Assembly (NCBI GenBank): GCA_017499595.2
Contig: CM039005.1
Coordinates: forward strand, 3,224,001-3,288,000
Direction of reading: 5' to 3'
Origin: Psilocybe cubensis
Taxonomy: Eukaryota
Length of the DNA stretch: 64,000 nucleotides
Below the pieces are notes generated by a model. That model worked only from the letters and a program-made list of their open reading frames with translations. It made no database searches and was not told the origin of the DNA. The position numbers were made by a program, and so were the translations under genes. Shown in pieces: positions 1-64,000 of the stretch. The first letter of the stretch is position 1, and each line of letters starts with the position of its first letter.

Positions 1-3000
1 GTAATCATCCCACTCCCCGGGCACTCCATGCTACTCCCTACGCTCAACATGCCACCCATTCTCCGGAGTGGCAACTGGCAAATACACAAGACATTGAATC
101 TTATATGGCCGACCGCACGATGAGGAGAGGCTCAAAGATGCAATCCGGCAGGGATGTTGGCACTCGTCATCCCAGTGTCGGGCCCCAGATGAATGTATTC
201 CCGGACATCACTAACTGGTAAGTACATCTCACATTTTCCCTATCTTTACTGACTACGCTTCAGAATCTTCTGCTCTTGTTACCGCTCTCTTGGCTCTCCT
301 TTACTGTCAACGTCTTGGTATCTCTTGGCTCTCACCTCTCTCGTGCTCGTTTTGGACTCCTAGGCAACTACTGTGACTTTGGCTGACTCTTCGAAGAAAA
401 AATCGTGTAATTATACTTGGCTTTCATTCTGCGTCTTAGGTTATGTGTACCTGCTGCCTGTGTACTTGTATTTGTGCTTTGATTAATGGAACTTTTGTTT
501 TTTTGTTGCATCTCACTGTGCGATTACCGGAAGTGGTGGCGAGGAATGAGGTTCAAAAGGAAAATGGCATTGTGAGAGCCACAAACATTTTTGGGGCTCT
601 CAAATGTTGCTGAAATGATTTCGGCACTCTTAAATGTTGCCCAAATGATTTGGGAATTCTCAAATTTTAGCGAAAGGATTAGATTCAAACATTCCATGCC
701 TTTTATATATCCAAGTCTCTCGTTAATCAAAATAAAAGGCCATTTGGGCCTTGGGGCATTTGGACGCCTCCAAATGCCTTGACAAGGCATTTGGGGATCT
801 TGTCACTTTTGCTGATGTGAAACACGGAATGCTAAAGTCCTTGCACTGTGCACTGCTCTCATTATCATGTCACATTTCTCAAGTCAAAGACACTACTTAG
901 CAATACCCAGGACGTTAGGTCAAAAAAAGACAAAAACAGTGCCAGTTATTGGCATTTGGCTTGGGAGTGAGTACGGATGTGCGTTGAGTCCGTCGCATCG
1001 CTAACGCGAGCGTGACACTGATGTGTCAGAGTTGGACGCAGCAGCTGAAGTACTTTGAGCCTAATTTCGATGGTTCTAAAAGTTTTAAGGAAGTTTCAAT
1101 ATCAGTCGTGAGAGCAGGTGTACGCTATGTGTTGGTTGCTTGATCATGCCGAACATTGATAACGAAGTGTGGAAGCATCGATATCTGTGATAAGAAAGAA
1201 ACTAAGCAAAGAAAAACTGACGCGGACAAAATCCACTTCCCTTGACTCAAAGTTACACCTGCAATGACTGCTGCGCGCCCCAGCTCAAAGGGCTGCTCGT
1301 TGACTGGTTTACCAATCATAGGTGTGGGTATGTTATCTGCCATGTTATCTGCCCGGCAGAATCCGAGCTTACTCTTTTCACACTTTTCACCATAAAACCT
1401 TGAGTGAACTGCAATAAAAAAAAATGTATTCAAGTATGTACAGGATGTGTATACACATAAGTGCCTTTAAAATTTGAGTAAGTGCTGTCGAATCAGTAGA
1501 ATACGTATGGATGTTATCTGCCACCCCCAATGTTATCTGCCAGCCGAGGTGCCGCAACACAGCCACATTTGCGCACTTCCGTATTCAATTCACGCTCGAC
1601 GGGCATCCTGGTTTGATTTTTTGAGGCTCTTTGAGTGATATTCTAGATCACATATAAAGTAAATAATGCCCAGGTAGAAAATATCAGACAAATTTAGAGT
1701 ACAGACAAAGTAAAAGGTACATGTTTACATGGACCATTTCTCGGACGCGCGTCAGCGCGAAATTTGCTTCTCGTTTCACACGGTATTTTACAAAATTTAT
1801 GTTTGTGACAATCCGTACATATTCTCGAGTACTTTCAAGTAATTTCTCTTCAAAATTTTGACAAAAATAAAGCATCGTGAGTCTCTCTCTTTTTCTCTCC
1901 ATTTTTTGGTCATTTCCCGTTTGGGACACCCACTCCTATGAACGGAAAACCCGTTGACTCTGCGCAGCCTGTGGGCAGCGGCAACACGTGCATGGAGTCC
2001 AGACCGCGGTCTGTTGTCCTATCACCCCGAAAGTAAACAAAGCACCCATCCTCACGCGAGTGTTTCTCCTCACTCAGTTTTCTTCATTCCTGTGTTTTTA
2101 CATCGTGCATCCTGTACGCCCCCCCTTTCCGAGAAAGGTGTCTTTGTTAAAGACGGTGAGGAAGAAGCTACAGACGAGGCGAGATGTGGACAGGCTCCTG
2201 CATTCTGACCACACACTGTAAACGACGACGCAATACACACACACCGCATATACTTACAACCAACGGCTCTTCTCGCACGCATTATACCCTCCCATTGGTT
2301 CTTTTTTACCTCTAGTAACGACGGCATCTGAGCGCTGACAGGGTTCTCACGGAAATGGACACGGAGGAAAGAGAAGAGCAGGGATAAGGATGGATTTGCA
2401 GGCGGCCGAGCTCATACGGTGGACTTGGTGCGCAGATAACGGAGGGACTGGAAAGTGCATTGCGCTATGCGAATGTGTCGCGGGGAGTCTAGACAATCTC
2501 ACCTTATTATGTTTTTGAAGGTGCGTATTGACCTCTTTCGTGGTACACCTTGGTTTGCTTTTGTGGTACCACCGTCCTCATGTTCTTTTGCAGTACGCTT
2601 TCGTGGGACAGCTCTTTGTGACGGTACTCAGAGTGTATTTGGCGCTCAACGTCCTCGTATCTTTCACCCTTCCCATTTCCAGGTTGAAACATTCACAACG
2701 ACAACCCACATATCATTGACAAGATTCCGAAGCCCTATCCACACGCAGCGATACTATTAAAGCCGTCTTTGGTGGCTTCACAGGTACACATGTCCGCATC
2801 CTCACACGGTTCAAGCGGCCAATAATGTTCAATCGTGCGAGCATTGGGAGTAAATCTCCCTCGTTGTGTTCTTCTGGGAGGGGGGAGTCTGACGCCTGGA
2901 GCTGGCACGCCTGCATGAAATGTAGGGGGAGGATTCTCGGGATCAAGATCAAGACGGGCCCGTCCCTGCACCGGAACCGAGCGAGTACAAGCTCTGGCTA

Positions 3001-4222
3001 TGGCTCTGGAGACTGGACCCCATCCAAGATGGCGTTAACGCTCTACAACCGGGTCGATGTCAGTGTCTGATTAGACGCTGTGAGTTATGTTTCTGCTTTT
3101 GAATGCTTTCGATGTCGATTGTAGTGTTACCATCAGGGTCTGGATCGATTTTGGGCGGCATTGGGAACTGGGTGTAGTGTTGTTTAGGTGAGGCTACGGG
3201 TCCAACATGTATGGATGTCATTTCATTCTGTCCTGCAACTCGGTATGACTCCCCGGCTCCGTGGTAATCCTCCCGTACATCCTCTCATTTTTCCCTCACT
3301 CTCCACCTTTTATCATGCTTTCCCCTGGATGTCAATACTTTTGATACGCGACCTTTTAAATCACTAAACCACTGCGCATAGCATGCGACGTCCACATGCC
3401 CCATGTTTTCATCCCATCTGAATCTGCCCCTTTCTTCTCATGGCGTCTCGTTTCTCGCCCAATCGAATTTGACCTGCCAGGCCGCATATACGCTCAGGCC
3501 TTCTTGTGCTGTGGACTTCACGGATTTCCGCATGCCGAGACCAATTCATTCCCCTCGCTTCCCGTTTGCCATCCACAAAACTCTCCCAACGCCTACAGTC
3601 ACTCTATCGTGCCATTTGACACCATGTTTGCCAACACGCGCAACCATCCTTAGACTTCTAACCTACCTTTGCCCGCCCGCTTTGCGACGCTCTCATTATA
3701 TATAAGTAGGCCTGTTTATAATCTTGGATTTGATTGTCTATTCATAGGACGACCGATTGTGGGATCCTCACTCGGATGGATCGGTCATTTACACCCGAGA
3801 TTCTCAAAGACACACGTCGATGAATTTCTATCGTCGTTGTTTCCGGGCATCGAGCCGTTCAGGGATCATGGGCAGACCATGTACGTTTCTGTAAACTGCT
3901 GGGAAGAATATTGCTCGTTGTTGTAGGTGTAATGTGGTCTCCAATCTGAGATTGTGTCGGCATATTTGCACACATTGACCGAGCTAAAGGGCCGTACGAT
4001 TTGATTCAGAGGTAAGATACTTGAGCATTTATACCTCCGTGCAATCGGGAGTCCGACTGGTTGATAGATGATTCTTGTAAGGTAAAATTTGCAACATGAA
4101 ATTCAAGTTCTGGAACGAGATAAATACGAGGGGCCAGGGAGTCGAAATCTGGTAGTACATGGAGTTGTATGTGTACAACATTGGGCGGTGGAAGCGATAT
4201 GTCAGGCGGTGCTCTGACCAAC

Positions 4223-5548
4223 CTAATTCCCTTCGCGGCGCTGCTCTATTATTTGGTCCGTAACGAGGGGCAGGTTAGCCTCGCCACCCTCGTCACGAGC
4301 AGAGGATTCCCCTTTCGGACTGGTAACATCTATACCACTGAGAACATCGCCGTTCTGGTTAGATTTCTCAAAGTTAATGCCGGATATGTGTGCCACAGTG
4401 CTGGACTCGACTGTGTCGCTCGTGTCTACGAGTGCAAGGCGTAAAACCATTACTGTTGGCGCAAGTCCCTGACCAAATGCAGTTAAAATTTAGGTAGCAC
4501 CACTTGAAATATTAGTGCACCACATACGGAGGTAATGTTTAATGTTAATCCAATATATTCAGTCACTTCGCTCCATATGGATTCAAAATCGGAGAAAGCA
4601 GGGATAGTACCCGCCAAAGTCTGAAGAAGGAGACATAGCGAATAGACCATAGACGATTCAACAATTGTGGTGATGATGTGCATGTATCTTGTACGTGATC
4701 GGCCACTTGTCCTCGACACAGGGTAGATTCGATATGCAATTAGGAATGTCGCAGTGACTGTGGTGAATAAACTCGTAAAGGTGGAGGCCGACCCCATATG
4801 GTTGAGTAGAGCTGCCCTTGCAGAGTCCGTAATTTGTGGCGAAGTGCAATAGAGCAAAATGAAAGTGATTGTTGTGGCTGAGCAGCTAGCGTCATTGACA
4901 CTGGGACGTTTGACAAGTGAATATGACAACCCTTACCACATTCTGCAAAGAATACTAGAAGTGGTATAGAAATGACACGTATAGATTCGCCCCATGCGTG
5001 GTAACATCTCCAAATCTGTTATAAGTAAGTACGTAGTGAACCAGACCGGGTTTTAAAGCATTACAAACCAGAAGTCCATCCGACAGAACAGGCAGAAGAA
5101 CATCAAGCACGGTGAACAATACTGAGATCCAGTACGGAGTATCCAACGGAGCGAAGAAAATTGAAAGTTTGCTGTCTGCGTCGGTTGTAAGGGAATGGAC
5201 AAGAAAGTACCAATCAAAGATGAGGTTCAGCAAATTTATCCAATAGAGTGCCGATATTGTTGCCAACACCGTGATACTACTGGGTCCCCTGTTTGTCGAT
5301 GACTTTGACCCTGGTGTAAATTTTAGTGTTATTTGTTGTTCTTCAAATTCAAACTACTTACTGCAGACATGCATGGTGACTCCGTACACCATTGTATATA
5401 TCCCTAACCCATATCAGTTACCACTTTATGGTTTGTGCTTGGCCCAACTCCTACCCATCAGGCAGCTTTCGAGCAATACGGAATCAAGGTTTCCTCTAAT
5501 TGTATAGTTTTCAACATTGGTTGGAAGGTCTATATCGGGAATGGACAT
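4223..5548 (-). CDS. Multi-exon integral membrane protein of an uncharacterised Agaricomycete multi-TM family
   Basis: ORFs 4955-5269, 4483-4929 and 4223-4450 join through GT..AG introns into a hydrophobic protein: MSIPDIDLPT.. (ATG 5548), ..LSDGLL/IWRCYHAWG.., ..IVESSMVYS.., ..GLAPTVMVLRLAL.. and a Ser/Thr-rich tail. Exon borders are approximate. Confidence 0.7.
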
Positions 5549-8500
5549 AATGGTAAAATCCTTTGTATGCGGCGATAATCGTCGAGAATCGCTCAATATT
5601 TATACGAATTGAATCGGTTGCTAGGTAAGTCAGGAAGTTTTATTATTATCATGACGTCTCGTTCTCGATGTAAGTTCCGTCTCAGATTGTTGGAATTTCG
5701 CATCTCTGATACGCACTCCACCGAACGGTATTCTTTTCAGTGGTTTTTGATCAATTCCATTCCAATTAATCTTTCTCTCACCCTCTCGGATTGGATTATC
5801 AAAAAGCCAGCCCAGGTTCCTTCTCAACTCGGATTACAAACTCCCATGAGAACATGCGCACATCATAGAGACTTGTTACATCACAGGACTGCCAAATGGT
5901 TCTATATCTTCACTAGCACGCAGTCGTTGACCGAGTCCTCTCTGATTCTAGTAAGGGGACTTTGTGTAATAGGTCTTGGTCTGAGTTTTTCCAGATTAAT
6001 GCTCAATTACCTATTGGTGCATTGTTCACCCTCAAATTTCAATGACTGGGACATCATCCGGGAACCTCTCTTTATGTACGGGATTCGCAGAATGTTCAAA
6101 GTAATACATATGGGACTTGACATTTTCAAAGTAGATTATATATGGGACTCAACATTTTATATCCGGAATAAATGTGCAATCCGGCAACCATGGCTCAAAG
6201 GTGGCATTCAATACTCATTAATGTCGTCTCTTTCACTTTGACGACTTTGTAGCAGAAGCATCTGCATGGGAACTTGCCATGTAGAGCAAGACCATGCGGT
6301 ATGGCTGTCCGTTTGCACATTTAATACCAAAGTATAAACTTCTTTCCCCATACATATAAATCACAATTTTTCTTGAACCCAACTACATACCTTGGTGTCC
6401 CGGTTATAGAGAGATAATTTCCGAGCATAGAAGAAATTATCCCGGTCATTGTATTTGCATGCCCTTCAGTTTGAATGGGAGCTGCACACATAAGGGTATG
6501 CTATCCATACATAAAAAACTCGGTACCATAGTCTGTGACCCTCTCCGCATGTACCTCAACTTTTGTCCGAAGATATAGAGTTGTCCAGATGAATATTATT
6601 TGTGCCGTCTGTGCCGTAGAGGCGTGGGAACTCGATTTTCGTCCCGCTTGCAGTGGCTTGCTACTTGTGAAGAAAGTAGGACAGTCATTACAAGATTATA
6701 AAATTAATCATGAGCATAAACACTCGTACATTAAAGTCACATAAGACTGAATATAGACTACTCCAATGCAATTTTCTGTCTGCAACCTCAACTTCGGCCT
6801 TTTTAAGCCTTAGCACGGCGACTGGGCTGGTCAAAGCACTCGTCTCAAACTATGAAGGCAAGCTACTTCTGTAATCAGCCTACACAGGAATATATTTACT
6901 GATTAATTGGATAAATGTGCATCTTTTTAATGTTCAATCAGCGTGTGTTGATAGGCATACAGGCAATGAACTGTAATTTGTGTCCACATTTGCCGAGATT
7001 TGCCGATTCTCACGATGTCTAGGCATGCACGGCATAGACAGAATGCCGAAAAATGACTGTATATCTTCGGGATGAAGAAAGGAAAGAACAATCATACGGG
7101 GAACCTTCAGATATAAGTAAGGCAACAAAATATGTATAAAAGGGAGTGTTTTCTCTATGTAAGGGATTGTAATTTGTACATGTGGGCACCAAAACTATAT
7201 GTATGGCACTCAAAGTTGTATCTGAGGATGCAACCTATGAATATATGGATACTGGATTTATATGTTCGGAAATGATCTCTCTATATCCAGGACATCAGAG
7301 TGTGTATATGGAATTGTGTATAATTGAGACTTCTATGTATGGGACAAAAAGTTTATTGATTGGTATTAAATGTGCAAACGGACAGCCATAATGCGGCTGT
7401 ATTCAGACTCCACATATAGAGCCTGAGACTCGTTGATAAGCATCCCATCACTCTCTGTGTATAGATATTCACGTGTGTGCAGAGATTCTCGCCCATTTAT
7501 TAATATTATTGGCTCTCACATATCGATATCGCGCGCCTGTGTGATGAGGAATGAAAATCCTCTCAAGACATCTTCGCGTTTACAAGGGACTGTGATGGCC
7601 TATTTGATATCCCAATTCAGAAATTAACATCAGAAGAGAGTTATCCTTCTCCGGGCGACACGTTACACTAGATCCCTATTTAAACGAGCATCCGTGGTGA
7701 TTAAAATGACAAAGAGGTCGAAATCAGGTACGTAATTACGATTGCGACCACTATTTATTTTGAGCTACGCTGGATTAGCGGTCTACTAATAGACATCGCA
7801 TGAGAATTGTCGGCCGCTGTACGACTCCCACTTTCAAATGTTTCAGCAATCTCCTCAATCAGCCATCAGAAATCAAGTAGGCCTTCCTCGCGACACGCAA
7901 GGGAGGAACAATTATACCTCAACGTGGTGCCATTCGTCATCCACGGGTGCGTGGGATGAACCTCTGGCTCCGTGAACTTGTAGAGTTGCTATCAACGCCA
8001 AATGTACCTGGGAGAATGAGAGAATGAGTACCTCCCCTCTTCTTTCTGTGAGAGGGTGACACTGATATTGGTTAATGTCAGACTCTGGAGCATCCAACGG
8101 TAGTGCGCGGTGAAAGGCACGGTTAATAGCAACCTTTGATCCGGACGTGCTAATGTCCGGAGTCTCAGCGTAGGTCCACGCAGTTTCGAGGTCTTCTTCG
8201 AGAGGGCTCCTGGAGCGGGATGTGCTGGAATTGGGTGGTAGTGATGAGGTATGCAGAGATGGAACCCCACAGGCGAAGCGCGTGCCTTTAGCAATGTCAG
8301 TCGTGTCTCCCTGGACCACCTAGACAGTGACCACACCCTCCTTCCCAACCTTCTCCGTAAGCTTAGCACTCAACCATGGTCCACGCGTCGCCGTCTGCAG
8401 AGATGCTCTCGACCAGCGCAGGTGTGGCTGTTGTTGTGATGGTGTTGGTGTTGGTATGAGATGAGAGGAAAGAGACAACGACAACACGGTGGACCGTGAC

Positions 8501-9185
8501 AGCACCTTGTAATCCGCGACACAGGCCCAAGTCTAACGTGCTGCGATGTCCTGGACACCGTTCGTGTAGGCGGGGATAGTGGCAGTCGGGAATCTCGTTT
8601 ACCTTTGAGGCGACGTCAGCAGCGTGGCGGCGAGTCCTTCAATCTCGTCGCTATTGGGCACTGTAACTAATAGGCACCTTGTTTTACCCTCGACCTCTCG
8701 TGGTAGGCAGGCGAGTCCACCTATCTATCGCATGGCGGCCTATGAACGCGGCAAGTTGGATGGACATGAGCTGCGACATCACATTGTCATGCTAATTCGA
8801 TGTTACACACCGTAACTTCCCCAGTCCTATACTCCTCCTTGTTGTGTGCGCCGTCAACTTGCTGACTGTGGGGTGTCTTCAGAACGAACGAACGAACACG
8901 CTGCCCTCACACCTCGAATCCTCGAATCCTCGAGCTCTCCAGACTCTATCGCATCGCATCGCCGTCACTGGGGTCCGGGGAGTCCGTCTGAATCTGGCGG
9001 CGAGTCGGATGCGCATGCTATGCGCCGTGCAGTCCCCTTCAGATTCAGAACACATAGTACAAGTACAATTTCACAAGTAGTACATCTATCTAACGTGAAT
9101 GTAACACACATATACAATATACAACACATTGCGTTTTCGTTCAGTCGTTCAGTCGTGTGACGTGGGGATGAAGTCGTGGTAAGTC

Positions 9186-9188
9186 ATG

Positions 9189-9220
<32 letters not shown>

Positions 9221-9251
9221 GATAATGAAGATGATAATGAAGATGAAGATG
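9186..9251. repeat. (GAT)n/(GAAGAT)n microsatellite downstream of the kinase gene
   Basis: Visible gatgatgatg...gaagatgaagat run. Confidence 0.85.
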
Positions 9252-9479
9252 TAAGAAGATTCGTGAAAAAAAAAAAAAAGAGGGAGAAAAACGAGGGTGA
9301 GGTAGATATACCAGAAATGAAAATGGCAGACGATCGAAGACGGAGATAGAGGCACAAACAACAAAGAAGAAAGAAGAAAGAGAATATCATGAGGTATCTC
9401 AAAAGCCCATATAACACAACATCGAAAAATAAAAGAAAAGAAAAGAAAAAAACCAAAAAGAAAAGAAACGTCGGTCCCT

Positions 9480-12400
9480 TCACGATCTCAACAACGCTTT
9501 CCTCGCCTCCTCACTCGCCTTGCGCGCACTCGCCAACGAAGGCCGCGCACCCTCCCCCATCCCTTGCCCAGGTTCGGGCACAGCAGGCGGGAAACTCACT
9601 CCACCCTCCGCGCCCTCCTCGTCCATTAAAGGCGATCCCAGCCCCGCTCCCGCTCCTGCACTTCTCGTCCGCCCGGCGCTATTCGCAGCCGCCACCGCGC
9701 GCAACAGTAGCCCGCTGCTACCCCGCCGCTTCGTTTTGCTCGAGCTCTCCGCAGCAGCAGCAGCAGCAGAAGCAGACGTCGTGTGTTGATTGCTCGCGCT
9801 TCCACTCCCAGATGCACTCCCACTCCCGCTCCCATTAGAGCCCACAACAGGATACGACTGTGTCCTCCCCATCGTCCGCTTGATAAACGGGCTCGGGAGA
9901 TTGTCCTCGTCTGCGAGATCATACACGGGTGCGGGCGGAAGGGGCACACGGCCAGCTGCTGCTGCTGCATGCGCCGCCGCGCGCGCAGCGGCCAGGTTCG
10001 ATCCCGAGCGAGACGGGCGCAGGTGCGGGTGGGGCAGTGGCTTAGGATTCTGTTTCTGTTTCTGTTTCTGTTTTCCATTCGTATTCGTATTCGTATTCGT
10101 ATTCGTATTCGCGTTGGAGGTGGCCGCGTTCCCGTTCCCATGCGTGGCCGTATGACTCGAGTTCGAGTGCGAGTTCCCCGACGACGAATCCGAACTCGAC
10201 GACGACGACGACGCAGTCGAAGGCGGGAATCCACTCGTCCTGGCAGGCGCTGACCGTGCGGACGTCCGAATCGACGGCCTGCGTATCCTCGTCGGGGGCG
10301 GAGGAGCTGATGACATCCCGTTCATGTCCCTTTTCTCCCTCTCCCTTTCCCTCTCCTTCCGCGCACTCGGGCTGGGTGGAGGACTATCCAGCTCTTCATC
10401 GTCATATTGCATTGTGACTCTTTGCTGCTGCTGGCTCTGTTGTGACTGACATGTCGTGGTCTGCTTCAACTGCGGTTGCGGTATTTGACTTTGACTCTGC
10501 CCCTGCCCCTGCTGCCCACTGCTGCTGCTGCCACCTCCACTTCCACCTCCCTCATCCCGCGAAAAGATCTTGCCAAAGTCCAAACCCACCTTCGGCGAGC
10601 GTGCAAACAAGCTGACAAGTTCTGCAGGCGACGGCGTAGCAAGCGTTTCTCCTGTAGAAGTCAGCACCACGCCCTTCATCGCAGATACTGGCATAAAATC
10701 TGCAGAATAGATCGCGAATGGACGGGAAGCCGTGGGCGTCTCGAGCGCCGCGGCGGTGTTTGCGCTTGCAGTTGCGTCATTCGACGAGGACGAAGAGGTG
10801 GAGGAGGAGGATGTGCTGGAGTTCGAAGCAGAGTGTTGATGTGATGATGACGTTGTTGTTTTATTGCCGTTGGCACGGGGAGTGGGTTGAGGATCGAGTT
10901 TCCGTCGCCGCGGTTGCGAAGGTGTAACCTGCGCCAGAACGTTCATGACCTCCTCCAGCGGGTTCTTATCCTTGCGGCCCTTTCCAACACCCGCCTCAGC
11001 GCGTCTCCTAGCCTCCTCCACCTCCCTCCTGACCCCCTCGATCCTCCTCTCTTCCTCCCTCAGCACCCTCTCCCTTTCAACAACCCACCGCACCCGCTCA
11101 TCCACCTCCCGCCGCACCGCCTCCTCTCTCGCCACACACGCACGGTCAATCTCGCTCTCTCGCGCACGGACAGCATCCATAATTTCCTCCTCCCTCTTCG
11201 CAATTGCCGCAGCGACCTCCTCCTCTCGCTTCATCACCAACACCCTTAGCTCCTCCTCCCTCCGCCCGACTGCCTGCTTTGCTGCGTGCTCGAGATCGTG
11301 CCGCGTGTACTGGTACGCCCCCTGTGCCTGTGCTGTAGTGGATGTGAGCTGCGACTGCAGCTGCGAGACAGCATGTTGCAGTTGCGCGATTTCGTGGTCT
11401 TTGGCGGTGAGGACGGCGGCGAGACGGTGTTCGCGCGCGAGAACGTCGCGTTCTTTCGCGGTCACCGCTGCGCGGTGGGCTTTCACCGTCGCGAGCCTGT
11501 GGTGTATGTACGTGATTGTGATTGTGAGTGAGCGTGAGAGAAGAAGGGAAGAGTTGGGGGGTGAACACGCACATCTTTTCGGCCTCTGAGACCTTGTTCA
11601 CGAGCTCGAGGCGTTCGTGTTGGAGGAGCTGCGCGGCGGAAGGACGCATGGCGGGCTAAATACATTGTATACGTTAATTAAAGACGTGGTGAGAGGATGT
11701 CGACATGGCACTTGCGTTAAGATTCAGCATCGACTTGATGACCGACGTAAGCGCCTGCGAGTATCCGCGGGGTAACGGTGGGATCCGCCCGTTGCTATGC
11801 ACGCGTACAAGGTAAATATACATGTTGGACGGGAGATAGTGAGATGGAATGTGGGGGTGTAGGTAGAGATGATCTCACCGGATGAATATGCTCAGTTCGG
11901 AGTGGGTTTTGGCTTCGTGGAAGGGTGGTTTGAGCGCGCAGAGCTCGTATATGAGGCAGCCCAGAGACCAGATGTCGGATTTTGAGTCGTATGCCTTTTC
12001 TTGCATGAGTTCGGGGGACATGTAATACGGTGTCTGGAGATCGGTGGGATAGTGGATGTGATGGGGTGATAAGTTGGTGGGTAGAGGAATGGATGGGAAT
12101 CAGAATGCGCTCAGCGCTGAGTGCAGAGAGAGGAGGTTGGACAATATGGACTCACCCCAACATAAGTGCTAGCAAAACTCGCCTGTGCGAGTGCTTTCGA
12201 CAATCCAAAGTCTCCCAGCTTCACTGTATTGTTTTCGTCCAAGAAAACTGCAAGTAAAATACGACACATTAGCACGACCAAAGTTTAGCAACATCGGGGC
12301 ACAACACAACACACCATTGTCGGGTTTCAAATCTCGATGTAGAATTTGGACACGGCGCGAGGCGCCCTCTGCATCAAGCGAGGAACCGGAGCCGCTAGAG

Positions 12401-12930
12401 GAGCGTGTGTGTCCGTTTGGGTGGTGACAGTGGTGGAGTGCATGGAGGATTTGGAGGAAGTAGTGCCAGATGGTGTCTTCCGGGATCGGCCTATTCTGTT
12501 TCGCGGCCTGCTTGATGACGGCGGAGAGGTCGCCGCCGCCGCAGTATTCCATGAGGATGTAGAGTATTCCAGCGTCGCGGTCGACGTAACGGTCGTGGTA
12601 TCGCACAATGTGGTCGTGATGTAGGTCTTTGAGGATGTTTCTGTGTGGTGTTAGTGTGAGCTGCGGGTGGAAAGGAGATGCGAAAGATCCAAGGACGCAC
12701 ACTTCAGCAACTATTTGCTTCCTATCCCGCTCCGTCATCCTCTCAAAGTTCAGCTCTTTCCGCGCAAACAGCTCAAGGTGAATATATGAGCTGAAGAGTG
12801 GCCAATCATGCTAGGGTAAAAGACTCACCACACCGTCCGATTTCCGGCGCACTTTGCGGATGATTCCAAAGGATCCATTCCCAATAACGTCGAGGGGTTC
12901 ATAATTTGCAAGAAAGGAGGGGGAGGACAT
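9480..12930 (-). CDS. nimA: NIMA/NEK2-family Ser/Thr protein kinase, multi-exon, with a coiled coil and a low-complexity C-terminus
   Basis: Exons encode [80 protein letters not shown] and [10 protein letters not shown], then a coiled coil and the DEDNLPSPF motif (ORF 9480-11486). ATG at 12930. Confidence 0.92.
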
Positions 12931-14309
12931 GGGTCTAAGGGGATTAATGTAGCGCAGGTCTAACAAATCGTTGACTTTCTTTTTTGCCTTCTTCAACAGG
13001 CACGTGATCGCGGCGCGTCGCGACCGACCCTAAATGGCCTCTCCATCACTCCATTGTTCCCTTATCTCCTTTTGCCCCACTTCCACCATCTTCTGGCATC
13101 CATACACCCTCCGATTTATGCCCTCGGGAGACCGCCCACATGTCCCGCTCAAGCTGTGGTTAGCCCCTAATACAACAACTGTAATCTAATCTCCAACATG
13201 CTCCTCAAACCCGGTAACTAGCCTCGGATCGGACCTATTCATCCAACCGTCATGTAAAATTGCCGTTTTTATCTCCCCAGTCAACCAAAAAATACCATCT
13301 ATATGCGCACCAGATCCCCCACACCTTCCCCAAAACCGCCGCTCAGTGCGTCACTACACCCACTCATCTTCCCAGAATTCCCAAATACGAAATTGAACCT
13401 CTCTCAACGTCCACGCCAAGGTTCCCGCCCGCGGTATGAATCCCATACCGTTGCTATGCCATGCATATGTACATCCTCCAAAAATACCCCATTGTTCTGT
13501 CCATTCCCCGCACTCGGGGGAGATATACATCATACATTGTCCCATCTGATGTCTCTCAGCTCGCGGAATTTTTTCAGACGCTCAATCGGACCAACTTGTC
13601 TGGCTTTATTTGCTTTGGTTCGTTCGATTTCTGTCATTCACTCCCTGACTCTCGGAACTCGGTGAGATCTTCGCAGGACAGTCACGCATATATTTGCGCC
13701 TGCGGTGTGTATAAGACGTCATATACGCACAGTGCAGTCTTTTTTTGCTTGACCCTTCCTACTATCAGAATCCACGCATATATGACACACGCATACACAT
13801 TCTGATCGTGCCAACATGCCGGTGTTGCAGTCTACCTCACATCAATTTCATTCTCACTGGTGTTCTATCCTTTCCAGCCTAAACGCGCATGCACATACTG
13901 TTTTGAATTGGACACCTCAAGTCATCGAAAACTGTTTCCGCATGCTCCGACGTATGCTCGTATGATCAAGCCATCCAAGAACTACGCGCCTGCTATGATC
14001 TGCTTAAGCAACGTCCATCACTGACTACAACATTCAATCTCTCCTACGCAAGTGTTACAAAAAGATGGATCCTACTAGAACAAAAAACTGCAATGTGAGT
14101 TTGTGAATTCTTAGCATTCTTACTTTAGACGAGTCGTTAGGCATAGTTCTCAAAAAAATGAAAACAGGAACAGAGTCAATGTATACTATCAAACGTGTAC
14201 TAACAGAGGTATGTGGAATGTACGGCTCATTTAGCTCTCATCATGCGCTGAAAGTGTAACACAATTAGCATTGAAATGATCCATAAAAATAAAGATACAC
14301 ATACGGAAA

Positions 14310-14549
14310 TCAAGCACCGGTATGTACAAACATAACCCAGCGTTCCGGGGACGCCTTGTTCTTTCTCATTACCTTAATAGCAGAATACAGCGCCGCTGCC
14401 GAGTCTCTGAAGTTGATCTCTGTCCCATTGCGGAACATATAGTTGTAAAACTCCTTCGCAATGGTCGGCCCATCCTCATCGGCCATCTCCCACAGCGTCG
14501 CAACCACACTGCGGAATCCACAGAACTGCATTGCCGCCGATAGATGGAT
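14310..14549 (-). pseudogene. 3' remnant of a CHAT-domain (caspase-like peptidase) gene, 5' part replaced by telomeric repeats
   Basis: IHLSAAMQFCGFRSVVATLWEMADEDGPTIAKEFY...SAAALYSAIKVMR...PERWVMFVHTGA* matches the typical fungal CHAT C-terminus. The frame runs straight into TTTAGGG at 14549. Confidence 0.85.
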
Positions 14550-14575
14550 TTAGGGTTTAGGGTTTAGGGTTAGGG
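14549..14575 (+). repeat. Interstitial telomeric tract (TTTAGGG)n
   Basis: tttagggtttagggtttagggttaggg. Confidence 0.9.
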
Positions 14576-14686
14576 GGGGAGCGAGCACCGAGCGAAGCGA
14601 GGTGCGAGCGACTAGTTTAAACTGGGAGTTAAAATGGAAAGAAGCCAGAGGGCTGTTGATTGATATCAGCAGCCAGCCCTTTCGTC
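14576..14686 (-). mobile_element. About 110-bp 3'-terminal fragment of the Penelope-like element, truncated inside the hammerhead
   Basis: Diverged copy of 14747-14857, bounded by telomeric repeats on both sides. Confidence 0.8.
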
Positions 14687-14746
14687 TTAGGGTTTAGGGT
14701 GGGAGCGAGCACCGAGCTTAGGGTTTTAGGGTTTAGGGTTTAGGGG
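14687..14746 (+). repeat. Two telomeric tracts flanking a 17-bp element 3'-end stub (14701-14717)
   Basis: ttagggtttagggt-gggagcgagcaccgagc-ttagggttttagggtttagggtttaggg. Confidence 0.85.
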
Positions 14747-14812
14747 GGGAGCGAGCACCGAGCGAAGCGAGGTGCGAGCGACTAGTTTAAACTGGTGAGT
14801 TAAAATGAAAGA

Positions 14813-14877
14813 AGCCAGAGGGCTGTTGGGGGGTACCAACAACCAGCCCTTTCGTCTTTATAGACTCTTCAGTGGCT
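14813..14877 (-). ncRNA. Type I hammerhead ribozyme
   Basis: Minus strand reads AGCCA-CUGAAGA-GUC(uauaaa)GAC-GAAA-GGGCUG...CAGCCC-UC-UGGCU, giving stems I, II and III and the full core. Predicted cleavage after CUC, between 14818 and 14817. Confidence 0.9.
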
Positions 14878-15420
14878 ATTCTTAGAAGGAATGTTCTAGA
14901 CATCCGATGACAGCGCGTGAAGTGATGCTGCGCAGCTGTCATGTATCTTACCGACTATCACAAATCTGTCAATGTTTATTGTCAAGTTAGACAGGTTTCT
15001 GATGAACAGAGTGTCACGGGTCGATGTGGCACATGGTAACCTGTCAAAAGTGGATCCAACACTTTTGTTCTTTGACATCGTGGGTTATTGACTGTGATGT
15101 GAATCACATGGATATAGAATACTCTGGTTACGTGGCTCCGAGTAACCGCGACATGGGAATATTCACATGTCAAGAGTATAAATGGCTTACCTGGGTCCTT
15201 ACCTAACAATCAAACAATAGACTGATTGATTGTTGTGAATCTTAATTGGACAGTTCATGATCCGGTCCATCAAAAATGTTTCCACGGTACTAAGGAACTT
15301 TTCCCGAAGTACTAAGTAACTTTTCCCATGTACTAAATTAGATCCGGCCCTTCACAATCACATGCCGTTCGGAAGTTCACACGCCTACCTTACTTCCTAC
15401 TAAGGTTAGACTTAGTTAGC

Positions 15421-15489
15421 TTAGGGTTGGGGTTAGGTTAGGGTTTAGGGTTTAGGGTTTAGGGTTTAGGGTTTAGGGTTTAGGTTTAG
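15421..15489 (+). repeat. Telomeric-repeat tract internal to the element 3' UTR, (CCCUAAA)n in the RNA
   Basis: Same degenerate flanks as 31235-31289, but two 7-mers longer. Confidence 0.85.
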
Positions 15490-15605
15490 CTATTTAATCC
15501 AATGTGTTGCTTGTAAGTAGATGTTTGTTACTTTATAGCAAGGAATACTTACGGTTAGGGTTTTTTTTCCCCTAATGCTTTACGCCTTAAGCGCTAGTAT
15601 TCTTT

Positions 15606-17294
15606 TCATCGGTTGTAAGATTTGGATATTCTGCCGAATTCTGGATGTTCCCTCTCTTGTGAGATTGAACGTCTATGAAGTATTATCTCGTTATCGCTTT
15701 CGATACTTATCTGTTCAGCAGCTTCAACTAGAGCAGAATGATAAGTTTCATTAACGTTTTGAGTTTCGGGAACAACACCACCTTTTTCAGCGATGTCTTC
15801 ATCCAGTTTACGAAAGACTGTTTTCTTCCACACATTTGCAAGGTCGAAAAGATTAGTATTGCGCTTTCGCGATACTATCCAACGACTTCCGAGTAGTCCT
15901 ATCTTCCTCAAATCCGGTACGAACTCAGTTTCTCCGTCCACAAGGATCTGTGTGAACAGCTCCGGGCGAACATCATCGAGGTCGTGAACGTAATTTGGAT
16001 CTGGTTTGATAAGGGGTCTGGACGAGTCTGCACTATACAGACCTTTCTCGGCATGTTCATACCATGCCGACCAGTACTCGGTAACAGTTTTTCCAAGTTC
16101 AGCAGCTGAAAACCAATTCCATACCTGATCAAACCTGGTTTTAAGTACAAGAATGGATTCGTCGTGCTCTGCGACTCGTAAAGCGAATCGCTTTTCCCAA
16201 CGTTCTTGTATATTCTTCTTACACCAAGACATGACTAGGTTTTCGGGATAACCGCGCATCAAATAGAGAGCGTTAAGGTCTCTAATTGCTCCGATGTAGA
16301 TTTCCTTGGTACTACATAGCACGGCTAACCTGGATAACTCTCCAATGTAGACGCCACGTTTGACGTCCAAAGGATGATGTGATACCCATGGAACTCGTTC
16401 TCGGTTGTTTCCTGTCTTGACAAATGGCTTCCAATGAAGTTTTCCAGACTCCTTGAATATGAAAGCATCGAGAAATTGACATCCCGACAAGGAAACAGCC
16501 CATTCGATAACACAACCATCGAACTTTATTGTTTCTTTAATAAGATTAAGTGCAAGTGCTTCGGACTCGGCGTAAACAATTGCGAAACAATCGTCGATGT
16601 ACCTTCCATAGAAGGCCACGTTTGGGTGGTCTAAGATTTTTGACATTATTTCAAAATGGGCTCCAAAGAGGTTAGCAAGGTCCGGAGAATCCGCGACGCC
16701 CATTGCAAGGCCATTTTTTTGTCTAAAATATCTAGACCCATGTTGTGTTATCAATTGCGTATTGCCAATCTCGATAGCACGTTTAAAGATGCCCAATTTA
16801 ACCAAGTTATTCTCTAACGAATTTGGTTTAATATGGGCTAATGCAGTGTTTTCTTCCGAAGTGTTGAGTAACCATTCCTCGTACATACTACAAACGATTT
16901 CGATGCACGAGTCCAACGGGATATTGGGATAGAAAGCAACTACATCTCCAGTGACAAAATACCATTGTCTTTTGGAGTCTATACGCAATTGGCTTAATCT
17001 CGTAAAGAGATCCTTCGTTCCGTGTATGATTGAAGGAGTCGATTTAATAATCGGCTTAAGCTCTTTTGATACAAACTTGGCGGCGGGATTAAATACTACA
17101 GAGTGACACGGAATTATGGGCCTAAATCCAGTAGGTTTCTTATGGATTTTAGGTATACCATGAAATTGAGGATATTTGAACGATGATCCGTCTTCCGGTA
17201 CATTCGATAGAAAGAATCGAGACAACCCAAGTTCAAATAGAAACAGATGTTCATCTAAGCTTATTCCCCCCCAAAGGGGGGGCCTTCGTTGCAT
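15606..17294 (-). CDS. Penelope-like reverse transcriptase, N-terminally truncated; the first 13 codons come from the adjacent unit terminus
   Basis: FHGIPKIHKKP..RPII, VTGDVVAFYPNI, QKNGLAMGVADSPDLANLF, RYIDDCF, FLD, and thumb SHHP..KRGVYIGELSRL..RGYP. Confidence 0.88.
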   Translation of the reverse strand: MQRRPPLWGGISLDEHLFLFELGLSRFFLSNVPEDGSSFKYPQFHGIPKIHKKPTGFRPIIPCHSVVFNPAAKFVSKELKPIIKSTPSIIHGTKDLFTRLSQLRIDSKRQWYFVTGDVVAFYPNIPLDSCIEIVCSMYEEWLLNTSEENTALAHIKPNSLENNLVKLGIFKRAIEIGNTQLITQHGSRYFRQKNGLAMGVADSPDLANLFGAHFEIMSKILDHPNVAFYGRYIDDCFAIVYAESEALALNLIKETIKFDGCVIEWAVSLSGCQFLDAFIFKESGKLHWKPFVKTGNNRERVPWVSHHPLDVKRGVYIGELSRLAVLCSTKEIYIGAIRDLNALYLMRGYPENLVMSWCKKNIQERWEKRFALRVAEHDESILVLKTRFDQVWNWFSAAELGKTVTEYWSAWYEHAEKGLYSADSSRPLIKPDPNYVHDLDDVRPELFTQILVDGETEFVPDLRKIGLLGSRWIVSRKRNTNLFDLANVWKKTVFRKLDEDIAEKGGVVPETQNVNETYHSALVEAAEQISIESDNEIILHRRSISQEREHPEFGRISKSYNR

Positions 17295-18100
17295 TGGTCC
17301 TCCTGTTCAGAATTCCGAAAATCTGATGCCAGATTCGGATTCCTCGACCCCGAAAACCCCCAAATCCACTTTCAAAATATTTTATTTTGTACATACGGAG
17401 GTGCTACGTAATTAAATGTGTAATTTACGGAGGCCGGCCTCCATCTAAAAATAACTTTTGACAGGCACTGGAGGCCGGCCTCCGTCTAAAAATAAATTTT
17501 TGACAGGCACTGGAGGCCGGCCTCCCGCCTGTCTCCTGATGCCAGCGCTCGCTGTCCCAATGCCAGCGCTTGCCGTCCCGACACTTGCGCTCGCTGTCCC
17601 GACGCCTTTGCTCGCCGCTGCGTGTTATTGCGCCACCACCCCCGGGCCGCTTCTGCCGCCGCGGCCTCCACTGGACGCCTGTCGTTCAGCTGTCACCGCC
17701 TGTCGTTCAGCCGTCACCGCGTGTCATCCCGCCGTCACCGCGTGTCAACCCGCCGTCGCCGCCTGTTGTCCCGCCGTCACCGCGTGTCGTCCCGCCGTCA
17801 CCGCGTGTCGTCCCGCCGTCGCGTCTAATCGCCGCCCACCACGACACGCACTCTGCTGCGTGTCGTTGCACCGCCACCCTCGGGCCGTTTCTGCCGCCGC
17901 GGCCTCCACTCGTCGCCTGTTGCTGCCGCCGTGCCGCCTCCACTCGCCACCTGTCGTCCTGCCGCCGCCTCCACGCGCCGCCCACAACGACACGCACTCT
18001 GCTGCGTGTCGTTGCACCGCCACCCCCACGTAGCCGCACTCGCTGCCGCCACCGCCGCCGACACTCGACCCCCAGAGTCGCGTTGTTTGTCCTTGCTGTT
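17255..18100. repeat. Terminal module A: C7-AAA-G7 hairpin, three GGAGGCCGGCCTCC palindromes in 42-bp repeats, 21-bp GC-rich minisatellite; candidate transposon end
   Basis: Directly visible. Identical copies start at 34827 and 55172 and a paralogue at 27954. Element class unresolved. Confidence 0.75.
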
Positions 18101-18499
18101 GCCAAGGAAATTCAAACTCCGCAACGTTCACAAACAGTATAGCAAATCCGTTCCCCGACATCACACTTCCCCTTTAGCCGTCTCCACCCAGCTCCACCTC
18201 AAATACGACGATTCAAACGGAAGGGAAAAGAAGCTCAAAACGCTTAAGGAGTGTGGGGTACTTGGTGGATAGCGAATCAGGATCAATTGGGGAGGGGACG
18301 ATGGATTGAGATGTCCAGTGAGTGCTCTAATTTTCTCTCCACCGTTCTCTCATGGAAACACATGAACCACGACCACACTCTCCCCTCCCTCTTCCATTGC
18401 TTGCACCCAGCACCATCACGTTCCCACCCTTCACAGGCCCACGCAAACATGTTGTCTGACACCTTGGGCTTGGTGCGGATGGTGGTGGCCAGCGCAATA

Positions 18500-19640
18500 A
18501 CGAGAAAGAGAGGTTCAGGCGCCGGGAAATGGTCAAAATCGCCTGTTGGCGAGCTCTTCGCGTCATCCTCTTTGCCACAACATGGAATCTGGCCTCCAGC
18601 TCCGTCCTCCACGTCATCTATATCGCGCAAGCAGACGGAGGAGAGTATAAGTGTGGCGGATATGGACACGCATAGGCAGCGTGAGGCGCAGTGGATGGGG
18701 ATCCTGGCCTCGTCGTTGACTCTGTCGTTCGAAGCGCTGCCTCCGTCTGGGTCTGGTGCATCGCTTTCGTCATCTACGTCTTCGTCTGTGCTTGGGGTCT
18801 GCAACATCATTCAACCCTCCGTCTCTCATCGCATCTTCATCATCATCATCTTCTATCCGCCACCGGCGGTGCATCCTCGAATGCAAATGCGGATGCGGCA
18901 CTGAGGCGGTCGAAGAAAGTGAGGAGGTTGTTGTTGGACGGTGTGCCTTCGTCGGTGCGGTACCTCGTCTGGTCGTTTTTGACGGATGGGAAAGGGAGGT
19001 GTGTGCCGGGTGTGTATAGGCAGCTGTGTGCGCGGGGATGGGGTGGCGGGGCCCGCGCGGGTGAGAGGGGGGTTGAGAAGGAGAGGGTGAGAGAGGAGAC
19101 GGAGAGGGATGTGAGAGATGTTGTCAGGGTTTTGATTGGGGATGGTGGGGATTCCGATAGAGGTGTTGGTGTTGGTAAGGATGGGGATGGGGAGGGTGAT
19201 GGTGAAGATGGGGAGAGAAGAAGGGTTGAGAAGGAGAGGAGAGAGAGAGAGCGCAAGGCGCTTAGTTTGTTGCAGGCGTATTTGAACATGGTCCCTGATG
19301 TTGTATATGAGCGCGGTAAGTTTCTCCTTCCTTCCTTACTTTGTTTTTTTGATTGTGGATTGATAATTGTTGGGCGAAATGACAGGTCTGACGGAGATCG
19401 TTGCGCACCTCCTACTACTCGCACCGGAGGAAGACGCGTTTTGGATCTTTGTGTCGGTTTTGGATGCGCATCTTCGGCCGTATTTTGCGACGGGGCGGGT
19501 TGTGCTGTCTCCTGTGTCATCGTCTGGTTCTTCACCTTCGTTGGCGTCTCATACCGCAGCTTCAGGGGCAGAGACGACGACGACGCAGATGGAGGTTGAC
19601 GCGGGGTTGCTTGTTAAGGCGCTCGAAGCGAACAGGGGTT
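18500..19640 (+). pseudogene. Fragment of a Rab-GAP/TBC-domain gene (frameshifted, truncated, intron retained)
   Basis: DTHRQREAQWMGIL (one frame), RRSKKVRRLLLDGVPSSVRYLVWSFLT..LLQAYLNMVPDVVY (another frame), intron GTAAGT(19316)..GACAG, then LTEIVAHLLLLAPEEDAFWIFVSVLDAHLRPYF..MEVDAGLL. Confidence 0.8.
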
Positions 19641-22408
19641 CTGTTTTCGGGTCGTTTTGCAGGGTCCGATTTGGGATCTGCAATCTTCCTCCTCCGCTAA
19701 GCGAGATATTGGTGTATTTCTGTACACTGTATACCCCCTGTCGTCGTGCAGTGTGCTAATGAAATATAATTTCATTGTATTTGCTAAAGATCAGTTCACG
19801 ATAGACATGAAAAGACGAGTTTCGTGATAAACACTTTTGTTATCGATTCTGAAATCCAGGCAGCACAGAAAAGAAAAGTAATCGAAGGTTTACTCTCAGT
19901 GCAACTACACTCACAAAAATCAGAAGAGTAGATGCAAACTGCACCCACAGAATAGGAGACGAGCACAAAACAGCTACACCCATTGCAAAGCAGTCCAGTA
20001 TTCACGGCAAACTCGCCAAACCGCCTCTACGTGAACTCTCGAGCTCTAGCTTCAAAAATTTGCGTCTCAATTTTGGTACAGTCCTCAATTTTACGTTGCT
20101 TAATTAAGCTAACAAAATACGAAGCACCGAATTCCAGACGTTTTAAACTGCATTTCGGACGGAAGATGCAGATGGGGAGTTGTTGCATCGCAATGCAATA
20201 TATCCTGCCGTTTGTGAAATGTAAATGTGCATTTGCTACTTGGTGAGTTGCACTCCTCGATCTTTCTATTGTCGGGTCTTGGAGCTGACATATACTACAC
20301 TACTGTACTCTTCTAGGTGTTGTATTCGTACGTATTCTGTGTTCTAGTGTTCGTGTCGATTTGCGCATCCATCAGGATATTCCCTTTCAAACCCATCATC
20401 ATGACCTCTTGCTCCCCAACCCATGCCTACTCTTCCTCAAACGCACCACTCAATCTTCACCCCACAGCCAGTAGAATCCATACGTGTGTACATCGCCACG
20501 CATCCAATCTTCGTATAGATAATTGCGGGTGACAGTCACTTTAACAAGCAAAATGACATGGGATTATGCGAGTCGGCCTGCCTATGCACAATTCCTGTGG
20601 GGGTGCATGTCAGCGATGTTGAGCATCGCATGTCCAAGTCCTCAACCCTCTTCTAAACGGTTCTGGAATCTTCTCAGGAAGGGAGGTGATTGAGTAAGTA
20701 CAAGTTACATTTTTTAAAGGGTCCTGGAATGACGTCTAGATAGATGGCTGGATTGGATTGGACAAGGGTGATGGTAGTGACCACAACAGAGAACAGGGTA
20801 GAAAGGACGAACATTTGGGAATGGTGGTGACTAACCGTAGGCCGTTATTTGAGCTTATATTCACGGATGTCAGTTCTAGTCTGGATGCTGGATTGATTTG
20901 TCAACAACACATTTTCTGTACCTAATGCAGCTAATATCAAGCATCTTCCTGACTGCCAATTTATCAGACATTTTCACAAGCTATGTTTGTTGGCCTCGTC
21001 TTCACCTTGTGAACAAACACGTACTTCCCGTCGATTCCGAAGAGCGTAGACGTCGATAAAATCCTCTGCTTCCTGCTCAAGCTGGCGTTCGTGTTCACCC
21101 TCACCCTCTTCTTGTGCTCAGCGGGTTAGGTGGGTTAGCTTGTGTTGCTTACCCATACACTGTCTTCACCTCCGACAGTCTTCACGTCAACGCCCCCTCC
21201 TCATCAACCTACAGTTGCTGCAAAACAACAAGGACACCGTCAGCGACCTTTTTTTCGTATGACGAATCTCTCAGCATCCCTCATCAGCACCTCACGTCGC
21301 ATCCATGTACGCTGTCAGTAGCCGTCGCTCACCTTTTTGGATCAACGTGAGATGGGAATGCAAGTCTTGAGTGTTACATCGCGTCTGGTGTGTCTCTCAG
21401 TATGTCCAAGCGTCATCAGCGGCTCACTCACCGTGCATTCTCCAGCTACACTCGCATCGACGGGCCTGTGTTGTGTGCTGTCAGTACCCATCCTTGAGCA
21501 GAAACACCCAGCTCACCTTTTTGGATCAACACACCGGCCGTTACATGAGATGGGAATGCAAGTACAGGGGACAACTTGGTTCTAAGAAAAGAAGGCGGTG
21601 AGTACAGTTACACACATTGTTTGCATGCTTGGCCTCACTCACCGTGCATTCTCCAGCTACTCGCATAGACAGGACTGTGGTGTGCGCTGTCAGTAAAGTA
21701 TGCGCTCCGTCTGTATAGTTGCATTCAATGCACGTATTCACAGTCAATACTTATTCAAGTATTTAGTGTCATCTATCTACTATCCATATTCACATTCACG
21801 AACCGGCCAACTATGAACTCTACTCACCGCATCGCAATCTCTCAAGCACATTCCAAAACACCTACGCACACAATTACGCAAACTCGACTCGAGGAATAAT
21901 TACACTTACCACACGGCAAACTCGTTCACGTACATAGGACCCTCTCATTCGTCTTCGTTCAACCGTATCCATCTTTTGAACAACAGTGCAAATATCTGCC
22001 GTTATTCTATTTAGAGGCTAGACTAGAACACGGGACCGGAACAGAAACTTGGGAAATGCGATTGGAATTGAATGGAGTCAAGTTTTGGGCAAGGAAGAGC
22101 AAGTCCGGATGAGATAGGAGTTGTTTGGATGGCTCGGAAGGTTGTGCTGGGTAGACAAGTCTAAAAAATAAGTGTCCAATGAATATGAGTATGATACTAC
22201 TCTCAAAAACCTGTTTCACAGCATTCAAGTGTTTCTTTTAATATTGTGCTTGATTACAGGCACTTATTCATATGCAAAGTTGACTCGAACATTCAAGGTT
22301 GTTTCCTCAAACATTACTCGATTACTGGGCATCGTACAGGGACTACAAAACACCCGCAAATGATGTATTCCAGGGACAGACGTCAATTTGAGAGTGAGGA
22401 CTAATTCA

Positions 22409-22642
22409 TCACCATACAATTATAACAACACAATGTAACGCCAACACCACAAAGCACATATTAGCCTTGGTTAGGGTTAGGGATTAGGGTTGGTGATGAC
22501 CACAAAAATACAGATTAGGATGGTTTAGGGTTTAGGTTTTAGGGTTGGTTGGGATTTGATAATACCATAAAAGCACAGATTAGGCTGGTTAGGGTTGGTT
22601 AGGGTTGGTAAATACAAATATATGTAGCAGGTTAGGGTTGGT
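22409..22642 (+). repeat. Degenerate ~60-bp tandem repeat containing TTAGGG-type motifs
   Basis: Three variants of aaagcacagattaggctggttagggttgg. Copies start at 39981 and 60326. Confidence 0.7.
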
Positions 22643-22999
22643 GTGTACTATGTACCAATGTATCCACAATTTTTGACATGTCCGACTTTCCTCAACACCG
22701 CAAAACTTAATTTTCACATTCAATCAAGTACTATAAATACTATTCTATCTATTCAGTGCTTCAAACTTACCACAGAATGTTGCAGACAATGAAAATGTGG
22801 GATATACGCAATTTGAAGACCCGGCACAAATATTTCAAAAGTATCGCCATTTCCTCATCACAACGCACTGCCACCTCTTCAACTACGCATTCCATTATCT
22901 TCAAACGCACCTAAACACAATACTTTGCCGCAATGATGCTGTGAGCCGAAGGAAAATTAGCACCACATACATCTCCTCCTCCCCCAAGTCACGAAATTA

Positions 23000-25360
23000 C
23001 GCAATTTCAAACATTTGCTGCATCTAACTGACATTTAAACATTGCATAAATGAGACGGGTACCTCCGAAGGCAAGATGTAAAGAAGCTGGATGCAAGTCA
23101 ATCGAAGTTGAACATGTATAAAAACATTACATTCCGTTTAGACGCACCTGGGCACAAAACGAGGAAATCTGGGTCTGCCATGAGGATCATGAATAAAATG
23201 AAGTTATACATTGGAGGAGATTATGTGAGATAAGATAAACGAGTCACTCACACGGCATCCAGATGAAAATTGGGACTGGCATTCGTTAAGCGCCCAAAAC
23301 GTCTCCAAGACGATACTTTCATATATTTAACACATAGCATCTCTATTTCCCCAAAATCAGTGACAAAGCAGTGCATTAGGAAGGGCAGAGGGATACATAC
23401 ATGATATACAGAGCTACAAGCCAGCTCCATGAACTTTGCAAGGAGGATGATGAGATCAGCGGATGCATGTCATCCGGTCTACTCCTCCAGCGCCAATTCC
23501 GCGTTTCTAGTGAAAAAAACACCGTTTCCTCGCATCTCGGGCAGTAATCACGTCATGCTGTCGTCAATAGACAAATGCCGTGAATATTCATACGAGATTG
23601 ACGGAGACATGTTGATTGCAAGAATAGACTGAACTCAAGGTACGTGAGACACATACCTCTCAGTTCCTCTCGGTTCTCAACCTTAATCGTGGTTATGTAC
23701 CGTATTGCATGAATAGGACGCAATATACCAAAGTCTCCTTGTGAGCGATGGGTATAGAGTAGAGAGTGTCTTTTGCTAAGCCACACAAAGCGTTCATTGT
23801 TACTGAATTATACACTGATATTAAAGTTTTAAATGGGCTTTTGTTAGGTCAAGCGTCATCCATAGAAATGAGATATGCACTGGCTGACTCTTGAGCCACT
23901 GAGCTCACCGTTGCGCGCTTCGATGCTCTTTATTTCTTTGAACAATCAAAGGTACTTCCTGAAAAACTGATTAAAACAACTATTTTTGACTGTTTCACAG
24001 TGTTTATAATATATTCAAGCACTTCAGGAGTACGGTTGCAAAACGACAGGGAGAGTGGGCTCTAGGTGAGTCTTTCAAGTTCCACTTTTGACCGCTCCCG
24101 CCCAGGAATCGTCTTCTAAGCATCCATTCGGAGTGGGGAACTGATATTACTCGCTATTCTTTCTCTCCTAGATGAAGGACTCCTTTTGAGCTGTCGTGCG
24201 CTGGTTGCAACTCACTGACGTTCTCGTCCTGGCCTTCGAAGATGATATGGGTGTTCTGTATGTCAACATTGTTCTGACAGTCTGAAATTGCGCTGGAAAT
24301 TCGAGTTGAACTGCGAAGCAATGAGCGGGTGTCAGCACAAATGCATTATCAAGGGGATGTAACTCACCGTCGCAGCCCACCACAGTTGAACACCTCGTCA
24401 GAACCATTGTCAACGGGACAATCAACATCACGGCTCACCGTTCGGTCAACATTCTGGGTGCCGCGCGGGTGCCGTGTTTGTCTTTGGGAGGAAAACTGTG
24501 CAACGGAAAAGGCGGAGTCAGTACGAGTGCGTCCATGAAGGGTTACAGCTCACCGTGGAGGTCACTCTGCGTTGTCATGACCTGCGGGGCACGTCGTCAC
24601 TGCCGTTGTTGACAAGAAAGGCAGAAACTCAACTTACCAGATGCCATTGACTCCACCAACGACGAGGGATCACCGACTGCCGACAAGGTGGGGGTGGACA
24701 TGACTCGAGCATGTCGTTGACGTGCTGGTGTTACGTGGCTGCGATTGGAAGGCGTCAGCAACATCCCGCCGTCAAGAAAGCACCGCTCACCATATCAAGA
24801 CTGGACACCGAGTCCTTGTCATTGTCATCAGTGCTGCCATTGACAGAGTACTGCGGCTTACCATTGGTTTCAACATTCTGGGCGTCGTCTGCCTGTCGTG
24901 CACGTCTTGCGAGGTGGAAATGCGCATCGTCAACGCTGCTCTCGATAGATACCGTCGGGCCCACAACACGGACATGCCATTCAATGCGCACAGTACTCAC
25001 CGCGCCGTTGTGTTGGGATGCCAGAGCGTTAGGGTCGTTCTGTCCAGGTGCGTCGTCCGCATTCTAGAAAGCACTACACGGTAAAGAGGGGTCAGTCCCG
25101 GCGTTTCAGAAGGGATACACCTCACCGTCGTGTCGCGCTCCATTCTGCATCCTCAAGTCTGTCAAACACACCGTCAGCGCCGTTGTTGACAGCAGACACA
25201 ACAGCCCGCTTACCATTCCCAAGCAGCCGCCATGCGAATCCACAAACAATGGGGGGAAGAATTGGAAAGAGGCCAAGGCTGAGGAGGCAGAGAAGAGGAG
25301 GGGATGAGGCTTGAGGGGAATGAAGAAATCCAGCAAGGTGCGTGGTCTTTATATACCCGT
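23000..25360 (-). pseudogene. Probable intron-rich gene or gene relic, product unknown
   Basis: Closely spaced minus-strand GTGAG/GTAAG donors (e.g. 25213, 25125, 25000, 24861, 24367, 23251) and TATATAAAG at 25355-25347. No recognisable domain. Confidence 0.35.
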
Positions 25361-27953
25361 GTCGGTTCTAGCACTAGTGTTACTAGTACGCCTTGTTGCA
25401 TGTCGTATGTACTGAAAATACAGATTTTTTTTTTCGTTTCTGTGTTCGCTTAGTGTGGTTTTGGGTTACGCGAGTGCAGATTGGGTCTTGAGATTGGGAA
25501 CTGAATGGTTCCCCAAGGTGTAACGTTGGAATAACAAGAATGCGAGGGCAGGGTGGTGTGCGTAGTGCACATATTGTTTGGATAAATCATGTGTATTGCG
25601 AATCCGGGTGTTCATTCTGTTCATGTGATACGTTCGATAGGAAACTCGTTCATGTTGCATCCATTTGAGTCGTGCAATCAAAGTGAGTATCGATGTAATC
25701 CATCTCCCAGTGCTCAAGTGGTGATATAGCTCAAACTCTTCAGAATCGCACCATGCACAAAAAACAAGAGTCGATAAAATCACCACTGAATCTCTCGCAA
25801 CCATCTTCAAAATCAAGAAACATTCAATGACTCGGGAACAGGTACGTACACATAGCCCTCGAACCATATGTACTTGACGGTGAACTTGCGTTCTGGCACT
25901 CCCGGTGTGCGGACATTTGCTTTGGAGTCGATACGGGAAATCCATCTTCTGCACAGCGACAAATTGAACGCCGCGATTCCTTCTAGCAAATCTGACGTTA
26001 ACCGTAGCCGAGAGTGTTTGGGATAGTGTAGATACGGATCCGAATTGAAGGGAAACGATTGGAATGGGGGTGAATGTTGATTCGGGAGAGGAGGCGGATG
26101 TCCGGTTGGGTTGGATCTGGTTGGGGAATTTGAGATGTTCTGTTGGCTGGGTGGTTGGGGTGGGTGAGGTAGGCCTATGTAGACTCCTGTCAGATATGGG
26201 TATAGGTATGTGAGTGCTATTTATACTGTTATTTGCATCGTGTGCAAAAATGCGCATTCTCGGCGCTTAACTGATGGTGATTCGAAAAGCAAAGTTGCAC
26301 ATTGCACATCGGGCACAGTATTTTTCAGAGACCTCTGTACAGTTAAGTTAATACTAATACATCTAATTAGGGGTTAAACTACATTGACAACGATGTATTC
26401 TAGGTAAAAACGTCATTTGAGAGATGAGGGCATTGAAATCATGACTTTGCCCGACAATACGAACTTAGACAAAGATTTCCGGCCAATAACCCTTTATTCA
26501 GGCATTAATAGCAGTCCTACAGCACACCAAGCATACTCCAATGCTCCAAGTGCCGGAAAAGACGCAGAATCGACGTAGAACGACGCGCCACGTCTACTGC
26601 ATCCCATACATCCTCGAGAGCCGATGTTGTTGCTCTCATTTCGCGGACCTTCTAGGTTGTGTAACAGCAGTTTAGCCGAGCCAAATAGGTCCCTGTTAGC
26701 TTCCGAAAAGACCAGCAACGAGAAAATACATTGGAATTAGCATGGAATTGCGACATGGGAGAGTGGGAGGATGTGGACATGTACGTGAGTTCAAATTTTT
26801 AATGAAATTTTTGTGATCCCTCACTTGGAACGGATGAAGCGAGTAGTACAGGGTGTAATTTATAGTCCCATAATGGATATGCAGCTGTGTAATGGTTTTG
26901 GAAGTGAGGTATATACACATTTCTGTCTGATTTTGTTGAGAATGTATTCGGGCGCTTAATACTTTTTGACATCTGCAACTTTGCTCAGTCGTGCAGCGCT
27001 CGATTCAAACATTGTACAAGGTACTGTACACTACAGTATACATCTCCAATACTCAAAATCTGCAATAAATATGTCCAGACAACGAAAATGGGTGTTTTAC
27101 GTGCATTCACACCTCAGCGGGAACATGTCAAAGTTTCAGTCATTTCCGCTCCACCACGGACCGTCAACTCTTCAACAACGTATCCGAACATTTATAGAAG
27201 TATGCTAAACCCTATAAAATAGCATAAATGATGCAAACGGCCTCGGTACGTCTGCCACGTCGTTTCTAGGAGCTTGCAAGGTATGTGACCGAGTACGTCT
27301 TCCAGAGACGTTCTGGGCTCTTGAGAACCGAATTGAAACGTTATTCGTTAAACGAGCAGTATTGTAACAGTCTATATTAAGGTCTGTAAGGAATGAAAAC
27401 GATTGAAAGCACGTAAACTGATGAATCGGGGGAGAAGGAAGATGTCAACGTTGTGAACATCTTAGAGTTTGTTTCTTGTTGTATTCACTTGCGCTCGGTG
27501 TGGTGTAATTTATATGTCCTGGTACAGGTTACTAGCTACACGTATGTGGTATGTACTGTGTCAAACTGTAAACTGTGTGGAAATGGAGGTTTGTGGGGCA
27601 TAATTCATGTTTACATTCAATTTCACTTCAAATTCAACTTGTTTATGTAACAACGAATGCATTGACTAATCCTATCCATATTTACTGGTCTATAGATCTT
27701 TTAAAGCTATGGTAAACGCCCAAACTCTCCGGAACTTCATGCCACGTCATTGGTTTTCCTCCAATCGTCTCGCAGTTTCACCTCAAAATCAAAGTTATTA
27801 TGGCGCGGAATAGCCTAAACACTAGCCGCATTGGAGCTAAACATGCCAGTGGGTCAATCTAAGCTCAAATTTTTCACATAGAAGCCGACCAAGGGGGCGG
27901 GAGCTTGTATACAGTATGTTTCACCATACAATTATAACAACACAATGTAGCAC

Positions 27954-29610
27954 CTAGGCTTATTCCCCCCCGAAGGGGGGGCCTTCGTTGCATTGGGCCT
28001 CCTGTTCAGAATTCCTGAAATCTGATGCCAGATTCGGATTCCTGGACCCCAAAAACCCCCAAATACACTTTCAAAATATTTTATTTTGTACATACGGAGG
28101 TGCTACGTAATTAAATGTGTAATTTATGGAGGCCGGCCTCCAAATTGATGGAGGCCACTGGAGGCCGGCCTCCGTCTAAAAATAACTTTTGACAGGCACT
28201 GGAGGCCGGCCTCCGTCTAAAAATAAATTTTTGACAGGCACTGGAGGCCGGCCTCCCGCCTGTCTCCCGATGCCAGCGCTCGCCGTCCCAAAGCTTGCGC
28301 TCGCCGTCCCAACGCCAGCGCTCGCCGTCCCAAAGCTTGCGCTCGCCGTCCCAACGCCAGCGCTCGCCGTCCCAACGCTTGCGCTCGCCGTCTGCCCGAC
28401 GCCTGCGCTTGCCGCTGCATGTTGTTGCGCTGCCACCTCCGGGCCGCTGCTGCTGCCGCCACCTCCACTCGACGCCTGTCGTTCAGCCGTCACCGCGTGT
28501 CATCCCGCCGTCGCCGCCTGTCGTCACGACGTCACCGCGCGTCATCCCGCCGTCGCGTCTAGTCGCCGCCCACCACAACACGCACTCTGCTGCGTGTTGT
28601 TGCGCCGCCACACCCGTGCCGCTGCTGCTGCTGCCGCCTCTCCTCGTCCCCTGTCATGCCGCTGCCGCCTTCCCTCGCCGCCTGTCATTCCGCCGTCAGC
28701 GCGTGTCGTCCCGCCGTCGCCGCCTGTCGTCCCGCCTTCGCGTCCACTCGCCGCCCACCACAACACGCACTCTGCTGCGTGTTGTTGCGCCGTCACACCG
28801 GACCGCCGCTGCCACTGCCGCCTTCCCTCGCCGCCTGTCATTCCGCCGTCAGCGCGTGACGTCCCGCCGTCGCCGTCTGTCGTTCAGCCGTCACCGCGTG
28901 TCATCCCGTCGTCGCCGCCTGTCGTCACGACGTCACCGCGCGTCGTCCCGCCGTCGCGTCTAGTCGCCGCCCACCACAACACGCACTCTGCTGCGTGTTG
29001 TTGCGCCGTCACACCGGACCGCCGCTGCCGCTGCCGCCTGCCTCGCCGCCTGTCATTCCGCTGTCAACGCCTGTCGTCCCGCCGTCGCCGCCTGTCGTCC
29101 CGCCGTCGCCGCCTGTCGTCCCGCCGTCGCCGCCTGTCGTCACGACGTCACCGCGCGTCGTCCCGCCGTCGCGTCTAGTCGCCGCCCACCACGACACGCA
29201 CTCTGCTGCGTGTTGTTGCGCCGCCACACCGGGCCGCCGCTGCCGCTGCCGCCTGCCTCGCCGCCTGTCATTCCGCTGTCAACGCCTGTCGTCCCGCCGT
29301 CGCCGCCTGTCGTCCCGCCGTCGCCGCCTGTCGTCCCGCCGTCGCCGCCTATCGTCCCGCCGTCGCCGCCTGTCGTCACAACGTCACCGCGCGTCGTCCC
29401 GCCGTCGCGTCCACTCGCCGCCCACCACGACACGCACTCTGCTGCGTGTTGTTGCGCCGCCACACCGGGCCGCCGCTGCCACTGCCGCCTCCCCTCCCCG
29501 CCTGTCATTCCGCCGTCGCCGCCTGTCGTCCCGCCGTCGCCGCCTGTCGCTGCCGCCGCGCTGCCTCTACTCGCCTCCTGTCGCTGCCATTTCGCTGTTT
29601 TGTCTTTGAT
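27954..29610. repeat. Terminal module B: paralogue of module A with C7-GAA-G7 hairpin, four palindromes and an expanded 21-bp minisatellite
   Basis: ctaggcttattcccccccgaagggggggccttcgttgcatt.. aligns with 17255 onward. Confidence 0.75.
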
Positions 29611-29827
29611 ACACCTCGGCCTTGCTGTACTGTAATTTTGTTAGATTTTTTATAACTAGTCATCTTACCCTGATATCAACTTGTATATATCTCACGCGAG
29701 CTCTCTTGTGTAGACACCAAAAAATAAATTTATATGACATTTTGAACAAAAAAACACGCATATATCTACATATTTTTGTTAGAATGGGCTATTCTTAAAT
29801 GAAAAAACACTTACATTGACAATGTAA

Positions 29828-30521
29828 CTACAGGCCTGGGCGAACACGATAAGTTGGCACCACCGGTACGTGCCCGTTGACAAAGGCCTGAGCTCGTTGA
29901 GACGCTGCCGCCAGAAGCTTCCTACTGGGAGGAGTGCCGCGCAATATTGATTTCCATTGCACTCTTGTTAATGGCTGGGCCTGCCGAGTGCGGATGTCTT
30001 CTACGCGTTCACGGTACCATGCCTCGTTGGCAGGCGTCCATTCCACCCATTGTGATCCGTTCATGCTGGAGGGCACCTGCCACAGGTTCGGGGGAGGGAA
30101 CCACGATTTTACAGTTATTTGACCTTTAGTAGCTGAGAAAAATGTTGTTAGTGCATAAAATTGAGAATAAACAAGGAAAACATACCTGTGTACAGCGTGT
30201 AGGTGCCGCATATAATGGACAGCTCGTTCTCCGTGAGCTGGTCGTCGCAATAACACCAAGTCGTGTCGCCAGCTGGCACGATGAACCCCTGCCGGTTCTG
30301 AATGATTTCCTTAGAGGGGCCAGCCAGCCCATCGTCGACGCTCAGAAACTCACTGGCTATCCTACCCACCAATCCACCCCTCAGCAAGGCAGCCCGACCG
30401 TGTTGTTGGTGTTTGATGATGTTCTCGCATTGCAATCGGTATGCTTCGAAGTCATCAACGCCAAATTTGTACGCTGACGGGCGGACAGATCGAGGGGTGT
30501 ATGGCTCCTGGACAGTGGAGC
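29828..30521 (-). pseudogene. 3' part of an uncharacterised Agaricomycete gene, 5'-truncated by telomere addition, one intron
   Basis: RPSAYKFGVDDFEAY..RAALLRGGLVGRIA..GPS..DDQLTENELSIICGTY, intron GTATGT..TCTCAG, then KSWFPPPNLW..WTPANEAWY. The frame is open up to the AGGGTTT junction. Confidence 0.7.
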
Positions 30522-30560
30522 AGGGTTTAGGGTTTAGGGTTTAGGGTTTAGGGTTTAGGG
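30522..30560 (+). repeat. Interstitial telomeric tract (TTTAGGG)5
   Basis: Perfect 7-mers. Confidence 0.92.
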
Positions 30561-30627
30561 GGGGAGCGAGCACCGAGCGAAGCGAGGTGCGAGCGACTAT
30601 TTAAACTGTGAGTTAAAATGAAAGAAG

Positions 30628-30691
30628 GCCAGAGGGCTGTTGGGGGATCCCAACAACCAGCCCTTTCGTCTTTATAGACTCTTCAGTGGCT
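30628..30691 (-). ncRNA. Type I hammerhead ribozyme (copy 2)
   Basis: Same core and stems as 14813-14877, with a variant stem III tip. Confidence 0.88.
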
Positions 30692-31234
30692 ATTCTTAGA
30701 AGGAATGTTCTAGACATCCGATGACAGCGCGTGAAGTGATGCTGCGCAGCTGTCATGTATCTTACCGACTATCACAAATCTGTCAATGTTTATTGTCAAG
30801 TTAGACAGGTCTCTGATGAACAGAGTGTCACGGGTCGATGTGGCACATGGTAACCTGTCAAAAGTGGATCCAACACTTTTGTTCTTTGACATCGTGGGTT
30901 ATTGACTGTGATGTGAATCACATGGATATAGATTACTCTGGTTACGTGGCTCCGAGTAACCGCGACATGGGAATATTCACATGTCTAGAGTATAAATAGC
31001 TTACCTGGGTCCTTACCTAACAATCAAACAATAGAATGATTGATTGTTGTGAATCTTAATTGGACAGTTCATGATCCGGTCCATCAAAAATGTTTCCACG
31101 GTACTAAGGAACTTTTCCCGAAGTACTAAGTAACTTTTCCCATGTACTAAATTAGATCCGGCCCTTCACAATCACATGCCGTTCGGAAGTTCACACGCCT
31201 ACCTTACTTCCTACTAAGGTTAGACTTAGTTAGC

Positions 31235-31289
31235 TTAGGGTTGGGGTTAGGTTAGGGTTTAGGGTTTAGGGTTTAGGGTTTAGGTTTAG
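31235..31289 (+). repeat. Telomeric-repeat tract internal to the element 3' UTR
   Basis: Homologous to 15421-15489. Confidence 0.85.
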
Positions 31290-31401
31290 CTATTTAATCC
31301 AAAGTGTTGCTTGTAAGTAGATGTTTGTTACTTTATAGCAAGGAATACTTACGGTTAGGGTTTTTTTCTAATGCTTTACGCCTTACGCGCTAGTATTCTT
31401 T

Positions 31402-34400
31402 TCATCGGTTGTAAGATTTGGATATTCTGCCGAATTCTGGATGTTCCCTCTCTTGTGAGATTGAACGTCTATGAAGTATTATCTCGTTATCACTTTCGAT
31501 ACTTATCTGTTCAGCAGCTTCAACTAGAGCAGAATGATAAGTTTCATTAACGTTTTGAGTTTCGGGAACAACACCACCTTTTTCAGCGATGTTTTCATCC
31601 AGTTTACGAAAGACTGTTTTCTTCCACACATTTGCAAGGTCGAAAAGATTAGTATTGCGCTTTCGCGATACTATCCAACGACTTCCGAGTAGTCCTATCT
31701 TCCTCAAATCCGGTACGAACTCAGTTTCTCCGTCCACGAGGATCTGTGTGAACAGCTCCGGGCGAACATCATCGAGGTCGTGAACGTAATTTGGATCTGG
31801 TTTGATAAGGGGTCTGGACGAGTCTGCACTATACAGACCTTTCTCGGCATGTTCATACCATGCCGACCAGTACTCGGTAACAGTCTTTCCAAGTTCAGCA
31901 GCTGAAAACCAATTCCATACCTGATCAAATCTGGTTTTAAGTACAAGAATGGATTCGTCGTGCTCTGCGACTCGTAAAGCGAATCGCTTTTCCCAACGTT
32001 CTTGTATATTCTTCTTACACCAAGACATGACTAGGTTTTCGGGATAACCGCGCATCAAATAGAGAGCGTTAAGGTCTCTAATTGCTCCGATGTAGATTTC
32101 CTTGGTACTACATAGCACGGCTAACCTGGATAACTCTCCAATGTAGACGCCACGTTTGACGTCCAAAGGATGATGTGATACCCATGGAACTCGTTCTCGG
32201 TTGTTTCCTGTCTTGACAAATGGCTTCCAATGAAGTTTTCCAGACTCCTTGAATATGAAAGCATCGAGAAATTGACATCCCGACGAGGAAACAGCCCATT
32301 CGATAACACAACCATCGAACTTTATTGTTTCTTTAATAAGATTAAGTGCAAGTGCTTCGGACTCGGCGTAAACAATTGCGAAACAATCGTCGATGTACCT
32401 TCCATAGAAGGCCACGTTTGGGTGGTCTAAGATTTTTGACTTTATTTCAAAATGGGCTCCAAAGAGGTTAGCAAGGTCCGGAGAATCCGCGACGCCCATT
32501 GCGAGGCCATTTTTTTGTCTAAAATATCTAGACCCATGTTGTGTTATCAATTGCGTATTGCCAATCTCGATAGCACGTTTAAAGATGCCCAATTTAACCA
32601 AGTTATTCTCTAACGAATTTGGATTAATATGGGCTAATGCAGTGTTTTCTTCCGAAGCGTTGAGTAACCATTCCTCGTACATATTACAAACGATTTCGAT
32701 GCACAAGTCCAACGGAATATTGGGATAGAAAGCAACTACATCCCCGGTGACAAAATACCATTGTCGTTTGGGGTCTATACGCAATTGGCTTAATCTCGTA
32801 AAGAGATCCTTCGTTCCGTGAATGATTGAAGGAGTCGATTTAATAATCGGCTTAAGCTCTTTTGATACAAACTTGGCTGCAGGATTAAATACTACAGAGT
32901 GACACGGAATTATGGGCCTAAATCCAGTAGGTTTTTTGTGGATTTTAGGTATACCATGAAATTGAGGATACTTGAACGATGATCCGTCTTCCGGTACATT
33001 CGATAGAAAGAATCGAGACAACCCAAGTTCAAATAGAAACAGATGTTCATCTTCGACGGTACGTGCAAGAGTTTGCATCTGGATCATTTTGCTCTTCATT
33101 ACTTCTTGCGCAACTTCGAATTCTAGCTCTTCGTAATTACGTTCATCTTCAAGAAGATTGAGCTCATTCCTTAATATCCAGTCGCGTTCAGACACCGCGA
33201 GGCCAAGATTCTTATCTGTCATCGTAATAACATAGTTGTTATCGATAAGAAACTTTTGGATCTTGTCCCTTTTAGGAGAGAACGCGTGCTTTCGCATCTC
33301 CTTGAGGGCTTCTTCCGGGATACTTGCGATCGTTTTAATAACGTACCGACGTCCCATTGAAAGGCCAAGTTCCATAAATTGCGGTAATACAGGAGGTTTT
33401 TCTTTTTTCTTAGAACTTACTCCATAATCTGGATCAAAAGGTTTATTCATGCCTTCTTTAAACAAAAAATAGATACGCCATCTTATTCTTCGTTGAAAAT
33501 CATTCCATGCTTGCATGATCAGACTTTGAGAAGGCAGTGTGAAAAACATATAATTTAAACCGAGAGATAAGTCGTTTGCTACATCAACCGGAACTACAAC
33601 ACCAGGACTACAATGTACACTAGATCTATACTGGCCAGCCAATAAGAAAGAAATTGGGGTATTGAGGTGTACAAATGAAACTGCGTCTGTTTTAGTCATG
33701 GTGAGTATATCGTCAGGAATAGAGTTAGGGAATGCGGGTCTTACCGACGTAAAAGGTACTACATTAGACCGCGCGTTTAGGCTCTTGCCTTTCCCTTTCC
33801 CTTTGGATCGTTGTTCTTGACGGGAGCTCTCCCCTTCCCTTTCTTCTTGTTGTCGACCTTGTTGGAAGCCTTGGTTTGAGGCTTGCGTTGCGAAGGCGTC
33901 GACGACGACTTGGGTTTCGAAGGGCCAGTTTTCTTGGCCTGAGGTTGAGGAGCCTTGGACGAACTCTGGCCAGACGAAGTCTGGGTAATTAGAATAATAA
34001 TTAGTATCCAAAGTTATGGGTGAAGGGTTACGAAAACCTGCCTTCTTGCCCACATATCCAAGGTTGAGCTTCTTAAGACGTGCATTCAAGCCCTTATCAA
34101 TAAGGGATTGAATCGACGGACCTGGTTTGGTCGCGTCGGCCATCTCGACATCGGCTGTAGCCGCGGTCGACCGCTTTTTCTCAATCTTAATTGCCAAAGC
34201 GCGGTGGCGCAATTTGACAATTTGTTTGATATGAGAAAAGATAGCCGGCAGTATAGTTTGCAGCGCACTGCACTCGGCTTTCTTTTGCGGCGACGTTACC
34301 CACTCTGCTATGCGACGAACTCCCTTGTTGTCTGTAGAGAAAACGGGGAGCTTATAGCTGGACTTGCGGTCTTCGTAAGTTGTCTTAACGATGACCGCAG

Positions 34401-34866
34401 CAGCTTCATAGCAAGAAGCGAGTGCGCATTTATCCTCCCAAAAGGCCAGTTCGTCCTTTTTCGCCTGAATGGCGCCGTCGTTAATCGCCTTTTGGAAGAC
34501 GTCACGAGCGGTGGAGAACGTAGTAGAGACTCGAAGAGCCTCCGCTGACCCGGCATCCGCGAATTCCTTCGTGAGTTGGAACTCGGGAGCCTTCACCTTA
34601 AGGCGATTGGGGGTGCTGCCTGCGCTAACGGCAAGTTCAAGGCGCTCAAGGCTAGCCCTGACTGTTTCCCTCTTGTCGCACCACGATGCGAGGTTGAGGA
34701 GAAACTCCCTAAGGGCAGCGCGATAGTCAAAAAAGACGCAGTCTATTATTTGATCAACGGAGCGGCACTCAGCTATTTTCTTGATGACCACAGTGGCCAG
34801 CTCGTCGATGAGAGCGTTTTGGCGGCCTAAGCTTATTCCCCCCCAAAGGGGGGGCCTTCGTTGCAT
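31402..34866 (-). CDS. ORF1-like helical/basic region fused to a Penelope-like reverse transcriptase (1154 aa, no endonuclease)
   Basis: Uninterrupted ORF with N-terminal PLE motifs (LSLGLNY, TDKNLGLAV), the RT motifs of copy 1, and no GIY-YIG. Confidence 0.9.
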   Translation of the reverse strand: MQRRPPLWGGISLGRQNALIDELATVVIKKIAECRSVDQIIDCVFFDYRAALREFLLNLASWCDKRETVRASLERLELAVSAGSTPNRLKVKAPEFQLTKEFADAGSAEALRVSTTFSTARDVFQKAINDGAIQAKKDELAFWEDKCALASCYEAAAVIVKTTYEDRKSSYKLPVFSTDNKGVRRIAEWVTSPQKKAECSALQTILPAIFSHIKQIVKLRHRALAIKIEKKRSTAATADVEMADATKPGPSIQSLIDKGLNARLKKLNLGYVGKKAGFRNPSPITLDTNYYSNYPDFVWPEFVQGSSTSGQENWPFETQVVVDAFATQASNQGFQQGRQQEEREGESSRQEQRSKGKGKGKSLNARSNVVPFTSVRPAFPNSIPDDILTMTKTDAVSFVHLNTPISFLLAGQYRSSVHCSPGVVVPVDVANDLSLGLNYMFFTLPSQSLIMQAWNDFQRRIRWRIYFLFKEGMNKPFDPDYGVSSKKKEKPPVLPQFMELGLSMGRRYVIKTIASIPEEALKEMRKHAFSPKRDKIQKFLIDNNYVITMTDKNLGLAVSERDWILRNELNLLEDERNYEELEFEVAQEVMKSKMIQMQTLARTVEDEHLFLFELGLSRFFLSNVPEDGSSFKYPQFHGIPKIHKKPTGFRPIIPCHSVVFNPAAKFVSKELKPIIKSTPSIIHGTKDLFTRLSQLRIDPKRQWYFVTGDVVAFYPNIPLDLCIEIVCNMYEEWLLNASEENTALAHINPNSLENNLVKLGIFKRAIEIGNTQLITQHGSRYFRQKNGLAMGVADSPDLANLFGAHFEIKSKILDHPNVAFYGRYIDDCFAIVYAESEALALNLIKETIKFDGCVIEWAVSSSGCQFLDAFIFKESGKLHWKPFVKTGNNRERVPWVSHHPLDVKRGVYIGELSRLAVLCSTKEIYIGAIRDLNALYLMRGYPENLVMSWCKKNIQERWEKRFALRVAEHDESILVLKTRFDQVWNWFSAAELGKTVTEYWSAWYEHAEKGLYSADSSRPLIKPDPNYVHDLDDVRPELFTQILVDGETEFVPDLRKIGLLGSRWIVSRKRNTNLFDLANVWKKTVFRKLDENIAEKGGVVPETQNVNETYHSALVEAAEQISIESDNEIILHRRSISQEREHPEFGRISKSYNR

Positions 34867-35672
34867 TGGTCCTCCTGTTCAGAATTCCGAAAATCTGATG
34901 CCAGATTCGGATTCCTCGACCCCGAAAACCCCCAAATCCACTTTCAAAATATTTTATTTTGTACATACGGAGGTGCTACGTAATTAAATGTGTAATTTAC
35001 GGAGGCCGGCCTCCATCTAAAAATAACTTTTGACAGGCACTGGAGGCCGGCCTCCGTCTAAAAATAAATTTTTGACAGGCACTGGAGGCCGGCCTCCCGC
35101 CTGTCTCCTGATGCCAGCGCTCGCTGTCCCAATGCCAGCGCTTGCCGTCCCGACACTTGCGCTCGCTGTCCCGACGCCTTTGCTCGCCGCTGCGTGTTAT
35201 TGCGCCACCACCCCCGGGCCGCTTCTGCCGCCGCGGCCTCCACTGGACGCCTGTCGTTCAGCTGTCACCGCCTGTCGTTCAGCCGTCACCGCGTGTCATC
35301 CCGCCGTCACCGCGTGTCAACCCGCCGTCGCCGCCTGTTGTCCCGCCGTCACCGCGTGTCGTCCCGCCGTCACCGCGTGTCGTCCCGCCGTCGCGTCTAA
35401 TCGCCGCCCACCACGACACGCACTCTGCTGCGTGTCGTTGCACCGCCACCCTCGGGCCGTTTCTGCCGCCGCGGCCTCCACTCGTCGCCTGTTGCTGCCG
35501 CCGTGCCGCCTCCACTCGCCACCTGTCGTCCTGCCGCCGCCTCCACGCGCCGCCCACAACGACACGCACTCTGCTGCGTGTCGTTGCACCGCCACCCCCA
35601 CGTAGCCGCACTCGCTGCCGCCACCGCCGCCGACACTCGACCCCCAGAGTCGCGTTGTTTGTCCTTGCTGTT
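34827..35672. repeat. Terminal module A (unit 2)
   Basis: Identical to 17255-18100. Confidence 0.75.
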
Positions 35673-36071
35673 GCCAAGGAAATTCAAACTCCGCAACGTT
35701 CACAAACAGTATAGCAAATCCGTTCCCCGACATCACACTTCCCCTTTAGCCGTCTCCACCCAGCTCCACCTCAAATACGACGATTCAAACGGAAGGGAAA
35801 AGAAGCTCAAAACGCTTAAGGAGTGTGGGGTACTTGGTGGATAGCGAATCAGGATCAATTGGGGAGGGGACGATGGATTGAGATGTCCAGTGAGTGCTCT
35901 AATTTTCTCTCCACCGTTCTCTCATGGAAACACATGAACCACGACCACACTCTCCCCTCCCTCTTCCATTGCTTGCACCCAGCACCATCACGTTCCCACC
36001 CTTCACAGGCCCACGCAAACATGTTGTCTGACACCTTGGGCTTGGTGCGGATGGTGGTGGCCAGCGCAATA

Positions 36072-37212
36072 ACGAGAAAGAGAGGTTCAGGCGCCGGGAA
36101 ATGGTCAAAATCGCCTGTTGGCGAGCTCTTCGCGTCATCCTCTTTGCCACAACATGGAATCTGGCCTCCAGCTCCGTCCTCCACGTCATCTATATCGCGC
36201 AAGCAGACGGAGGAGAGTATAAGTGTGGCGGATATGGACACGCATAGGCAGCGTGAGGCGCAGTGGATGGGGATCCTGGCCTCGTCGTTGACTCTGTCGT
36301 TCGAAGCGCTGCCTCCGTCTGGGTCTGGTGCATCGCTTTCGTCATCTACGTCTTCGTCTGTGCTTGGGGTCTGCAACATCATTCAACCCTCCGTCTCTCA
36401 TCGCATCTTCATCATCATCATCTTCTATCCGCCACCGGCGGTGCATCCTCGAATGCAAATGCGGATGCGGCACTGAGGCGGTCGAAGAAAGTGAGGAGGT
36501 TGTTGTTGGACGGTGTGCCTTCGTCGGTGCGGTACCTCGTCTGGTCGTTTTTGACGGATGGGAAAGGGAGGTGTGTGCCGGGTGTGTATAGGCAGCTGTG
36601 TGCGCGGGGATGGGGTGGCGGGGCCCGCGCGGGTGAGAGGGGGGTTGAGAAGGAGAGGGTGAGAGAGGAGACGGAGAGGGATGTGAGAGATGTTGTCAGG
36701 GTTTTGATTGGGGATGGTGGGGATTCCGATAGAGGTGTTGGTGTTGGTAAGGATGGGGATGGGGAGGGTGATGGTGAAGATGGGGAGAGAAGAAGGGTTG
36801 AGAAGGAGAGGAGAGAGAGAGAGCGCAAGGCGCTTAGTTTGTTGCAGGCGTATTTGAACATGGTCCCTGATGTTGTATATGAGCGCGGTAAGTTTCTCCT
36901 TCCTTCCTTACTTTGTTTTTTTGATTGTGGATTGATAATTGTTGGGCGAAATGACAGGTCTGACGGAGATCGTTGCGCACCTCCTACTACTCGCACCGGA
37001 GGAAGACGCGTTTTGGATCTTTGTGTCGGTTTTGGATGCGCATCTTCGGCCGTATTTTGCGACGGGGCGGGTTGTGCTGTCTCCTGTGTCATCGTCTGGT
37101 TCTTCACCTTCGTTGGCGTCTCATACCGCAGCTTCAGGGGCAGAGACGACGACGACGCAGATGGAGGTTGACGCGGGGTTGCTTGTTAAGGCGCTCGAAG
37201 CGAACAGGGGTT
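36072..37212 (+). pseudogene. TBC/Rab-GAP gene fragment (unit 2 copy)
   Basis: Identical ORF translations to unit 1. Confidence 0.8.
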
Positions 37213-40200
37213 CTGTTTTCGGGTCGTTTTGCAGGGTCCGATTTGGGATCTGCAATCTTCCTCCTCCGCTAAGCGAGATATTGGTGTATTTCTGTACACT
37301 GTATACCCCCTGTCGTCGTGCAGTGTGCTAATGAAATATAATTTCATTGTATTTGCTAAAGATCAGTTCACGATAGACATGAAAAGACGAGTTTCGTGAT
37401 AAACACTTTTGTTATCGATTCTGAAATCCAGGCAGCACAGAAAAGAAAAGTAATCGAAGGTTTACTCTCAGTGCAACTACACTCACAAAAATCAGAAGAG
37501 TAGATGCAAACTGCACCCACAGAATAGGAGACGAGCACAAAACAGCTACACCCATTGCAAAGCAGTCCAGTATTCACGGCAAACTCGCCAAACCGCCTCT
37601 ACGTGAACTCTCGAGCTCTAGCTTCAAAAATTTGCGTCTCAATTTTGGTACAGTCCTCAATTTTACGTTGCTTAATTAAGCTAACAAAATACGAAGCACC
37701 GAATTCCAGACGTTTTAAACTGCATTTCGGACGGAAGATGCAGATGGGGAGTTGTTGCATCGCAATGCAATATATCCTGCCGTTTGTGAAATGTAAATGT
37801 GCATTTGCTACTTGGTGAGTTGCACTCCTCGATCTTTCTATTGTCGGGTCTTGGAGCTGACATATACTACACTACTGTACTCTTCTAGGTGTTGTATTCG
37901 TACGTATTCTGTGTTCTAGTGTTCGTGTCGATTTGCGCATCCATCAGGATATTCCCTTTCAAACCCATCATCATGACCTCTTGCTCCCCAACCCATGCCT
38001 ACTCTTCCTCAAACGCACCACTCAATCTTCACCCCACAGCCAGTAGAATCCATACGTGTGTACATCGCCACGCATCCAATCTTCGTATAGATAATTGCGG
38101 GTGACAGTCACTTTAACAAGCAAAATGACATGGGATTATGCGAGTCGGCCTGCCTATGCACAATTCCTGTGGGGGTGCATGTCAGCGATGTTGAGCATCG
38201 CATGTCCAAGTCCTCAACCCTCTTCTAAACGGTTCTGGAATCTTCTCAGGAAGGGAGGTGATTGAGTAAGTACAAGTTACATTTTTTAAAGGGTCCTGGA
38301 ATGACGTCTAGATAGATGGCTGGATTGGATTGGACAAGGGTGATGGTAGTGACCACAACAGAGAACAGGGTAGAAAGGACGAACATTTGGGAATGGTGGT
38401 GACTAACCGTAGGCCGTTATTTGAGCTTATATTCACGGATGTCAGTTCTAGTCTGGATGCTGGATTGATTTGTCAACAACACATTTTCTGTACCTAATGC
38501 AGCTAATATCAAGCATCTTCCTGACTGCCAATTTATCAGACATTTTCACAAGCTATGTTTGTTGGCCTCGTCTTCACCTTGTGAACAAACACGTACTTCC
38601 CGTCGATTCCGAAGAGCGTAGACGTCGATAAAATCCTCTGCTTCCTGCTCAAGCTGGCGTTCGTGTTCACCCTCACCCTCTTCTTGTGCTCAGCGGGTTA
38701 GGTGGGTTAGCTTGTGTTGCTTACCCATACACTGTCTTCACCTCCGACAGTCTTCACGTCAACGCCCCCTCCTCATCAACCTACAGTTGCTGCAAAACAA
38801 CAAGGACACCGTCAGCGACCTTTTTTTCGTATGACGAATCTCTCAGCATCCCTCATCAGCACCTCACGTCGCATCCATGTACGCTGTCAGTAGCCGTCGC
38901 TCACCTTTTTGGATCAACGTGAGATGGGAATGCAAGTCTTGAGTGTTACATCGCGTCTGGTGTGTCTCTCAGTATGTCCAAGCGTCATCAGCGGCTCACT
39001 CACCGTGCATTCTCCAGCTACACTCGCATCGACGGGCCTGTGTTGTGTGCTGTCAGTACCCATCCTTGAGCAGAAACACCCAGCTCACCTTTTTGGATCA
39101 ACACACCGGCCGTTACATGAGATGGGAATGCAAGTACAGGGGACAACTTGGTTCTAAGAAAAGAAGGCGGTGAGTACAGTTACACACATTGTTTGCATGC
39201 TTGGCCTCACTCACCGTGCATTCTCCAGCTACTCGCATAGACAGGACTGTGGTGTGCGCTGTCAGTAAAGTATGCGCTCCGTCTGTATAGTTGCATTCAA
39301 TGCACGTATTCACAGTCAATACTTATTCAAGTATTTAGTGTCATCTATCTACTATCCATATTCACATTCACGAACCGGCCAACTATGAACTCTACTCACC
39401 GCATCGCAATCTCTCAAGCACATTCCAAAACACCTACGCACACAATTACGCAAACTCGACTCGAGGAATAATTACACTTACCACACGGCAAACTCGTTCA
39501 CGTACATAGGACCCTCTCATTCGTCTTCGTTCAACCGTATCCATCTTTTGAACAACAGTGCAAATATCTGCCGTTATTCTATTTAGAGGCTAGACTAGAA
39601 CACGGGACCGGAACAGAAACTTGGGAAATGCGATTGGAATTGAATGGAGTCAAGTTTTGGGCAAGGAAGAGCAAGTCCGGATGAGATAGGAGTTGTTTGG
39701 ATGGCTCGGAAGGTTGTGCTGGGTAGACAAGTCTAAAAAATAAGTGTCCAATGAATATGAGTATGATACTACTCTCAAAAACCTGTTTCACAGCATTCAA
39801 GTGTTTCTTTTAATATTGTGCTTGATTACAGGCACTTATTCATATGCAAAGTTGACTCGAACATTCAAGGTTGTTTCCTCAAACATTACTCGATTACTGG
39901 GCATCGTACAGGGACTACAAAACACCCGCAAATGATGTATTCCAGGGACAGACGTCAATTTGAGAGTGAGGACTAATTCATCACCATACAATTATAACAA
40001 CACAATGTAACGCCAACACCACAAAGCACATATTAGCCTTGGTTAGGGTTAGGGATTAGGGTTGGTGATGACCACAAAAATACAGATTAGGATGGTTTAG
40101 GGTTTAGGTTTTAGGGTTGGTTGGGATTTGATAATACCATAAAAGCACAGATTAGGCTGGTTAGGGTTGGTTAGGGTTGGTAAATACAAATATATGTAGC

Positions 40201-43200
40201 AGGTTAGGGTTGGTGTGTACTATGTACCAATGTATCCACAATTTTTGACATGTCCGACTTTCCTCAACACCGCAAAACTTAATTTTCACATTCAATCAAG
40301 TACTATAAATACTATTCTATCTATTCAGTGCTTCAAACTTACCACAGAATGTTGCAGACAATGAAAATGTGGGATATACGCAATTTGAAGACCCGGCACA
40401 AATATTTCAAAAGTATCGCCATTTCCTCATCACAACGCACTGCCACCTCTTCAACTACGCATTCCATTATCTTCAAACGCACCTAAACACAATACTTTGC
40501 CGCAATGATGCTGTGAGCCGAAGGAAAATTAGCACCACATACATCTCCTCCTCCCCCAAGTCACGAAATTACGCAATTTCAAACATTTGCTGCATCTAAC
40601 TGACATTTAAACATTGCATAAATGAGACGGGTACCTCCGAAGGCAAGATGTAAAGAAGCTGGATGCAAGTCAATCGAAGTTGAACATGTATAAAAACATT
40701 ACATTCCGTTTAGACGCACCTGGGCACAAAACGAGGAAATCTGGGTCTGCCATGAGGATCATGAATAAAATGAAGTTATACATTGGAGGAGATTATGTGA
40801 GATAAGATAAACGAGTCACTCACACGGCATCCAGATGAAAATTGGGACTGGCATTCGTTAAGCGCCCAAAACGTCTCCAAGACGATACTTTCATATATTT
40901 AACACATAGCATCTCTATTTCCCCAAAATCAGTGACAAAGCAGTGCATTAGGAAGGGCAGAGGGATACATACATGATATACAGAGCTACAAGCCAGCTCC
41001 ATGAACTTTGCAAGGAGGATGATGAGATCAGCGGATGCATGTCATCCGGTCTACTCCTCCAGCGCCAATTCCGCGTTTCTAGTGAAAAAAACACCGTTTC
41101 CTCGCATCTCGGGCAGTAATCACGTCATGCTGTCGTCAATAGACAAATGCCGTGAATATTCATACGAGATTGACGGAGACATGTTGATTGCAAGAATAGA
41201 CTGAACTCAAGGTACGTGAGACACATACCTCTCAGTTCCTCTCGGTTCTCAACCTTAATCGTGGTTATGTACCGTATTGCATGAATAGGACGCAATATAC
41301 CAAAGTCTCCTTGTGAGCGATGGGTATAGAGTAGAGAGTGTCTTTTGCTAAGCCACACAAAGCGTTCATTGTTACTGAATTATACACTGATATTAAAGTT
41401 TTAAATGGGCTTTTGTTAGGTCAAGCGTCATCCATAGAAATGAGATATGCACTGGCTGACTCTTGAGCCACTGAGCTCACCGTTGCGCGCTTCGATGCTC
41501 TTTATTTCTTTGAACAATCAAAGGTACTTCCTGAAAAACTGATTAAAACAACTATTTTTGACTGTTTCACAGTGTTTATAATATATTCAAGCACTTCAGG
41601 AGTACGGTTGCAAAACGACAGGGAGAGTGGGCTCTAGGTGAGTCTTTCAAGTTCCACTTTTGACCGCTCCCGCCCAGGAATCGTCTTCTAAGCATCCATT
41701 CGGAGTGGGGAACTGATATTACTCGCTATTCTTTCTCTCCTAGATGAAGGACTCCTTTTGAGCTGTCGTGCGCTGGTTGCAACTCACTGACGTTCTCGTC
41801 CTGGCCTTCGAAGATGATATGGGTGTTCTGTATGTCAACATTGTTCTGACAGTCTGAAATTGCGCTGGAAATTCGAGTTGAACTGCGAAGCAATGAGCGG
41901 GTGTCAGCACAAATGCATTATCAAGGGGATGTAACTCACCGTCGCAGCCCACCACAGTTGAACACCTCGTCAGAACCATTGTCAACGGGACAATCAACAT
42001 CACGGCTCACCGTTCGGTCAACATTCTGGGTGCCGCGCGGGTGCCGTGTTTGTCTTTGGGAGGAAAACTGTGCAACGGAAAAGGCGGAGTCAGTACGAGT
42101 GCGTCCATGAAGGGTTACAGCTCACCGTGGAGGTCACTCTGCGTTGTCATGACCTGCGGGGCACGTCGTCACTGCCGTTGTTGACAAGAAAGGCAGAAAC
42201 TCAACTTACCAGATGCCATTGACTCCACCAACGACGAGGGATCACCGACTGCCGACAAGGTGGGGGTGGACATGACTCGAGCATGTCGTTGACGTGCTGG
42301 TGTTACGTGGCTGCGATTGGAAGGCGTCAGCAACATCCCGCCGTCAAGAAAGCACCGCTCACCATATCAAGACTGGACACCGAGTCCTTGTCATTGTCAT
42401 CAGTGCTGCCATTGACAGAGTACTGCGGCTTACCATTGGTTTCAACATTCTGGGCGTCGTCTGCCTGTCGTGCACGTCTTGCGAGGTGGAAATGCGCATC
42501 GTCAACGCTGCTCTCGATAGATACCGTCGGGCCCACAACACGGACATGCCATTCAATGCGCACAGTACTCACCGCGCCGTTGTGTTGGGATGCCAGAGCG
42601 TTAGGGTCGTTCTGTCCAGGTGCGTCGTCCGCATTCTAGAAAGCACTACACGGTAAAGAGGGGTCAGTCCCGGCGTTTCAGAAGGGATACACCTCACCGT
42701 CGTGTCGCGCTCCATTCTGCATCCTCAAGTCTGTCAAACACACCGTCAGCGCCGTTGTTGACAGCAGACACAACAGCCCGCTTACCATTCCCAAGCAGCC
42801 GCCATGCGAATCCACAAACAATGGGGGGAAGAATTGGAAAGAGGCCAAGGCTGAGGAGGCAGAGAAGAGGAGGGGATGAGGCTTGAGGGGAATGAAGAAA
42901 TCCAGCAAGGTGCGTGGTCTTTATATACCCGTGTCGGTTCTAGCACTAGTGTTACTAGTACGCCTTGTTGCATGTCGTATGTACTGAAAATACAGATTTT
43001 TTTTTTCGTTTCTGTGTTCGCTTAGTGTGGTTTTGGGTTACGCGAGTGCAGATTGGGTCTTGAGATTGGGAACTGAATGGTTCCCCAAGGTGTAACGTTG
43101 GAATAACAAGAATGCGAGGGCAGGGTGGTGTGCGTAGTGCACATATTGTTTGGATAAATCATGTGTATTGCGAATCCGGGTGTTCATTCTGTTCATGTGA

Positions 43201-45525
43201 TACGTTCGATAGGAAACTCGTTCATGTTGCATCCATTTGAGTCGTGCAATCAAAGTGAGTATCGATGTAATCCATCTCCCAGTGCTCAAGTGGTGATATA
43301 GCTCAAACTCTTCAGAATCGCACCATGCACAAAAAACAAGAGTCGATAAAATCACCACTGAATCTCTCGCAACCATCTTCAAAATCAAGAAACATTCAAT
43401 GACTCGGGAACAGGTACGTACACATAGCCCTCGAACCATATGTACTTGACGGTGAACTTGCGTTCTGGCACTCCCGGTGTGCGGACATTTGCTTTGGAGT
43501 CGATACGGGAAATCCATCTTCTGCACAGCGACAAATTGAACGCCGCGATTCCTTCTAGCAAATCTGACGTTAACCGTAGCCGAGAGTGTTTGGGATAGTG
43601 TAGATACGGATCCGAATTGAAGGGAAACGATTGGAATGGGGGTGAATGTTGATTCGGGAGAGGAGGCGGATGTCCGGTTGGGTTGGATCTGGTTGGGGAA
43701 TTTGAGATGTTCTGTTGGCTGGGTGGTTGGGGTGGGTGAGGTAGGCCTATGTAGACTCCTGTCAGATATGGGTATAGGTATGTGAGTGCTATTTATACTG
43801 TTATTTGCATCGTGTGCAAAAATGCGCATTCTCGGCGCTTAACTGATGGTGATTCGAAAAGCAAAGTTGCACATTGCACATCGGGCACAGTATTTTTCAG
43901 AGACCTCTGTACAGTTAAGTTAATACTAATACATCTAATTAGGGGTTAAACTACATTGACAACGATGTATTCTAGGTAAAAACGTCATTTGAGAGATGAG
44001 GGCATTGAAATCATGACTTTGCCCGACAATACGAACTTAGACAAAGATTTCCGGCCAATAACCCTTTATTCAGGCATTAATAGCAGTCCTACAGCACACC
44101 AAGCATACTCCAATGCTCCAAGTGCCGGAAAAGACGCAGAATCGACGTAGAACGACGCGCCACGTCTACTGCATCCCATACATCCTCGAGAGCCGATGTT
44201 GTTGCTCTCATTTCGCGGACCTTCTAGGTTGTGTAACAGCAGTTTAGCCGAGCCAAATAGGTCCCTGTTAGCTTCCGAAAAGACCAGCAACGAGAAAATA
44301 CATTGGAATTAGCATGGAATTGCGACATGGGAGAGTGGGAGGATGTGGACATGTACGTGAGTTCAAATTTTTAATGAAATTTTTGTGATCCCTCACTTGG
44401 AACGGATGAAGCGAGTAGTACAGGGTGTAATTTATAGTCCCATAATGGATATGCAGCTGTGTAATGGTTTTGGAAGTGAGGTATATACACATTTCTGTCT
44501 GATTTTGTTGAGAATGTATTCGGGCGCTTAATACTTTTTGACATCTGCAACTTTGCTCAGTCGTGCAGCGCTCGATTCAAACATTGTACAAGGTACTGTA
44601 CACTACAGTATACATCTCCAATACTCAAAATCTGCAATAAATATGTCCAGACAACGAAAATGGGTGTTTTACGTGCATTCACACCTCAGCGGGAACATGT
44701 CAAAGTTTCAGTCATTTCCGCTCCACCACGGACCGTCAACTCTTCAACAACGTATCCGAACATTTATAGAAGTATGCTAAACCCTATAAAATAGCATAAA
44801 TGATGCAAACGGCCTCGGTACGTCTGCCACGTCGTTTCTAGGAGCTTGCAAGGTATGTGACCGAGTACGTCTTCCAGAGACGTTCTGGGCTCTTGAGAAC
44901 CGAATTGAAACGTTATTCGTTAAACGAGCAGTATTGTAACAGTCTATATTAAGGTCTGTAAGGAATGAAAACGATTGAAAGCACGTAAACTGATGAATCG
45001 GGGGAGAAGGAAGATGTCAACGTTGTGAACATCTTAGAGTTTGTTTCTTGTTGTATTCACTTGCGCTCGGTGTGGTGTAATTTATATGTCCTGGTACAGG
45101 TTACTAGCTACACGTATGTGGTATGTACTGTGTCAAACTGTAAACTGTGTGGAAATGGAGGTTTGTGGGGCATAATTCATGTTTACATTCAATTTCACTT
45201 CAAATTCAACTTGTTTATGTAACAACGAATGCATTGACTAATCCTATCCATATTTACTGGTCTATAGATCTTTTAAAGCTATGGTAAACGCCCAAACTCT
45301 CCGGAACTTCATGCCACGTCATTGGTTTTCCTCCAATCGTCTCGCAGTTTCACCTCAAAATCAAAGTTATTATGGCGCGGAATAGCCTAAACACTAGCCG
45401 CATTGGAGCTAAACATGCCAGTGGGTCAATCTAAGCTCAAATTTTTCACATAGAAGCCGACCAAGGGGGCGGGAGCTTGTATACAGTATGTTTCACCATA
45501 CAATTATAACAACACAATGTAGCAC

Positions 45526-47140
45526 CTAGGCTTATTCCCCCCCGAAGGGGGGGCCTTCGTTGCATTGGGCCTCCTGTTCAGAATTCCTGAAATCTGATGC
45601 CAGATTCGGATTCCTGGACCCCAAAAACCCCCAAATACACTTTCAAAATATTTTATTTTGTACATACGGAGGTGCTACGTAATTAAATGTGTAATTTATG
45701 GAGGCCGGCCTCCAAATTGATGGAGGCCACTGGAGGCCGGCCTCCGTCTAAAAATAACTTTTGACAGGCACTGGAGGCCGGCCTCCGTCTAAAAATAAAT
45801 TTTTGACAGGCACTGGAGGCCGGCCTCCCGCCTGTCTCCCGATGCCAGCGCTCGCCGTCCCAAAGCTTGCGCTCGCCGTCCCAACGCCAGCGCTCGCCGT
45901 CCCAAAGCTTGCGCTCGCCGTCCCAACGCCAGCGCTCGCCGTCCCAACGCTTGCGCTCGCCGTCTGCCCGACGCCTGCGCTTGCCGCTGCATGTTGTTGC
46001 GCTGCCACCTCCGGGCCGCTGCTGCTGCCGCCACCTCCACTCGACGCCTGTCGTTCAGCCGTCACCGCGTGTCATCCCGCCGTCGCCGCCTGTCGTCACG
46101 ACGTCACCGCGCGTCATCCCGCCGTCGCGTCTAGTCGCCGCCCACCACAACACGCACTCTGCTGCGTGTTGTTGCGCCGCCACACCCGTGCCGCTGCTGC
46201 TGCTGCCGCCTCTCCTCGTCCCCTGTCATGCCGCTGCCGCCTTCCCTCGCCGCCTGTCATTCCGCCGTCAGCGCGTGTCGTCCCGCCGTCGCCGCCTGTC
46301 GTCCCGCCTTCGCGTCCACTCGCCGCCCACCACAACACGCACTCTGCTGCGTGTTGTTGCGCCGTCACACCGGACCGCCGCTGCCACTGCCGCCTTCCCT
46401 CGCCGCCTGTCATTCCGCCGTCAGCGCGTGACGTCCCGCCGTCGCCGTCTGTCGTTCAGCCGTCACCGCGTGTCATCCCGTCGTCGCCGCCTGTCGTCAC
46501 GACGTCACCGCGCGTCGTCCCGCCGTCGCGTCTAGTCGCCGCCCACCACAACACGCACTCTGCTGCGTGTTGTTGCGCCGTCACACCGGACCGCCGCTGC
46601 CGCTGCCGCCTGCCTCGCCGCCTGTCATTCCGCTGTCAACGCCTGTCGTCCCGCCGTCGCCGCCTGTCGTCACGACGTCACCGCGCGTCGTCCCGCCGTC
46701 GCGTCTAGTCGCCGCCCACCACGACACGCACTCTGCTGCGTGTTGTTGCGCCGCCACACCGGGCCGCCGCTGCCGCTGCCGCCTGCCTCGCCGCCTGTCA
46801 TTCCGCTGTCAACGCCTGTCGTCCCGCCGTCGCCGCCTGTCGTCCCGCCGTCGCCGCCTGTCGTCCCGCCGTCGCCGCCTATCGTCCCGCCGTCGCCGCC
46901 TGTCGTCACAACGTCACCGCGCGTCGTCCCGCCGTCGCGTCCACTCGCCGCCCACCACGACACGCACTCTGCTGCGTGTTGTTGCGCCGCCACACCGGGC
47001 CGCCGCTGCCACTGCCGCCTCCCCTCCCCGCCTGTCATTCCGCCGTCGCCGCCTGTCGTCCCGCCGTCGCCGCCTGTCGCTGCCGCCGCGCTGCCTCTAC
47101 TCGCCTCCTGTCGCTGCCATTTCGCTGTTTTGTCTTTGAT
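45526..47140. repeat. Terminal module B (unit 2), two 21-mers shorter
   Basis: The offset to unit 1 changes from 17572 to 17530 across it. Confidence 0.75.
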
Positions 47141-47723
47141 ACACCTCGGCCTTGCTGTACTGTAATTTTGTTAGATTTTTTATAACTAGTCATCTTACCC
47201 TGATATCAACTTGTATATATCTCACGCGAGCTCTCTTGTGTAGACACCAAAAAATAAATTTATATGACATTTTGAACAAAAAAACACGCATATATCTACA
47301 TATTTTTGTTAGAATGGGCTATTCTTAAATGAAAAAACACTTACATTGACAATGTAACTACAGGCCTGGGCGAACACGATAAGTTGGCACCACCGGTACG
47401 TGCCCGTTGACAAAGGCCTGAGCTCGTTGAGACGCTGCCGCCAGAAGCTTCCTACTGGGAGGAGTGCCGCGCAATATTGATTTCCATTGCACTCTTGTTA
47501 ATGGCTGGGCCTGCCGAGTGCGGATGTCTTCTACGCGTTCACGGTACCATGCCTCGTTGGCAGGCGTCCATTCCACCCATTGTGATCCGTTCATGCTGGA
47601 GGGCACCTGCCACAGGTTCGGGGGAGGGAACCACGATTTTACAGTTATTTGACCTTTAGTAGCTGAGAAAAATGTTGTTAGTGCATAAAATTGAGAATAA
47701 ACAAGGAAAACATACCTGTGTAC

Positions 47724-47896
47724 TGTTAGGAGGAGACCCGGAGACGAGGCGGGAGAGAGAGACGAAGGACCAGAACGTGTTGGGTGTGCTAACAAAGAAG
47801 GAACTGAGGCTACGTAGCTACGGGTGTGTCTACAAATACTGTGTGATATGTGACTACAGGCACGTGTGTGTGTCTACGTTAGAGGGAACTCTAACA
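47724..47896 (-). repeat. 3' LTR (173 bp)
   Basis: Identical by eye to 53977-54149. Confidence 0.95.
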
Positions 47897-47907
47897 TCAC
47901 CCCCCTC

Positions 47908-50900
47908 TTAAAGGTGGGCGTCCGGGATGTTGTGGAGGCGTATGTAATTGTTTAGTACTTCAGAGTTAGGGAAGGATGAGTGGCTTGACCACGAAGCGTC
48001 TTCCTCTGTGCAGCCATCGAGCAGCACGAGGAACTGTGTTCCACTGCGCAGGGCCCTGTGGCCGAGCACACTTGCAATGTCTGGGGGTGGTAACGCGGGG
48101 GGAGGTGTTGGTGTCGCGGGTGAAGTTTGGGAATCGAATTCTGCTGGTATGAAACGGGAGAGTTTAGAGACATGGAAAGTAGGGTGGATCGACCACGAGG
48201 CCGGTAGGTCGAGGGTGTAAGACTGGATGCCAACGCGTTTCGTCACAGGAAAAGGTCCGTGACGCTTAACATCGAGCTTTTTAGACGGACGTGAGGACTT
48301 GATGTCGGAGGCGCTGAGCATCACCATGTCGCCAACATTGAAGACGGGTGGAGCGCGGTGAGAGGTGTCATAGGATCGCTTCATTGCATCAGCGGCGAGG
48401 TTTAGCGCTGAAGCGGATTCCTTCGCGAGGGAATCCATTTGAGAGGCGAATTCAAGAGCTTTGGGGACACGGTCGTCCGAGAGGCGTGCGGGTTGCAGGG
48501 TTCGGCGGGGGTTGGAGCCATAGTTTAGGAAGAAGGGCGAGAAGCCAGTGGACGAGTGAATCTTATTGTTGATAGCAAATTCGGCGCATGCAAGCCATTC
48601 CACCCAATCATTTTGCCTGTTATTCACAAAGATCCGTAGGTATTGTTCGATTTCTTGATTGACGCGCTCAGTTTGTCCGTCTGTTTGAGGTCGAAATGCG
48701 GTGGACGCGTTCTGTGAAATGCCTAGCAGGTCGTTGAGGGCCCGAGTAAAGTTTGACAGGAAGATTGAACCACGGTCGGAGATGATGCGTCGTGGCAGTC
48801 CGAAGTCTTTCCAGACATGGTCGCGGAAGAGGCGCGCGAGACCCTCAGAAGTGATTGACTTTTTGCATGGGATGATACGAACCATTTTTGAGAGTCTATC
48901 GACGACGACAAAGATCGAATCGAAGCCGCGAGATTTAGGTAAGTCCACGATGAGATCACAGGAAATGATCTCCCAATTGGAGGAAGGGATTTCGTTGGGG
49001 GTCAGTAGGCCCGCGGGCGCCATCCTCAGAGGCTTAGTTGATTGACAGGTGGGGCATCCATCAACGTAACGCTTCGCGTCTTTTGATAGTGACGGCCACC
49101 AATAGTCGCGCAGGACGAGTTCCATGGTCTTCATCCGGCCAGGGTGGCCTACGGATTGGTGATCATGACAGTCGGCGAGTATTCGTTGACGCAAGTTGCC
49201 TTTGTTTGGCACAAAGATTCGGTTATGCCATGAAAGCAAGCCGTCGTGGAGGGACCAGCCAGGCAGGTTCTTGTGCTTTTCCCACATTTCAGTGATTTGG
49301 TGCTGGTGAGTTCGAATGTCAGCCAGGACGGGGTCATCCCCAATTGAGCATTCAGCAGTACGTCGAATGTGTTCTGGGCGCAGTAAGGTGACGTTTTCGT
49401 TGTCGCCAACACCTTTATCGTAGTCGGGGCGGCGGGACAACGAGTCTGCGCAGATCATGGTCGGGCCTGGCTTGTGGACGAGTACGAAATCGAATTCAGC
49501 GAGCTGCAGGGACCAGCGAGCCTGACGACGGTTCAATTTCTGAGCGGTCATGAAATACTGAAGGTTCTTGTGATCGGTGTGGATCTCAACAGGAGAATCG
49601 GAGCCGTGGAGGTAGCGTCGCCAGTCATCGAGAGACCTCATGATTGACAGTAGTTCGCGGTCATGTATCTCGTAGTTGCGCTCAACGGGACTGAGGGCTT
49701 TTGAAGCAAACGCGACCGGTTGCCAGGAATTGTCAACAAATTGGCTGAGCACCGCGCCGGTTGCGTATCCAGAGCTGTCTGCCTCTATGCGGAATGGGGC
49801 ACCGTCGCGGGGAAGAAGTAGCACCGGGTGTGAAGCGCAGGCGGATTTGAGCTCGTTGAAGGCGGATGTTGACAAATTGTCCCATACCCAAGGCGCCGAA
49901 CCACCCAGGGCATGCAGGGGAGCGGCAATGCGGGAGAAGTTCTTGATAAACCTACGGTAGAAGTTGACGAAACCGAGGAACTGTTGGACGTCCTTACGAC
50001 AGCGCGGGATTGGCCAAGAGGTGATAGCGTCAACTTTCTTGGGATCCATGGACATTTTCCCGTGGCCGACAATGACGCCCAAGTATTCCACACGGTCCTG
50101 CTCAAAACAGCACTTTTCTGGCCGCAGATAAAGCTTGTTGTCCTCCAGAATCTGCAAGACATTGCGGACAAGATGTCGATGGGACTGGACATCATCAGTG
50201 AAGATGAGGATGTCATCCATATATATCACGACATGGCCGCCAGCAATGAGATCCTTGAACAGATCGTTCATCATATTCTGGAAGGTAGCTGGTGAGTTTG
50301 TCAATCCAAAGAACATTACAAGAGGCTCAAAAAGTCCAAACTCCGTGATAAAGGCAGCCTTGTGCTCATCGCCTTCCCTGATACGAATGTTATTGAAACC
50401 CCAGCGGACGTCAAGTTTGGTGAATACTTTCGCGCCTTTAAGCTTGTCCATGAGGTCAGAGATGAGCGGCAATGGATAGCGGTTCTTGATCGTGATATCG
50501 TTCAGGCGTCGGTAGTCTTGCACAGGGCGCAGTGAGCCATCCTTTTTCTGGATGAAGAAGAAAGGGGCGGCATAGGGAGAGATGGAGTCCCGTATACGGC
50601 CAGTGCGTTTTTCCTCTTCTATCCATTCCTTGACCTTCGAGGTTTCAGCGGGCGACAGACGGTACGGCTTTGCTTTGAACGACTTTGCATCTGGTTTCAG
50701 GTTAATAGCATGATCCCATGGGCGACGGGGTGGGAGCTCGTCAAACTCCTCTTTGGAGAAAACAGGTGCAAATTCCTTCAGGTAGCGGTCGGGATATGAA
50801 GCTGCTTCACGTTGAGTTCGCAAAAAGTGAGAAATGCGGTGGTCGCATGAGCCATGGACTTGTTCGGACGTGAACTCATTGAGGTCAACCGCGCACATCG

Positions 50901-52161
50901 ATTCACCATCGGCAAGTTCACCAGCAAAGGCGTCAGCCCATTCCGCAGCAGAGACCGGCGTGAAGGGGCCCGGGCTGTCATCAAAGATGTCGTCTTCACG
51001 GAGCTGGGGTCCTTCGCGGCAAACATTCACGGTTTCGCCATCAGGGTGCGAAGTCGGCAGCACGTCAGCACCACAGGACGTGGGGCAGCGTGCAAAGCAG
51101 AGCTTGGCCTCTCGCCAGTCAACAAGCGGATTATGGAACCAGAGCCAGGAGTGCCCGAGGATGAGGGAAGATGATCCCGTGTTGGTGACTGAAAGGCGGA
51201 GTCGCTCAACATGGTTTTCAATGCGGATGACAAGGTAAACAACATCTGTGATAGCACCGTTGGCATTGCGAGTTCCGTCTGCATTGTAAACGCTAACGGG
51301 GTGGGGCAGCCGCTCAGTCACCCATCCATTGAGTTTGACAAAATCGGAGTGCACGTAACAACCAGTGGCACCGCTGTCTAAGAGCGCTTTCAGCGACACC
51401 AAAGAGGTCGAGCCTGGGGGTGCAGCCGACATTGGAATGTCAAGGCATTTACTCCCCATGCGGGAGATGTAGTCGCGGGGCTTCTTGAGCTGCTGGAGGA
51501 CTTTGGCGGCGTCGGTCCAGGGGAGATCGCAAAGAGCAGCAATCAGATCATCGTCAATGTCGTCCCAACGCTCCTTTGGGGCCCAGGATTTGAGCAGGCT
51601 CTCGGTTCGCCAAGGCGTGCTGCGTAATCGGCGCAAGTTGCACAGGACGGTGCGGACAGGTGTAGGGATTGAAGGCGGGCAGTCTGTGTGGTCAGCGACG
51701 GGCGGGCTGCAAAGTAGAGAGTCGCGTGGGGCCGGTGGTGGACTTGCATCGTGTGTCATAGAGACAGATGCATCATCGTGGGCGGAGGTTTGTTGAGCAG
51801 GCTTGGTTGGCGAATCTTCATCCGAATCATCAGAGGCATCTGGGGCTTGCAGCTCTGGTGGATCATCCTCAGGACAGGATAAAAAGAGGTCTGAATATGG
51901 AATGCAATCGGGTGCCATAGTTGGAGGTTGTGGGTGCGCGGGCAGGAGTGTTGGTGTCGGGTAGTCGGAGTTGGGTGATGTTGTTGAAGAAGAGGGCTTG
52001 TCAGGAGTCAATACAGAATTGGATAATGAAGGTTGAGGGGTCGCGTAAACAGGTAACACGGGCAGAGGTACGGATTTTGGAGACAATGCAACATGCAATT
52101 TGGGAGTAATTACAGGGTTGTTGTACAGAAGCGGCGAGGACGTACTACTCACTCGACGCAA
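47908..52161 (-). CDS. pol: Gypsy Pol (protease, RT, RNase H, integrase, degenerate chromodomain)
   Basis: LLDSGA, RPVQDYRRLN, YMDDILI, EADSSGYATGAVL, HDHQSVGHPG..CPTCQ, ISDRGSIF..QTERVNQ, GPF, and a C-terminal IASVLGHR..FLV..EEDASW. Confidence 0.95.
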   Translation of the reverse strand: MRRVSSTSSPLLYNNPVITPKLHVALSPKSVPLPVLPVYATPQPSLSNSVLTPDKPSSSTTSPNSDYPTPTLLPAHPQPPTMAPDCIPYSDLFLSCPEDDPPELQAPDASDDSDEDSPTKPAQQTSAHDDASVSMTHDASPPPAPRDSLLCSPPVADHTDCPPSIPTPVRTVLCNLRRLRSTPWRTESLLKSWAPKERWDDIDDDLIAALCDLPWTDAAKVLQQLKKPRDYISRMGSKCLDIPMSAAPPGSTSLVSLKALLDSGATGCYVHSDFVKLNGWVTERLPHPVSVYNADGTRNANGAITDVVYLVIRIENHVERLRLSVTNTGSSSLILGHSWLWFHNPLVDWREAKLCFARCPTSCGADVLPTSHPDGETVNVCREGPQLREDDIFDDSPGPFTPVSAAEWADAFAGELADGESMCAVDLNEFTSEQVHGSCDHRISHFLRTQREAASYPDRYLKEFAPVFSKEEFDELPPRRPWDHAINLKPDAKSFKAKPYRLSPAETSKVKEWIEEEKRTGRIRDSISPYAAPFFFIQKKDGSLRPVQDYRRLNDITIKNRYPLPLISDLMDKLKGAKVFTKLDVRWGFNNIRIREGDEHKAAFITEFGLFEPLVMFFGLTNSPATFQNMMNDLFKDLIAGGHVVIYMDDILIFTDDVQSHRHLVRNVLQILEDNKLYLRPEKCCFEQDRVEYLGVIVGHGKMSMDPKKVDAITSWPIPRCRKDVQQFLGFVNFYRRFIKNFSRIAAPLHALGGSAPWVWDNLSTSAFNELKSACASHPVLLLPRDGAPFRIEADSSGYATGAVLSQFVDNSWQPVAFASKALSPVERNYEIHDRELLSIMRSLDDWRRYLHGSDSPVEIHTDHKNLQYFMTAQKLNRRQARWSLQLAEFDFVLVHKPGPTMICADSLSRRPDYDKGVGDNENVTLLRPEHIRRTAECSIGDDPVLADIRTHQHQITEMWEKHKNLPGWSLHDGLLSWHNRIFVPNKGNLRQRILADCHDHQSVGHPGRMKTMELVLRDYWWPSLSKDAKRYVDGCPTCQSTKPLRMAPAGLLTPNEIPSSNWEIISCDLIVDLPKSRGFDSIFVVVDRLSKMVRIIPCKKSITSEGLARLFRDHVWKDFGLPRRIISDRGSIFLSNFTRALNDLLGISQNASTAFRPQTDGQTERVNQEIEQYLRIFVNNRQNDWVEWLACAEFAINNKIHSSTGFSPFFLNYGSNPRRTLQPARLSDDRVPKALEFASQMDSLAKESASALNLAADAMKRSYDTSHRAPPVFNVGDMVMLSASDIKSSRPSKKLDVKRHGPFPVTKRVGIQSYTLDLPASWSIHPTFHVSKLSRFIPAEFDSQTSPATPTPPPALPPPDIASVLGHRALRSGTQFLVLLDGCTEEDASWSSHSSFPNSEVLNNYIRLHNIPDAHL

Positions 52162-53333
52162 GAAACAAAATCCGAATCATCAAACAAGGCACTTTCGTCA
52201 ACATCAACGCATCGAATCTCATGCTTGTCGTCATCAGGCAAAGCATCAAAGCACTCGAGGACGGCCCGAGCTCGTTCCAGTTTTGCGCGTGATTTGCGTT
52301 GGAATTCGAGATCTTTGGGTTTGGGGCAGACTCGCATGAAGTGGCCAAATACGCCGCAGTTAAAGCAGGGCAGGGCGGCACGTCGATTCGGAGCAGCGGA
52401 GATGTTTGCAGGTAGAGTCGCGTTGGGGGCAGGAGCAGCGGGGCGGGGGTTGCTAGACTTTTGAACAGTGGAAGGGGTGGAGGTGAAAGAAGGGGGAGGA
52501 CGCCAGGTGGCGGTGGTGTTGACGACCGGAGTCACCGTGGCATCAGTCTCACGCAGTCTGTGAGCCATCAAGATTGCGGCACTCTTCCATTCCGCGAATG
52601 TGGGCATCTCACGGTGTGTTCGTCCAATCTCCTCCATAATACGCTTATCCAAGGCCATTTTGAAGCATTGGATCAACGCTTCGTCGTTAAACTTGGAGCG
52701 AAAGGCAAGGTTCTCGAAGATAATAATGAACTCTTGAGTGGGCGTGGAGTTCTGACGGATGCACATGATCTCGCGTGCCGCGCGTTGTTGCGAGAAATGG
52801 AACAGGAAGGAGTCTTTCACGCGCTCCTCAAAGTCGGACCAGTTGGTTAAGACGCATTGCCCAGACTCTAGCTCTTCAATGAGCTGGTTACGCCAGACAG
52901 CGGGCGTGCCGGTCTTGAAAGAACTGAGAGCGGTGCGTACTTTGGAATCAGTGGTTTTGTATGCTTCGGGGTCGGAGTGAAAAAAGTTACGCCATGAGGC
53001 CAGCAAGTCTTCGACAGTATCAGAGGAGCCGTCGAAGGCACCTGGAAAGGGCACCTTATAAGCGCGTGAATCACCAGAGCGGGCGGTAGAGGTAGTCGCA
53101 GAGGAGTGGGTAGAGGTTTGGAGTTGGGGTAACGCGAGGAATGATTTGAACATAGTTTCGGCTTGTATACGCGACAGTTCGAGAATATCTTTCATAGTTT
53201 CTTTATTGGATTCCTGGCTAGCCTTAATGAGAGCGATAATGGCAGGGTCAATTCGGGACACAGTGTCGTCATCACTACCGTCACGACCACGACGGGGGGA
53301 GACCGAACGACCTTTACTTTTTCCGGGAGGCAT
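52149..53333 (-). CDS. gag: Gypsy Gag with one CCHC zinc knuckle
   Basis: PGAFDGS..W..F..IRQ..F..L capsid-like pattern and CFNCGVFGHFMRVC. Confidence 0.92.
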   Translation of the reverse strand: MPPGKSKGRSVSPRRGRDGSDDDTVSRIDPAIIALIKASQESNKETMKDILELSRIQAETMFKSFLALPQLQTSTHSSATTSTARSGDSRAYKVPFPGAFDGSSDTVEDLLASWRNFFHSDPEAYKTTDSKVRTALSSFKTGTPAVWRNQLIEELESGQCVLTNWSDFEERVKDSFLFHFSQQRAAREIMCIRQNSTPTQEFIIIFENLAFRSKFNDEALIQCFKMALDKRIMEEIGRTHREMPTFAEWKSAAILMAHRLRETDATVTPVVNTTATWRPPPSFTSTPSTVQKSSNPRPAAPAPNATLPANISAAPNRRAALPCFNCGVFGHFMRVCPKPKDLEFQRKSRAKLERARAVLECFDALPDDDKHEIRCVDVDESALFDDSDFVSCVE

Positions 53334-53976
53334 GAGTGCAAACGATAAGCGAGAAGCGAATTAAAAAAAGGAAAGAGAAAAAAACAGAGAGGGTGGGTGT
53401 ATGCGCCAAAAGGGTGAATATATGCGCTTCTAATCGGAGGGTTCAAGGTCAGGTAAGCTGTCTGGGGTAGAGGACCTGGAGAAGAGAGGAGAGCTGAGAA
53501 TATCGTCAAGGCGGGCGTGAAGTCCAGACAAAATAGCAGGGCTAAGAGAGGTGGTAAAAGCCAGATTATCAATGCGGCGAGACAGAGTAGCCAGACAATC
53601 TTGTAGGTCGCGAACGCGATCAGCCTGGTCGTGTAGGTAACGCAACTGTCTTTCAGCGGAAGCGAGAAGGTCTCTGGTATGTGAGATTGACCGTTGACAG
53701 TCTATAACAGCAGCAGTAAGTCGCCGAAGGGTATCAAAAGATGCACCCTGGTTGGAAGCAATACGCAGGGTTTCTTCGTGCAACAAGAGGTCTCTTTGCA
53801 AAAAAAATAATTGCCAAGAGTAGCGGTCACAAGTGTCGGTACAGGCTTCGATATCCTGCTGGATGGGCAGGATCGAAGGGGAACGAGGTAGTCCAGGCAG
53901 TTTGGGAAACGGTGGTATTGAAATGCCAAAAGGCGATGAGAGAGGATGTTTTGAATGTGTTAGAGTTCCTTCTTGA

Positions 53977-54149
53977 TGTTAGGAGGAGACCCGGAGACGA
54001 GGCGGGAGAGAGAGACGAAGGACCAGAACGTGTTGGGTGTGCTAACAAAGAAGGAACTGAGGCTACGTAGCTACGGGTGTGTCTACAAATACTGTGTGAT
54101 ATGTGACTACAGGCACGTGTGTGTGTCTACGTTAGAGGGAACTCTAACA
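53977..54149 (-). repeat. 5' LTR (173 bp)
   Basis: Identical by eye to 47724-47896. Confidence 0.95.
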
Positions 54150-54482
54150 TGTACAGCGTGTAGGTGCCGCATATAATGGACAGCTCGTTCTCCGTGAGCT
54201 GGTCGTCGCAATAACACCAAGTCGTGTCGCCAGCTGGCACGATGAACCCCTGCCGGTTCTGAATGATTTCCTTAGAGGGGCCAGCCAGCCCATCGTCGAC
54301 GCTCAGAAACTCACTGGCTATCCTACCCACCAATCCACCCCTCAGCAAGGCAGCCCGACCGTGTTGTTGGTGTTTGATGATGTTCTCGCATTGCAATCGG
54401 TATGCTTCGAAGTCATCAACGCCAAATTTGTACGCTGACGGGCGGACAGATCGAGGGGTGTATGGCTCCTGGACAGTGGAGC

Positions 54483-54521
54483 AGGGTTTAGGGTTTAGGG
54501 TTTAGGGTTTAGGGTTTAGGG
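54483..54521 (+). repeat. Interstitial telomeric tract (TTTAGGG)5
   Basis: Same junction as 30522. Confidence 0.92.
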
Positions 54522-55171
54522 GGGGAGCGAGCACCGAGCGAAGCGAGGTGCGAGCGACTATTTAAACTGTGAGTTAAAATGAAAGAAGGCCAGAGGGCTG
54601 TTGGGGGATCCCAACAACCAGCCCTTTCGTCTTTATAGACTCTTCAGTGGCTATTCTTAGAAGGAATGTTCTAGACATCCGATGACAGCGCGTGAAGTGA
54701 TGCTGCGCAGCTGTCATGTATCTTACCGACTATCACAAATCTGTCAATGTTTATTGTCAAGTTAGACAGGTCTCTGATGAACAGAGTGTCACGGGTCGAT
54801 GTGGCACATGGTAACCTGTCAAAAGTGGATCCAACACTTTTGTTCTTTGACATCGTGGGTTATTGACTGTGATGTGAATCACATGGATATAGATTACTCT
54901 GGTTACGTGGCTCCGAGTAACCGCGACATGGGAATATTCACATGTCTAGAGTATAAATAGCTTACCTGGGTCCTTACCTAACAATCAAACAATAGAATGA
55001 TTGATTGTTGTGAATCTTAATTGGACAGTTCATGATCCGGTCCATCAAAAATGTTTCCACGGTACTAAGGAACTTTTCCCGAAGTACTAAGTAACTTTTC
55101 CCATGTACTAAATTAGATCCGGCCCTTCACAATCACATGCCGTTCGGAAGTTCACACGCCTACCTTACTTC
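54522..55171 (-). mobile_element. Penelope-like element copy 3, non-coding 3' 650 bp only
   Basis: Matches 30561-31210, then switches to the unit terminus. Confidence 0.88.
54589..54652 (-). ncRNA. Type I hammerhead ribozyme (copy 3)
   Basis: Identical to 30628-30691. Confidence 0.88.
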
Positions 55172-58100
55172 CTAAGCTTATTCCCCCCCAAAGGGGGGGC
55201 CTTCGTTGCATTGGTCCTCCTGTTCAGAATTCCGAAAATCTGATGCCAGATTCGGATTCCTCGACCCCGAAAACCCCCAAATCCACTTTCAAAATATTTT
55301 ATTTTGTACATACGGAGGTGCTACGTAATTAAATGTGTAATTTACGGAGGCCGGCCTCCATCTAAAAATAACTTTTGACAGGCACTGGAGGCCGGCCTCC
55401 GTCTAAAAATAAATTTTTGACAGGCACTGGAGGCCGGCCTCCCGCCTGTCTCCTGATGCCAGCGCTCGCTGTCCCAATGCCAGCGCTTGCCGTCCCGACA
55501 CTTGCGCTCGCTGTCCCGACGCCTTTGCTCGCCGCTGCGTGTTATTGCGCCACCACCCCCGGGCCGCTTCTGCCGCCGCGGCCTCCACTGGACGCCTGTC
55601 GTTCAGCTGTCACCGCCTGTCGTTCAGCCGTCACCGCGTGTCATCCCGCCGTCACCGCGTGTCAACCCGCCGTCGCCGCCTGTTGTCCCGCCGTCACCGC
55701 GTGTCGTCCCGCCGTCACCGCGTGTCGTCCCGCCGTCGCGTCTAATCGCCGCCCACCACGACACGCACTCTGCTGCGTGTCGTTGCACCGCCACCCTCGG
55801 GCCGTTTCTGCCGCCGCGGCCTCCACTCGTCGCCTGTTGCTGCCGCCGTGCCGCCTCCACTCGCCACCTGTCGTCCTGCCGCCGCCTCCACGCGCCGCCC
55901 ACAACGACACGCACTCTGCTGCGTGTCGTTGCACCGCCACCCCCACGTAGCCGCACTCGCTGCCGCCACCGCCGCCGACACTCGACCCCCAGAGTCGCGT
56001 TGTTTGTCCTTGCTGTTGCCAAGGAAATTCAAACTCCGCAACGTTCACAAACAGTATAGCAAATCCGTTCCCCGACATCACACTTCCCCTTTAGCCGTCT
56101 CCACCCAGCTCCACCTCAAATACGACGATTCAAACGGAAGGGAAAAGAAGCTCAAAACGCTTAAGGAGTGTGGGGTACTTGGTGGATAGCGAATCAGGAT
56201 CAATTGGGGAGGGGACGATGGATTGAGATGTCCAGTGAGTGCTCTAATTTTCTCTCCACCGTTCTCTCATGGAAACACATGAACCACGACCACACTCTCC
56301 CCTCCCTCTTCCATTGCTTGCACCCAGCACCATCACGTTCCCACCCTTCACAGGCCCACGCAAACATGTTGTCTGACACCTTGGGCTTGGTGCGGATGGT
56401 GGTGGCCAGCGCAATAACGAGAAAGAGAGGTTCAGGCGCCGGGAAATGGTCAAAATCGCCTGTTGGCGAGCTCTTCGCGTCATCCTCTTTGCCACAACAT
56501 GGAATCTGGCCTCCAGCTCCGTCCTCCACGTCATCTATATCGCGCAAGCAGACGGAGGAGAGTATAAGTGTGGCGGATATGGACACGCATAGGCAGCGTG
56601 AGGCGCAGTGGATGGGGATCCTGGCCTCGTCGTTGACTCTGTCGTTCGAAGCGCTGCCTCCGTCTGGGTCTGGTGCATCGCTTTCGTCATCTACGTCTTC
56701 GTCTGTGCTTGGGGTCTGCAACATCATTCAACCCTCCGTCTCTCATCGCATCTTCATCATCATCATCTTCTATCCGCCACCGGCGGTGCATCCTCGAATG
56801 CAAATGCGGATGCGGCACTGAGGCGGTCGAAGAAAGTGAGGAGGTTGTTGTTGGACGGTGTGCCTTCGTCGGTGCGGTACCTCGTCTGGTCGTTTTTGAC
56901 GGATGGGAAAGGGAGGTGTGTGCCGGGTGTGTATAGGCAGCTGTGTGCGCGGGGATGGGGTGGCGGGGCCCGCGCGGGTGAGAGGGGGGTTGAGAAGGAG
57001 AGGGTGAGAGAGGAGACGGAGAGGGATGTGAGAGATGTTGTCAGGGTTTTGATTGGGGATGGTGGGGATTCCGATAGAGGTGTTGGTGTTGGTAAGGATG
57101 GGGATGGGGAGGGTGATGGTGAAGATGGGGAGAGAAGAAGGGTTGAGAAGGAGAGGAGAGAGAGAGAGCGCAAGGCGCTTAGTTTGTTGCAGGCGTATTT
57201 GAACATGGTCCCTGATGTTGTATATGAGCGCGGTAAGTTTCTCCTTCCTTCCTTACTTTGTTTTTTTGATTGTGGATTGATAATTGTTGGGCGAAATGAC
57301 AGGTCTGACGGAGATCGTTGCGCACCTCCTACTACTCGCACCGGAGGAAGACGCGTTTTGGATCTTTGTGTCGGTTTTGGATGCGCATCTTCGGCCGTAT
57401 TTTGCGACGGGGCGGGTTGTGCTGTCTCCTGTGTCATCGTCTGGTTCTTCACCTTCGTTGGCGTCTCATACCGCAGCTTCAGGGGCAGAGACGACGACGA
57501 CGCAGATGGAGGTTGACGCGGGGTTGCTTGTTAAGGCGCTCGAAGCGAACAGGGGTTCTGTTTTCGGGTCGTTTTGCAGGGTCCGATTTGGGATCTGCAA
57601 TCTTCCTCCTCCGCTAAGCGAGATATTGGTGTATTTCTGTACACTGTATACCCCCTGTCGTCGTGCAGTGTGCTAATGAAATATAATTTCATTGTATTTG
57701 CTAAAGATCAGTTCACGATAGACATGAAAAGACGAGTTTCGTGATAAACACTTTTGTTATCGATTCTGAAATCCAGGCAGCACAGAAAAGAAAAGTAATC
57801 GAAGGTTTACTCTCAGTGCAACTACACTCACAAAAATCAGAAGAGTAGATGCAAACTGCACCCACAGAATAGGAGACGAGCACAAAACAGCTACACCCAT
57901 TGCAAAGCAGTCCAGTATTCACGGCAAACTCGCCAAACCGCCTCTACGTGAACTCTCGAGCTCTAGCTTCAAAAATTTGCGTCTCAATTTTGGTACAGTC
58001 CTCAATTTTACGTTGCTTAATTAAGCTAACAAAATACGAAGCACCGAATTCCAGACGTTTTAAACTGCATTTCGGACGGAAGATGCAGATGGGGAGTTGT

Positions 58101-61100
58101 TGCATCGCAATGCAATATATCCTGCCGTTTGTGAAATGTAAATGTGCATTTGCTACTTGGTGAGTTGCACTCCTCGATCTTTCTATTGTCGGGTCTTGGA
58201 GCTGACATATACTACACTACTGTACTCTTCTAGGTGTTGTATTCGTACGTATTCTGTGTTCTAGTGTTCGTGTCGATTTGCGCATCCATCAGGATATTCC
58301 CTTTCAAACCCATCATCATGACCTCTTGCTCCCCAACCCATGCCTACTCTTCCTCAAACGCACCACTCAATCTTCACCCCACAGCCAGTAGAATCCATAC
58401 GTGTGTACATCGCCACGCATCCAATCTTCGTATAGATAATTGCGGGTGACAGTCACTTTAACAAGCAAAATGACATGGGATTATGCGAGTCGGCCTGCCT
58501 ATGCACAATTCCTGTGGGGGTGCATGTCAGCGATGTTGAGCATCGCATGTCCAAGTCCTCAACCCTCTTCTAAACGGTTCTGGAATCTTCTCAGGAAGGG
58601 AGGTGATTGAGTAAGTACAAGTTACATTTTTTAAAGGGTCCTGGAATGACGTCTAGATAGATGGCTGGATTGGATTGGACAAGGGTGATGGTAGTGACCA
58701 CAACAGAGAACAGGGTAGAAAGGACGAACATTTGGGAATGGTGGTGACTAACCGTAGGCCGTTATTTGAGCTTATATTCACGGATGTCAGTTCTAGTCTG
58801 GATGCTGGATTGATTTGTCAACAACACATTTTCTGTACCTAATGCAGCTAATATCAAGCATCTTCCTGACTGCCAATTTATCAGACATTTTCACAAGCTA
58901 TGTTTGTTGGCCTCGTCTTCACCTTGTGAACAAACACGTACTTCCCGTCGATTCCGAAGAGCGTAGACGTCGATAAAATCCTCTGCTTCCTGCTCAAGCT
59001 GGCGTTCGTGTTCACCCTCACCCTCTTCTTGTGCTCAGCGGGTTAGGTGGGTTAGCTTGTGTTGCTTACCCATACACTGTCTTCACCTCCGACAGTCTTC
59101 ACGTCAACGCCCCCTCCTCATCAACCTACAGTTGCTGCAAAACAACAAGGACACCGTCAGCGACCTTTTTTTCGTATGACGAATCTCTCAGCATCCCTCA
59201 TCAGCACCTCACGTCGCATCCATGTACGCTGTCAGTAGCCGTCGCTCACCTTTTTGGATCAACGTGAGATGGGAATGCAAGTCTTGAGTGTTACATCGCG
59301 TCTGGTGTGTCTCTCAGTATGTCCAAGCGTCATCAGCGGCTCACTCACCGTGCATTCTCCAGCTACACTCGCATCGACGGGCCTGTGTTGTGTGCTGTCA
59401 GTACCCATCCTTGAGCAGAAACACCCAGCTCACCTTTTTGGATCAACACACCGGCCGTTACATGAGATGGGAATGCAAGTACAGGGGACAACTTGGTTCT
59501 AAGAAAAGAAGGCGGTGAGTACAGTTACACACATTGTTTGCATGCTTGGCCTCACTCACCGTGCATTCTCCAGCTACTCGCATAGACAGGACTGTGGTGT
59601 GCGCTGTCAGTAAAGTATGCGCTCCGTCTGTATAGTTGCATTCAATGCACGTATTCACAGTCAATACTTATTCAAGTATTTAGTGTCATCTATCTACTAT
59701 CCATATTCACATTCACGAACCGGCCAACTATGAACTCTACTCACCGCATCGCAATCTCTCAAGCACATTCCAAAACACCTACGCACACAATTACGCAAAC
59801 TCGACTCGAGGAATAATTACACTTACCACACGGCAAACTCGTTCACGTACATAGGACCCTCTCATTCGTCTTCGTTCAACCGTATCCATCTTTTGAACAA
59901 CAGTGCAAATATCTGCCGTTATTCTATTTAGAGGCTAGACTAGAACACGGGACCGGAACAGAAACTTGGGAAATGCGATTGGAATTGAATGGAGTCAAGT
60001 TTTGGGCAAGGAAGAGCAAGTCCGGATGAGATAGGAGTTGTTTGGATGGCTCGGAAGGTTGTGCTGGGTAGACAAGTCTAAAAAATAAGTGTCCAATGAA
60101 TATGAGTATGATACTACTCTCAAAAACCTGTTTCACAGCATTCAAGTGTTTCTTTTAATATTGTGCTTGATTACAGGCACTTATTCATATGCAAAGTTGA
60201 CTCGAACATTCAAGGTTGTTTCCTCAAACATTACTCGATTACTGGGCATCGTACAGGGACTACAAAACACCCGCAAATGATGTATTCCAGGGACAGACGT
60301 CAATTTGAGAGTGAGGACTAATTCATCACCATACAATTATAACAACACAATGTAACGCCAACACCACAAAGCACATATTAGCCTTGGTTAGGGTTAGGGA
60401 TTAGGGTTGGTGATGACCACAAAAATACAGATTAGGATGGTTTAGGGTTTAGGTTTTAGGGTTGGTTGGGATTTGATAATACCATAAAAGCACAGATTAG
60501 GCTGGTTAGGGTTGGTTAGGGTTGGTAAATACAAATATATGTAGCAGGTTAGGGTTGGTGTGTACTATGTACCAATGTATCCACAATTTTTGACATGTCC
60601 GACTTTCCTCAACACCGCAAAACTTAATTTTCACATTCAATCAAGTACTATAAATACTATTCTATCTATTCAGTGCTTCAAACTTACCACAGAATGTTGC
60701 AGACAATGAAAATGTGGGATATACGCAATTTGAAGACCCGGCACAAATATTTCAAAAGTATCGCCATTTCCTCATCACAACGCACTGCCACCTCTTCAAC
60801 TACGCATTCCATTATCTTCAAACGCACCTAAACACAATACTTTGCCGCAATGATGCTGTGAGCCGAAGGAAAATTAGCACCACATACATCTCCTCCTCCC
60901 CCAAGTCACGAAATTACGCAATTTCAAACATTTGCTGCATCTAACTGACATTTAAACATTGCATAAATGAGACGGGTACCTCCGAAGGCAAGATGTAAAG
61001 AAGCTGGATGCAAGTCAATCGAAGTTGAACATGTATAAAAACATTACATTCCGTTTAGACGCACCTGGGCACAAAACGAGGAAATCTGGGTCTGCCATGA

Positions 61101-64000
61101 GGATCATGAATAAAATGAAGTTATACATTGGAGGAGATTATGTGAGATAAGATAAACGAGTCACTCACACGGCATCCAGATGAAAATTGGGACTGGCATT
61201 CGTTAAGCGCCCAAAACGTCTCCAAGACGATACTTTCATATATTTAACACATAGCATCTCTATTTCCCCAAAATCAGTGACAAAGCAGTGCATTAGGAAG
61301 GGCAGAGGGATACATACATGATATACAGAGCTACAAGCCAGCTCCATGAACTTTGCAAGGAGGATGATGAGATCAGCGGATGCATGTCATCCGGTCTACT
61401 CCTCCAGCGCCAATTCCGCGTTTCTAGTGAAAAAAACACCGTTTCCTCGCATCTCGGGCAGTAATCACGTCATGCTGTCGTCAATAGACAAATGCCGTGA
61501 ATATTCATACGAGATTGACGGAGACATGTTGATTGCAAGAATAGACTGAACTCAAGGTACGTGAGACACATACCTCTCAGTTCCTCTCGGTTCTCAACCT
61601 TAATCGTGGTTATGTACCGTATTGCATGAATAGGACGCAATATACCAAAGTCTCCTTGTGAGCGATGGGTATAGAGTAGAGAGTGTCTTTTGCTAAGCCA
61701 CACAAAGCGTTCATTGTTACTGAATTATACACTGATATTAAAGTTTTAAATGGGCTTTTGTTAGGTCAAGCGTCATCCATAGAAATGAGATATGCACTGG
61801 CTGACTCTTGAGCCACTGAGCTCACCGTTGCGCGCTTCGATGCTCTTTATTTCTTTGAACAATCAAAGGTACTTCCTGAAAAACTGATTAAAACAACTAT
61901 TTTTGACTGTTTCACAGTGTTTATAATATATTCAAGCACTTCAGGAGTACGGTTGCAAAACGACAGGGAGAGTGGGCTCTAGGTGAGTCTTTCAAGTTCC
62001 ACTTTTGACCGCTCCCGCCCAGGAATCGTCTTCTAAGCATCCATTCGGAGTGGGGAACTGATATTACTCGCTATTCTTTCTCTCCTAGATGAAGGACTCC
62101 TTTTGAGCTGTCGTGCGCTGGTTGCAACTCACTGACGTTCTCGTCCTGGCCTTCGAAGATGATATGGGTGTTCTGTATGTCAACATTGTTCTGACAGTCT
62201 GAAATTGCGCTGGAAATTCGAGTTGAACTGCGAAGCAATGAGCGGGTGTCAGCACAAATGCATTATCAAGGGGATGTAACTCACCGTCGCAGCCCACCAC
62301 AGTTGAACACCTCGTCAGAACCATTGTCAACGGGACAATCAACATCACGGCTCACCGTTCGGTCAACATTCTGGGTGCCGCGCGGGTGCCGTGTTTGTCT
62401 TTGGGAGGAAAACTGTGCAACGGAAAAGGCGGAGTCAGTACGAGTGCGTCCATGAAGGGTTACAGCTCACCGTGGAGGTCACTCTGCGTTGTCATGACCT
62501 GCGGGGCACGTCGTCACTGCCGTTGTTGACAAGAAAGGCAGAAACTCAACTTACCAGATGCCATTGACTCCACCAACGACGAGGGATCACCGACTGCCGA
62601 CAAGGTGGGGGTGGACATGACTCGAGCATGTCGTTGACGTGCTGGTGTTACGTGGCTGCGATTGGAAGGCGTCAGCAACATCCCGCCGTCAAGAAAGCAC
62701 CGCTCACCATATCAAGACTGGACACCGAGTCCTTGTCATTGTCATCAGTGCTGCCATTGACAGAGTACTGCGGCTTACCATTGGTTTCAACATTCTGGGC
62801 GTCGTCTGCCTGTCGTGCACGTCTTGCGAGGTGGAAATGCGCATCGTCAACGCTGCTCTCGATAGATACCGTCGGGCCCACAACACGGACATGCCATTCA
62901 ATGCGCACAGTACTCACCGCGCCGTTGTGTTGGGATGCCAGAGCGTTAGGGTCGTTCTGTCCAGGTGCGTCGTCCGCATTCTAGAAAGCACTACACGGTA
63001 AAGAGGGGTCAGTCCCGGCGTTTCAGAAGGGATACACCTCACCGTCGTGTCGCGCTCCATTCTGCATCCTCAAGTCTGTCAAACACACCGTCAGCGCCGT
63101 TGTTGACAGCAGACACAACAGCCCGCTTACCATTCCCAAGCAGCCGCCATGCGAATCCACAAACAATGGGGGGAAGAATTGGAAAGAGGCCAAGGCTGAG
63201 GAGGCAGAGAAGAGGAGGGGATGAGGCTTGAGGGGAATGAAGAAATCCAGCAAGGTGCGTGGTCTTTATATACCCGTGTCGGTTCTAGCACTAGTGTTAC
63301 TAGTACGCCTTGTTGCATGTCGTATGTACTGAAAATACAGATTTTTTTTTTCGTTTCTGTGTTCGCTTAGTGTGGTTTTGGGTTACGCGAGTGCAGATTG
63401 GGTCTTGAGATTGGGAACTGAATGGTTCCCCAAGGTGTAACGTTGGAATAACAAGAATGCGAGGGCAGGGTGGTGTGCGTAGTGCACATATTGTTTGGAT
63501 AAATCATGTGTATTGCGAATCCGGGTGTTCATTCTGTTCATGTGATACGTTCGATAGGAAACTCGTTCATGTTGCATCCATTTGAGTCGTGCAATCAAAG
63601 TGAGTATCGATGTAATCCATCTCCCAGTGCTCAAGTGGTGATATAGCTCAAACTCTTCAGAATCGCACCATGCACAAAAAACAAGAGTCGATAAAATCAC
63701 CACTGAATCTCTCGCAACCATCTTCAAAATCAAGAAACATTCAATGACTCGGGAACAGGTACGTACACATAGCCCTCGAACCATATGTACTTGACGGTGA
63801 ACTTGCGTTCTGGCACTCCCGGTGTGCGGACATTTGCTTTGGAGTCGATACGGGAAATCCATCTTCTGCACAGCGACAAATTGAACGCCGCGATTCCTTC
63901 TAGCAAATCTGACGTTAACCGTAGCCGAGAGTGTTTGGGATAGTGTAGATACGGATCCGAATTGAAGGGAAACGATTGGAATGGGGGTGAATGTTGATTC
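55172..64000. repeat. Tandem array unit 3 (runs off the window)
   Basis: The ORF track recurs at +37917 relative to unit 1. Confidence 0.95.
56417..57557 (+). pseudogene. TBC/Rab-GAP gene fragment (unit 3 copy)
   Basis: Identical ORF translations to unit 1. Confidence 0.8.

Follow-up and report, generated by a model that had tools for sequence, protein, structure and literature searches.

Three copies of one gene-bearing block joined at a fixed base to differently truncated Penelope-like elements at a fungal chromosome end

Endonuclease-less (EN-less) Penelope-like elements of the Coprina and Athena types are described as following one another in the pattern element, telomeric repeats, element (PMC8557442, PMC13159263). 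The Terminons of bdelloid rotifers are related giant units of chromosome ends, some of which are reported to bear rolling-circle Rep genes (PMC6431247). Helitrons also occur at chromosome ends in Paramecium, where ~44-nt satellites lie 42-168 nt before the 3' end (PMC13085455). Among the Helitrons of Pleurotus, 18 of 37 copies, about half, are 'truncated': their 3' end is intact but a conserved 5' end is missing. The HelSearch rule for a 3' end is given as at least 6 stem pairs, a loop of 2-4 nt, a spacer of 5-8 nt and CTRR (PMC4289320 for both).

Here we consider a window of 64,000 nt (the whole stretch of Psilocybe cubensis DNA that was analysed), in which one 13-kb gene-bearing piece appears to have been added at least three times to a single chromosome end. 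This would be an unusual route of end lengthening; it is read from one set of junctions in one assembly.

Units, junctions and the two broken arms

Three units begin at the same base, as the first-pass annotation had claimed, with exact matches of the 18-mer CTAAGCTTATTCCCCCCC at 17255, 34827 and 55172. Two further copies, at 27954 and 45526, each differ from the 18-mer by one mismatch and were missed by that annotation; 100 shuffles gave no match.

17255..30521, no strand: unit body U1, 13.3 kb, made up of T1, a TBC-type gene on the plus strand, ~8 kb with little coding content, T2 and a minus-strand gene that is truncated
34827..47723, no strand: unit body U2 up to a retrotransposon insertion; its tail resumes at 54150-54482
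47724..54149, minus strand: Ty3/Gypsy LTR retrotransposon (Pfam RVT_1, RNase H, integrase and gag; 173-bp TG..CA LTRs, 100% identical)
55172..64000, no strand: unit body U3, which runs off the end of the window; 100% identity with U1 and U2 across ~8.83 kb

The units have 0 mismatches with one another across 8.8-12.9 kb. In self-BLAST, 17255-30193 pairs with 34827-47723 over 12,939 columns, and 17255-26083 with 55172-64000 over 8,829 nt at 100% identity; when units 1 and 2 were aligned separately, there were again 0 mismatches, and a single 42-bp gap lay inside an array of 21-bp repeats. The retrotransposon is present in unit 2 only, with the target-site duplication TGTAC.

Each unit adjoins a Penelope-like copy at a different 5' truncation point, which also agrees with the first reading, and the 5' UTR is missing from all three copies.

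14718..17254, minus strand: copy X, EN-less Penelope-like (Coprina-type) element, 2.5 kb retained, with telomere-type repeats, a 3' region with a hammerhead-like motif (29.2 bits, 14813-14897) and an RT ORF (RVT_1, E 7.1e-07) cut on its 5' side
30561..34826, minus strand: copy Y, Penelope-like element, 4.3 kb, without ~35 codons and the 5' UTR
54522..55171, minus strand: copy Z, Penelope-like element, 0.65 kb, 3' region only

Copy Y is itself truncated: homology to a full-length relative of 1176 aa (P0001) begins near residue 36, and the first 13 codons of the Y ORF are unit sequence, read by chance. The stretch that contains Z (54150-55174) is 100% identical to 30189-31213. X and Y, by comparison, are 97.9% identical over 2,540 nt, with differences scattered up to 80 nt from the junction. 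Because X differs from Y by 2.1%, also near the junction, while the units show no mismatches, the joins appear to be independent; the element copy at the first junction (J1) is distinct from Y and Z, which means that at least one join was made de novo. The extreme last bases of the repeat that heads each unit are kept at all three junctions, and the earlier view of three independent joins, not copies of one made by unequal crossover, is upheld. Microhomology, judged from how the longer copy Y continues past each truncation point, is CT (2 nt) at J1 and CTA (3 nt) at the third junction (J3), the probability of matches at least this long being 1/16 x 1/64 by our arithmetic. No duplicated flank or target-site duplication is present at these junctions.

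On the resident side, the chromosome arm broke within a CHAT-domain gene, whose ORF reads into repeats at 14550.

14313..14549, minus strand: 3' part of the CHAT-domain gene (Pfam CHAT, profile 213-288 of 289, E 1.8e-07)
14550..14717, plus strand: healed break, with telomere-type repeats, ~127 nt of the Penelope element 3' end, repeats again and a ~17-nt fragment of the element 3' end

The pieces at 14550..14717 look like abortive terminal additions, and a repeat of 170-bp period covers 14550-14858. Such abortive 3' fragments of the element, lying between telomere-type repeats at 14550-14750, show that this end was extended from its 3' terminus before. An RT with a proven habit of extending this chromosome end is present, which keeps RNA-templated models alive.

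The added block has two parts and measures 14 to 17.5 kb in all: the last 13.3 kb of a different chromosome arm, likewise healed, and that arm's terminal Penelope copy.

29831..30521, minus strand: last 213 codons of a truncated 1075-aa gene, 92-97% identical to the homologous protein P0057, which the old break interrupts at residue 863
30522..30560, plus strand: the donor arm's former healed telomere, (AGGGTTT)5.6, identical at 54483-54521
19317..19385, plus strand: probable retained intron of the RabGAP-TBC gene (GTAAGT..ACAG, from sequence and ORF frames)

The 'old telomere' of the first-pass annotation is thus real, and its tract directly abuts the gene cut at residue 863/1075. That gene retains a 53-nt intron (GTATGT..CTAAC..CAG) at 30134-30186, seen in units 1 and 2, at a position which P0057 reads through. 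In the RabGAP-TBC gene, the exon downstream of the probable intron begins at TBC profile position 92; the upstream exon is putative, recognised by its motifs. Because a canonical intron is kept in the minus-strand gene, and probably another in the plus-strand gene, the block is not a copy of spliced RNA.

The repeat at the fixed end

The fixed end of the units is part of a discrete, satellite-bearing repeat of 0.8-1.6 kb, here called T.

17255..18050, minus strand: T1, fixed-end module of unit 1, which also heads unit 2 (34827) and unit 3 (55172)
27954..29575, minus strand, also at 45526: T2, diverged second T copy within each unit, with a C7-TTC-G7 hairpin, AATAAGC and CTAG

On the minus strand T1 has a terminal C7-TTT-G7 hairpin followed by AATAAGCTTAG; upstream of the hairpin, rightward on the plus strand, come 170 nt of unique sequence, 42-bp repeats and 21-bp G+C-rich repeats. 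Similarity between T1 and T2 starts at the terminus, is ~95% for the initial 175 nt and is gradually lost within the repeats, near 18050 and 29575, while the left flank of T2 is DNA other than Penelope. T resembles neither the Penelope element nor the remainder of the window, and with 0 matches both in metagenome contigs and among prokaryotic genomes its family is represented by just two sequence types.

Read along the C-strand, T closes with a 7-bp G+C hairpin, 7 nt and then CTAG (T2) or TTAG (T1), which is the anatomy of a Helitron 3' end. T2 fits the HelSearch rule exactly (7, 3, 7, CTAG). In 50 shuffles, Helitron-type 3' motifs of this kind arose ~8 times in every 128,000 strand positions, and the chance of one falling exactly on the T repeat boundary is roughly 6e-5. 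To this extent the earlier suggestion of one-ended transposition from a Helitron-like terminus gains support. Against it, the canonical T after a Helitron 3' end was found at 0/4 junction types (the bases are A, G, G and G), the window holds no recognisable Helitron 5' TC end, and RepHel, Helitron_like_N and PIF1 had no match in 105 unit ORFs or in 31 of the 64 listed left-arm ORFs of at least 75 aa. Also against a Helitron-type cut, T1, which was used in all three joins, ends in TTAG instead of CTRR, and T2, with a perfect CTAG on the same strand and nearer the chromosome end, was skipped every time. We know of no Helitron reaction that gives head-to-tail chains with a fixed 3' end and a variable 5' end.

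Possible routes of end lengthening

Our best reading, which we favour tentatively, is that a single-stranded template ending exactly at T joins uncapped, Penelope-terminated ends by microhomology, and that the block is DNA-templated. In this reading the chromosome end broke inside a gene, was healed by telomere-type repeats and a Coprina-type retroelement, and then gained one and the same block at least three times. At an uncapped end that finishes in Penelope, the G-rich strand would pair through 1-3 nt at its 3' end with a template of C-strand sense, at the extreme 3' end of that template, which coincides precisely with the T terminus; a polymerase would then extend the G-rich strand along the template. 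Each addition would leave the chromosome end within a Penelope copy once more, at a different point, and open to another round. The template would most likely be a DNA strand freed by a cut at T, whose terminus points toward the centromere, perhaps by a Helitron-type nuclease. The polarity is that of a fixed 3' end on the C-strand, in the same sense as the Penelope copies. As a sub-variant, the Penelope RT may copy a short T transcript onto the end, with break-induced replication from a donor T copying the remainder.

An RNA template for the whole block, which the first-pass annotation had proposed at >17 kb, is possible but unlikely. A read-through transcript of >14-17 kb would run from the terminal Penelope copy via the old telomere and 13 kb of subtelomere to the T hairpin and be copied onto the end by the Penelope RT, which would pass between RNAs by jumping to a fresh 3' end each time, a 3' transduction on a Terminon-like scale. 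This RNA would be minus-strand and unspliced, span the block and end in ..AAGCTTAG. The polarity is right, a constant 3' end with variable 5' truncation is the signature of reverse transcription, and abortive RT products lie at 14550-14750; template jumping also fits microhomology at the extreme template end, and the terminal 286 nt of T as RNA have a strong fold (-111.3 kcal/mol, z -5.3). Terminons, as EN-less Penelope relatives, are described as moving units of >40 kb chained with host genes between them (PMC6431247). However, the 53-nt sense-strand intron, with consensus signals, is kept in both units where it is visible, and the RNA would have to get past both the element's own hammerhead-like motif and T2, which bears the same hairpin. 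These points weaken the proposal, although an unspliced RNA could still serve. In addition, X, Y and Z, without 5' UTRs, offer no promoter here, no poly(A) trace, ribozyme or Rfam family accounts for a precise RNA 3' end at T, and the Helitron-like terminus would be a coincidence.

A two-step route, decidedly unlikely in our view, would make T a small non-coding RNA and a non-autonomous partner of the Penelope RT, which would switch onto the T 3' end during chromosome extension; the T-tipped, uncapped end would then invade a donor T1, and break-induced replication would copy the block to the donor end. This would account jointly for the fixed end, the microhomology, the retained introns and the mismatch-free copies; T is discrete and found beside two unrelated flanks, and Penelope-like elements with non-autonomous partners are known (PMC8557442). 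Those known partners share a 3' sequence with their element, however, and T has none in common with Penelope. T-only addition is not seen in the window, and each of the three rounds would need telomere loss, erosion and a new T addition.

It is quite improbable that unequal exchange or ALT-like roll-and-spread first made a one-junction tandem array, from which breaks at the hairpin-rich T start later removed differing lengths of Penelope. Y equals Z wherever both exist, with 5.6 telomere repeats in both units; T starts with an 8-bp palindrome and the 7-bp hairpin and has 14-bp palindromes inside; and amplification of subtelomeres in telomerase-poor cells is well known (PMC5700057). Against this, J1 involves a different element copy, two more deletions would have had to halt at exactly the same base, and Y is itself truncated, so that the ancestral junction is absent.

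An assembler that chained block copies from different chromosome ends or nuclei is a highly improbable source of the array: repeat-rich chromosome ends are difficult to assemble and consensus polishing would likewise give 0 mismatches, but every junction sequence is unique and must occur in reads, the second and third junctions each have the tail of a unit to their left and the head of one to their right (local tandem order), one unit holds a clean LTR insertion with its target-site duplication, and the three T-to-Penelope joins survive even a wrong order.

Comparison with known systems

Yeast Y' survivors, fission-yeast STEEx and nematode TALT likewise consist of a tandem multi-kb subtelomeric block with an internal telomeric tract per unit. 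In those systems one junction is shared and the joins are telomeric or homologous, whereas here the joins are non-homologous, with one side fixed and the other different each time (known systems in part after PMC5700057).

The T terminus resembles those of the Agaricales Helitrons HELPO1/2 of Pleurotus in having a G+C hairpin just before the end, then 5-8 nt and CT[A/T]G, and in the lack of a target-site duplication; many HELPO1/2 copies are also 3'-end-only, and the host genes they capture keep their introns. Canonical HELPO1/2 insertion is at A|T (PMC4289320), which no flank fits here (0/4), and the present copies form a terminal head-to-tail chain. As in the chromosome-end Helitrons of Paramecium, the 3' terminus faces the chromosome centre and its sense is that of the C-rich strand, the 42-bp repeats of T, ~170 nt from the end, recall the satellites there, and the chromosome is lengthened with internal telomeric tracts of the same polarity left behind (PMC13085455, 2026). 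The Paramecium elements are described with defined 5' ends, telomeric repeats on both sides, a CCAA end and giant transposase ORFs (PMC13085455), whereas the units here, in a fungal host, lack a 5' end, their join is not flanked by repeats and the window shows no transposase.

The locus resembles Terminons in its giant chromosome-end units, which are chained head to tail with host genes between them, in 5' truncation and in an RT of the Athena type (PMC6431247). The first-pass comparison does not extend to membership: Terminons have a 3' hammerhead with telomeric repeats and co-oriented accessory ORFs, whereas the 3' end here is a hairpin terminus that lacks both of these 3' features, and the unit body is no more than an ordinary chromosome arm that broke, its genes lying on both strands and keeping introns.

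Copies X, Y and Z themselves are close to Coprina and Athena in their RT with the invariant DKN motif and no endonuclease domain, their hammerhead-like motif, the reverse-complement telomere-type repeats at the 3' end, their 5' truncation and their position directly on telomere-type repeats of a healed end (PMC8557442, PMC13159263). Unlike the alternation of element and telomeric repeats seen there, truncated 5' ends without telomeric repeats here meet an unrelated terminus that carries 13 kb of host DNA.

Layout of the chromosome end

The chain consists of three unit bodies (U1, U2 and U3), each preceded by a Penelope-like element copy (X, Y and Z, respectively) and meeting it at a junction (J1, J2 and J3). 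The first-pass annotation had the three units begin at the same base, and this was confirmed: an 18-mer occurs exactly at 17255, 34827 and 55172, and with one mismatch also at 27954 and 45526, and none of 100 shuffles run as a chance control held a match. The order of features is as follows.

Features of the window, from left to right
1-14549, resident arm
14550-14717, healed break
14718-17254, minus strand, element copy X
17255-30521, unit body U1
30522-30560, telomere-type tract
30561-34826, minus strand, element copy Y
34827-54482, unit body U2, including an LTR element
54483-54521, telomere-type tract
54522-55171, minus strand, element copy Z
55172 to the window end, unit body U3

Units 1 and 2 align directly over 12,939 columns with no mismatches and a single gap, which spans 42 bp inside an array of 21-bp repeats, and in a self-comparison unit 3 is 100% identical to both across the 8.8 kb that lie inside the window. 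Similarity between units 1 and 2 seems to stop at 30193 because a Ty3/Gypsy LTR retrotransposon sits in unit 2; past this insertion, unit 2 resumes its identity with unit 1 up to 55174. The retrotransposon (47724-54149) is assigned to its group on identical 173-bp TG..CA LTRs, a 5-bp target-site duplication (TGTAC) and the domain order gag-protease-RT-RNase H-integrase. It looks intact and lies at the exon/intron border of a truncated gene, in unit 2 only. Either it was inserted later than the duplication or else it marks a different template.

Where the chain meets the resident arm, a CHAT-domain gene is broken at 14550. Three runs of repeats enclose two pieces of the element 3' end (127 nt first, then 17 nt) between 14550 and 14750, and copy X follows the third run. 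This alternation of repeats and element 3' pieces indicates a chromosome end that was repeatedly extended from its 3' terminus, and the pieces look like the remains of repeated abortive terminal reverse transcription. Elsewhere in the resident arm there is a Pkinase fragment (12172-12810, minus strand, E 2.1e-15) and few other recognisable domains. The telomere-type repeat (14550-14750, 30522-30560 and 54483-54521) consists mainly of the 7-mer TTTAGGG, with TTAGGG mixed in, and ends in a run of seven G; the 7-mer may come from the telomerase of the species or be templated by the element.

Penelope-like copies and their junctions

For the 1154-aa ORF in Y, 55 relatives were found, the top one a full-length 1176-aa protein named from Psilocybe cubensis (P0001) at 97% identity. 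Ahead of the RT lies a DKN motif, with D551, K552 and N553 invariant in all six aligned sequences. Pfam searches of the 562-aa and 1154-aa ORFs and of P0001 gave RVT_1 alone and no GIY-YIG endonuclease, the RVT_1 match coming from the X ORF only, exactly at the curated cut-off (E 7.1e-07); as the Pfam copy used detects this element family weakly, the missing endonuclease is moderate evidence. The closest Atlas clusters hold RT-like proteins from basidiomycetes and rotifers, which is a lead only, and the element profile gave no match to solved structures.

All three copies are 5' truncated, as had been proposed from the sequence. Homology of Y to its relatives begins only near residue 36, and beyond this point, where Y meets the unit, the full-length relatives have 35 different codons; the first 13 codons of the Y ORF are therefore a chance reading of unit DNA. 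The same 35 codons rule out native element sequence or a splice as the source of the Y/unit junction.

At the other end, telomere-type repeats, mostly the 7-mer TTTAGGG, stand immediately before the element 3' ends (at 14718, 30522 and 54483), and X, Y and Z all carry reverse-complement telomeric repeats at the 3' end, joined to G-strand repeats. About 95 nt from the 3' end is a hammerhead-like motif on the minus strand (14813-14897, ~30629-30712 and ~54590-54673), the first of which scores 29.2 bits against the RAGATH-1 hammerhead (E 0.05), short of the gathering score of 56.3. All three window copies have the same core, CACTGAnGAGTCTATAAAGACGAAA, and two of the 11 metagenome relatives (L001 and L006) differ from it by one base. 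A similar motif precedes the ATG by 80-150 nt in two relatives, L002 and L005, and this suggests that the element RNA may be terminally redundant. The first 100 nt of L002, a 4.6-kb metagenome contig, recur as its last 100 nt (1-100 and 4494-4594), as expected of a tandem or circularly assembled Penelope-like unit. Between 100 and 200 nt past the stop codon is a degenerate telomere-like block (15421-15489 and 31235-31289; Z ends 22 nt short of it). Since this block is also found in every metagenome relative (L001-L011) that reaches past its stop, it is part of the element and no old telomere. The internal blocks of the relatives are CCCTAA-like. [quoted passage not shown]

Y and Z are identical, and X is 97.9% identical to them, with differences as near as 80 nt to the junction. 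X is thus a distinct copy, and at least at J1 a unit was joined de novo to a resident stub. Microhomology with the continuation in Y is CT at J1 and CTA at J3, scored at the nucleotide level for these two junctions, J2 not being scorable; no duplicated flank was found at the junctions. By our own arithmetic, at least two plus at least three common bases at J1 and J3 would arise by chance about 1 time in 1000, which argues that the joins involved pairing. The last base of the fixed end is kept in all three joins, and hence that end was untrimmed. A HindIII site (AAGCTT) at the terminus was considered as a cloning or ligation artefact and rejected: the left partners lack the site, and the common sequence begins 3 nt before the cut.

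The fixed terminus and the block behind it

The fixed end belongs to a repeat module, T, of which one copy (T1, 17255-~18050) opens each unit and a second, diverged copy (T2, 27954-~29575) lies inside the units. The two are ~95% identical in their first 175 nt and next carry 42-bp repeats around the palindrome GGAGGCCGGCCTCC, then 21-bp G+C-rich repeats that differ in number. Past these they are unrelated, similarity dying away within the tandem repeats with no sharp end. The left flank of T2 is non-Penelope DNA. Read along the C-rich telomere strand, here the minus strand, the terminus of the units is ..AAGCTTAG, and the T copies close with C7-TTY-G7, seven bases and then CTAG in T2 or TTAG in T1. 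T1 starts with an 8-bp palindrome, TAAGCTTA (17256-17263), and its T2 counterpart, TAGGCTTA, is non-palindromic; this may bear on the use of T1 and not T2.

Compared with the rest of the window, T gave only chance matches of 10-12 nt to the Penelope element and none to the LTR element, the left arm or the unit middle. Its terminus had no matches in metagenome contigs or in prokaryotic genome contigs. T was also tried as an LTR or an element pseudo-LTR and discarded, having neither TG..CA ends nor similarity to the element 3' region. A search for T-led proteins running into the element returned one protein from two candidates, which was not T-led, and the DNA upstream of the truncated relative in L010 is unlike T. 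Rfam over the window gave nothing at gathering scores, with no ribozyme or RNA family match for the T terminus, and no tRNA-like gene was found alongside these searches.

The anatomy of the terminus recalls that of Helitrons. For Pleurotus, the available part of one study gives a 3'-end rule of a stem with six or more pairs, a 2-4 nt loop, a 5-8 nt spacer and CTRR (PMC4289320). T2 lies within this rule (stem 7, loop 3, spacer 7, CTAG); T1 shares the hairpin and spacer but ends in TTAG, outside strict CTRR. A scan of the window by the rule found 30 raw hits against a mean of 8 in 50 shuffles, the 30 including many copies in repeated units or overlapping parameter sets. The motif itself is not rare; the chance of its ending exactly on a repeat boundary is about 6e-5. 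Among Pleurotus Helitrons, 18 of 37 are called 'truncated' in the same available text, the 3' end being intact and the conserved 5' end missing (PMC4289320). Canonical Helitrons insert between A and T, so that a host T follows their 3' end. The base following the end of module T is A at J1 and G at J2, J3 and T2, and the expected host T occurs in none of the four. On the sense strand the distal ends of the units open GC.. and GA.., with no definable 5' TC end, and a RepHel domain was absent from all 105 unit ORFs and from the 31 left-arm ORFs scanned (of 64 listed). A canonical Helitron insertion is therefore not what the chain represents.

What follows T1 is ordinary chromosomal DNA, with genes on both strands. 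At its right end the unit keeps the final 213 codons of a gene of 1075 aa (92-97% identity to its homologue P0057), which the telomere-type tract interrupts at residue 863. The truncated gene retains a 53-nt intron (30134-30186) with consensus signals, across which P0057 reads. Near T1, a plus-strand TBC-type gene has a candidate intron (GTAAGT..ACAG, 19317-19385); its downstream exon starts at TBC profile position 92, and its upstream exon is a putative one, recognised only by sequence motifs. This second intron is very probably retained as well. Across the 105 unit ORFs there was a weak TBC match and two matches at E~0.007, far below curated cut-offs, which are read as chance; an ORF at 25469-26266 had no homologues. 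Taken with the cut gene, the retained intron and the probable second one indicate that the block comes from another arm that had been healed, of which it holds the terminal 13.3 kb plus the terminal Penelope copy, and that spliced RNA, whichever its sense, was not the source.

Explanations and known systems

Any explanation must provide a template, or a fragment, with a C-strand 3' end placed exactly at the T terminus, and must have it pair over 1-3 nt with arbitrary points in Penelope copies, at least three times and for 14-17.5 kb each. Because of the retained intron, the anatomy of the terminus and the polarity, we tentatively prefer a DNA template. The block would be freed by a Helitron-type cut at T and the end extended along it, possibly by the Penelope RT; this whole account, polymerase included, is the leading candidate at somewhat under even chances. 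A broader proposal, which we regard as unlikely, is that two unrelated end-seeking mobile systems cooperate in building chromosome ends. The Helitron-type terminus would give long single strands of DNA whose 3' end is precise, and along these strands uncapped ends left by EN-less Penelope copies would be extended, possibly by the Penelope RT acting on a DNA template. Gene-bearing subtelomeric blocks of 13 kb could then move and multiply without telomerase and without homology.

Similarly unlikely, in our estimate, is the long unspliced RNA first proposed for this chain, which accounts well for polarity, truncation and template jumping and has a precedent in Terminons, as far as the available part of that paper describes them (PMC6431247), but would have to evade splicing, the hammerhead and T2. 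Rather more doubtful is a short T RNA combined with break-induced replication, which squares RT involvement with intron retention but of which no direct sign was found. Recombination with deletions that stop at one base is improbable, and misassembly slightly more so. In every signal-based model, the three-fold bypassing of T2, the better terminus, is unaccounted for.

The chain was at first likened to Terminons, but membership among them is not supported. Terminons end 3' in a hammerhead and reverse-complement telomeric repeats, whereas the T terminus has no telomeric repeat or ribozyme match; they also unite co-oriented accessory ORFs and an Athena RT in one unit, whereas no such arrangement is found here. 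With these two defining features tested and absent, the chain is no Terminon. The Helitrons of Paramecium are, in the available part of their description, restricted to chromosome ends, with the 3' end always toward the centre, the sense strand being the C-rich strand, and ~44-nt satellites lying 42-168 nt before the 3' end (PMC13085455). T shares this polarity and layout, as far as that text describes them (PMC13085455).

The literature searched, outside which many journals lie, yielded no account of truncated EN-less Penelope copies attached to a constant terminus of non-telomeric sequence, and a search joining Psilocybe with Penelope returned nothing. We rate the chain as a variant of known mobile-element end-building. 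Subtelomere growth and gene copying between ends are usually credited to homologous recombination. In this chain, joining took place repeatedly and without homology, and was site-specific on just one of the two sides, which implies that a dedicated terminus exists and can be fixed to unprotected ends. Confirmation would make this a third way of extending chromosome ends in fungi, beside telomerase and Coprina retrotransposition, and a route by which subtelomeric genes could be duplicated rapidly. The system would then be either a fungal equivalent of retrotransposition on the scale of Terminons or the first parallel in fungi to the recently described chromosome-end Helitrons of Paramecium.
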